Shown here in pieces: positions 1 through 64,000 of a stretch of DNA of 64,000 nt. The stretch comes from Fimbriosthenelais zetlandica (Eukaryota), in NCBI GenBank assembly GCA_977030845.1, contig OZ365115.1:8556001-8620000 (forward strand). The letters run 5' to 3'. The position numbers and the translations under genes are program-made. The notes under the pieces were generated by a model. The model was not told where the DNA came from, did no database searches, and saw only the letters and a list, made by a program, of their open reading frames with translations. The first letter of the stretch is position 1; every line of letters begins with the position of its first letter.

Positions 1-317
1 AAATTCTACTGGTTACACCTTTACCTGGTACATACTTGTTACATTCCAGTCATTTCAGAGAAGTCATTGCGCATATATCTATATTAAGTAAAATCTGCAA
101 GGACTATAGAAAAAAACCAATATCTTCCGCGAGAATGCCAGGTTTGTCCCAGAAGGTCAAACAGTGGACAGCAAGCTCCTGTCGAGACAATTGTATCCTG
201 TCCGGAAGGCAGTGTGGCAGTGACAAATAAAGTACAGGTGTAGCTAGGTTCATTTAATCGCAGGTAGGAAGGGATCTGGGATGAAGTAATAGAAAAACAG
301 ACCCTTGAGGCGATTTT

Positions 318-515
318 AATGAATGAATGGTTGGATGGATGAATGAATGAATGAAAGGATGGACAAATGAACGATCGCATGAATGAATGAATGAATGAAT
401 GAATGAATGAATGAATGAATGAGGGGTGAGTGAGTGTAGGGCTGAACGAGTGAATAAAAGATGAAGGGAGGAAGGAAGAAGGATGAATGGATAGATGTAT
501 GAATGAATGGATGGA
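318..515. repeat. (GAAT)n/(GGAT)n microsatellite
   Basis: Perfect TGAA run of about 11 copies at 379-422 with degenerate GAAT/GGAT flanks; it generates the HSFI-repeat ORFs in the track. Confidence 0.95.
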
Positions 516-882
516 TATAACATAATATAGGATACACAGGATATAAGAAAGATTACAAGGGTATAAATGAATGGAAATGCCCGCCATCACATTCTGCTAT
601 GAATACATTATAATTAATTTATATGGATTATAGAAATTTAATGCCTCCATACAGCCCTGGATAGATTATTTACAAGATCATGTCATCAGTATCCCGGTAA
701 GAAATAAAGGAATGTTTCTGTCCAAAGCTTGTGTCACCCTCTAACCTCTCCCTGCTGCCATGGATCCTCAAGTCAAGTTCCTTCCTAAATATAGACAAGC
801 TTGGTTCGGGTTCATGGGATCATTTTTGACAGGGCATTCTGATGGCTGAAGCATGTTGTAAATATACTTACCGTACTTATGA

Positions 883-1012
883 NNNNNNNNNNNNNNNNNN
901 NNNNNNNNNNNNNNNNNNNNNNNNNNNNNNNNNNNNNNNNNNNNNNNNNNNNNNNNNNNNNNNNNNNNNNNNNNNNNNNNNNNNNNNNNNNNNNNNNNNN
1001 NNNNNNNNNNNN
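883..1012. other. Assembly gap (130 N)
   Basis: Run of N bases. Confidence 1.
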
Positions 1013-4000
1013 AAAACGTAATTTGAACAATGTGACTCAGGGGGTTGCAACAGGCAAAGACAATAAGAAGAACAATGAGAAGAAGATTCTCCTTCTTCGT
1101 CTTCTGATGTTAATCTCCCCAAGACATTTGGAATAGCGTTGCAACTTCCAGTCTTTGTATAATCTTTTTTTTCAATATATCAAAGCACGCCGGTCTATAT
1201 TTAGTATCAGTTTACATTGATTTAGGTTTCGTTTACATTAAGCTAGTATACAGTCGGCCTGAAATAGTACCAACCGAAAAGTTTTTCTGCTTGAACTCAA
1301 ATTTGACATGTGTTCCTGACGTTCCCTGAGAGTTCTCATGGAGACAAGTTCCCAGGACCACTGGGTCGCTGCCTGGACTTACGAGATTGAACTTTCCAAC
1401 CCACTCTGTTTAAACTGCCCCTGATAAATATTATGGCAGCTATTCGCAGAGAAATTCCCGGATTTCAAGTAGGGGGCATGTTGCTGCCAAATTTCTTTTC
1501 TTCCCTTTTTTGATCTCTAAGACAACCCCAAACCCAGGCCCTGGATCCGGCAATGACTATACAAAAAGAGGCCTAACACGATTCTAGCCTGAATCGTCTT
1601 CCCATAATTTCAGAATTATATAATCAGGTAATTATATGCTACTTTAGCAGATAGACCTGTCCTTGTCTACTAGACACTAGACAATGGTAAGTCTATGGAC
1701 TGATAGCGCAACTTTCTCATGAAACGTGCACCAGAGGACCTGTTCTGCTGATCGCATATATGGGGATGTATGCTATATAAGGACAATGTATGTAATACCC
1801 TCAGATATTAATATTATGCAAAAATCAAATGTTATGCAAAGATCAACTTGTTTTCAATTTACTATTACTCAATATACCTGCAGGAAGTTATCCATGTGTT
1901 ATGCAGCATAACGACGTAATTCCCAGCAGTGTCATGAGCTCAACAGATTCTAAGTATTTCTCTGTGTTCTATTTAGAGCATGCAGTGACCTGAATCAAAT
2001 CATTGATGACCTTAACTCCTCGTCCTTTCATATAAATTTGTCTCCACACAATAGCCATGACCCAAGATATGGACTCCCGAGTCACTTGCCAAGATTTATT
2101 ACATCATTTGTTTGCTTGTTTTTCAAAACAGCTTCATGCATTCAGGTTGCGTTTGAGGTTTATGAACTTGTCAATCTGGGCAGTGAGTAGGTTGTAATAT
2201 CTCATTCTTATTGGGAATGTTAATCCATATTATAAAAGATCTGCTCCTCGAAATAGCGCATGGAGAAGCTAATTATTTTATTTTTATGTCAAAGAAATAT
2301 ATAAAATGGTATATATACCATACATGGCCACTTAGCTACCTATATGTATCCAGAAGATATCCTGAACCCTCTGAACCAGTACATCAAATTTTCCCAGAAA
2401 CTGTCAATTAAAGATGGCCTCATCCTTGCAGAGCTTTACCTTAGTGATACTTCCAAGAAGGTTCGGATGTTATCAGTGTACTATAATACGCCAACCACCT
2501 CCACCCCAACCTCAAACATTTGAACCCCATGGCTTTGGGGCCCGGTTAGGAACAAAGATGTACTAAATTAGCCAATGTAGTAAGTTTGCCGACTTATGCA
2601 GCACACCTCTCTTTCAATCTAGCCCCAGGTGACCCAGCATGTTTTCCAAATGATGCTGTAGAATATTAGCCAGGCTTCATGGGATAATTTATATAAGAAT
2701 TCATAGAATATGAGGAACTATGATTCATGATTACAATTTCCAAGAAGAATAAAATAAAACAAAAGAATGGAGCCTTTTAAACAAACCATGAAAAATAAGC
2801 TATGAATTACAAAAAGTGATCTATAATTTATCCGACCTTGTCACTCTTCTATATACTTTTACTATGCTATCCATTCAACCTTGCTCTAGTGCATATAAGT
2901 CATTATATATTTATGGGTATTCTTGCAAGCCCATTTTTTAACCGATCTCCCAAAGGGAATGTCCAACAACTGGCACTTTCATTTTGGTTCATGAATTACG
3001 CCGATTCCCTTTCGTTCACTTTTTAAATGTTTTACCCCGAATCACAATCCAAACATGTAAATTTAAAATATATATTGTTTGTTGGAAGCATCCTTGAAGG
3101 GAAAGCACCTGTTTGAACGTGAATCTGTTGATCAAACGTAATTTGCGTTATATAAACATCCTATATACGATCTGGCTGTATCAGAGGAGGATACAATGAA
3201 TGCAATACTTACACAATTGTACATGAGGACACATATCTTGGAAGGCAACAGTCAAATATTTCCCTGGAAACCTGACTCGTCTACTTATCACTTACTTAGT
3301 CTTGCTTAAATTATAGCATTGCTTAAAGTATAGTGTTAGTCAGTGATTTCCCTGTCCTGACAAAAGTTACTACCAATAGTTCTGGGATTCTAAATAGATC
3401 TAATTACGCCCTTTAAAGGCGGAAGTGGATGTTCCTGGTTGGGTTCTGACATATATCAGGGGTCAGTCTCAAAACAAAAATGTCCTATATTGCCAATGCT
3501 ATATGTTTACATAGGCTACTATATATATATAACAGGTAGCGCAGTCTTAGTATTGGGTAAAAGTAAAACATTTCTGCTATAGAAAGGCTCATGAAAAGAT
3601 ATTGGAAATTCTGTGGGGCGGGGGTATCCACCATTGTGGCGCACAAAAAACTATTCGAGCTACAAAAGGGGAAGTCCTGACCCAATGGAACCAACCCCCG
3701 CCCCCCAGTCTCCACTCCCTTTGGATCCGCCCCTGCAACCTCGACTCTTTAGTGATACAATATACCGAGCTTATCTTGGCTTAGCTTCCACACTTTTCCT
3801 GTCAGACAGGGGAGTCTCTGTACGCGGAAATAGCTAGTCAGTTGAATGATTCATACACGTACCTGTTACAAGCATCTCAAGTATGAATCAATCAGAGATT
3901 GGAGTGATGGGAAAGGCATGGTCTATAATAGACAAAAAGCCAGCTTTTTTATCCGGAACAGAGGCGGAGTCTTTTCCTTCTTTGGTGAAACACTCTTCCT

Positions 4001-4954
4001 GTAAATTTACTCATAACTCATAGGGTCTCTATAAGGTGACCTGATGAAGGGTTGTCATGAGAGGATCTATGGAAATCGCACTAGTGTGAATGTGAAATGA
4101 AAGGACCACACTCGATGCTACAAGTCTTGTGTGGTCTGACTACTGTGTACTCCATTGCTACTAGTATAGCACATCTTTACTCCCTTGAACATGTCACATT
4201 TCTCGGAAGAATATCATGGATGAAAAGAAACAAAATTATTTATCACGCGATCAAACCATTAGTGAATTATAGATAATAAGTGCTGAATCATGTTAGGCTT
4301 ATGTACCTGGGGATTGTTTCATAAATCTAGAAATCTACGAACCAGTGGTAGGTCTATGGGCTTCTGTGGTGTATCTTTTTCGTGACAAAGTCGTGACCCA
4401 GAGAAGGGTATAAGTATGTGAGAGTACAGGGTGTTCTGGAGAGGATCCACAGACAGTGAATCACTAAAGACTTGGTGTGTAGGCAGCGATTCCTGCACCA
4501 TCCTTTTCTCACCCTCTTCACCGCATCCCCCACATATACAGCCTGCAGCATTAAAGTGGTGAGATAAGGGAACCTTGTTCCGAGAAAAGCTTTTAAGTTA
4601 TCATGTTGATAGTGAGATGTAACGGAGGGTAAGCATTCCCTCTAGTGCGAAAGCTGCAGGACATGCGACCAGTTTGTCACGAGGGAGTGAAAGAGAAATC
4701 ATTGCGGATCATACCCATAAATATATTTATTATAGATATTGTAGCATCTACAAAGATATATTGAGTAATGATATACATTTAGTTTCATAAAAATATGAAA
4801 TGTAGACCAGGGGGTCAGGATCAACATCCTTCCCATTCACTTTCCCTTTTGTCGTCAAATAATAAGGTTCTTATAGCCATCTGATATCTCAGTCTATAGA
4901 TAGAAATCAATTCCGAAAATGTGATGATTTCCCCTAGAATAAGAAATCCATGGA

Positions 4955-5140
4955 GGCTGCCATGTTTTGTACAAGATGATTTATTGGCCAATTAAAATGA
5001 ACGGTATATTTCCTGTCATTTCCATGAGAGGCCGCCATATTGTGTAGCAGCGATTGGTGACCTCTGATTGGTCAGACTTGATCAGCAGCACAGACAATGT
5101 CACTTCCTGGCGCGATTTTTGAAAAACATGGCGCGGGCAT
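4955..5140. promoter_or_regulatory. CpG-containing, probably bidirectional housekeeping-type promoter
   Basis: YY1-like motifs GCCATGTTTT (4959-4968), GCCGCCATATT (5031-5041) and AAAAACATGGCG (5122-5133) in both orientations; ATTGG (CCAAT) boxes at ~4983, 5053 and 5067; ETS-type CACTTCCTGG at 5101; local CpG enrichment in AT-rich DNA. Confidence 0.6.
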
Positions 5141-8100
5141 CAGATTAAAATACGGGCACCAAATATTAACAGTACAAGGGTTTCTCTCAAATTGGTTATG
5201 AACCAAGCCCATTAATTATTATGATCAAATCACTAAACAATCGTTCTTGTGCTTTTATCTATCAGAATAGCATGGTTTAAATGTACGTTTTGCTGAATGA
5301 GCAATACATGTATGCCTCAGCTATAAATCACGAAATGTATATGAATAGATTTTCTGTGGTATAGTTTGGCAATAGACGCTGGTTGTAGCATCCTTCCGGT
5401 TGGTTTACCTGTGACAGACATGGATGTAAGTCTAGATTATTGACATTTTGTCAGATCCCCGGCTTGCATTCACTGCAGATAAACCCCTTTTTATTTGAGA
5501 AAGCCTTCTCGATTTCACAAATAAGAACTCCTGCCTGAGCGGGCCCCCGGCTGCGAGCTCTGCATGTGGATTCATTATGGACCTAGCGTCGCATAATGAA
5601 AATTGGGGAAAAAGCTGTGGATTATGACAACAAAGCCTTGCGTACCTTTGTAACCTGCCAGTACTTGGTGACCCTCGTGTCGACACCCAGGGCATGGGAG
5701 GCAGGTCTCTGTACTTGGCAATGTGGAGGAAAGGCCAGAATTTTTGCTTTGGAGATGGCAATACTGCATTTTAAGCACTCGTGAGAAGAAGCAATGTCAA
5801 CTGCAATTAACCATTTAAGACAATAACTTGTTGGGCATATAGTTGACATTAGGAACGTCGTTTAGAGTGGGCCATCTAAAAGGGCATCTAAAAGGGCCTG
5901 TTTCATAATATTCTATATTACCTTATGATGACTTTGGTAACAACATTTTGAAAGGACGCGGTCGCCCATGCTGAGATAGGCCTATGTATTTGGTTGCCAT
6001 GGTAGCCGTTTGAATTGCAAAATTTGGGATTTCTGGGGTATCAGAAACCAAATTTGTCACCATTGCACTAAAAATCGTCATTTTTGCCATAATTATATAA
6101 CTAAAAAAAAGAAAGATACGCTAGCCTACATGTAGCCTACTGCACCTTCCTTCAGCCAAAGGTCTATGATCGACAGGTCCATATGTTATAATTCATAATT
6201 TTATAGATGGGGATTTGATACAGAATGACTGATCCCGTAAAACATATTGCGTGCATGGCCACCAAGCTGACGACGACGTGTATCCAAAAAATGCGCTGAT
6301 GCGAGAATGGAATGACGTGACATTAAGACGAGACGAGTGACTGATGTCATTACATAGTCGTATAGTTACCCATGGTCTTTGGCGCAATAAAGCAATGTGA
6401 ACATTCCCTTATATTGACTGACAACTGCGAGGTACTTCAACCAGTAAATAGACATGGGATGTCTCCATGGGAAAAAAAGCCACCAACCAGGGGCCTGTTT
6501 CACAAGGGAAATATGCTGCGTCTTTACTAGTGGTTAACATGGAGCATCTGTCATATGAGACGGCCCCAGATAAGCAAGGATGGCATTTCCTTGGCCAGAG
6601 AGCAATAAGCAATTCAGGCGAAGTGTCATGTTGTGCAACAAATAAGTTCTCCATCCAGGGTCTTATATGACAATGTCCACTCAAAAAGTGAGCAACATGA
6701 GTAGATATATATTTTTGTATGGGTAGAAATATAGAAGTCAAGGATAAATTCTTCTTAATTGTCACCATATATAGAGATAGACTGTAGCAATACATATTCT
6801 ACATGCAAATAAAATTGAATTAGGCCTGGAGGCACTAAAGATGGAAATATACGCGGGGGACCTTTTCAAAAGGATTTCAAGATGTACGGCTGTATGGACC
6901 CCAATGGTCCTCTGGGGTCGGTCTCACACGAAATATGTGTTAGTCTATATGAGGCAATGATAAATCTATATTTAAAAAAATCTGAAACAGGCCCTGCAGT
7001 GCTATTGGGTTGTACATTGCTTATTTCCCTCATATATATCTGACGATGAAAACCAACCAATCATCTATTCTATTCAGCTGCTCAGTATTTCATTTTGATT
7101 TTGAGGCTAATTTTTTGTTAACCCTTTGCATATTAGCTAATTTAATAGCTAGTGGTTTACGGTACGAAATAATAGAAATTCATACAGTGATCCTCTGCTT
7201 TCTAGCACCTGCATGGAGCATTTTATCACCGTTGGAGTGTATAGGGCGACTCAAACAGAGCGGGTCGTTATATTGTACTTGGATGGGGTGAAATAAGTCC
7301 AAGCAAACCTATATTTTATACGCAGTACAAAGTGTCCCCGAAAGATTAGGAATCTAAATCTATAGTAGAATTGAGGCAGTGAGGAGAAAGCTGTATATAT
7401 AGAGAGGGGAATGCATCTTTTGCTTCCTCAAGGCTAACACAAATAATATGGTCAATTGTGGCTGGGGGAGAATTGAAAAAAAAATATTCACACAACTTTT
7501 CTTGGATGGGGGTTTTAGGGTGAGAAATTGGAATGGAAATTATATATATTTCCTGAAATTCCCGGGACACGCCAGACAGGAAAGCAAGCGGTTTTAGTTT
7601 GATTATGCAGCAGGCTTGTCTGCTTACCTGATGCATTGTGTGTGTATGATTTCCAAATGCTCGTATTTTATGTGTTGTTGATATAGGTTTGGAGTACTAG
7701 TTCCTTGTCCCCAAGCGACCTCTTCGACTGAATCCTTCCAGTGTTTGGAGATCCAAAGCCAAGATTTGGCGAAGACATTGTGAAAGGAGATAATGCCAGC
7801 TTGACGATATGTGCATACTAAGTTCCTCCCTTTTGCATGCATGCATCCTATGATTGATAATCATTTGGTAATTTGTGGACATTATTCCGTGCAGCAACAG
7901 GACTGTTAAACACCTGGGGTCTGTTACATAAACTACATAGTGTTCAGTGGTCAGTCCATGGGTCAATGCAGTGTACATTTCTTCTATTGAAGGTTCAACA
8001 CACAATGGATACAATCTCCATGTCCACCCACATACATATTAATAGAATTAAATTGTAGAAAGTCTAGAAATACTATAATAGACAGCATTAATTATAAAGT

Positions 8101-8834
8101 TCCATTTCCATGCATTCATTCAAGCCGATGCATGTACAGCATTTAAAATGAGGAAGATAACCTGTTAAATGGTGAAGTACAAACTAGAGAAGTCGGTCCT
8201 TCTTCTTCCTCTTGACTTATCACTTTGTCATGGTCAATATGCATGAAATGGAAGAAAGGGACCTTCCCTCAGTCGGCGGCACCGGAAGCATACAGGTATT
8301 ATTAACAGTGATCCCTTATTCAGATTGTTTGAACATATGAATTATGTTGCCTGGCCTGCATATCAATCAAGCTCCGAGTGGTGCCCTCGGAGGCCGATCA
8401 TACCTGCAACGACTACAAAGGGATTTACACAATCTGCTGGCGCTCTGAGGACCCCTCGGTGGATCAACACTGGGTTTTTATCAATTGCTGAATGGGGAAA
8501 TGGGAGAGTTAGGGACCATCCATAATTGTCGTTTGAGAAGGGATAAAGTTTAAGTGTGTGGGGGGATGCTTGAGTGCAAGGTGGTTCAGTTTGAGCTGAT
8601 TTATGGGTATGTTCTGCAATACATTATAGGACAGTTATATTTAGTGATATAATGACATCACAATTGACATAAATATTAGAGACAAATATGTTTATAACAT
8701 GTGTAATATTATACATGGCTATTGACTATAAACATGCATATAGCTTGTCCAGGCAATCGAAAGGAGGCAGTGTTCTTCAATGATTATTTTATCTTTTTCT
8801 TTTATGTTGTTCATATTTTATCTTTTTCTTTCAG

Positions 8835-11082
8835 GTATAATGTTTACAGACGGGGAGGTATGGAGAGAACATCGCCGATTCACCCTGTCCTGTTTAAGGG
8901 ACTTTGGAATGGGGAAAATCTGTCTCGAATCCAAAATTAACGAGGAAGCTCGGTTACTAATAGCAGAACTAGGCAGGATACGCAACCCAGTGGACTTAGG
9001 ACAACACATACCCAAAACAGTGTCCAATATCATATGTTCTATCATCTACGGCAGTCGTTTTGAGTATGACGATGACTATTTCAAAGCAGCATTGGCAGCT
9101 CTTGATCAGAGCAATCGGAATCAAACTTTAATAGGAATGATTCAGTTTCTTCCTTTCCTGGAATTCCTGCCAAAGATCCTGCCTAAGGATGCCATGCTGA
9201 TGAAGAACGTGAGAATGCGTGAGGACTATGCCGAAAGGCAATTGAAAGAGCACGCTGAGAGTTTCGACCCTCATAACCCACGAGATTTTATTGATGCCTA
9301 CCTCACTCGGATGACTACATTACGAAGGAGAAGAGAGCCTACAACCTTTGATGGTATGTATCCTTACAAAATGGCCATTATTATTAAAATATTCATAAGG
9401 AAACTTGACACCACTCAAATCATTTTTTACTAAGTAATTTTATTTCGCGAAACATTTCAACGACAGAGTATTCGAATGTGCTACAAATGTGTTACAAAAG
9501 AGTCTGTGGACTGTTTCAGATTAAAATGCACTACATTCATTAAGTTAGGGACATTATCATTCCCTATTTGAGTGTAAATTGCAATGCCCTGAATACATAC
9601 AGGGCCCCTTCACAATAAAAGGACCAAAATGACTCACTCGTAAACTATAATTAAAGTACATTATTTGTTGTAGAATGCCAATTAAAAAGAACGATCCAGG
9701 ACCTGTTTATTGCTGGGTCAGAGACAGTGAGCACGACATTACGATGGGCTTTCCTCTTCATGGCAATACATGAGGACATCCAACATAAAGTGTATACAGA
9801 AATAGAGGCCATGGTGGGCCAGGGACGCCAACCAACTATCAAAGACAAACCGGTGAGCAATGCATAGCAGATTGTCTCAGGGGTGCAAATATATTCAATT
9901 TATTCATAATATAATCCACTAAAAAGAATGTCCCAATACAAATCACATGAAAGGTTCCACCCTTGTTCTTTAGCAGTTCAATTCCATAATATATAACATT
10001 AATTGTTTCAGTTCATGCCATACACGACAGCCACTATTATGGAGTGTCAGAGGATGGGTAACATAGCATTATTTTCCGTTCCTCGATGTACGACTGAGGA
10101 CACAACTGTAAATGGCTACCACATTCCAAAGGGCACATGGGTGTTTGTCAACAGATGGGGTCTTCATGCATCTCCAAGGTAAAATAAATCTTTACGATTA
10201 TACCCGGATTCAACTGAGGTTCCAAACAATAAATTCAGGCTGAAGGTCAATGAGTGTTCGCAACATGCAGGAAATTCACTCCATTGGAGTAAACACGGAT
10301 TTCTCACTATAAGGCCTAGCCTACAGCTATTGTCTTTAGCAGTTAATTGTCTCCTAAGCAGGAATTTATGTGCTGTCCTGATGGATGACTGGATGGTTCA
10401 CTAGACCTACTTGAAATATAGCTTAATTATATTTTTGCTGTTTTTTTTAGATACTGGTTGAATCCAGAGAAGTTTGATCCCACCCGTTTCTTAGACCTCT
10501 CTACAGGCGAGGTAATCAACCCAGAAGCATTTCAACCCTTCAGTTTAGGTGAATATCTATTATGTCTGATCACATGGCTACTTCCGGTGTTGGTATTGGT
10601 CCTATACATACAAAAACTTCTTATCCTTTTAAGAAAGGGATAACTTGGGTGAAGTTTCCTAGTGGTAGTACAGCAATTAATAGGCGGAAAAGGCTGCTGG
10701 GGAGGGCAGATGTAATGAGTTAATATAGGGCCTCTATGGTAGCGGAATATAGGTTGTCTACAACTCCCTTGCGTTCAGTGACTAATGAGCCACTAGCGGC
10801 AAGTGGGGGAACTAGAATCGCTATCTGTAATTGCCTCTATTACTCTATTAGCTGAAGTCGATTTTGAATGATATAATATTACGATCCTTTCATTTCGACC
10901 CAGGTCCCCGGAGTTGTCTTGGTGAAGTCCTCGCCAAAATGGAGCTCTTCCTCTTTTTCACGTCAATACTTCAGGTTTTTCGGATCTCCATACCAGAGGG
11001 CGCTCCGTTTCCATCACTAGAGCCTCGTGTTGGACTCAATATGTCACCCAAACCATATGCCCTTCAACTCTCACTACGATGA
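8835..11082 (+). CDS. Cytochrome P450, CYP2 clan (CYP2-like); five 3' exons, N-terminal exon(s) not located
   Basis: GT-AG exons 8835-9353, 9674-9852, 10012-10178, 10451-10548 and 10904-11082 join in frame (phases 1,1,0,2,1), about 380 aa. Motifs: C-helix WREHRRF, I-helix FIAGSETVSTTL, K-helix ECQR, meander FDPTRF, heme FSLGPRSCLG, C-terminal SPKPY. Confidence 0.93.
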
Positions 11083-14000
11083 GTGATGGATATTAAATGT
11101 TATCTCTGTGACATATCTAATTTAAAATTATTCTGCTCTTTGTGTAGATATATAATTTGACTGGTTCGAATTTGAACCAGCAAGTGAGGATAGCAAAAAG
11201 TATTGTAGCTATAGCTCCTGACATGACGAAACATTCGCAGCCCATTGGGGAGTCTCTTACACTTCTAAAAAAAAGAGGAAAAGAACTCCCAAACATGATA
11301 TATAGTATTTTACCCACGATGGCAAGCAGAGACAGTGTCTCATCCATACCTCGACAGTGCTCAGAGATGCATGGTCAGGAATATTTTAAGAGCACAAAAA
11401 TGGCCAGGAGTAATTTTGAATTTTAGTGCATGCTAGGCCTATGACATTGTGTCAAATGACCGTTTGAGCTACAGTTACGGAGGAAAATTATACATATACG
11501 ATTTTGAGCAATGCTCATCTGAGAAAAATTGTTCATGTTACGACTATACGACGTTTGCATTAATGTACATTTAATACATGTATATTGATTTTATTTGTCT
11601 TTCTGGGATCATGTTAAATTTCAGTTATGTAGATATTTAACCTATATATATATGTGTATCTTCACGTTCTTTGTGTTATATTGTTGAGGTAATGATGCTC
11701 ATTTAATGTAAACGCCTTTGAATTATTGCTATTTTGTTGTCAGTCAGGAAAGCTTCTTGTTGATTTTTATTAGAATTTGGTTTTTGAAGGCTAGTGGTCC
11801 TAGCCGACTAAGTTATTACCTTTGTCACTTATCCCAAACAGGAATCTTATATTAGAGATTTTTTATACTGTTTTACCAAAACGCATTAAGCTTTATTTTG
11901 AGTAGTTCACTCCAAAATAATGGAACAGTATACAGTTTAGGCTTCCTGTACATCCCTTAGTTATTGACCTTGAAGTATCCCATAATCAACTAGTCTGATT
12001 ATCAAATACTAATGGGCTGCAAGGATCGGGAGTCCATTTAAAAGCAAATTTCTTACACGAGCCCATGATAAGTTCATGGCCTAATGTATAGCACATCTAT
12101 ATTGAAGCTGCCTCCTGCATCCCAAATCTCAGATATTGAATATCGTTTGATGCCTCTCTTAGTTAAGCAAATTTTCCCACATCAACTTCACATCATCTTG
12201 GTGTAAATGGAACCCATGACATTTTACCTCATCCGTGTTATAGTATTTATGAGTATATTATGTGGTTATAAATAATATATTTTGTTTGATGTATAATTAT
12301 GTAAACTTTATCGACCAATATATAGATTTTCCAAAAGTTATGCGCCAATTTTGGAGGTCATATATATGGAAATGGGGTCTTATATATAGCCTAATATTAT
12401 TACCAAATATACTTGACATTAAGATAATATATACCTTTTTTGACTAAGGTCAATGCCAATATTTGAGGGTTATTTTGGCTGCTATGTGTGATGTAATTTT
12501 AGGCAATATCGTGGGACACATATTTCAGGTCTGGTTACTGAATAATGTCGTCATTCGATACATAAAAAAATATTTTAGATCGGATGTTACAAAGGTTGGA
12601 TACATTCCTTATAAACATTTAATTATTGTCAGAAACATAGTCAGATTCCATATATATACTCGTTTGTCATTACGTGTTAATTTTGAGCGAATGTTTTTTA
12701 CTTTGATTTTTTTATTGTTGAAAGTTTGAAAGAATTTGTTTTAGTTCGAGCCATATCAATTAGCTTGTGTGATGTGTTTATAAAGCGGAATTATGTTTTC
12801 ATTGTCATGTTGTATATTTGAATATTGATTGAATGTTAAGACATGAACTGTTACAAGTTTAAAATATTATCTACACGTTCAGTGAGTTATCTGTCAGCAA
12901 CTGCAAAACTTCTAATCTCTTACGTCATGACGGGGCTTGTGTCAGTAAAAATGTACGATACATGAATTAGCCCACAGTATTTTCACCATTTCCTAATGTA
13001 GAACATCTTTGTTATGAAAAAGTTCCCTGTATAATTATTGTCGTTTTCCCCTTACAAATCAGTACCATGTTGGTGGATCATTGCAGTGAAATAATATTTG
13101 CATTAATTTAATTCAGGGACAACTTCATTGACATACGTAAATATAATGTGCAATGTTAAACTATTTAATCTTTTACAATGTACTTAAGTTGACGTTTGTG
13201 CACTTTATGAATCAATTATTATTACCTTTGTCGAAGTAATCCAGATAGAAACTTTTAGGGGGGCAAATGGCGGCCATGATGACGGTTTTCTGGGGGTTTT
13301 TTTGCATGTCTATCTCCCCCGCACCCCCTACCTCCTCCCCCACCCCAATCTTTCCCCCAATCCATGTGTGTTAGCCATCAACTGATGGTGAACCATTTGC
13401 TCACTCAGGAAGACAGAAAGGTGGATGGTTGGAAGTGAGGAATAGCCTCAATTCCATAAATTCCTCTTGACTATTTTTACACATTTTACACTATTTGTTC
13501 GAATTAATCTCTAAGAAATTGGCATTTTGAAGTACGGTAATTAGAAATGAGATCTTGGTGGATTCGCAATCTTAAAGCTCTTAGCAGATGAGAAGCAGAG
13601 CGCTACTAAACTTCCAGCCACAAAAAAGTGGAGAAAATTCAATGAATGGGAACCATGTAACCAACTCTTGTGGGCATCTTGTGTGAGAGCTATACCCCCC
13701 GGGAAGGACGTGTGGCAACATGGAATGTGTTGACCTTAGATAAAGCACCGGTTTCCAATATCAAAGACCCTGGTTCAATTGCATAAAGGGGGGCCAAGCT
13801 TTTTCCTTACAGAAGTTGGAAGAAAGGAATTTCATTCATGAAGAATCCGACTCCAGCGTGGAGAGTTTTTACATCATTGAATCTCTTACCTACAGAGAAG
13901 ACCTCCTATGTGTTATGTGTCAAGGCATGCAGAAACAATTTACAAAATGTCCTTTTATGTCTTTCTGATGTGTTATGAGTGGTAAAAATAGTAACTTGCA

Positions 14001-17000
14001 AGGTAATGGTTCACTTCCACTGAGGAGACTAAAGAATGCTAAATATATACATTCTTTACCCTATATTATACACTATATATTATTTTGTCATCCACGAGAA
14101 ATTTGGCATCAATATTTATTTCTCAATAAGCCAACCCATGCCATAATTATGTTTTTAAATCCACTTGTTTTCAACGCATTTGCGTCAACTGCATGAATCA
14201 AGACCTCATTATTATAAATAATTATGAACTAATATTTGTTAGAAGCAGATCTTTTTTATTTAGTCATGTAAATATGAAATATTTTATATAGAGGCCTATT
14301 TAAATGATGTACATTTTCACAAGGGTTAAAATTGTATCATTTGCGATAAATGATTATTTGTTTATGAAAGGTGAATCTACAGGGATATAACGTGTTACAA
14401 ATGAGTAACAAAACAAGAGTAGGCCTGTAGCCCACATATCATAACAATGACTGATATGTACTTGTAAAGTGGATTATGATTTAATGTATTATAATGTATT
14501 CATAGGAAAATAATATTAAATTTATAAACCCTGGTTCATATAAAATAATATATATATCATTGAATACACTGCTCAGATTTGTATCTATAATATGAATTAT
14601 AGAACGTATTTACGTGCATTCATTTTCCCCTTGGTCCGACGGTTAAAATCTTCGCATCTTTTATTGTTTCCTGATCCTGAAATCCTGTTCACTTACTATA
14701 ATTATTATATAAGGATTATTTTCGTCCTGATTCTGGGAAGAGATGAGCACGTGATGTTATAAATGGGGCTTGACTGATATGTTGTTGTTGTTGTCCCTTT
14801 AAGACTGTCTAACGACAGCCCCGGGGTCATCTGCGATCAATCCTATAGGTGAGCTTTGATAAGGCCGTTGGTAAATATCCTCAGACCCACATACTCTAAG
14901 CTCGTTCATTTTTTTTATTTTAGAATTCATAATTTTGAGCGCTTGTAAACACGGACAGTTTTAACTTTTTGCCAGGAAAGAATATGTGAGAGCTATCCTG
15001 CTTAGATTAGAAATTAATATAACAACTTAAAAATTAATCACTGTGGGAAATAAACAGACACGAAATTGTTTGTGCATACAATACTTTCAGTACTGTAAAT
15101 ACCCAGTATTTTGCAGGAACCCGTTCCAAATACAATATTAGCCATAGACGAGCATTGCTAATGTTCCATTTGAAATGGGCTCCATGAATAGACCCAGATT
15201 CCTTGTTTTCCGACATCTTTTAACGAGAACAAAGCACATAAAATGCATAGTCACCAAGAAGCAATCATCATTGGGTCCTAAGATGAATAAACATTTTATA
15301 AAAATTTCCAATAGACTGAGCATATTTTGCCCATTGTGTGAGGTATATTGTCAGTGGGATACATTATTATTTCTATGGCATTATAATTACGGAAAGGAGA
15401 GTATTGTTTTTTACACTTTCCTACCTGTGAAGTCCATTTGAAAACTGGAAAATAAATTATCACAAATAAAATACTTTGACGTCTTGTTCCTGATTGAATA
15501 AAATTAAACATTAAAAAAAGCAGGAGCCGTTTCAAAGCGAGTATCATCAATAGAGATTCAATACTTAGCAAGATGCGCAAAAATCATGTACCAATGGTAA
15601 GTGAGCAAAAGTAGCGCAGAATAGACATTGCACGATATTGAAACAGCCAAAGTTAAACCTTAGTATAGGTCAACACGAGACAATAGACATTAGCTGTCGT
15701 TGTGTTAGGCATGCGATTTCCTTCAGAAACTGGTCCCAATTAAGAAACCAAGAGGCTGATCCCCCATAAAAAGTTGCCATGCATCAATTTTAGAAACCCG
15801 AGCACCTAAACTACCATTAGAAAGTCTCAAGTGAAAAGTGAAGCAGAAGAAATAGAGCCTCACATTCTATGCTAATGAGAACATGGAGTAACTATTTGGT
15901 GGACTTGACCAATATATATGGAGGTTCAAAGATTAACCAAACTGTGTCGCCCTCCACAATGGTTTACAGGGATTTTTATCTACTGGCGCGGGGAGGGATA
16001 TTTTTCACAGGGGAGCCGCGCGCCCAGTGCTAGGCACGGAGCTTGTTTACAGCCAAATATGTTTGTTTGAAGTTGTGTCAATTAGTAAAAAATAAATATC
16101 GTGTGTGACAAAGCACATGCATTGCACGGGAATCACTAGTTAGTTATTTTGGGGTTTATTCCCCTATTCATGAATTATATAAATTTTCGATGGAATAGTT
16201 GCAAATTTGAGAAATCTGTCATTAAGATTATAGTAATGATAATGCATCGACTGTTCTATCCAATATAGGGAGCAGCATAAATGTGTATGAAAAGTACAGA
16301 GGCACATAAATGTCATTGAACTGCACAAAAAGATATTTCTTTTCTTATAATGACATATACACGTGGTAGGCCTATCACCGATTTCAATTTGGAGGAAAGA
16401 AAATCCCCAAAAGCTGTAACTAGCAACCAGTGAGAAACAGAAAGTATACACTTGCGTATTTCTCTACCTCAAAATCTAAAATTACGTGTAGTGCTGCCCC
16501 CTGGAATAGAACCAGTGTTGTAACTTCCTACACCCAGACACTCGATAAAGTTCTACTAGTAGTAAATCATAGGCAAGCAATGTATCTGAGATTGTACTAT
16601 TATGTACATTCCCGTGGCCATCGCTCTCCAACAAGCCTGTATTGCTGAGTGGCAGTTCTGAAAGGGGATACAGTGTATCCAAAGACCAAGCCTAAAATAG
16701 CAATATAGCAATTGAACCTTAAATGGCATACATAGAATAGACATTGATAAGAAAACATTGGTTAGAAAACAATGAGAAGTCCTGTTATAGACAGTCACAC
16801 AAGGGAAAATTCAACCGGTGGAAAATTCAATCATAAAAATCTTACCACAACATACCGTCCTGAAGCCTCTGTAGACGCTTATGAGAGATGGCCTGTGACC
16901 ATTATTATTCAAGTCCCCAAATGATCATTCACTTCTTCACCTCGAATAGATTCTAGTTCTTTCATAACGTTGGCGGAAGTACACCACAGTTACGGATCAT

Positions 17001-20000
17001 GGGAAATCCACCAATGAGATATAAGCAAGGCGGACTCTCCAGGATCCTTGAATGTGATAACTTCCGGTTCTGGAGGTGTGGTTAATTTGGCGATTTGGCG
17101 GTCATTTACCTCGCTAATTATGATGAGAGTGATCAGTCAGGATTTTAGTTGTTTGCTGTCGAAAGTGGGGGAGGCTAGTGTGGTGGTTGATGATCGCCTG
17201 ATGACAGGTTGCCGTGGAAATGGCAAATGATGAGAGTATAATTAAAGCCTAATAGCAGGCAGACCAGCTTGGAGAGAGAGATAACACCCCCTCGTGGCCA
17301 TTTTTACCTCGACACCAGTATGACACTCGCCTCGGACTGAATTAATGACGGACGCTTAACTCTCCTCTCCTCCTCTCAGCTATTACATTCGTTACAGCCA
17401 GAGCATCATCGCAGCCTCGTTCTGGTTCTAGATGCCCTCAGGTATCCTTCCCTGTCGCCTTTGTGTCCCCAGGCCATCGCCATGTTGATGGGGGAAGGGA
17501 GGTGGGGGGGGGAGGGAAGTAGAGGGGGTCAGGGAGCCCCCCACCTACACCAGCGCCACACCACAAGGCTGTTCAGCACTGCAGGTCCTGCCTGCAGGCC
17601 ACTGTCTGACAGACTTGTTGCCCCCAGGAGCACCGCCATCTTGGGACACCAGGCGTCCCACCACTGGAGGTGTTGGTCAGCTCCTCTAAAGGTTATGCCA
17701 GCCACTCACAGACCTACAACATGGTGTGGTTTTTATTTCCACGAAAATTAGGCACTGTGGATGTAATTTCGAGAAGTACAGGGGCCGAGTAGCTGAACTA
17801 GGGCTAGTGACACTGGCCCTGGAACAGCTGGTGCCATGGTGGCCAGCTGGTGCCATAGGAGGCCGTTATATGGCTGATCGGATATTGAAGCCTCACCACT
17901 TTTAGCTCCAATCACAGACACAACAGGTTCAACACTTATCACCACCAACTCAACACCTTCAACCACCAACGAACTATTCTACATTAACAGGTTCCTGGAA
18001 TACATATGATAATACACTTCTGACAGTGTCTTATTCCTGTCCAAGTTGACAGAACATTAGGCCTACACTTTGGTGCCAAACTCACAGGTGCTTATTTACC
18101 TTTTGCCATATTTTACCAATGACTATACACATCTCTCCTTACTTTGTTTCAATTCAGGTTTACACCAGCACTGAGGAGAGGGAAGAGGCTGCCGAGAAGG
18201 AACTTGGAAATCAAGATATTGACATCATGCAGTGACGTTTCTGGTTTTGTGGCCTTACCGAATGGGGGGCTGGAAGTTAACGTAGTCCCGGGTTGTGGTT
18301 TATAAAGGCCCCTGGGACTATGTCAACTTACAACTTTCCATTCGGACTTTCTACACGTGATCTGCTCATCAAGATGGCTGGCCCTCTAACAGGAACCAAA
18401 AGTTGCTGTCTGCAAAACAAAACAGTGTTTGTGAAGTCTTTAGTGTTGGCTACTGGCTTTGTGTATAATGTATGACAATAATGATCTTCAGTTATTCATG
18501 GGAGCCATGTATTTGGTGACACACTGGACAAGTTTGTTTTACTAATCACATTATATTTTAAAGGAACTGCATTAATAATACTTTTCAAGTAACTGACCAG
18601 ATATTTTCAGGCAAAAATTTTAAACTAAAACATTTTAAACGACATAATTCATTTTAACACATATCTATTTCTTCCTCATACATAAGATAATATATTTTAA
18701 GTTTCCTATATTTGCTGCATATAGTGCATTTAAGTTAATGACGAAAATGCCTCTTACAGGAGTGAACAATATCAGAATATCACGTTGAATGGAATTGTTC
18801 TTACTAGGCTAAATCAAAGCACAGCATTGAGAGAAATGCATTTGGCACTGATAAGAAGGAAAGGACAGTATTGTGCTAGACCTGTGAGACTGATATCCCA
18901 ATTTTCTCGAGACCCACAATCTTCCATCCAAAAGACCTATATGCAATTTTGGGCCAAATCATAATAGTTCATCACTTTGGAAAACGATGAATTTCACGTG
19001 AACCACTGATAAACGCTGGCCAATTATAAGCTTATGAATACCAAGTGCCCCATTATTATTACAGAGAGGTGTATATAAGTAATCCTATTTAACAAGACTT
19101 TCCAGGTAATAACAATGAATTTCAGAACTAAAACAATGACAAAAACCAAAAACATGTTAACATAAGTTGTAATTAATCATATATGACCAGTCAGTGTTTA
19201 ATTAAGCAGCAGCAGCCCCAATCCACCCACCCAACCATGAAGTCTGATCAATGCTGTTTTTTTTCTCGTCTGTCCAGGCATCTATGGTTGATTATTAGTG
19301 TTTTTACTTGTATCATGTTGCGTCAGGTATAGGTATATCGTGGTACCAGCTGTCGTGAACCTTCATGCTACACCATTCATGCTATCACATGTTAATAAAG
19401 GCCTAGTTACCACTAAATACCAGCCCCATTGCGTCACTGCCACCGTGAGCAACACCTTTAAAACGTCTGAACACTTTATGTTTGTCCCCCGAGGCGGGGA
19501 CCCAGCTTAAATATGTGATATAGAGTGTGTCATTGCCAGACCGAGCCGGGAGCGGACCCCTCCCCCACCATATGGTTATAGGTGCCTATCACCATCATTA
19601 CAGAAATGACTGCCTCTTAATTTCATCATTGACACGTCCATAAGTGGCATTGGTCATTTGTCCAAAGTCATGAATACATGTATATAGATAGATGTGATTC
19701 ATTTTCTTACTTCTAATAAAGAAATGATGACCGATTTAGATCATCTCAAAGAATGATGATTAGTTTCAGTAATTTCGAAATATTTAATTCAGAACCCATA
19801 AAGTTATGCTGCCTCATATTGGACAGAATAATGATATTGTTCCAGAAGTTAAGATAATAACTCGAAAACAAGTTTGACATATCCATATCGACAACAAGAC
19901 ATTTTAAAATATATCCATAAAACCTCACCATGCTGGCATGGTGTTCATTCATTTAATCGCCGTTCATTCTTTAACTTATCCAGAAAATATTTAAGTAATA

Positions 20001-23000
20001 TAATGCATGAATCATCAAAATGTCCACATCGAAGGGATACCTACAAGCCGAACTTCCTCAGCATGCATCACAATTATGCAATTAATGGATTAAAAGAGAC
20101 CCACTCCGAAGTATGTCCATTCACCTAAACAAGCATCATGCCATCTAAATAATTACCCCATTCAGTTAAGAAAGCAAAGTTCTAAGAAAAAAAGAATCAA
20201 ACATCAAGAAACAATATAATAAAAATGAGCAGAACCAAATCAACTGTTGTAAATGATAGTACACAGTATCTGAGAAAGCAATTGCTTTAACGTAAGTGTT
20301 GTCTAAGGTAACCATTGCATGCTTATAAGTTAATAACAGAAAAGTAAAAAACTGAATTGAAAGTGAAAACAAATAATCTCATATATATATATAGTCAATT
20401 AGAATAGAAAAATTAAAATATACTAAAGGGACATCTTAAATGCATCCCATCCAACTCTTCTTATCTTGCAAGCCTTGTCGTATATATGGAGAAAAAGATA
20501 CCTGAGGGGAAAAATAAGAAACATATCAAAACTTTCGCCTGAAAAAGAAGCCCTAAAGAAATCCTTGACATATAGAAAGAATCTTTCTAGGAAATTAAGA
20601 TGCCTCAGAATCAGAAGATCTCAAAAACTTCAAATATGGCTGCAGGACACTGCTGCATGTCGGGGTTATCCCTAATTCCTAACTCACAAATCACAAATTG
20701 TCTTCTTACCATTAATCGTTGTCCATGTTTGATCTTCTCCAAATTCCTCCATTCCATTCAATGGATTCCCATTCCATTGATTCACAATCTGGATGCTATA
20801 TAGCATCAATGTCAGTGTATAAGTGTGAATGGCACTATATAGTCCACTAAGTCAACCAAAGCTTCCCAGGCTGCTTCCTCCTCAGATCTAAGACAAGGAA
20901 GTGTGCAGGCACCTCTTGTCTCAGAGCCCTGTTGAGACATGCCATGCATCGGAATGTGTATCCCTAATAAACTCCCTACAGGTCGTCCATCGCAATTTAA
21001 GCATCAGGAGCATTGAGATACCTCGAATTGCCCGCCTTTTCCCAAACAGAGGCCTGACTGGCTGAGCTCTTGGTAACCTGGCACGCCCTCTTTCCGGAAA
21101 AGCTGGCAAAAGTTGGTCTTTCCTATTGTTCCTGACGGCAATGGGCTCTGGAAACCATCACCTGGTCGAAAACGAGCAGTGCTGGAGGCTGATGGTGGTG
21201 GGTTGGTCGTTGCGGTGGTATGGAGGGACAGCTAGGGGCCTGCGGTGGTGTCAACATTGACTGATGTCCAGGTTATGCAGCAACAATCAACGGCAACACG
21301 CCACAGGCCACCAGCAAGAGCAATTGCAGTAGTAACGAAGATTTCCTATTCCATGGGAGAATGGTGACCCTTATGTCCTCTGCCTCTAAAATCTTCTCTC
21401 ACTTTTCCCAGCCTCGGGAAACCTCTTAGCATCCTCTGGCTACTTTCATCCCACCCCAACGGCTAAAAACACATCTATAAATGCCTCATCCATGCATGCA
21501 TAATCAAAATTATTTTGAATATTAAAAGAATTTCCAAAGAAAAGAATCACATCCTATACCTGAACCCACATTTAATTGTTTGAGAATTATTCTGCAATGA
21601 AAACTGAAGAAAATGAGCAATTCTGACGGGGTATAAACCTATATCAGTGCTCCCATTAAAGTTCGACCCCTGCTAGGCGTATGCCTGCCCAATGGTCTAT
21701 TTTCAGCCCGCCCCCACCCCCTACCCTTGCCCAGACCCCTCATAAAGCCCTCAGGTATATCAAGACATCTTCAGGTGGCAATATCAGGCTTCAACCCAGC
21801 TGGTGAACTTTTACAGCTCTGTTTCTTAAGTCCCCTGCCAGCCTCCCCATCTCTATTGCCACAGCTTGCCCCCTTATTTCCTCTCAGCTCACCTCAAGGC
21901 ATTCATATTATGCATATGAGACCTCCCAATGACTTTACACAGAGGTGCATTTCATTTGAGACATTTAAAGATGCTGACAAGATAATTAGGCATAACTTTG
22001 AGGACCAAAATTATACTGGAAAGCATCAAAATTGTGTTGGCATTTTTGAAATTATTTTTCATTTCTGCCGTCAACTTTCGGTTTAGTTGAAGGTAGTCAG
22101 CTGTGCCTTATGTACAGGCATCGGAATAGTTTTATTATAGATTTAGTTTAACTGGTATACTCTGAATGCATTCTTGTTAATCTGACTTGATATGGATATG
22201 ACTCGTCATATTGGCTAGGAATGCTTTAAATAGCACAAAATAATTAAGATGGCCAATTCATCCTTTCTACCCCCAGACGTCCTATGCGCTAATGTAAATC
22301 TCGTCGGGAAACAAGAGGTGAACATTGAGATTTTCGATACGTGGTTATGAAAGACGCGATAATATTCAGACAAAGATGATGTAGTAAAAGCATCAGCCAT
22401 ATTGTTATGTTCAATTTGGGATAGACAATGGGAAATAGTGAAGAAAGGGGAGGCTATAAAGGTGCAATATGAGCAAATTAGCATAAATAAAAGTGTGAAA
22501 AAGACTCAGTCCCTACGGTCTTTCCATTATCCCATGTGAAAATTATGAATGAAATTTTGACCTAGGGCTGAATGGAACCGAGGGAAGTAGTTTTGGAAAA
22601 AGCCCTCGGGAGCTTGGAGCCAGGCCGCGGCATGTCCACTCGGTTCTCATGTGTAGCTTTGGGACATTGTAATCGACCAGAGGGAATATGTGACTTAGCC
22701 ACGGGTTAGACAACAGCTTTTTGAACGCGACGAGATTTTGAATAATCTGTATTTTAAATGGTTATTTACCATGGTTTGATTCCAGGTGCGACATATTGCT
22801 AAAGTCAGGGCTGCTCCGCAGGTGGAACCATAATACGTGATTAATTGCTATAGACTCCACTATAATATATTTATATCCCTGGTCATTACCGTAAACCCCC
22901 TGGTTATATAATTCACATGCTGCTGTAGGTTCCATCCATTTTAGCCATTTCATGAGGCAATATATTATAGGCCTAAGCAAGAATTGTTCATTTCCATATA

Positions 23001-26000
23001 TTTCATAATAGACGAAGAAATATAATTATTAAATAGAACATGTTTCAAAGGAAAGATCTACTGCTTTATAGCTCATAGATTTACGGGGATATTTAGAAGA
23101 GACTTATCTATATCGGTATGTCTTCAATATTGACAATCTTTGCCATGCAACCTTAGCATAGAGTAGAGTAAAGGAAATTATTGTGTTAGATGTTTGTCTG
23201 AAATCAGTCTGCTGAAAATTGGCACGATTCTCACTTGAAGTTAACGACAATATCGCCCTAAAAGCATTTAATTTACCACGGCAGAATAGCACAATATGAA
23301 GTCTGAGACCTGAAGTTTTAGCCAGAGAATGCATGTGCATAAAATCCCAAATATTAATCTGGAAAACTGGGAAAAATCGTTAGGTCAAGAATAAGAATTT
23401 TAGCCGAAAAGACATTCTCTAAATTGTTCAGAGACAAACTTGTCGAATAATCTGAATAAATGAATATCACGAAACATGCACATGTCAACTAAGGAATCGA
23501 ATGGTTCCCCCTTTTAAAAAAAAATCGGGCTGCTTATTGTCAGACGTTGGACATTTTGGAAAAACTATAAAGTTGTTTTATCAACACTTTTTATTATACT
23601 TAAATTGAAAGATACCTAGGTATGGGCGTTTAATCATCAAAATGTCATTCTGTGAAAGGACCCCGAAGGGATGGCTGAACACTGTGGCCATTGTTTTAGT
23701 TGGCCTCCGGTTGGCAGACAACCTCAGGGCTAGCTAGAAGCTAGAGTGAAGGGTGGGGTGGGTGTGAGGTGTGGAGGGGGGTGGGAGCCGCTGGTAGGGG
23801 GACACTTCTGAGATGGTATCATATCACATAAAAGGTGTCCAGGTAATGGATAGAGAGGGCAGCTGGACAGGCAGTGGTGGACAGGTAACATATACATCAC
23901 CTGGCTATAGAGGGAGAGTGAGACATCTCATGGCAGATAATTGCCCGACAGGTGGTCTGGTGCAGTCATATATATGTATAGAGGTGATTGAGCTAGGGTG
24001 GGTGCACTGAATCTTTACAACCCCCACCCACTGACCACCCCTCCCCACTATACACTCCAATTTACTCTCACAGTTATCTTAATCTGTGAATATTGTTCCT
24101 ATCACACCTCCCCAGCATATCTTTTGATACCTTTTGGGTAATATCTGTAGCTTACAAAATAAACTTCATGATTACTGTGATATAAAATGCACAATGACCA
24201 GTCATACATGTAGAGCCTAATTTTAATCATATCAGACATATGTAGGCAAAGTCAGCTTTAAAGGAGTGTGGACCCTCCAGCCCTGGCGACCCCCTCCAAC
24301 TCGGGGACCCCACCCCACCCCCAATCATCTCGTCAGAGGGCGTCCACCTGGATCTTGGCCGGACCCTTGGTCTGGCAGTCAAGACTGCAGTACAGTTTTG
24401 CCATAGGCTATTGGCCTGGGCTATATATTGGTCTCAATATAGGCTATCTACTAACCTTCTCAATTGCCCTTAATTATAATGCCAGCTTTGTCATGTAAAA
24501 CGAATATAAGTATAAACATAAATGTAGATTTTCGAACGGATATGACAATGAATATAAAATATAGCAACGTCTAAATTTAACATAGAACTGAGCGAAATTA
24601 TATGGAAACTATTCCAAGAATTTGCCCCAGAAATAAAATGCATATTCAAACTAGCTCCATACACCAGCTATAATAGCCCAGTATCCAAGGGGCCTATGGC
24701 ATGTTATATGTACTAAAAATAGATCTATGGATTTTTCTATTGAAATAGGCACCACGCAGTGTGAGCTATAGTTTGGAAACACTCTCATTTCGTCACCGGG
24801 CCACCTGTTGGTTCCGAAGAACACTAAAATCATCAGGCACTCAGAGATTCTCAGTATGGTGTCTAATCACATTGTGTTTTATATACCGTTATACAGATTT
24901 TGATTTCCATGACAACCCTATATATAACAAATGATTCCCCCCTCTCCAGTATGGGAGGGGGGATTTTGTGGTTTAAGCCCCCTAGTTGGCTAAAGATTTC
25001 ACCATTTCTAAACGGAATCTTTCCATTTCTCAGGGGTGATTATAGACTGAAATTCTGTCTGTATATCCGGTAATTACAACCTATATACTTATACTTAATC
25101 TTTACTGTGATTAAGATCCCACGACAATTCACGAAAAGATTTCTTAAATAAAAAAAATGCTGGTGCCGTGGTCGGGGGGGGGGGGGGCTAGATCCATCAT
25201 ACAAAGTACATCTGAAAAGGTCTAAATAAGGTATTTTGAATTATTTTCCCTATAATGCAAGGATTTGGTGTCCGATACTAACGACAAAAAAGGAAAAATC
25301 CGAAAAAAAGAGATGAAGATTAAAATGTTAAGTATCTTTTAGCTATAAATCATCTTGACATCTCGTCATCTTCACAACTATTATCACCGCATTAAGGGTA
25401 GAGGAGTGAACGCCCCCTTGAATAACGACTGCTTTGTTCCTGCTTCTGGACACTTAGTGGATGTGGAAAGGAGGGGAAGGGGGAGGGGAGGGGGAAGGGA
25501 AGTGGAAGGGGAGGGCACGGAATAGATAAGGCGTGCGCCTACAGTATTTCCCCCGCCTTGTCTTCCTGTCTCTGTCCACTTCCGCAGATATTGATAGGCC
25601 AATATGAGATTAATATTCACGTTAGTTTTAAATATAGGCCTTGCAATTAATGGTCATTTGTTGGAATTTAAATTTTAACATATATATTTTCGTCACATTG
25701 GGTTAATGAAATGTCACCTACCATCATAATATACAACCACGACGATACATTAATTACCCAGATTATAATTCACACGAATTACTTTTTTGATGAAAATTCT
25801 CCTCGAATTGTAAAAGCTAAAACTTCATCATTTCTACTCTCAAGCGCTTGATCACCTGATTAGTTCTAATTGCTTATTGAAAAATGAGTAACATTTGATT
25901 GCAAACCAAAGCACGTGCGAAGAAGAGAGGCTATGGGATATCATTGTAATGGGAGGTAGGACCTACTGAGTGAAAGTTAGAGGTGAGAGCATGGTACTAT

Positions 26001-29000
26001 AAGGGGAGGGGTTGAAACTTACCTGTGACTGTTGAGTGGGCATGCCATGTAGTGTTCCCATAGATGGGCGTGTCTCGGTGGCTGATGTGCCTATTGTTAC
26101 CTGCAGGCATCAATCTGCTGCCGCCGGCGCCTCATTATGCCTAATTTCATTAAGAGAAACTTTCCATTAACTTTTAACTCTCACTCTCTCTTTAGATTGT
26201 CTCACCAGTTCTTGGTAGTATTATCTCCATTAAAATCAGCTTTCTTCTTGATTCTTTTATCAATTTATATCCTGTACAAATGATGGGGTGGTTGTGTGTA
26301 TGGAATCAGTGTAGATTACCATGGCAACGTATGTGAGGATGGGTAGAGATCACCTTGTGGGGTAGATGCCCTCACCCCCAGCAGCTTTCTGTCAGAATGC
26401 CCACAGACGTGGCCACTCTGCCGGGTTTATATGAAGGGGTCGCCACCAGGTGTGACAGTGTGTGCTTGGAGGGAAGTGAAAACCTTCAGTGTAGCTGGAA
26501 AAAGCTATCCTTACAACCATCCAAATCAAAATTTATCATCAAGCAGCCGCGACAGAGGGGAAAAAGACTATACTGTGTGGCTGGGTGGGGGAGGGGGTGC
26601 CACTGCCACCTCTGACACTCAATATAAGTCTACAAGAGGCGAAAGGCTGGCGGGCAAGGAAGAGGCTTTTATCTTCAAACCTTGATTGCAGCCTGGGGGG
26701 ATGGGCCCCCTATTTGAAGATGACAGGACATGGGTCATGTCTGTCTGCAGACGACGTCCGTGGTTGACTCCATTCTGCCACCTTTTTGCATGGTTATGAC
26801 GTAACAAACCAGGCAGATGTTGAATTTCCTGTCTGAATTTTATGTACTCGAGTTTGTCTGGAAAATGTTGCTCTCGTTTTAGTACTGACATTGGTTTAAG
26901 ATTTGAGAGGAAATATAATGTAGATCGGGGGGATATTGCCCTGGCGCTATATGTAAAGGTGTGAAATTATTAGGTTAATAGCCTATTCCATCATTGTATG
27001 AGGGACGGAGGTCAATATGGCCTTGAGACATCTTTAAAATGTCTCACGTTGAAATTGCCTACCAATGGGAACACGCATGGTGTGTGATCTGGTATAGGTT
27101 GCTTGATTGTATTTCTCGTATATATGGATATGCACCCATCAACCCCTATGCTATAACCTTGCAAGGTCATTGAAAAATAATTCTCATGTAGTGAAATGTA
27201 TAATAGAATTTTAGGAACATGAAACACTTATATTAAGTTGACTTTGAAACCTGGCATCAGAACTATACCCTCTTACAACTGCGATACCTTAAGAGAAATA
27301 TCAAGAAACCCACATATGATGAACTCATGGCTACCATATTTTAAAAATCGCACAAGGAAGTGACGTTTCATGTATTGCTGTGACGGTTCCAATCCCTGCT
27401 TGGAAGCTTTGCTTTGTACAAAGGTGGCTTCTTGTGGAAAAGAACTGTAATACCCTTCATTCTGATTGGCTAATCCAAAACTTGGCGGCCTCCATATATT
27501 GCTTATTTCGGGCGCAACAATCATAGATTTCTATCTACTGAAATGTACACATCAGATTGCTATAATTTTTAGTCAAATCAATTATCTAAAGTCAGAACTA
27601 TCAAGGACAATTATAAGTTTAAACTCGTGTTTCCTATCCCTTTATGATGAGGCAAGACCATTCCTGACTAATAAAATTAGCTGTATACTTGTTCTTTTCA
27701 CAAGACAATAATTTAGAGTCTGAATAAATAATTTCACCAAGAATAATGGGAGGAATGTGGTTCAAGATGATGATGGGCACCACGCATTACATTAAATTAA
27801 TGTACGATCCATTTCAAATTCTAGAGTTTCTAAGGAACTAATTGCGCGCAAAACGTCTGGATGCCCTGCCTTCAGTTTTAAAAGTACTACTTATAAAAAC
27901 AACATAGCAAAAGCAGCTTTGATTCCTATAGATGAAAGAATATTCCCATAAATAATATTTTGAGGCACCTATGCAATGCATGTCGTCTCACCACGGGAGG
28001 GTACATGTGGAAGCTTAAATGTGAAATTAGACTGAGTTGATTGACCGCGATAAGGACTGATGTCTACCGCCCGCCTCCTCAACTTGCTTCCCGTACATTA
28101 TAGACTCTGCCTAAAGACACTAAGCTATTTTGATTTATGATTTTTACTTTGTCATTCAGATATAAGGATGCAGCATCTATACAGATGTTCATACATCAAA
28201 ACCAATGAAAAACGAATTATTTATTGGGTAGTTAACCCATCAGTACTTACAACAGTCTGACATTCTATTGATTCACTATTTATTTATCAATTCAGCTACA
28301 TTCGTGTGTATGTTGAGACGTAGGATTGAATATATAATTATGTTTATATGGATTTCTATATTACTAATTAGTAGTAAAAAAAGGTATAAAGGAATTGACA
28401 AATTGAAAAGATTAAACCATCAATGCCTCTTCATTGCCAAACACTTGAAGTCATGGGTGAATTTCATCCTATAAGGTAGAAATAGGGGTACATGCATATA
28501 TATACATGTACCGGTATAAAATACTACATGTAGTTCAAAACCCGTATAAATGAACACATGGAAGAAAGAATGTAAGCAATGACCCAAGTTATTCCCCAGG
28601 GGTTGGTATAACGCCAGGCAAAAGCCTAACGACCTTTTATACCTCAATTTGCCCCCCAAATCATTAGTTCTACAAAGAACTGGGGCATGACTACGCTTTC
28701 ACTCTATCTCTACCTTATCTCAAGAAGACATAGCAATAAGTGGACAGTATTATTTTTATTGAATTAGACCGCTTTACAGACCAATTTCCGTTGAGCAACG
28801 TATCTGCATGTAGTTTTAATAACATAATACAATTCGTCAGATGCCAACAAGAAGTTATTTCAGGTATTGTTATCCAGTGTAGGCCTACATGATCATGAAG
28901 GACTTATGCTCTGATGAGGAAAAAAATTTATTTTACATAGAATCGCCAGTCACCACATTGCGCTTGAAAAGGCTATAAAACCGCATTACAAAGGAATCAA

Positions 29001-30184
29001 GGTCAATTAATTACATATACGAGTTGCAAAGTAAGCCTAAATCTCATGCGTAAATCAATATGGTCTCATTCATTTACAGGCAATTCATCTTCTACAATAA
29101 TAATAATAATAATAACAAAAACAGCATCCTGTTTTTGACCGCATATTTCAAGCCACTTCAGATTATTTTCTATAATAAGGGTATAACGACAGATCCAAAA
29201 GCCAGCTGTCCGATATATGGATTCTATAATTTCCTCATCAGACATAGACATGACATTTAGGTAACAGGTAACTACAGGCATATTATGGTAACGACAGATT
29301 GAAAGGCTGACAGGACTTTTATGAGGGATATAAGGGTAACCCTGCCGATGTTGCCCTGAAAAGCTTTTCATACATTAATTAGGTGTGTGCTTAAGAAAAA
29401 TTAGGCAGGATAAGGAACACATTCAGGCGTGGCTATCACATTAGTGTCCTGTCGGAGGACAAAACTATCACGCACGTTGCCAGTACTAAAATCCAGAGGG
29501 CACCACTGTCGTCTCAAAGCAGCCTGGCCCCACATCTCCAAAGATTTTAAAGGGTCTATCTAGCTGCATGAAATATTTTTCCATTTCCACATCCTTGTTT
29601 ATGAGGGAGGAAGCAGAAGTAAAACTAAAGGGTATAGGGTATGCAGCCAAATGGATAAAAAAAATTGTAGGCCTTAGAACTTCTAATAAAATACAAGACT
29701 GCTTTACTTTGTATCCTTCAAGGGATATGAAACGCTTACCGGTAGGCCTACATTAACTTAAGTCGGCTTTATTAAATTTGTAGCCTGGCAGAACACTAGG
29801 CCCTACTCTCCTAAGTTTTGGTGCCCATGCTATGTCATGAGAGAAATATCAAGAAATGCACTGCTAGTCTGCTATATAAAATGTACTACAATTTGATGAC
29901 CATGTTTCCACAGGCTTCTCAAATCTGCACTGCTAATAACTAAGTCTTAGGCTAATCTGCACTTACCCTTCCACATGCACTTAGGCCTAGGCCTACCCTT
30001 CCACAGGCAAGCATGTCTGTCATCCACATATTATACTCTTCTCAGTCCTTCCCCTGCCTTCAGTGGTGATTTAGAAGAGTTTCAGGTGAATATAAGCAAG
30101 AAATCGACGTTAATCCAGCTGCATCATGCTCTGATTTCGGAAATTTAGTTCAGAGACGGCCATTTTGCTTTTTGGCAACTCTTA

Positions 30185-30378
30185 CCCTTTTTACGGTTAA
30201 ACTTCCGGGCCCGGCTATCGACGGGGCTGCCACGCCAGATGAACGGCGAAACCTGGAACCCTGGATCATGCCCATGATCCGGGTCTCATTTTTAGTTCCC
30301 TTACTCACCGTTCATCAGACGTAGCAGCACCGTCGACAGCTGCGCCAGGAAGTGCCGGAAGTTTAACCGTAAAAAGGG
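30185..30378. repeat. Perfect 24-bp inverted repeat with 146-bp spacer
   Basis: CCCTTTTTACGGTTAAACTTCCGG (30185-30208) is the exact reverse complement of CCGGAAGTTTAACCGTAAAAAGGG (30355-30378). Confidence 0.95.
30309..30360 (-). other. Probable short first exon of an unidentified minus-strand gene (5' boundary approximate)
   Basis: Consensus donor CG|GTGAGTAAG on the minus strand at 30309/30308 inside the promoter; downstream exons not resolved. Confidence 0.4.
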
Positions 30379-30627
30379 CAAAACATTCATTTCAAGATGG
30401 CGAACAAAATGATAACAATGGATTTTAACATTCGGGAAAAGTGGAATTACTTAGCCGCAAGGATGTTTTGAGTTCTTAAAATCACGGGAATAGTAGAAGA
30501 GGGTAAAATAGTCATGTCTGTTTGGTCAATGTTAATACTAATCGTTCTATTTGACAAATATCGTTCATTGTCGTCCACGCCGACCATCTCAAGACTCATC
30601 CCGCCCCGCCCTCCATCTCGCCCTCTC

Positions 30628-33193
30628 TCATGTTAACTCCATTTTACAATTCGCTGTGGAATTTATCGCAGTTTCAGCAGACTTTGATGGCTGATTATGC
30701 TGCTTTTTCATGTGCCAGTCTAGGGAAGATTTCTGCCTGCATGTATAATCACACAGTTGGCATGCCACTGGTTTCTCATCTCGGTGAATTAGCATGTGAT
30801 TTTTGAGATGAGTTATCCTCTTAAACTCTTTGTTACATCCAGGCCAGGTGCATGGATTGTATTGTACAGGGCCATGAGAACTGCTTTTATGTTTACTCAG
30901 GTTGCCTTTTTTCATACTTTGACCACAAATCTCACAACACACAATGTCTGAATCATGCACGTGATGTATGTGCCTGTTTAACCTAAGCTTATTCTTGAAC
31001 TTTTTATGACACTCAGTACATTCTACTTCAAATTGCCGACCTTCCTCGTGACGGTTGAATTTATGTTCCCTCATCAGTATCAATGTACCAAATGCCATGC
31101 CACAAATCTCACATATCACGTCCTTCTTGGGCTTCTCAGTCCCATGTACTTTGTGCATGTGCTGGAGTTTGGCATAATTATTGCTGAAAAATCGGTGACA
31201 GATCATGCATGTTTTTGCAAGCCGAACTTCACTAGCTGTTGATATGTCAGTCATCAGTGGCTCACCACGCTCATGCAATTTTTCAGAGCTGCCCTCATTC
31301 AGAGAACATTTACCTCCTTCCATTTCCTCATCAACAACATTAGTTAGGCACTGTTCATATATGGCTTTCCATCCAGGATCTTTTCCTGAAAGACTATGCT
31401 TCAGATTTAAGTGCACTCTTAGTTTAGAACGTTGGACCCTTTCACTGCAGATTGTACACCCAACAGTTTTAGCTCCGTGATTTCTGCGCAAGTGATCTGT
31501 CATGTTCTTTAGATTCCTCATATTTTTGTAGCACAATGGACATTTGTAGTCAGCTTCCTCATTGACATGTACATTTTTAATATGTCGCGTGAGGGTAAGA
31601 TTATTTTTTAGGACTTTGTCACAATGGGGGCATTTTATTTCAGTGCCTCCCGTGTGTAAAACTAAAACGTGACGCCTCAAAAGGGGCGCAACGCCAAAGG
31701 AGGCTCCACAGACATCACAGCAGTGATCTTTGGTTGGCTCCTCAGCACCATGCTCTTTATGCATGTGTTGAAGTTTGCTGTATTCATTACCGAATGATCT
31801 TTCACAAACAGTACAAGAGTGAATAGGTTTTCGAGCCCTCTTCAAAGCAGTAGGCCTACCATTTTTGTGATTAGGTTCTGTAGGCGTATAAGACGGAGGT
31901 GACTGAAAATTGAATTCCTTATTTTCTGTTTGGGAACTAGGTTCACCTGAAGGATTTTCAGAGGCATTTTGTACCATTTCCTCGTCAGCTGCAACAACAT
32001 TAGCCAGGCACTGTTCATATATGGCTTTCCATCCAGGATCTTTCCGGTTCATATCATGATTCAATTTCAGATGCACTGTTAGTTCGGAACGTGGAATCCT
32101 TTCATTACAGAGTGTGCAACCAATAGTTTTAACTCCATGGATTTTGCGTATGTGGGCATTTAAGATTAAGTGGTTCCTCATATTCTTGTAACACAAGGGG
32201 CATTTGAGTTCCTCCTCCTGTTGCTTATGTAGCCTCCCAATATGCCGCCTCAGAGATAGATAATTTTTAAGGACTTTATCACAATGTGGGCATTTAACTT
32301 CAGTGTCTTTCTTATGTATTACATATATATGACGTCTTAGACAGGAAGCAGTGCCGAAGGAATTCCCACAGATATCACAGGAGTGATCTTTGGTTGGAGC
32401 CTCAGCACCATGCTTTTTATGCATGTGCTGAAGTTTAGTGTATTTTTCATGGAAGGATCTCCCACATACATTACAAGAGTGCAGTGGTGTCCGAGACTTC
32501 TTCAGACCGACAAGATTTCTGTGAGTATGGCTCATATGCATTCGTAAGGCTTTCCTATTCTTGAAGACATTATTGCAGTGGCGACAATTTATTTCTAAGC
32601 AAGTATTTTTACTTTCAGATTGATCCTTTTCTGCCTCATCCTTCAGCCACTTTGAACACATCCGAAGTCTCATCTCCGTTCGCCCTTCTGATGGTCCTCG
32701 TGCTGAGGTTGGATCTTCATAAGAAGGATCATCACGATCAGAACAATTCGAGCTGCTTCCCTCAGATTCTAAATCATCTAGTTCATCTTTAAATGAACTA
32801 CCGGTGTCATCTTGTGTAAGTACTGAATCCTCATCACAACTATGGCCTTCAGTGATGACTGGGGATATTGCATCAGAGCTGGTATTAATACAGGGCTTCT
32901 CATCATCTATTTCCTTCATATCAGCATCTTCAAAACCAGATTGAAGCTGAACAAGTGAAGAGGTACACTGAGGAAACAACATTGATGCATGACACACAGC
33001 AGCAGCAGGTGAATCTGGGATTGGGTTATGAGCAGGGAATGTATCATGACCTTGCATTGTCAAGTGATGTGTTGGAGAAAGATGCCCATTCTCTCGTTTA
33101 ATGGTGGCCCCAGTGTAATTGATGGTAGTTTCGTCCGCCCTTCTATTCAAATCGTTCGCAGGTCGGGGCACATCAGGCTTCTGGTCAAAATCA
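30628..33193 (-). CDS. U1 C2H2 zinc-finger terminal exon, ~17 fingers (1+5+5+6)
   Basis: Acceptor TTCTCTTTACAG|T GAT TTT GAC CAG at 33193; open to TGA at 30628; length 2566=3n+1; ends CRQKSSLDWHMKKQH. Confidence 0.92.
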
Positions 33194-33804
33194 CTGTAAA
33201 GAGAAGGGGTGAAAATAGTTGGTCAAGGGAGTGTCAATAATTAAAGTGAATGTTTATTTCCGGATACTTGATATCAGGTTCAACATATGTAACATATTTT
33301 CTAAAGAGACCTTTACCTGACACTAAGATTATCTTCACTGGGAAAGAATGCAAAATGTATAGGGTACATACAAATGTATAAGGTAAATGTCTTCTCTGTC
33401 TCCATCGATAGGCACAATATTCACATTCAAGTGGTTGTCAAATAAGGATGTCAATGTGATATTTCTCTTTCAATGTTTTATTAAAGCCACGTAGAACTCA
33501 GAACACAGTATGTTTCATGAACCATTATTGTCATATATATTATACTTAGGCTATAAAAATGTTTTGTAGTTTTAACGTTTTGCCATGCCTTGTTTAGACA
33601 ATTATTTTTGAATCCACAGAAGGTATTCAGTACACATTACTTATTGCATACTTAAAACTAGAACCCAATATAGATGGACCTAATAGTCTAGTAGTCCATT
33701 CAACCAAATGTCCATAGCACGAGTTAGCTTTTATCATTATTACCGGTACGACACCTAAAACTCTACTTTGGAAAAACCATGTTTAATTTTGAATTTATCA
33801 TTGT

Positions 33805-35800
33805 TTATGCTGTGAAATTTGTTACAGTTTCAGCGGCCTTTGATGGCATATTATGCTGCTTTTTCATGTGCCAGTCCAGAGAAGATTTCTGCCTGCAAGT
33901 ATAATCACAGAATTGGCATGCCACTGGTTTCTCATTTCTATGTATTAGCATGTGAGTTTTCAGATGAGATGAGTATTTGAACATTTTGTTACAGCCAGGC
34001 CAAGTACAAGGTCTATATTTTACAGTGCGATGAGCAGAGCTCCTATGGTTACTCAGGTTGCCTTTTCTCACACTCCGTCCACAAATCTCACAACACACCA
34101 TGTCTGAACCATGGGTCCGGGTCAGGTGCTTCTTTACTGCATTCTTGTTCTTGAGTTTTTTATGACACTCAGGACATTCTACTTCATGGCCTTCCTCGTG
34201 ACGGTTGAATTTATGTTCCCTCATCAGTACCACTGTACCAAAAGCCATGCCACAAATCTCACATATCACCTCTTTCTTGGGTTCCTCAGTCCCATGTGTC
34301 TTGTGCATATGCTGGAGTTTGGAATAATTATTGCTGAAATATCTGTGGCAGATCATGCATGTCGTCGCAAGCCGAACTTCACTAGCCGTTGATATGTCAG
34401 TCATCAGTGGCTCACCACGCACATACAATTTTTTATTTTCTGGGTCAGAGCTACCTTCCATTGGAGCATGTTCAGCTGAATGACCTCCCATTTCCTCATC
34501 AGGTTCAACAACATTAGCTAGGCACTGCTCATAGATCTCTTTCCATTTTGGATCCTTTCTACCTGAGAGAACATGGTTCAACCTCAGGTGCACTTTTAGT
34601 TTGGAACGTAGGACCTTTTCACTGCAGAGTGTGCACCCAACTGTTTTAGCTCTGTGAATTTTGACCAGGTGGCCGGTCAGGTTTATGTGACTCCGCATAT
34701 CTTTGTGACAAAAAGGACATTTGAAGTCCCCCTCGTCATTTGTATGAACATTTTTAATATGTCGCTTGAGAGTAAGATAATTTTTTAGGACTTTCTCACA
34801 ATGGGGGCATTTCATTTCAGTGCCTCCCGTGTGTAGAACGAAGACATGACGCTTCAGTTGGGAAGCAACACCAAAGGAGGCTCCACAAACATCACAGCAG
34901 TGATCTTTGGATGGCTCCTCAGCACCATGCTCTCTATGCATGTGTTGTAGCTTAGTGTATTCAGTTTTGAATATTCTTCCACAAACAGTACAAGAGTGAA
35001 TAGGTGTCCTAGACTTCTTCCCACCAGCCACCTTTTTGTGGTTATGTTTCATATGTATTTGTAAGGCTGATTTGCTCTTGAAGACTTTACTGCAGTGGCG
35101 GCAATGTATTTCTAATCTGTGATCCTTATGACTTGTACGTAAATGACTTTTAAGTTCTGAAAGACCATCAAAAGATGTTCCACAAATTCTACAGGAGTGA
35201 TTTTGTGATATTTCATTTTCAGATGGGACATTTTTAGCCCGGACCTTCCCCTTCATTGAGCGCATCCTACTTCCTTTCTTCGTTCGTCTTTGGGATTGTC
35301 TTCGTCTGGCACCAAGACCTGAAGTTACACCTTCTTTAGAAGGATCGTCATGATCTGAAGAGCTTGTGAAACTACTTTGGAATTTCAAATGACCTATTTC
35401 ATCATTAAATGAACTTCGATCATCTTGTATTGTCTCTTCATCAAAACCTTGGCCGTCACTGTGGACAGAGGATACTGCATCAGAGCTAGCATTAGTTCCA
35501 GGTGTCTCTTCTTCTGCTTCCTTCATGCCAGCATGTTCAGAACCTTTGAGAAACTGACGTGCAACAAGTGAAGAGGTACACTGAGAAAACATCATTGATG
35601 CAGGACGACTTCCAGCCGCTGAATCTGGCCCTCGTGGGTTTGCTCCATGAGGGAAGAATGTATGATCCGGCGACACATCCGGTGACACATCCTCTTCTTT
35701 CACAGTAATGCCAGAGTTCTTAATGACATTGACAGTTTCCTCCTCACTTCTAGCCACGACAGTCGCTGGCGGGACAACTTTATTCTTCTGGTCAAAATCA
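33805..35800 (-). CDS. U2 C2H2 zinc-finger terminal exon, ~13 fingers
   Basis: Acceptor CTCGCCCTCTTTTTACAG|T GAT TTT GAC at 35800; 1996=3n+1; AATAAA on the minus strand at 33477-33482. Confidence 0.92.
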
Positions 35801-35959
35801 CTGTAAAAAGAGGGCGAGAGAAGAAACTGTCACTGAGATTATAAATTATGATTGCAAACGTCCATTTTTGTATACTTGTTATCAACGAAAAGATTGACAC
35901 TTTTATTTAAATAATTGTGCTACAACGATTGTCACAATGTTTAGATCTCTGTGTATAAA

Positions 35960-36055
35960 TAAATGGTCAAATTTATGTTTCCATTTGAATGTTTTATTAC
36001 AGCCAAGCCAACGGTCTGCGACTAATACATTGTCTCTTCTTATATCACTGAGATA
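35960..36055 (-). pseudogene. Decayed relic of the penultimate finger of a U11/U12-like exon
   Basis: Translates RWLGCNKTFKWKHKFDHL versus U12 PWPNCHKTFRRKLHLENHL; no acceptor or remaining body. Confidence 0.6.
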
Positions 36056-36203
36056 AGCTTATTTAAAATTCAACGAATAGATCTTACAATACATTAAATT
36101 TGAATTCCGTACCCTTTGTAAACACCATTTATTGTCTTAGTACCCAGATGAGGTATTAACAAGTTGAAATAATGCAGGCGAGTCCCCCATTAATTGGTTG
36201 TAG

Positions 36204-36698
36204 TGCGACTACCCCACCATCGGCAAAACTGGGAACTAACAGTTAATGCTAAATCAATGGAGCATCGCTCGGAATTTTCAGACAGCGTTTTTTAGATTTA
36301 TGAAAGCACCTACATCAACCAAAATTGAAATCCGTCGGTAAATTTTCATGAGGAATTCATTGCATGCAAAAGATTAGGGTTACTATGTCTGAAAACTTGT
36401 AAACAGCGAGAGACTGGAAGCGGTGTTGTGAGCGATAATAGGGGATTTGGCCGACGGATGGGAACGAACATAATATATCAAAGATGACCGTCCGTTGGCG
36501 CCTTCGCGACCTATACGGCAAACGAAGGAACTAAAATTTAGTAAATTTCGGCCCCATGCGACTACCCCACCACCGGCAAACTGGGAACTAATGGTCAATG
36601 ATGGGGCGTCGCTTGGAATGTCCAAACGGAGTCTGTGGATCTAGAGAGCACCCAAATGAGCCAAAACTAAAATCCATCGGTAGAATCTCATGAAGAAC
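36204..36698. repeat. Two ~150-bp imperfect direct repeats (36204-36356, 36557-36698), probably a transposon-derived insertion
   Basis: Both start TGCGACTACCCCACCA..GGCAAA(A)CTGGGAACTAA and end AAATCC.TCGGTA.A.T.TCATGA.GAA; no counterpart seen in other spacers. Confidence 0.7.
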
Positions 36699-37482
36699 AG
36701 AGCTACACTTTTATTTGCTATAGCATAAAGATTTTTAGAGACTTCAAAATTCCAATCAGCTAGCTTTTACCAATATCGTCCTGTCAGTGTAAGTCTATAT
36801 CCATAACCATAGCCCTCACAATGAAATTTATAGATGCACCAACACATCATATCTGTCAAAACAGGGACAACCTAATACATGTACAATACAAAGTAAGATA
36901 TTCTTACAAAGTATAAGAATTGAAGGTAAACAGGCCAACACAAACACGTAATATAGCATATTATTAGACAGGGGTTCATGTTTGAATAGTTGAGTATTAA
37001 TCCAAACAAACTTCTCAATGACCCATTATTTATATATTCTATATACCACTACATCCATTTTTAGATACTCCAAATTCATTAAATTACTTATTTTTCACTA
37101 AAATTTCCTTAATTTCCGCGTATAGCTTAATCTTTACATCATCACCAAATCTTCCATAACTTCCACCTAGCCTAATCTTTTACTACACTATGTTACAAGC
37201 CACATTCATTAAGATAGGAAATATGCAGAGGTAAACAGGGCAGAAAAGGAGCACAGGTGAACTATATGTATAGACCTACTCAGATTGATTGAGACGATTT
37301 ATATATATGCATGAAGAACATGCATTCCTTCTATACTTAGTATATACAGAACTTCCATATATTTATTTATAAGAGAACAAGTAAATAATATGATCGAACC
37401 AATGGTGAATATTATGATAGCAATGATATGATAATAATCATTGACCTCCAAGACAAAGAGCTTAACTTGTTAAATGTTTTAT

Positions 37483-39955
37483 CTACATGTATGTATCATT
37501 GTTCAAAGTTTCAGCGGCCTTTGGCGGTAGATTATGCTGTTTTTTCATGTGCCAGTCCAGGGAAGATTTCTGCCTGCATGTATAGTCACAGAGTTGGCAG
37601 GCCACTGGTTTCTCATCTGTGTGTGTTAGCATGTGAAGTTTGAGATGAGATGAGGATTTGGAAACTTTGTTACAACCAGGCCAAGTACAAGGTCTGTACT
37701 TTACTGGGCCATGAGAAGCGGCTCTATGTTTACTCAGGTAGCCCTTTCTCACACTCCGTCCACAAATCTCACAGCACACCATTTCTGAGCCATGCTTCTC
37801 AACCAAGTGCCTGTTTAACCTTATCTTATTCTTGAGCTTTTTATGACACTCGGGACATTCTAATGCTTGGTGTTCCTCATGTCTGTTGACTTTATGTTCC
37901 CTCATCAATATCGCAGTACCAAAAGCCATTCCACAAATGTCACATATCACCTCTTTCTTGGGCTTCTCTGTCCCATGTATTTTGTGCATGTGCTGGAGTT
38001 TGGCATATTTATTATTGAAAAATCGGTGGCAGATCATGCATGTTTTTGCAAGTCTAAGTTCACTAGCTGTTGATACGTCAGTCTTCATTGGCCCACCACG
38101 CACATACAATTCTTTATTCTGTTGTTGAGAAGTTCCTTCTTTTGGAGCCCGTTCATCTCGATCTTCTCCAATTTCCTCATCACGTTCAACAACATTAATT
38201 AGGCATTGTTCATATATGGCTTTCCATCCAGGGTCTTTCCTTCCTGAAAGACCATGGTTCAGCTTCAGATGCACTGTTAATTTGGAACGTGGAACCTTTT
38301 CACTACAGAGTGTGCAACACACAGTTTTGACTCCATGCATACTGTTAAGGTGGGATGTCAAGCTTAAGTGGTTCTTCATCTTCTTGTAACATAAGGGACA
38401 TTTGAGCTCACCCTCTTCCTCCTCCACATGTACATGTTTAATATGTCGCCTAAGTGTAAGGTGATTTTTGAGAACTTTATCACAATGTGGGCAATTTACC
38501 TCATTGCCGGCCTTGTGTACAACATAGACATGACGCCTAAGATTGACAGCAGTGCCAAAGGAAGATCCACAGATATCACAGCAATGATCTCTGGATGGCT
38601 CCTCAGTACCATGCTCTTTATGCATGTGTTGAAGCTTAGTGTATTCATTATTGAAAGATCGCCCACAAATATTGCAATTGTGTAGAGGGGACTGAGACTT
38701 GTTAAATCCTGTCACATTCCTCGGAATAAGTTCTGTATTTGATTTATGTGATTGAGATTCTGAATCCTTATTCTCTGGTTGAGAACTCCCTTCACTTGGC
38801 ACCAGTTTGGCAGAATTTTCTCCCATATTCTCATGATGTTCAACAACATTACTTAGGCTCTGTTCATATACGTCATTCCATCCAGGATCCTTCTTGCCTG
38901 AAAGACCATGGTTCAACTTGAGATGCATTGCTAATATTGAAACTGGAATCCATTCACTGCAAAGTGTGCATCCCACCGTTTTAACTCTGTGACTTTGGCG
39001 CATGTGGTCTGTTAACTCTGTATCGTTCCTCATATTCCTGTAACACAAGGGACATTTGGGCTCTTTCTCTGCCTTTTGGACATGGACACGTTTAATATGG
39101 CCTGCCAGAGTGAGACGATTTTTGAGGGTTTTCTCACAGTGGGGACATTTAACTTCAGTCCCTGTATTATGTAGTACATACACATGGCGCCTGAGAGTGG
39201 ACGCAATGCCAAAGGAGGCACCACAGATATCACAGCAGTGATCTTTGGTAGGCTCCTCCCCACCATGTTCTTTATGCATGTGTTGAAGTTTACAGTAATT
39301 GTTATTGAACAGTCTCCCACATACATCACAAGAGTGCACAGTTTTCTGAGACTTCTTCAAATCTGCATTACTGTGTTTTTCTCTTATATGCCTTTGTAGG
39401 GCTGATTTTGCCTTGAAGTTTTTATTGCAGCGGAGACAATTAATTTTTCGATCCTTCTGGAGCCTTGAAAACATTCGAATCCCCAGCGTTCTTCGCCCGC
39501 CTGGAAATTCAGCATCAGGAGCAGAGTTTGCACCTTCATAAGGGGGATCTTCAGGGTCTGAGAAATTGGAGCTGCTCGCCTCAGATTTCAAATCTAGTTC
39601 ATCTTTAAATGATCTATCATCCTGTGTAAGTACTGACTCCTCATCAAAATCTTGGCCCACATTTCTGGCCGAGGGAATTGTAAGACAAGGCTTCTCATCT
39701 TCTGTATCGTTTATGTTAGCATCTTCTAAACCTTTGAGAGATTGAGATGGAACAAGTGAAGATGTACACTGAGCTAACATCATTGATGCATGACGCGCTG
39801 CAGCAGCTGCATCTGGTCCACGTGGGATTGGGTTATGAGCAGGGAATGTATGATCCGGCAATGTCAAGTGATGTGGTGGGAAAATGACAGTTTCCTCCTC
39901 CCTTCTATTCACGACAGTCACAGGTCGGGGAACTTTATTCCTCTGGCCAAAATCA
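37483..39955 (-). CDS. U3 C2H2 zinc-finger terminal exon, ~17 fingers (1+5+5+6)
   Basis: Consensus acceptor at 39955; 2473=3n+1; AATAAA on the minus strand at 37362-37367. Confidence 0.92.
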
Positions 39956-40154
39956 CTGTAAAAAGAGGGCGAGAGAAGAAACTGTCACTGAGTGTTTAAA
40001 TGATTGTAGCAAAGGTGTTTTTGGATGCTTGATATCAGATTCATTTATAATTTGACTAAAGGCTACGTGATACAACACATCAATGTTGTTCCCCATATGC
40101 AAGATGCCAATGAACATATTATCTCTGAGAGCAAAGGAAAAACATAAATCTAAA

Positions 40155-40280
40155 TTGGTGTTTTCCAGTAGGCCTACCAATATTGGCAATGAAGTGGCAG
40201 ATCTCTTTAAATGAATCTAAATTTTTTTCAAAGCGATGTTTCCATTTGAATGTTGTATAACAGCCAGGCCAAGGGAATGG
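40155..40280 (-). pseudogene. Decayed relic of the 3' end of a U11/U12-like exon
   Basis: Translates PFPWPGCYTTFKWKHRFEKNL versus U11 PCPWPDCHKRFRRKHHLENHL (10/21 identical by eye). Confidence 0.65.
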
Positions 40281-41029
40281 TCGGCAACAAATATTAGCAG
40301 ACTGTACATTGACAGACTACATGCTATACGTTTTCTAATGTTCATGTAAAATCCATAAATTTTATTTCTCAGTGTTTTCATACACTGGTCAGATTAATTG
40401 ATGTTCAAATCTTGAATGGCTTAATTGTACATATGAACTATTTATTGAGAAATTAATATTTTCATACAAATACAACAAAATCCAGTGTACAGAGAATCAG
40501 CACATGATGACAGAAAGGAATATGGACATAGACATGTAAGACTCAAAACAATGACTCCATACAATCTCGTTCGTTGGTATAGATTTTTATGCCGATATTG
40601 AGACAGCAACCACCTCCATCAACATAACATATTTACAGAGCTATTACTCAAGAAAATGCAACAAAACTGAACAGGTTTCATTTCTTAACTAACTAGCAAT
40701 GTTTAAAATTGAACATTTCTGAACAGAATTCACTTCCAAACTATCAAAGGAAATTTCTGAACTTGTAATCTTTCATAAAAATACAACAAGAATCAGCACA
40801 TCAGCACATGATGATAAAGGAAAAAGGACATGGACATGTTAGACTGATGAAAACACATAAGCGATACAATATCGCAACACCCTCCACCAATTATAACGTA
40901 TTTTCAGAACTATTAGGCTACTCCTCAAGAAAACAGAACAAAAATAAACATAGTTAAATTTATAACTAACAATGTCAATGTTTATAATGAAAAATTTATG
41001 AACATGGTTCATGTCCAAACTATTAACGT

Positions 41030-43046
41030 TTACAAAGGGAAATTTGTCCCAGTTTCAGAAGTCGATGGCCGAGAATGGCGCTTTTTCATGTGCAAGTTCA
41101 ATTTCGTCTTCTGTCTGCATCTATAATCACAGATTTGGCAAGCCACTGGTTTCTCATTTTTATGTGCTAACATGTGAATTCTTAAATGAGATGCTATTTT
41201 GAAAACTTTGTTACAACCAGGCCAAGTGCAAGGTTTGTATTGTATAGGGCGATGAGCAGAGCTCTTATGGCCACTCAAGTAAATTTGTTTAACACAGAGG
41301 CCGCAAATTTCACAACACACCATGTCTGAACAATGCATACGGCGCAAGTGCCGCGTTAAACATTTCTTATCCCGGACCTTTTTCTGACACTCAGGACATT
41401 CTAGTTCTAATCCCCGACCTACACCATGGCAGTTGTACTTATGTTCATTCACATTTCTAATGGTGCCAAAAGCCTTGCCACAAATCTCACATATAACCTC
41501 TTTCTTAGGCTCCTCAGTCCCATGTTCTTTGTGCATGTGCTGGAGTTTGTTATATTCAGAGTTAAAACGTCTGTGACAGATTATGCATGTTTTTGCAAGT
41601 ACATTTTTCTGAGATCTTGATTCCCCTGAATTTCCAGTTTTAACTCTACATTGCTTCTTTGGCCTATCACCTGGATTAGATTCCCCTGAATTTACAACCA
41701 GTTCATCTTTACCAAGAAAGTTAATTAGGCTCTTTTCATATGTCTCTTTCCATACACGATCTTTCTCATCTGAAAGACGATGCTTCAAAGACAGATGGTA
41801 TTTAAGTTTGGAACGATGAATCCTTTCATTACAGAGTGTGCAACAGATAGTTTTAACTCCGTGAACAGATCCCATATGATTTGTCAAACAATAACGGTTT
41901 ATCATGTCCTTTGAACACACGGGACATTTAACACCCTCCTCCTGGAGATGTACACGTTTAATATGACTTGAGAGACACTGAAAGTCTTTCTCACAATGAG
42001 GGCATTTCTTTACATTGTGTGCACTATCAACATGACGCTTGAGTAAGTTGTTAGTGCCAAAGCGGGCCCCACATTTATCACAGCAGTAATCTTTGGATGG
42101 TTCCTCAGCACCATGCTGTTTATGCATGTGCTGAAGTTTACCGTATTCAGTACGGTAATATATCCCACACACATCACATTTGTTAGATGAAGTACTTTGT
42201 GGCGTTTTCAAATCAATCTCATCGTTGTGCATAAGCATGAGATGGCTTTGAACAGCGTCCATGGTCTCGAACATTGTACTGCAAGAGAAACATTGATATA
42301 TGATGGGGTCCATATCAGGACAGTAGTTCTCATCTCCTCTTTCCTTCATGTCAGCATCTTCATAAGCATTCAGAGACTGAGATGAGAAGGTACCCGGAGA
42401 AAGCACACTTGATGCAGGAGCGGTTCCAACAGCTGAATCTGGTTCAAGTTTGTCTGAGTATGAATGATCTGTTATCATCAACTGATGCGGTGGATTAATA
42501 AGTGTGGAGTGTGGAGTTGCAGCTTCTTCCTGTATTCTATTTACTACAGTCAAAGGTAGGCGATCAACAGGATCCTCTGAGTCTGACTCATGTGGGTTTG
42601 GTTCATGTTTGTTGAATGTCTGATCATCTGGTATAGTCAGTAAAACGATAGTTTCTTCCTCCGCTCCCTTCACTATGGTCAAAGGTACGGGAATAACATT
42701 TTCAGAACCATTCAGAGACTGAGATGAAACAAGTGAAAAGTTACCCGGAGAAACTATGCTTGATGCAGGACCAGTTCCATCAGCTGAATCTGGTTCAAGT
42801 GAGTTTGAGTATGAATGATCTGATATCATCAACTGATGTGGTGGAGCAATGAGTGTGGAATGTGGAGATGGAGCTTCTTCCTGTATTCTATTCACTGCGG
42901 CTGAAGGTCCAGGAAGAACATCCTCTGAGTCTGGCTCATGTGGCTTTGGTTTATGCTTGAGGAATGTCTGACCATCTGACTTTGCCGGTAAAACGACAGT
43001 TTCTTCCTCCCTTCTATTCAAGTAGGGTCCAGGCAGGGGGACATCA
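41030..43046 (-). CDS. U4 C2H2 zinc-finger terminal exon, ~12 fingers, duplicated N-terminal segment
   Basis: Acceptor TCGTCGTCTTTTTACAG|T GAT GTC at 43046; 2017=3n+1; near-copy of U5. Confidence 0.9.
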
Positions 43047-43395
43047 CTGTAAAAAGACGACGAGAGAGGAAACAGGGTTCACTTCCAAACTATCAATGTT
43101 TATAAACGGAAATTTATGTACAGAGGTCATTTCTGATCAAGTAATCTTTCATACAAGTACAAGAATCAGCACATCAGCACATGATCATAAAGGAAAAGGG
43201 ACATGGACATGTTAGACCATAGAAGTGTAGGGTTAGACTGATGAAAACTCATAAGCGATACAATATCGCAACCCCCTCCCCCAATCATAACATATTTTTA
43301 GAACTATTAGGGTACTCCTCAAGAAAACAGAAAAAAAACAAACATAGTTAAATTTATAACTAACAATGTCAATGTTTATAATGGAAAATTAACGT

Positions 43396-45364
43396 TTACA
43401 AAGGGAAATTTGTCCCAGTTTCAGAAGTCGATGGCTGAGAATGGTGCTTTTTTATATGCAATTTCAATTTCGACCTCAGTCTGCTTCTATAATCACAGAA
43501 TTGGCAAGCCTCTGGTTTCTCATTTTTATGTAATAACATGTGAGTTCTTAAGTGTGATTGGAATTTGAAAACTTTGTTACAACCAGGCCAAGTGCAAGGT
43601 TTGTATTTTATAGGGCCATGAGCACACCTCTTATGCCTACTCAAGTAAACTTGTTTAACACAGAGACCGCAAATCTCACAACACACCATGTCTGAACCAT
43701 GCACACAGCGCAAGTGCCGCGTTAAACAATTCTTATCCCGGACCTTTTTCTGACACTCAGGACATTCTAGTTCTAATCCCCGACCTACACCATGGCAGTT
43801 GTACTTATGTTGAGTCACATTTCTCATGGTGCCAAAAGCCTTGCCACAAATCTCACATATCACTTCTTTTTTTGGCTCCTCAGCCCCATGTACTTTGTGC
43901 ATGTGCATGAGTTTGTAATATTCACAGTCGAAACCTCTGTGGCAGATCATGCATGTTTTTGCAAGTACACTTTTCTTAAATCTATCACCTGGAGGAGACT
44001 TCTCTGAATTTCCAACAAGTTCATCTTTTCCAAGAAAGTTAATTAGGCTCTTTTCATATATCTCTTTCCATACACGATCTTTCTCATCTGAAAGACGATG
44101 CTTCAAAGACAGATGGTATTTAAGTTTGGAACGTTGAATCCTTTCATTACAGAGTGTGCAACAGATAGTTTTAATAGCGTGAACAGAGCCTATGTGATTT
44201 GTCAAACGAAAACGGTTTATCATGTCCTTTGAACACACGGGACATTTAACACCCTCCTCCTGGAGATGTACATGTTTAATATGACTTGAGAGACATTGAA
44301 AGTCTTTCTCACAATGAGGGCATTTCTTTATATTGTGTGCACTATCAACATGACGCTTGAGTAAGTTGTTAGTGCCAAAGCGGGCCCCACATTTATCACA
44401 GCAGTAATCTTTGGATGGTTCCTCAGCACCATGCTGTTTATGCATGTGCTGAAGTTTACCGTATTCAGTACGGTAATATATCCCACACACATCACATTTG
44501 TTAGATGAAGTACTTTGTGGCGTTTTCAAATCAATCTCATCGTTGTGCATAAGCATGAGATGGCTTTGAACAGCGTCCATGGTCTCGAACATTGTACTGC
44601 AAGAGAAACATTGATATATGATGGAGTCCATATCAGGACAGTAGTTCTCATCTCCTGTTTCCTTCATGTCAGCATCTTCATAAGCATTCAGAGACTGAGA
44701 TGAGAATGTACCCGGAGAAAGCTCACTTGATGCAGGAGCGGTTCCAACAGCTGAATCTGGTTCAAGTTTGTCTGAATATGAATGATCTGTTATTATCAAC
44801 TGATGCGGTTGATTAATAAGTGTGGAGTGTGGAGTTGCAGCTTCTTCCTGTATTCTATTTACTACAGTCAAAGATAGTGGATCAACAGGATCCTCTGAGT
44901 CTGACTCATGTGGGTTTGGTTCATGTTTGTTGAATGTCTGATCATCTGGTATAGTTAGTAAAACGATAGTTTCTTCCTCCGCTCCCTTCACTATGGTCAA
45001 AGGTACGGGAATAACATTTTCAGAACCATTCAGAGACTGAGATGAAACAAGTGGAAAGGTACCCGGAGAAACTATGCTTGATGCAGAACCAGTTCCATCA
45101 GCTGAATCTGGTTCAAGTGGGTTTGAGTATGAATGATCTGATATCATCAACTGATGTGGTGGAGCAATGAGTGTGGAATGTGGAGATGGAGCTTCTTCCT
45201 GTATTCTATTCACTGCGGCTGAAGGTCCAGGAAGAACATCCTCTGAGTCTGGCTCATGTGGCTTTGGCTTATGCTTGTGGAATGTCTGACCATCTGACTT
45301 TGCCGGTAAAACGACAGTTTCTTCCTCCCTTCTATTCAAGTAGGGTCCAGGCGGGGGGACAACA
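43396..45364 (-). CDS. U5 C2H2 zinc-finger terminal exon, ~12 fingers
   Basis: Acceptor at 45364 with full CTCAGTGACAG motif; 1969=3n+1. Confidence 0.92.
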
Positions 45365-45880
45365 CTGTAAAAAGACGACGAGAGAGGAAACTGTCACTGA
45401 GAGTGTCAATCATTACGGCAAACCTCCGTTTCTTCGATATGCTTGTTTTCATATTCATTAAGAGACAGAAATGAGAGAGAGAAAACAAATTGTATGGCAA
45501 ATGCCAACTAGGTTGGAGCTTGGAACCAACACGCCGGTAATATTAATACAACTGCCAAGATGAAGAACATTTTAAGACCTTTAAACTGGTGAATTAAATA
45601 TAATAAACTATATAGATCCCATGTACTCAGGAGGGGGATGGATGATTCAATGATCAAATTCTGGTTCCAAAACATATCTTGTTCGCTATGATGACTTTAT
45701 GTGTATGTATCAACCACTCTGAACTAATAATTTTAGATTTTATATTGAAAGAATAAAGACACTAAGGGGTAGTCCATTTAAACTGGATGGAGGAGCGACC
45801 TAAATATAGGATGACTGTCATGATGATTAGTGGTCTGTTCATGGGGAGTGACTTAAACTTTTAAGGGACTGATTCCTTAA

Positions 45881-46294
45881 CGAGGATCGCGGGGCGCCAT
45901 CGCGCCACCTAGCGAGTGCCGTCATAAATCTCATAAGAGCCTATGTTTTAAAAAAAAAGGTCCGTGACCCCTATTTTTTTTGGTTTCATTTTAAAGCTAT
46001 TGTCAAATGCTTCAAAAAGAAACTATAAAATATATACTTTTTGCATTTTTTCATAGTGTAATACTTAATTGAAATTAAATTTGGTGTAATTTTTTGTAAA
46101 TTTCCCATCTCTCCCATAGTTAAGGAGCTGGAAAAACTTAATTTTACAAGTAGTCTGAAAGAGCCGATAGCACAAAAGGGAGGTCCGTGACCTATACTTT
46201 TCTTTGCATTTATAAAACTTAAACTAAATTTACTAACGGCATACAAAAAATTAGAAACTTTGATGCATTTTCATTTATGGGTCGCGATCCACCT
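45881..46294. mobile_element. Non-autonomous DNA transposon with TTAA target sites (Kolobok- or piggyBac-like MITE)
   Basis: TTAA at 45877-45880 and 46295-46298; degenerate terminal inverted repeats sharing GGATCGCG/CGCGATCC; internal GGTCCGTGACC direct repeats at ~45959 and ~46181. Confidence 0.5.
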
Positions 46295-46498
46295 TAAAGT
46301 AGAGGTTTGAAGTAGTTTGATAGACACTCTACACTATTTGTACACTGTGCTAGGTTCAGATCACTCTAGAGATGAATGTTAATTTATGTGAAAAGGCCCG
46401 AAACAAATTAGGGACATATATTATTAGGAAAAATTATTATATACCACCATACACACATAATAAACGATGGGATACAATGGCTGTCTAGAAATCGCTGT

Positions 46499-48350
46499 TC
46501 ATACATTGTCATTTACTGAAGTTTCAGCAGCCTTTGATGGCGCATTATGCTGCTTTTTCATGTGCCAGTTCAGGGAAGATTTCTGCCTGCAAGTATAGTC
46601 ACAGAGTTTGCATGCCACTGGTTTCTCATCTGTGTGTACTAGCATGTGAGTTTTGAGATGTGACAAGTGATGGAACTCTTTGTTACAACCAGGCCAAGTG
46701 CAAGGTCTATATTTAGGAGGGCGATGAACAGAGCTCCGGTGGCTGCTCAGGTTGATTTTCTTCACATTCTGGCCACAAATCTCACAAAACACCATGTCTG
46801 AACCATGAGTCTGAATGTGCCTTCTAACTGCCGCCCTGTTGAGGAACATTTTATGACACTCCGGGCATTCAAAATCACGAGTTTCCTGATGAGAGTATAA
46901 TTTGTGTGTTCTGACCAATATCAAAGTACCAAAAGCCTTCCCACAAATCTCACACATGACCTCTTTCTTGGGCTTCTCAGTCCCATGTACTTTGTGCATG
47001 TGCTGGAGTTTGGAATAATTATTGGGGAAATATCTGTGACAGATCATGCATGTTTTTGCAAGACGAGCTTCACTAGCAGTTGATATGTCAGTCTTCAACG
47101 GCCCACCACGCACATAGAAATTTTGTGGTTGAGAAGTTCCTTCTTTTGGAGCCTGTTCAGCTGAATTTTCTATCATTTCCTCATCACGTTCAACAACATT
47201 AAGTAAGCATTGTTCATATATGGCTTTCCATCCAGGGTTTTTCCTTCCTGAAAGACCATGGTTCAGCTTCAGATGCACTGCTAACTTGGAACGTGGAACC
47301 TTTTCACTACAGAGTGTGCAACATGCAGTTTTTACTCCATGGATACTAGTAAGGTGGGCTCTCAAGCTTACGTGATTCTTCATCTTCTTGTAACATAAGG
47401 GACATTTGAGCTCACCCTCTTCCTCCTCCACATGTACACGTTTAATATGTCGCCTAAGTGTAAAGTGATTTTTGAGAACTTCATCACAATGTGGGCAATT
47501 TACCTCATTGCCGGCCTTGTGTACAACATAGACATGATGCTTAAGATTGACAAGAGTGCCAAAGGAAGATCCACAGATATCACAGCAATGATCTTTGGAT
47601 GGCTCCTCAGCACCATGCTCTTTATGCATGTGCTGAAGTTTACTGTATTTACTACTGAAGGATCTGTTACATACATTACAAGAGCGAACAGATTCCTTCA
47701 AAGCAGCCACATTTTTGTGGTTCTGTCTTGAATGCCTTCGTAAAGCTGCCTTAGTTTTGAACACCTTCTTGCAGTGGGGACAATTAATTTGTATGTTGGA
47801 GTCCTTATGAACTGTAAGTGAGTTTTCAGTTTCAGATGAAACATTTTCCGTCAGCCTTTTTGAGCAGCTCCTCAGTTTTGATCCCGTTGAATGGCCCTGT
47901 ACAGCAAGAGGATCTGATTCTGCATCTTCTGTAGAAGGACTTTTTAGATCTGAAAATTCTGAGTTTTGGCCATCATCTAGATCATTTGTAACTGAACTTT
48001 CATCATCCTGTGTAGGTACTGAGTCCTCATCAGATCCATGGCCCTCATTTCTGACTGAGTACATTGTATCAGAGCTAGTATTAGTACAGGGTTTGGCTTT
48101 TCCTGTTTCCTCCATGTCAGCATCCACAGAACCTTTGACAGACTGAGGTGGAACCAGTGAAGAGGAACTATCAGATATCATCATTGATACATCACACATT
48201 CCAGCAGCTGGGTCTGGTTCATGTGGCTTTTGTTTAATGGTCGAGGATTGTGATATTTGGAAATGATGAGCTGGAGAAATGACAGTTTCTACCTGCCCTC
48301 GATTCATGACGGTCCAAGATCGGGGATCTTTATCCTTCCCGTCAGAATCA
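46499..48350 (-). CDS. U6 C2H2 zinc-finger terminal exon, ~12 fingers
   Basis: Consensus acceptor at 48350 (T GAT TCT GAC GGG); 1852=3n+1. Confidence 0.92.
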
Positions 48351-48529
48351 CTGTAAAAAGAGGGCGAGAAGAAACTGTCACTGAGTGTGGCATTAAACTC
48401 TGCTAGCAAAATAGCCTAAACTAAATAAGTCAATAAATTAATCTCATAAATGTTAATGGGGAAAGTGTCTTCTCGTGTAGCTGCCGACATCGATATGATT
48501 TGAGATGTGAGATTTCTATCTCTGCTCAT

Positions 48530-48655
48530 AAATAAACGGTCAAGGAGAGGTTTCCTGTTGCAAATGGTGTATACTCACAGCCAGGCCAAGGGCCTGGTCA
48601 GACAATGTTATACCGTGTTACCACCTATTACATGCACTTTTATAAGATACTCTTC
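48530..48655 (-). pseudogene. Decayed relic of a U11/U12-like finger region
   Basis: AGTGCATGTAATAGGTGGTAACACGGTATAAC aligns to U11 GCTGCACATAAGAGGAGGAAACATGGTAATAC, followed by PWPGCE; contains a stop and a frameshift. Confidence 0.6.
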
Positions 48656-49050
48656 TCTCATACTCAGCCAATGAATCACACAACAAACCAAGTTCATATC
48701 ATAAATGGTTGATATTCTTCAACTTCATGTAAATCGATTCATTTGTATTTTCATACACAGGGAATATTTTACCTAATAGCCCGATCCATTCATATTCATT
48801 TTATGCTCGCAAAGCATGAATTCAATCCCAAATTCTCACTATGCAGTTTTTGCAAGGCTTACACTGAGAATAAATACTCCTGAAATAAGAATAGAAACGG
48901 CTGGAAAAAACTAGTTCACTATATGTTGGCTACACACAAAATAACTAACTTGGCTACTGGACGATATATAGATATAACTGAATGATCTGATACCACTTTA
49001 TACAAATATAATAAATGATGGGCTCTCAATACCATGTGTGTCCACACTCT

Positions 49051-51094
49051 CTAGACATCAATGTTGTCATTTACTGAAGTTTCAGTAACCTTTGATGGCG
49101 CATTATGCTGTTTTTTCATGTGCCAGTCCAGGGATGGTTTCTGCCTGCATGTATAGTCACAGAGTTGGCAGGCCACTGGTTTCTCATCTGTGTGTGTTAG
49201 CATGTGAAGTTTGAGATGAGATGAGGACGTGGAAACTTTGTTACAACCAGGCCAAGTACAAGGTCTGTACTTTACTGGACGATGACACTTCTTATGGGCA
49301 CTCAGGTAGCCCTTTCTCACACTCCGTCCACAAATCTCACAACATACCATCTCTGTATCATGGGTCTGAACGATGTGACTTCTGACAGACTTCCTGTTCT
49401 TGAACATTTTATGACACTCCGGACATTCAAATTCACGAGTTTCCTGATGAGAGTGCAATTTGTGTTCTCTGACCAATATCAAAGTACCAAAAGCCTTCCC
49501 ACAAATCTCACATATCACGTCCTTCTTGGGCTTCTCAGTCCCATGTACTTTGTGCATGTGCTGGAGTTTGGAATAATTATTTCGAAAAAATCGGTGACAG
49601 ATCATGCATGTTTTTGCAAGACGAGCTTCACTAGCTGTTGATATGTCAGTCTTCAACGGCCCACCACGCACATAGAACTTGTCGTTTTGTGATTGAGAAT
49701 TTCCTTCACTTGGAACCTGTTCAGCTGAATTTTCCATAATTTCCTCATCATATTCAACAACATTAGTGAGGCACCGTAAATACATGGCATTCCATTTAGG
49801 ATAATTTGTTTTACGTGAAAGACCATGATTCTTTAAATGCATTGTTAGCTTGGTATAGGGAATCTTTTCATTACAGAGTGTGCAACCTGCAGTTTTAACT
49901 CCATGAATACTGCCAAGGTGCGCTGTTAAGCAGGAGCGATTCCTCATATTCTTATAACACAATGGACACTTGAGCTCCTCTATCTCCTCCACATGTACGC
50001 GTTCAATATGCCCCTTGAGATTACTATTATTTTTGAAGACTTTCTCGCAATGGGGGCATTTAACTGCAGTCTCTCTAGTGTGTAGTACAGACATATGACG
50101 CCTGAAATTGGTAGCGATTCCAAAGGAGGCTCCACAGATATCACAGCAGTGATCTTTGGTTGGAGCCTCCGCACCATGCTCTTTATGCATGTGTTGAAGT
50201 TTACTGTATGTATTACCGAAGGATCTGTTACATACATTACAACAAGAGCTAACAGACTTCTTCAATCCAGCCACATTTGTGTGGTTACGTCTTGTATGGC
50301 TTTGTAATGCTGCCTTAGTTTTGAAAACTATTTTGCAGTGGGGACAATTACTTTGTATGTTGGAGTCCTTATGAACTGTATGTGAAGGACTTTCAAGTTT
50401 GGAAAGTTCATCAAAGGAAGTCTCACCAATCTTACAGGTATGATTGTGAGCCACTGTCTCAATGTCATGCGCTTCATGCATGTGCTCTAGTCTGTTTTGG
50501 CTATTTGAAAATTGTTTGTAAGATAAATTACAAGTGTTTTGTGTTTCAGATGAAACATTTTCAACCTTGAACTTCAGCCTCTCTGAGCACCTCCTCACTT
50601 TTGTTCCCGTTGAGTGGCCCTGTTCTGCAAGAGGATCTGTTTTTGCATCTTTTTTGCATCTCTTAGAAGGTCTTTCCTGATCTGAACATTCTGAGTTGTT
50701 ATCCCCAGATTTTAAATCATCTACATCAATTGTAATTGAACTTTCATTATCCTGTGTAGGTACTGAGTCCTCATCAGATCCGTGGCCCTCATTTCTGACT
50801 GAGTACATTGTATCAGAGCTAGTATTAGTACAGGGTTTGGCTTTTCCTGTTTCCTCCATGTCAGCATCCACAGAACCTTTGACAGACTGAGGTGGAACCA
50901 GTGAAGAGGAACTATCAGATATCATCATTGATACATCACACATTCCAGCAGCTGGGTCTGGTTCATGTGGTTTTGGTATAATGGTCGAGGATTGTGATAT
51001 TTGGAAATGAAGAGCTGGAGAAATGACAGTTTCTACCTGCCCTCGATTCATGACGGTCCAAGATCGGGGATCTTTATCCTTCCCGTCAGAATCA
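49051..51094 (-). CDS. U7 C2H2 zinc-finger terminal exon, ~12 intact and 2 degenerate fingers
   Basis: Consensus acceptor at 51094; 2044=3n+1; 5' end nearly identical to U6. Confidence 0.92.
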
Positions 51095-51737
51095 CTGTAA
51101 AAAGAGGGCGAGAAGAAACTGTCACTGAATGTGGCATTAAACTGTGCTAGCAAAAATAGCCTAAACTAAATAAGTCAATAAATCAATCTCATAAATGTTA
51201 ATGGGGATAGTGTCGTTTTCGTGTAGCTGCCGACAGTGAGTGTGGCATTAAACCATGCTAGCAAAATATCCATTTCTTGTCATGAGATTCATTAAGTCTT
51301 ACATCTTCCAAAGGAACGTTTCTTGTATGCAAGATGGTAATGATGATATATTATAAACACCTATAGCATTTCAAATTTAGTGAAAAAAAAATCTCAATGT
51401 CAATGGGGATGGTGTCTTCTTATGTAGGTGCCTACATCTATATGATGTGCATATTCATTTTATCCTCGCAAAGCTTAATTTCAATACCAAATTCTCACTA
51501 TGCAGTATGTGCATGGCTTAGATTGAGAACAAATACCCGTGTAATAATAATAGGAACGGTTAAATTTAAAAAAAAACATTTTACAGCACTAAATGTAGGC
51601 TCAACACTTAATAATTAACTACTGTAGGATACATAGATAGAACTGAATGAGAGGTCGTATTGGTGGTAGTATGCATCTTATATCACTTTATACAAACATA
51701 ATACATGACAGGACATTACCATGTGTGTCCACATACT

Positions 51738-53712
51738 CTAGACGTCACTGTTGTCATTTACTGACGTTTCATCAGCCTTTGATGGCGCATTATGCTGTTT
51801 TTTCATGTGCCAGTCCAGGGATGGTTTCTGCCTGCATCTATAATCACAGAGTTTGCATGCTACTGGTTTCTCATCTGTGTGTATTAGCATGTGCTTTTTG
51901 AAATTAGATAAGTGATTGAATTGTTTGTTACAACCAGGCCAAGTGCAAGGTTTGTACTCTACAGGGCGATGACACCTTATATGGGTAGTGAGGTATCCTT
52001 TTCTCACACTCCGTCCACAAATCTCACAACATACCATGTCTGAACCATGCATCAGGCCAACGTGTCGTCCAAGTGCCACCTTGTTCTTGAACATTTTATG
52101 ACACTCCGGGCATTCAAATTCACGAGATTCCTGATGAGAGAATAATTTGTGTTCTCTGACCAATATCAAAGTACCAAAAGCCTTCCCACAAATCTCACAT
52201 ATCACCTCCTTCTTGGGCTTCTCAGTTCCATGTACTTTGTGCATGTGCTGTAGTTTGGAATAATTATTGGGGAAATATCTGTGACAGATCATGCATGTTG
52301 TTGCTAGACGAGCTTCACTAGCAGTTGATATGTCAGTCTTCAACGGCCCACCACGCACATACACTTTTTTATCATTTGATTGAGAACTTCCTTCGCTTGG
52401 AGCCTGTTCACCTGAACTTCCCACCATTTCCTCAGGATGTTCAACATTATTTACGCACTCTTCATATACTGCTCTCCATCCAGGATCATTTTTCCTACGG
52501 GAAAGACCATGTTTCCTTACCAAATGCATTGTTAATTTGGAACGTGTTATCTTTTCATTACAGAGAGTGCAAACTACAGTTTTAACACCATGAATACTGC
52601 CAAGGTGCGCTGTTAAGCAGGAGTGATTCCTCATATCCTTGTAACACAATGGACATTTGAGCTCCTTTGTCTCATGCACATGTACAAGTTCAATATGCGT
52701 CTTGAGAGTCATATCATTTTTGAACACTTTTTCACAGTGGGAACATTTGACTCTAGACACTGCACTGTGTTTTATAGACATATGACTCCTTAGAGAGTAA
52801 ATAGTACCAAAGGAAGCTCCACACACTTGACAGCAATGATCTTTGGATGGCTCCTCAGTACCATGTTCTTTATGCATATGCTGAAGTTTAGAGTATTCAT
52901 GATTAAAAGCTCTTTCACAAACTGTACAAGAGTACTTCTTCAAAGCAACTACATTTTTGTGCTGAGATCTGTTATGCTTTCGTAAAGCTGACTTGGTTTT
53001 GAAGACTTCATTGCAGTGGACACAATTAATTTGTATGTTGTAGTCCTTGTGATCTGTAAGCAAATGAGTTTCAAGTTCTGAACCTAACTCAAATGAAATC
53101 CCGCAATACTTACAGGTGTGACCTTGAGCCAAGTGCTTAAGTTTGTTATGGCTTTTTGGAAACTTTTTAAAAGGAACAATTTCAGCCTTCTCATGTAGCT
53201 GCTTTGAACACTCCTTCCTCCCCATCTGTGTTCGCCTTTGTGATTTTCTTCGCTTAGCTACAGGAGCTGAGTTGTAATCTTTGTATGATGCATCTTTATG
53301 ATGTGAAGAATTTGTATGATGTGAAGAATTTGTGAAGCGATCCTCAAATTTCAAATCACATAGTTCATCTGTAAATGAACTTTGATCATTCTGTGTTGGT
53401 ACTGTCTTCTTCTCAAAACCATGACAGTCACCTTGCACTGAGGAAGTCCTATCATAATTAATATTAATACAGGTTTTCGCGTCTTCTATTTCCTTTGTTT
53501 CAGCATGTTCATACCCTTTGACAGACTGAGATGGAACCAGTGAAAAGGTACACATCCTTGATGCATCACAAGTTGCATCAGCTAGATCTCGTTGTGTATT
53601 TGCTGTATGATCTGGCATTGTCAAGTGATGCGATGGAGAAATGACAGTTTCCTCCTCCCTTCTATTTATGACCGTCCCAGGTAGGAGAGCTTTATCCTTC
53701 TGGTCAAAATCA
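51738..53712 (-). CDS. U8 C2H2 zinc-finger terminal exon, ~13 fingers
   Basis: Acceptor CAGTGACAGTTTCTCTCCCCCTTTTTTACAG|T GAT TTT at 53712; 1975=3n+1. Confidence 0.92.
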
Positions 53713-54370
53713 CTGTAAAAAAGGGGGAGAGAAACTGTCACTGATCGAGTGTAAAAACCTTGACAGTAAAATATCCATTTTAATAGTAGTCCGTAGAGCT
53801 CACAAGTAACTAAGTTTGTTTCATAAATTGTTGATATGTTTATGTAAAATCCAATTAGAGTTTTCATAGACAGGGATCATTTTACATCATGACCAGATCC
53901 ATGTATGTTCATTTTGTGCTCGTAAGCATAGGTTCACTAACAAATGACTACAATGAAAGTGATATCCTGTTTATATCCACCAAGATAAGCATGTTTTATA
54001 CTCAAACTGCAGATCTCGCAAAAAAATTAGTTTCGTTTACAAACCATTGTCATATATTTATGTAAAATCCATTTATTTCGCAGAGATTTCATACACAAGG
54101 GACATTTTACATCATGGCGATAGTTATGAATGTTCATTTTGTGTTCGCAGTTCAGTACCAGGAACCACATGCCCACAAGGAACCAACACCCCTGAAATAT
54201 TAATACACACGTCTATATGAAAAACATCTTATACCACTATATATATATAACAACACCTTCATAAGCACTAAATATGCACACAAAATAACCAACAGGCCCT
54301 GTATAATTATGCAATATGGTGGCTTAGCTTCTATTTATATTAGCTTCTATTTATCTAGCACTGTTCATTG

Positions 54371-56159
54371 TTATTGAGGTTTCAGCATTGGCGCCTGATT
54401 ATGTTGTTTTTTCATGTGCCAGTTCAGGGAAGATTTCTGCCTACATGTATAGTCACAGAGTTGGCATGCCACTGGTTTCTCATCTGTGTGTACTAGCATA
54501 TGTTTTTTGAGATGAGATGAGTTAGTGAACACTTTGTTACAGTTAGGCCAAGTGCAAGGACAATATTTTACAGGGCGATGAGCAGAGCTCCTATGCGTAC
54601 TGAGGTTGCCTTTTCTCACACTCCGTCCACAGATCTCACAACACACCATGTCTGAACCATGCATCCGTGAAATGTGCGATCCTAGGGCCTTCTTGTTCTT
54701 GAACTTTTTACCGCACTGAGGACATTTTAATTCCCTGCTTTCCCGATGGGCGTGTACCATATGTTCTCTTACCAAAATCTCGGTACCAAAAGCCTTCCCA
54801 CAAATCTCACATATCACCTCCTTCTTGGGTTTCTCAGCTCCATGTACTTTGTGCATGTGCTGGAGTTTGGAATAATTATTGTTGAAATATCTGTGACAGA
54901 TCATGCATGTTTTTGCAAGACGAGCTTCACTAGCTGTTGATATGTCAGTCATCATTGGCCCACCAGGCACATGCAATTCTTTGATTTCTTCCGAACTTAC
55001 TTCACTTGGATCCAGTTCACCTAAACTTGCTATTTCCTTATCACATTCAGCAACATTAGTTAGGCACTGCTCATATATGGCTTTCCATCCGGAATCTTTC
55101 CAGCATGAAAGACCATGCTTGTCTACCAGATGCAGTGATAATTTGGAACGTGAAATCCTTTCATTACAGAGTGTGCATCCTACAGTTTTAACTCCATGGA
55201 CCTTCTTAAGGTGAGCTGCCAAGTTTATATAGCTCCTTATATTCGTGTAACACAAGGGACATTTGAGCTCTTCCTTCTGCATATGCACGCATTTAATATG
55301 CCGTAAGAGATTAATATCATTTTTGAAGACTTTGCCACAATGTGGACATGTCACTCTAGTCCCAGTCCTGTGTAGTACATACACATGGCGCCTTAGAATG
55401 GAAGCAGTGCCAAAGGAGGCACCACAGATATCACAGCAGTGATCTTTGGATGGCTCCTCCCCACCATGTTCTTTATACATGTGTTGATGTTTAGTATATT
55501 GATGACTGAAATATCTCCCACAAACAGTACAGGAGCGCACAGACTTTTTCAATGTAGCCCAATTTTTGTGCTTACATTTGTTATGCTTTTGTAAGGCTGA
55601 CTTAGTTTTGAAGACTTCATTGCAGTGGAGACAATTAATTAGCACATGGTAGTCCTTATGAACTGTTTCAGATGGCACCAACCCAGCCTGGTCCTTCAGC
55701 TGCTTTGAGCATAACCTACTTCCCGCCTTGGTTCTCCTTTGGGATTTTCTTCGCTTAGCTACAGGAGCTGAAAAACTTGCCTTGCTACCCTCAAATTCCA
55801 AAGCAACTAGCTTATCTTTAAATGGACTTTGATCATCTTGTGTTGGTACTGACTTCTCATCAAACTCTTGCATTGAGGAATTTGTATCATAGGTTTGTGC
55901 TTCTTCTGATTCCTTCACATGAACATGTTCAAACCCTTTTAGAGACTGAGTTGGAACAAGTGAAGAGGTACACTGAGAAAACATCCTTGATGCATTACAA
56001 ATGCCATCAGGTGAGTCTGGTTCATGTGGGATTGGGTCATGAACGAGGATTGTATGATCCAACTTTGGCAAGTGATGTGGTGGAGAAGTGACAGTTTCTT
56101 CCTCCCTTCTATTCATGATGGACACAGTTGGGGGACCTTTATCCTTATGGTCAAAATCA
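54371..56159 (-). CDS. U9 C2H2 zinc-finger terminal exon, ~12 fingers
   Basis: Consensus acceptor at 56159; 1789=3n+1. Confidence 0.92.
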
Positions 56160-56631
56160 CTGTAAAAAGAGGGCGAGAGATGAAACTGTCACTGAGAGTG
56201 TAACCTTGTTAGTTAGTTTTTTGGACGCTTATTATCAAATTCATTAAGTTTTACATATCTTCCAAAGTAATGATGTTCCTGGTATAGGCGTACAGGACTG
56301 AGGAGAACATCTCCTAGAACATTTCAAATCAGACAATATTTCTCAAGAATCTAAAATGGGTTCGGGTCTTCTCAACTAGAAACAAATATCTATATACTAC
56401 AAATTCGACAAGCCAATAAGAGACAAGACAGAAAGAATTACATGGCCACATATAGGACTGATGAAAACTGTCACCACCTCATCTACTGGAACACAACTTT
56501 TACTAAGCCTATCTAGGAACAGACTTCCTCCACCATCCCTAAAATATTTACATGATATTTGCTGATAAATATTGCACTTCGAGACAACACTCAATAAAAA
56601 TGATTATGGTTCACTTTCGATTTAGCATTGT

Positions 56632-58465
56632 TTATACTGTGAAATGTGTTTCAGCAGCGTTTGGTGGGAGATTATGCTGCTTCCTCATGTGCCAGTTCAT
56701 GGACGATTTCTGCCTGCATGTATAGTCACAGAACTGGCAGGCCACTGGTTTCTCATCTCTGTGAATCAGCATGTGAGTTTTGAGATGGGAGGTTGTTTTG
56801 AACAATTTGTTACATCCAGGCCAAGTACAAGGTTTGTACTGTACAGGGCGATGAGCAGAGCTCTTATGGTTACTCAGGTTGCCTTTTCTCACACTCCGTC
56901 CACAAATCTCACAACACACCATGTCTGAACCATGGGTCCGGGTCAGGTGCTTCTTTACTGCCTTCTTGTTCTTGAACATTTTATGACACTCAGGACATTC
57001 AAACTCACGAGTTTCCTGATGAGAATTTAACTTATGGTCTCTCACCAGTATTAAGGTACCAAAAGCCATGCCACAAATCTCACATATCACCTCTTTCTTG
57101 GGCTCCTCAGTCCCATGTACTTTGTGCATGTGCTGGAGTTTGGCATAATCATTGTTGAAAAATCTGTGGCAGATCATGCATGTTTTTGCAAGTCGAGCTT
57201 CACTAGCTGTTGATATGTCAGTCATCAGTGGCTCACCACGCACATACAGTTTTTTATTCTCAGAGCTACCTTCACTTGGATCATGTTCAACTGAATCACC
57301 TTCCATTTCGCCATCACGTTCAACAACATTGGCGAGGCACTGGTCATATATCTCTTTCCATGCTGGATCTTTCCCACGTGAAAGAGCATGCTTCCCTATC
57401 AGATGCACTGTTAGTTTGGAACGTGGAATCCTTTCATTACAGAGTGTGCAACCAATAGTTTTAACTCCGTGAATACTGCGGAGATGGGCTGTCAAGTTGA
57501 AGTGGTTCCTCATATCCTTGTAACATAAGGGGCATTTGAGGTCCCCTTCCTCCCCCACATGTACATGTTTAATATGCCGTGTGAGATTGATATCGTTTTT
57601 AAAGATTTTGTCACATTGTGGACATTTAACTTCAGTCCCTGTATTGTGTAGCACATACACATGACGTCTGAGATTGGCAGCTATTCCAAAGGAGGCACCA
57701 CACATATCACAGCAGTGTTCTTTGGTAGGCTCCTCTGCACCATGTTCTTTATGCATGTGCTGTAGTTTACTGTATTTATCATTGAATGATCTTCCACATA
57801 TATTACAAGAACGTCGAGGTGTCCGAGACTTCTTCAGACCAACATAATTTCTGTGTTTACGTCTGTTATGCATTCGTAAAGCTGACTTGGTCTTGAAGAC
57901 TTTATTGCAGTGGAGACAATTGGCCTGATCCTTGTAGTCCTTATGATCTGTATGCAAATGACTTTCTAGCTCCGAAAGTGCATCAAATGATTTTCCACAC
58001 ACCTTACAGGTGTGACGTGGATTAAATTCTTCAATGCCATGGTCTTCTTGCATGTGCTGAAGTTTGCTCTGCTTATTTGTAAACTGTTTCAAACACAAAA
58101 GACATGTGTTTTCATTTTCAGATGGAAACTTTTCTGCCCGGCCCTTGAGCCGCTTTGAGCGCACCTTACTTGCCATCATTGTTTGCCTTTGTGATTTGCC
58201 ACGTCCAGCATCAGGAGGTGGGTTTCTATCTTCATAAGAAGGATCGTCATGATCAGAAGATGTTGTGCAGCTGCCCTCAGATTCCATATCATCTATCTCA
58301 TCTTTAAATGATCTATCATGTGCTAATACTCTGTGGTGCCTGTCATAGCCATGGCCATCAGTGTCGGTCTTTGGGAAAGTGTAAGGTCTGGGTTTCACAC
58401 ATTCTTCTCCCCCTCTTTGCCTCAGTGTCACAGGTAAGGGAACGTGATCCTTCTGGTGAAAAGCA
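56632..58465 (-). CDS. U10 C2H2 zinc-finger terminal exon, ~14 fingers
   Basis: Consensus acceptor at 58465 (T GCT TTT CAC CAG); 1834=3n+1. Confidence 0.92.
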
Positions 58466-58667
58466 CTGTAAAAAGAGGGCGAGAGAAGAAACTGTCACTG
58501 AGTGTGTAAACCATGATAGTAAATGTCCGTTTTTTGGATGCTCGTTATCAGATTTAAAAAGTTGTATATATTGACACAAGGCAATCAAATGGCAATGAAC
58601 ATAATAGTCTCCTAGAGCAATTCAAAGCAAGAATGTCTTTCAAGAAGTATTCTAAATCTAAACAGGC

Positions 58668-60360
58668 CTAATGATGTTGTTTTTTCATGTGCCAATTAAG
58701 GGACGTTTTCTGTCTACATCGATAGTCACAGAGCTGACAAGCAAGTGGTTTGTGATCTGTGTGTACATTTAAGTGGTTTTCAAGGTGATGTTTCCGTCTG
58801 AATCTTTTATGACAGTCAGGCCAAGGGCATGGCATGAAAGTATTACCATGTTTCCTCCTCTTATGTGCAGCAAGATAACCTGGTTTAAAACTCAACCCAC
58901 AGATATCACAACAAACCAGGTTTGTTTCATGAACAAGTGTCATATGTTTCTGTAAAATGAATTTATTTTTAAGTGTTTTCATACACTTGGAACATTGCAC
59001 CTCAAGGCCAGATTCATGCTTGTTCATTTTGTGTTCACGAAGCAGTTGTTTAGTACCAAATGCTGTACCACAAACATCACATATCATCTCCTTTGGAGGC
59101 TTCTCACCACCATGAACTTTGTGCATGTGTTGAAGCTTGGAATAAACGTCCCTGAAATATTTTTTACACACACAACATTTTTTTTCATAAGGGTTCTTCC
59201 ACCTGTGGTAAGAGTCAGAACGTTTTTTCAACCAATCACTTTTGTCAAATACGGGCACACTATTTGGTGAAGCACTCTGGGTTCGATGTGTTGCTAAGAG
59301 ATTTTGTTGGACATCTGCAGACTGCTTTATGGACTGTTCATGAACCTCACTTCTGTCAACTCGAGCTACTGACACACTTGCTGAAGGTCTTTGGCTTGTT
59401 TCTAATTCATCCTCTTCAACATCGGCCAACTGCTTTAAGGACTGATCATAAACCTCTTTCCACAAGGGCTTGTTGGATCGGGAGAGTTTATGGGCTCTTA
59501 GAAGGTGTTCAGTGAGATATGAACCCTTCTTGGTACAGCCACAAATGGCGCAGATAACAAGCTGGCTATAATGAACCCTAGCCATGTGATAACGAAGGTT
59601 CACCTTGTTCCTCATATTTTTATTACAAATTGTACACATCTCATCTTCTGGCTTGCCTTGATGCATTTGAACAATGTGTTTACGCAAGTTAAGGTTATTC
59701 TTGTAGGTTTTACCACAGTGAGGGCAATCGACCTCAGTAGCCTCATGAATTGTTAGGTTATGGCGCTTCAATGAAGACATGTTAGCAAACTGTTTCACAC
59801 ATAGATTACACCAGAACTGCCTGTCAGGATCAGGTCCACCATGTTTATGATGCATATGTCGATCCCTGCCACGTTTTGATCTAAATCTTTTGCCACATTC
59901 TTCACATGTGCGCCTGTTCCTAGCTTTCCCTGGCCTTTTAACACTTTGTTTTCTTTGCAACACAGACTCAGGTGACCCACGAATACACGCATCGTTTTCA
60001 GAACCTTCCACATCACCAAGTATTTCTAAACTATCGGATGTTTCCAACATCATCTGCCCTTTTACTACAATGCTCTTTTCTTTGTCCTTTGATGTTCCTG
60101 CATTATTCTCAGTACAGATTGTATCAGAACTATTTTCTTGCTCATCTAATTTTTCTGTATCATATAAATCTTCATCTTCATCACCCGTTTCTAGCTTTAT
60201 GTCAAGGTAAGAAGGTGTCCTTATGATTTTCGAATCAGATGAAGGCATATTCTGCTCATGCTTGTCACCATGGAAGGATTGAGGCTGGTGGTTTTGCTCT
60301 TGCCCAGTTATATCCTTCCCCACCAGTGACTCTCTTCCTCTCTCCGACCAATCACATCCA
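58668..60360 (-). CDS. U11 C2H2 zinc-finger terminal exon, 11 fingers (divergent subgroup)
   Basis: Acceptor CAGTGACAATCTCTTCTCTCTTTACAG|T GGA TGT at 60360; 1693=3n+1. Confidence 0.92.
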
Positions 60361-60380
60361 CTGTAAAGAGAGAAGAGATT

Positions 60381-60433
60381 GTCACTGGTGGATCAGTCAC
60401 TGGGGGGCCAGTCACTGGTGGAACAGTCACAGG
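60381..60433. repeat. 15-bp tandem repeat (GTCACTGG core x4) upstream of the U11 acceptor
   Basis: GTCAC(T/A)GG at 60381, 60396, 60411 and 60426; only two copies upstream of U12. Confidence 0.85.
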
Positions 60434-60919
60434 CTGAGGCATGAGCAAAGCCTCAGCAACTTTCCTTCCTGGAATATCATCGTCAAATGCAGACCAACTG
60501 TCCAGCCTCAGTGAGCTGCCACACTTTATATCAAATACCTATGCATTTGGAATTTTGATAGGTTTATTACAATGACGAGTTCAATAAATAAGACCAGAGC
60601 TTTACTGACCTATATAATTTTCCTTAAATCTAAAGCTTACAATTGTTCCAGTACAAAGTTACTCCCAGACAACAATAACATTCTTTTAAACCTAAATATC
60701 ACATCAGTAAGGCGAAAATTGACCTCTTTCACAACAGAAGCAACGGTGATAGACGGTTCAAAAGTTACAAAAAAATGGAAGTTTCCCAATTCATATGCAT
60801 TATAATAAAGCCCTCTTAGGCCCTATAGAAACCATCACTCAAGGTTCTGTCTTCAATACTAATGAACATAAGTCTACAAGAGCAATTCAAAGCAAGATTA
60901 GAGAACATCTTTTAACAAA

Positions 60920-62723
60920 TTATTCTGAAGCTAAAAGGGCAAAGGGATGGTGTTTATTAATGTGGCAATTAAGGGACGATTTCTGTCTACATCGATAGAC
61001 ACAATGTGGACAGGTGTGTGGTTTGTGATCTCTGTGTACGTTTAAATGGTTTTCAAGGTGTAGTTTCCGTCTGAATGTTTTATGACAGTTAGGCCAAGGG
61101 CATGGCATGAAAGTATTACCATGTTTCCTCTTCTTATGTGCAGCAAGATAACCTGGTTTAAAACTCATCCCACAGATATCACAACAAACCAGGTTTGTTT
61201 CATGAACAATTGTCATATGTTTCTGCAAGGTAACCTTATTTTTCAGTGTTTTCATACACTGAGGGCATTGCACCTCAAGGCCAGTTTCATGCACATACAT
61301 TTTGTGTTCACGAAGCAGTAGATCAGTACCAAATGCTGTACCACAAATATCACATATCATTTCCTTGACAGGCTTCTCTCCACCATGAACTTTGTGCATG
61401 TGTTGAAGCTTGGAATAAAGATCCTTAAAAATTCTATTACACACAGGACATACTTTGTTCTCAAGGGTTCTTGGTCTGTGATGAGTTACTGAATCTCTTG
61501 CCACATTACTGTCAACGACTGACACTGTATCTGCTGAAACATTTTGATTTGTTTCTTGCAGATTTTGTTGGACATCTGCAGACTGCTTTATGGACTGGTC
61601 ATGAACCTCACTTGCATCAACTACTGACACACTCACTGATGTACTTTGGCTGGTTGCTGGCAGATTTTTTTCAACATAAGCAGACTTTATGGACTGCTTA
61701 TAAACCTCTTTCCACAAGGGGTCTTTCCGAAAGAGTTTATGGACCCTCTGAATGTGTTCCCTGAGATATGTACGATTCCTTGTACAGCCACAAATGGCAC
61801 AGACAACAATCTGTTTTTTATGAACACAAGAAATGTGATTCGAAAGCTGCACCTTGGTTGTCATATGCTTATTACACATTGTACACTTCAATTCTTCTGC
61901 ATTGCCTTGATGCATTTCAACAATATGTTTACGCAAGTTAAACTTAGTCTTAAATGTTTTTCCACACTTGGGGCATTTCTGTTCAGTACCCTCTTCATGA
62001 ATATTTCTTATATGACACTTTAATGTAGCCATGCTAACAAACTGTTTTTCACATGTATCACACCAATATTCTTTCACGGGATTAGGGCCACCATGTTTCT
62101 GGTGAACATGCATGTCCTTAGCACGTTTTGAGCCAAATCTTCTGCCACATTCCTCACATCTTCTCAATGTCCAGCCCCTTTTCCTGCCTTTCTTTGGTCT
62201 TTTAACACCTTGTTTTCTCTTTGATAGAGACTCAGCTGACGCACCAATACTAGTACAGTTTTTAAAATCCTTAATTTCTGAAACTTCCTCATCACCATGT
62301 ATTTCTAAACCATCTGATTTTCCCAAATTCAACTGCTCTTCATCTTCAAGGCCCTCAACGCTCTTTTGTTTTTCCCTTGATGTACCTGCCTGATCCTCAA
62401 TATCTAAAATAGGAGAATCAAAATGGGACTGAAGAAGCTTCTGATCTGCATCAATGATTGGTTTCGATTCCGGTGAATCACTGTTTGAGCACATGTCAGT
62501 CACTTGATGCTCATCATATATTACTGTATCATATGAATCATCATCATCAGTTTCTGGCTTTATGTTAATATAAATATGTTTCCTTAAGCTTTTCAATTCA
62601 GACGAAGCCATATTCTGCTCCTGCTTGTCACCATGATCGGATTGATGCTGATGGTTTTGCTCTTGCCCAGTTATATCCTTTCCCACAAGTGATTCTCTTC
62701 TTCTCTCCGACCCATCACATCCA
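60920..62723 (-). CDS. U12 C2H2 zinc-finger terminal exon, 11 fingers (paralog of U11)
   Basis: Acceptor CAGTGACAATCTCTTCTCTTTTTACAG|T GGA TGT at 62723; 1804=3n+1. Confidence 0.92.
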
Positions 62724-63060
62724 CTGTAAAAAGAGAAGAGATTGTCACTGGTGGGACAGTCACAGGCTGAGGTATGAGCAAAGCCTCAGCAACTTTCCTT
62801 CCTGGAAGTAATCAAATGAAGACCCTCTCTTGGGCCTCAATAAGTGGGCTGCCATACCTTATACCATTAATCAATACCTTTATGTATTTTTAAATTTTGA
62901 GAAGTTGAATATTGTGTCACGTTCAATTAATAAGACCAAAAGCCTTGTAAATTCTAAAACTGACCTAAGTAATCTTGCTTACAGTTTTCTAGAACATTCT
63001 TTCAAACCTAAATGTCACATCACTCAGTGTGTCATATTTGGAATTAAACTACTACTAAAG

Positions 63061-63112
63061 TTATTTCTTTTCCCACCATGACTCTCTACTTCTCTCCAAC
63101 CAATCATGTGCA
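63061..63112 (-). pseudogene. 5' stub of a deleted U11/U12-like exon (AG retained, frameshift, early stop)
   Basis: CTCTTGACAG|T GCA CAT GAT TGG TTG GAG AGA AGT AGA GAG TCA TGG..TAA (AHDWLERSRESWWEKK*) versus U11 GCDWSERGRESLVGKD; a 1-nt deletion causes the stop. Confidence 0.75.
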
Positions 63113-63146
63113 CTGTCAAGAGACTGGCGGGACAGTGACATAACAT

Positions 63147-63258
63147 CACACTCCGCACAGTGGCGCTCCAGTCGTTCCTCCTGACAACAAGTAGAAGCAT
63201 AGAACTGTAGGAGAGTAGGAAGGGAGGAAGGACTGGAGCGCCACCGTGCGGAGTGTGT
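63147..63258. mobile_element. ~112-bp MITE with long terminal inverted repeats and 8-bp target-site duplication
   Basis: CACACTCCGCACAGTGGCGCTCCAGTC (63147-63173) pairs with 63231-63257 (26/27), the stem continues inward through TTCCTCC/GGAGGAA, and CATAACAT direct repeats flank it at 63139-63146 and 63259-63266. Confidence 0.75.
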
Positions 63259-63784
63259 CATAACATGTTTGTATATTACTGTACATCACAGAGGGAGCCA
63301 CTGAGCGAGGGAGCCACTGAGCTCTCCAGATACCCCATTAAAAGTAGAAGAGTAGCTCCCAAGAAACTAAGCCGGCGTCATGTGTTCTGTACTCTATCCC
63401 ATCTACCCATCAGTTCCATATCAGTTTATGATAAGATGCTGGAAAACACCAAATGAAGATCTTATGTTCAGCCATAGTGAGCTGTCATACCTTGGACCTA
63501 TATTGAAAATGTCATGCTTCCAGAGGATGAAAAATTCAATGAATGACAACTCTAAGGATTCCAAAATTGACCTAACTAATTTTATTAGTTTGAAGCTTAC
63601 ATTACATAGTAACAATACTAAGTAATTTCTAGCCAACAAAGATTTCTTTCAAACATAAGTAACCAAAAAATATATCCAAATATGTAATACACACCAGCTT
63701 TGCCACTTCAAGCAAAGTTCAGGCTCAATCAAATTAAGAAAATAGTTCTCATCTTCTCAACTTCCTAGGCCCCCTACTTTCTTT

Positions 63785-64000
63785 TTATCCTAACGAACCC
63801 CCCTCACATTTTGGGCCAGTCTTATCATATCCAGGATGGTGTTTTTTCATGTGCCAGTTCATGGCAGCTCGCTGTCTACATCTATAATCACAAAGCTCAC
63901 ATCCAAGAGGTTTCTCATCATTATGTATACGCATGTGGACCTTCAGACCATCACTCCGCTGAAAAGTCTTACTACACCCGTCAAAGGGACAATGTATTCG
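63785..64000 (-). CDS. U13, 3' end of a further zinc-finger unit (partial; absent from the ORF track)
   Basis: Manual translation: RIHCPFDGCSKTFQRSDGLKVHMRIHNDEKPLGCELCDYRCRQRAAMNWHMKKHHPGYDKTGPKCEGGSLG*, matching the last two fingers of the other units. Confidence 0.88.
   Translation of the reverse strand, partial: RIHCPFDGCSKTFQRSDGLKVHMRIHNDEKPLGCELCDYRCRQRAAMNWHMKKHHPGYDKTGPKCEGGSLG

What the first reader, a model, noticed from the sequence alone, without database searches (positions are those of the whole stretch)
30628..64000. Array of 13 or more same-phase alternative zinc-finger terminal exons: a candidate lola/mod(mdg4)-like one-gene, many-DNA-binding-domains locus
Seen: 12 of 12 complete ORFs begin at a conserved acceptor, all have length 3n+1 (phase 2), and all end in a stop. 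The frame is open from the acceptor. In most units the first in-frame ATG lies about 35-75 codons later, yet the intervening peptide is conserved (DFDQK..NRREEETV), and indels there are multiples of 3 (18 nt in U4/U5, about 30 nt in U11/U12). Spacers are only 202, 349 and 472 bp in three cases, and I found no conserved donor or first exon. Known: Drosophila lola, broad, fruitless (C2H2) and mod(mdg4) (FLYWCH) join a constant BTB region to alternative 3' finger exons, partly by trans-splicing. Inference: a shared upstream coding exon beyond 64000 is spliced to one variable exon per mRNA, giving a repertoire of transcription factors. I know of no description of this with 11-17-finger exons in this family.
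Basis: partly seen in the sequence, partly recalled or inferred. Interest (0 to 1): 0.93.

Follow-up and report, generated by a model that had tools for sequence, protein, structure and literature searches.

The report
Array of promoterless zinc-finger terminal exons
At least 13 tandem zinc-finger coding blocks each start at the same conserved splice acceptor, lack a conserved start codon and sit too close together to be ordinary genes, so they are most likely alternative last exons of one transcription-factor gene, though no RNA data could be found to prove it.

Summary
Twelve complete minus-strand units and a thirteenth cut by the window end each begin at a conserved branch-point, pyrimidine-tract and ACAG|TG acceptor. 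Each is 3n+1 nt long, encodes 11-17 C2H2 fingers and ends in a stop.

Between the acceptor and the first in-frame ATG, the ORF frame has 0 stops in all 12 units. The other two frames have 50 and 19. The units are old paralogues (dS 0.4 to saturated) under purifying selection.

Spacers are unalignable except for the last 40-100 nt before each acceptor and an AATAAA-bearing block. No conserved 5' exon exists. The 202-nt spacer before U10 holds no possible ATG...GT exon in the right phase.

One claim is weaker than stated. The "conserved peptide" after the acceptor shows no codon-position asymmetry, so it is conserved as nucleotides, not as protein.

The best reading (about 0.6) is that upstream coding exon(s) beyond position 64000 are joined to one unit per mRNA, as in lola. 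This is unproven. The constant exon lies outside the window, no sequencing run was listed, no orthologue exists in public proteins, and the organism is an unidentified invertebrate. No BTB domain was seen.

The scan's own note on U4's spacer agrees.

The parts
30628..33193 (-). U1, the last unit of the array: 854 codons, 17 C2H2 fingers, acceptor at 33193, stop at 30628-30630
33805..35800 (-). U2: 664 codons, 13 fingers
37483..39955 (-). U3: 823 codons, 17 fingers; sister of U1 in the tree
41030..43046 (-). U4: 671 codons, 11 fingers; recent duplicate of U5 (dS 0.065)
43396..45364 (-). U5: 655 codons, 11 fingers
46499..48350 (-). U6: 616 codons, 12 fingers; Met at codon 15
49051..51094 (-). 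U7: 680 codons, 12 fingers; Met at codon 15
51738..53712 (-). U8: 657 codons, 13 fingers
54371..56159 (-). U9: 595 codons, 12 fingers; used as the search query
56632..58465 (-). U10: 610 codons, 14 fingers; diverged from all other units and under purifying selection (dN/dS 0.33-0.55), only 202 nt downstream of U11's stop
58668..60360 (-). U11: 563 codons, 11 fingers; second subfamily, dS saturated against U1-U10
60920..62723 (-). U12: 600 codons, 11 fingers; second subfamily
63785..64000 (-). U13, C-terminal end only (last two fingers and stop 63785-63787); a third, more divergent type; the array continues beyond the window
58466..58667 (-). Spacer S10 (202 nt) between U11's stop and U10's acceptor. 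Its last ~90 nt are the conserved intron end. It contains no ATG followed by 3n+2 nt and GT
43047..43395 (-). Spacer S4 (349 nt): U5's 3' flank, homologous to U4's 3' flank, fused directly to the pyrimidine tract of U4
   Evidence: scan note s1-228895
39956..40055 (-). Example of the conserved intron 3' end, upstream of U3: an element at -100 to -45, then branch-like CAGTGAC, pyrimidine tract and ACAG. Across nine lineages mean identity is 0.71 at -40..-1, 0.43 at -100..-41 and about 0.26 beyond
35975..36011 (-). Conserved spacer block carrying AATAAA, 165-270 nt upstream of the next acceptor; probably the poly(A) signal of the upstream unit. Homologous blocks lie at 33449-33488, 40236-40272 (hexamer mutated) and 48517-48598 (mutated)
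53778..54203 (-). Decayed zinc-finger remnants with stops inside spacer S8 (two partial copies); a similar relic lies at 48641-48832 in S6

Best explanation
The region is a tandem array of at least 13 paralogous coding exons on the minus strand. Each exon encodes a fast-evolving acidic linker followed by 11-17 C2H2 fingers, then a stop. Each is preceded by a selected 3' splice site (branch-like CAGTGAC, pyrimidine tract, ACAG|TG) in one phase: the first exon base completes a codon. Because the frame is open from the first exon base and no start codon is conserved, each unit must be joined to an upstream coding exon. Because the spacers hold no conserved exon, and at least two are too small to hold one, that exon is most likely shared and lies upstream, beyond position 64000. 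One unit would then be chosen per mRNA, by alternative 3' terminal exon choice in cis or by trans-splicing, and the transcript would be polyadenylated in the spacer that follows. The product would be a repertoire of factors with one N-terminal part and different finger arrays. Shown here: the acceptors, phase, open frame, selection on the units, absence of a 5' exon in the spacers, and diversification at DNA-contact residues. Inferred: that a shared exon exists, what it encodes, and how units are chosen.
For: (1) Acceptor and phase are retained in 12 of 12 units although dS between units is 0.4-0.9 and saturated for U11/U12 against the rest. Identity upstream of the acceptor falls from 0.71 (-40..-1) to 0.43 (-100..-41) to about 0.26 beyond, while synonymous sites differ at 30-50%. 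The intron end is therefore under selection.
(2) There are 0 in-frame stops between acceptor and first ATG in all 12 units, against 50 and 19 in the other frames. The U4/U5 length difference there is 18 nt.
(3) The only Met near the conserved N-terminus (codon 15 in U6, U7 and U9) is GTG, TTG, ATA or AGG in the other lineages. That is, it was lost repeatedly, as expected of an internal residue and not of a start codon.
(4) All units keep 560-855-codon ORFs with dN/dS 0.2-0.7 overall and pN/pS about 0.3-0.45 in the finger blocks, so they are expressed and selected.
(5) Spacers share only the intron end, an AATAAA block and the 3' flanks of recent duplicates. S10 (202 nt) has zero phase-compatible ATG...GT candidates, S4 has none with a decent donor, and the few candidates elsewhere are not conserved.
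(6) There are no conserved in-phase donors inside units, so units are terminal and not chained.
(7) DNA-contact positions -1, 2, 3 and 6 are more variable than the other finger positions (entropy 1.3 against 0.84, p=1.6e-4; the comparison set still includes the invariant zinc ligands, which inflates the contrast).
Against: No constant exon, donor or junction has been seen; it would lie outside the window. No RNA or DNA run was listed. No public protein joins an N-terminal domain to a unit-like finger block. Canonical AATAAA/ATTAAA is absent from 6 of 11 spacers, so 3'-end formation after each unit is not demonstrated. The first 23 codons show no protein-level constraint. The N-terminal region evolves at pN/pS about 0.7-1, so translation of that stretch rests on the open frame alone. 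Three units (U6, U7, U9) do have an ATG 43 nt after the acceptor, which also fits an ordinary gene with a non-coding first exon.
Confidence: 0.6

Rival explanations
1. An ordinary tandem cluster of independent zinc-finger genes. Each would have its own promoter and a small first exon (coding or non-coding) in or near its spacer. Units without the codon-15 ATG would start translation at a downstream or near-cognate codon.
For: This is the usual organisation of lineage-specific C2H2 expansions (general knowledge). U6, U7 and U9 have an ATG 43 nt after the acceptor, as in genes with a 5'UTR intron. A block with TATA-like or AATAAA sequence and a second block recur in 4-5 spacers. S1 has one phase-compatible ATG...CAG|GTAAAG candidate.
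Against: No exon-like block is conserved among spacers. S10 has no possible coding first exon, and S4 is only a 3' flank fused to the pyrimidine tract. The ATG is lost in most lineages while the roughly 250 codons between it and the next ATG carry no stop or frameshift. The candidates occur at chance frequency and at different positions.
Confidence: 0.2
2. A polycistronic transcript resolved by spliced-leader trans-splicing. Each acceptor would receive a short leader and each unit would be a separate cistron.
For: Short same-strand spacers, each with a strong acceptor and no visible promoter, look like operon anatomy. The organism is an unidentified invertebrate, so spliced-leader trans-splicing cannot be excluded. 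Another scan note (s1-188408) reports a 'promoterless' tandem copy elsewhere in this genome; that note was not checked here.
Against: A leader does not explain a frame kept open from the acceptor with no conserved AUG in the unit. An ATG formed across the junction (A|TG) would fall in a frame that has stops in most units. No SL RNA or other Rfam family was found in the window.
Confidence: 0.07
3. One giant gene in which the units are consecutive exons, each stop being bypassed from an internal donor to the next acceptor. This would resemble the 2000-5800-aa poly-finger proteins that were the best database hits.
For: All acceptors share one phase. The best exhaustive-search hits are very long multi-block finger proteins.
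Against: No conserved in-phase GT donor exists in any unit; only two weak, non-homologous sites were found, in U8 and U12. The C-terminal tails up to the stop are conserved among units. The long database proteins are only generically similar (30-40% identity).
Confidence: 0.03

Closest known systems
Drosophila longitudinals lacking (lola)
   Same: A tandem array of many alternative 3' terminal exons on one strand, each with its own acceptor, C2H2 fingers and stop, and all compatible with one upstream donor phase. This gives a repertoire of DNA-binding specificities from one locus (established knowledge; mentioned in PMC4667647 and PMC6191721).
   Different: lola exons encode about two fingers (or none), whereas these encode 11-17 fingers plus a 150-250-aa linker. 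lola's constant part is a TTK-type BTB, a type described as arthropod-specific (PMC11426971). Here the constant part is unseen, and the organism is an unidentified invertebrate whose CYP2-like neighbour gene is closest to fish CYP2 among the named hits, which were limited to fragment-length entries. No transcript evidence exists here.
Drosophila mod(mdg4)
   Same: Common 5' exons are joined to one of more than 30 alternative 3' exons. According to PMC13490949 the variable exons have independent promoters and are joined only by trans-splicing, driven by motifs in the last common intron. That model needs no first exon or donor in the spacers, as seen here.
   Different: The variable exons of mod(mdg4) encode FLYWCH fingers, not C2H2 arrays. 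Some lie on the opposite strand, whereas all 13 units here are on one strand. Spacers of 202 and 349 nt leave little room for a promoter.
3' variable regions selected by docking/selector RNA pairing (Drosophila PGRP-LC, Pip; PMC6191721)
   Same: There is a conserved intronic element just upstream of each alternative 3' cassette. Here it lies at -100 to -45 in six of nine lineages and could act as a selector.
   Different: No complementary docking sequence is present in the window. Pairing could not be tested because the putative constant intron lies outside the window.
Tandem KRAB-, ZAD- or FiNZ-type zinc-finger gene clusters
   Same: A lineage-specific, rapidly duplicating poly-C2H2 family with birth-and-death evolution (relics in spacers) and variable contact residues. 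The fingers are in one large last exon.
   Different: In those clusters each copy carries its own promoter and 5' exons with the effector domain. Here no such exons accompany the copies, and Pfam finds nothing but fingers in the units.

Membership tests
lola/mod(mdg4)-type locus (constant 5' exons plus array of alternative 3' DNA-binding exons) | Tandem variable exons, each with its own 3' splice site and its own stop codon, all in one phase | tested here: met
   12 complete units plus one partial; lengths 3n+1; conserved ACAG|TG acceptors
lola/mod(mdg4)-type locus (constant 5' exons plus array of alternative 3' DNA-binding exons) | Variable exons cannot stand alone: no own start codon or first exon | tested here: met
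   Frame open from the acceptor with 0 stops against 50 and 19 in the other frames; Met not conserved; no conserved 5' exon; S10 has no candidate. Three units do carry an ATG at codon 15.
lola/mod(mdg4)-type locus (constant 5' exons plus array of alternative 3' DNA-binding exons) | A shared upstream donor in the matching phase, on constant coding exons | not testable with these tools
   It would lie beyond position 64000. No neighbouring-window notes exist and no related contig carries the family.
lola/mod(mdg4)-type locus (constant 5' exons plus array of alternative 3' DNA-binding exons) | Constant region encodes a BTB/POZ domain | not testable with these tools
   There is no BTB in the window. 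ORFs in 11000-30600 look non-coding by eye and were not scanned against Pfam; Pfam finds only finger families in the units.
lola/mod(mdg4)-type locus (constant 5' exons plus array of alternative 3' DNA-binding exons) | mRNAs joining the constant part to one variable exon | not testable with these tools
   No RNA or DNA run was listed, so read laying could not be used.
lola/mod(mdg4)-type locus (constant 5' exons plus array of alternative 3' DNA-binding exons) | A poly(A) site after each variable exon | tested here: inconclusive
   AATAAA/ATTAAA is present in 5 of 11 internal spacers and in S12; only variant hexamers occur in the others. A conserved AATAAA block is seen in four spacers.
Independent tandem poly-zinc-finger genes (KRAB/ZAD/FiNZ-like organisation) | Each copy duplicated together with its own promoter and 5' exon(s) | tested here: not met
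   All-against-all spacer BLAST finds only the intron end, the AATAAA block and recent 3' flanks. There is no conserved ATG...GT exon.
Spliced-leader trans-spliced operon | Downstream cistrons start with an acceptor followed by their own 5'UTR and AUG | tested here: not met
   The open frame starts at the acceptor, and the AUG position is variable or lost.
Spliced-leader trans-spliced operon | The organism has SL RNA genes and SL-bearing mRNAs | not testable with these tools
   The organism is unidentified, no reads are available, and there is no Rfam hit in the window.
C2H2 zinc-finger proteins (Pfam PF00096 / PF13894) | Repeated C-X2-4-C-X12-H-X3-5-H motifs recognised by the family models | tested here: met
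   E-values from 1e-31 to 3e-21 for three units; 11-17 motifs per unit.

The most novel reading that the evidence does not exclude
A single gene in a non-model, possibly non-arthropod invertebrate joins one constant N-terminal region to any of 13 or more alternative terminal exons. Each exon encodes a complete 11-17-finger DNA-binding array, so this would be an independently evolved, much larger-scale counterpart of lola. The finger family has no recognisable relatives in public protein data. The conserved -100..-45 intronic element could be a selector for exon choice or for trans-splicing.
Probability: 0.45. Interest if true: 0.8.

Novelty: new variant of a known kind. Interest (0 to 1): 0.62.

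Why it matters
If one promoter and one N-terminal module really feed 13 or more interchangeable poly-finger exons, this locus would show that the lola/mod(mdg4) way of building a transcription-factor repertoire also evolved with long C2H2 arrays in a finger family that has no recognisable relatives in public protein data. Whether the host lies outside the insects is not settled, because the organism could not be identified. It would offer a second system for studying how one of many competing 3' splice sites is chosen. It would also warn annotators that such arrays are not single-exon genes or pseudogenes. If the units instead turn out to be separate genes, this is simply a young lineage-specific zinc-finger cluster with unusual 5' ends.

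Tried and rejected
(1) RNA evidence. Two run searches, one on 9.8 kb (RNA only) and one on a single unit (any kind), listed nothing, so read laying was never usable.

(2) Orthologues with an N-terminal domain. The word-indexed search and the exhaustive HMMER search gave only generic poly-finger proteins at 22-40% identity. These came from killifish, lungfish, frogs, insects, a snail and amphioxus, so the family has no annotated relatives.

(3) Taxon. The CYP2-like neighbour gene's closest relatives are unnamed ENA metagenome contigs at 73-79%. An atlas search gave no useful taxon.

(4) Synteny walk. Five loci (L001-L005), about 44 kb beyond the CYP gene on ENA contig ERZ26222911:ctg1020734, contain no finger units, only a satellite.

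(5) Exact-pattern scan of metagenome contigs for the acceptor motif: 0 matches.

(6) A docking-site complement of the conserved intronic element in the window: none.

(7) Rfam families, including SL RNAs: none.

(8) Chaining of units through internal donors: rejected.

(9) The block with GGCTGT-AATAAA as a coding first exon: rejected. The ORF is either in the wrong phase (phase 0) or stopped, and it is better read as a poly(A) signal (and my own reading of the sequence).

(10) The 709-aa ATG-initiated ORF of U8 that reads through the acceptor: rejected as a general solution. Its upstream part is a decayed finger relic and is not conserved in other units.

(11) Neighbouring-window notes: none.

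Full report
WHAT IS THERE

On the minus strand, from 30628 to the right end of the window, lie 12 complete long ORFs and the C-terminal end of a thirteenth. Nothing of comparable length is on the plus strand.

Every unit is preceded by a near-identical 3' splice-site region: a branch-like CAGTGAC, a 20-30-nt pyrimidine tract, and (T)TTTACAG followed by TG. A strict version of this pattern matches eight units, with none expected in shuffled sequence. The other four units are recognisable variants.

From the claimed acceptor to the stop, every unit is 3n+1 nt long. Pfam sees only C2H2-type finger families in the units, and a motif count gives 11-17 fingers per unit.

The units share one architecture:
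- an acidic, Ser/Pro-rich linker of 150-250 residues;
- one or two copies of a five-finger module followed by a conserved KDPGWK..YEQCL motif;
- a six-finger C-terminal module.

IS IT MORE THAN INHERITANCE BY DUPLICATION?

The shared acceptor and phase are expected for tandem copies, so 12 of 12 is not 12 independent observations. What matters is that they persist.

Synonymous divergence between units is 0.4-0.9, and it is saturated between U11/U12 and the rest. Only U4/U5 (0.065) and U6/U7 (0.28) are young pairs. A tree gives three clades: U11-U12, U4-U5, and a star-like burst of the other eight.

Spacers are essentially unalignable. Mean pairwise identity among nine lineages is 0.71 in the last 40 nt before the acceptor, 0.43 at -100..-41, and about 0.26 (random) further upstream. 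The intron end is therefore under purifying selection.

All units keep 560-855-codon ORFs. dN/dS is 0.2-0.7 overall, and pN/pS is about 0.3-0.45 in the finger blocks. They are therefore functional coding sequence, not dead copies.

IS THE STRETCH BETWEEN ACCEPTOR AND FIRST ATG TRANSLATED?

The first in-frame Met is at codon 15 in U6, U7 and U9, at codon 32 in U8, and at codons 38-73 in the others.

In that stretch the ORF frame has no stop in any of the 12 units. The other two frames carry 50 and 19 stops. U4/U5 differ from the others there by 18 nt (sequences).

The codon-15 ATG is replaced by GTG, TTG, ATA or AGG in the other lineages. Every replacement is one step from ATG. On a star-like tree this means repeated independent loss, which is the behaviour of an internal residue in a fast-evolving linker and not of an initiation codon.

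In the first 23 codons the mismatch rate by codon position is 0.29/0.30/0.22, and pN/pS is about 1. The conservation is at the nucleotide level and forms one continuous block with the acceptor (roughly -100 to +60), perhaps splicing signals. Only U11/U12 show protein-level constraint there (ratio 0.28). The case for translation rests on the open frame.

IS THERE A 5' EXON PER UNIT?

All-against-all BLAST of the spacers finds only three things:
(a) the intron end;
(b) a block present in four spacers, 165-270 nt upstream of the next acceptor, that carries AATAAA in two copies and mutated hexamers in two;
(c) 3' flanks shared by recent duplicates.

Block (b) is in the wrong phase or stopped as a coding exon. 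It is best read as the poly(A) signal of the upstream unit.

I enumerated every ATG followed by an open 3n+2 nt and GT. This gives zero candidates in the 202-nt spacer before U10. It gives none with a reasonable donor in the 349-nt spacer before U4. Elsewhere it gives only a few non-conserved, chance-level candidates.

U10 is the key case. It is an old, selected unit with no room for a coding first exon between itself and U11. The scan's own note s1-228895 makes the same point for U4, and I confirm it: S4 is U5's 3' flank fused to the pyrimidine tract.

Units are not chained to each other, because no conserved in-phase donor exists within them and the C-terminal tails are conserved up to the stops.

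WHAT IT MOST LIKELY IS

The simplest model that fits all of this has three parts. Coding exon(s) further upstream, beyond position 64000, are shared by the units. One unit is joined to them per mRNA. The transcript ends in the following spacer. This is the anatomy of lola.

If the units also have promoters of their own in the longer spacers, the anatomy would be that of mod(mdg4). There, variable exons are transcribed separately and joined only by trans-splicing (PMC13490949).

The conserved element at -100..-45, present in six of nine lineages, is placed like the selector sequences of 3' variable regions such as PGRP-LC (PMC6191721). No complementary docking sequence is in the window.

Finger positions -1, 2, 3 and 6 are more variable than the other positions (entropy 1.3 against 0.84, p=1.6e-4). 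That comparison set still includes the invariant zinc ligands, which inflates the contrast. Some fingers are nearly invariant. The units therefore probably differ in DNA specificity while sharing a common core.

WHAT COULD NOT BE SHOWN

- The constant exon, its donor and its domain are outside the window.
- No sequencing run was listed for this DNA, so there is no junction, cap or poly(A) evidence.
- Canonical poly(A) hexamers are missing from six of eleven internal spacers. This is compatible with weak proximal sites in a read-through locus but does not prove it.
- No public protein resembles these units beyond generic finger similarity, so no orthologue tells us what the N-terminus is.
- The organism could not be named. 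The neighbouring CYP2-like gene (exons 8813-11079, plus strand) has its closest relatives on unnamed ENA metagenome contigs.
- A 44-kb walk along the syntenic ENA contig found no finger units. The array is either lineage-specific or not syntenic there.
- Because the taxon is unknown, spliced-leader trans-splicing cannot be excluded on taxonomic grounds. It does not explain an open frame from the acceptor, however, and an ATG created across the junction would be in a stop-containing frame.

VERDICT

I put about 0.6 on shared upstream coding exons, 0.2 on independent genes with undetected 5' exons or unusual initiation, 0.07 on spliced-leader operons, and 0.03 on a chained giant gene.
- Nothing supports or contradicts a BTB constant region.
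- If true, this is a new variant of a known kind of locus, notable for the size of the variable exons and for a finger family with no known relatives.
- The decisive data are the sequence upstream of the array and any long-read cDNA.

Noticed in passing
window 8813-11079 (+): A compact CYP2-like cytochrome P450 gene, convergent with the finger array. Exons lie at 8813-9355, 9661-9861, 10015-10179 and 10903-11079. It is 70-87% identical at the protein level to an unnamed 766-kb ENA metagenome contig (ERZ26222911:ctg1020734). The best named hits are fish CYP2K/2J at about 40%, among fragment-length entries only.
   Followed up: partly
window 53778-54203 and 48641-48832 (-): Decayed zinc-finger coding remnants with stops inside two spacers. 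They are most similar (42-50%) to fingers 2-4 of the C-terminal module of U11/U12. The ATG-initiated extension of the U8 ORF upstream of its acceptor is part of such a relic. This is evidence of birth-and-death turnover in the array.
   Followed up: partly
window 16983-17065 and 18258-18340: Two blocks of about 85 nt, 81-83% identical to the syntenic ENA contig. They are better conserved than the CYP exons (70-75%) and lie in a locally GC-richer stretch. There is no Rfam match and no obvious ORF. They could be small conserved exons or a regulatory or RNA element.
   Followed up: no
window 30182-30381: A 27-nt inverted repeat (96% complementary, 146 nt between arms) in the 3' flank of U1, MITE-like. 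The first AATAAA after U1's stop is 854 nt downstream.
   Followed up: no
window 35801-37482: The longest spacer (1682 nt) carries what look, by eye, like two imperfect copies of a GC-richer element of about 200 nt, probably a transposable-element insertion that inflated this spacer. The repeat finder did not report them.
   Followed up: no
window 60361-60440 and 62724-62790 (-): Upstream of U11 the branch-like motif CCAGTGAC is repeated three times, with a CCTGTGAC variant just before it. U12 has one of each. Multiple candidate branch points precede a shorter pyrimidine tract.
   Followed up: no
window 318-422 and 883-1012: An (AATG)n microsatellite of 26 copies, and a 130-nt run of N (left untouched).
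   Followed up: no
L004:12738-14792 (ENA contig ERZ26222911:ctg1020734): A satellite of about 2 kb with a 33-nt period in the related species. It was called as two overlapping ORFs of 373 and 323 aa on opposite strands and is not a gene.
   Followed up: no
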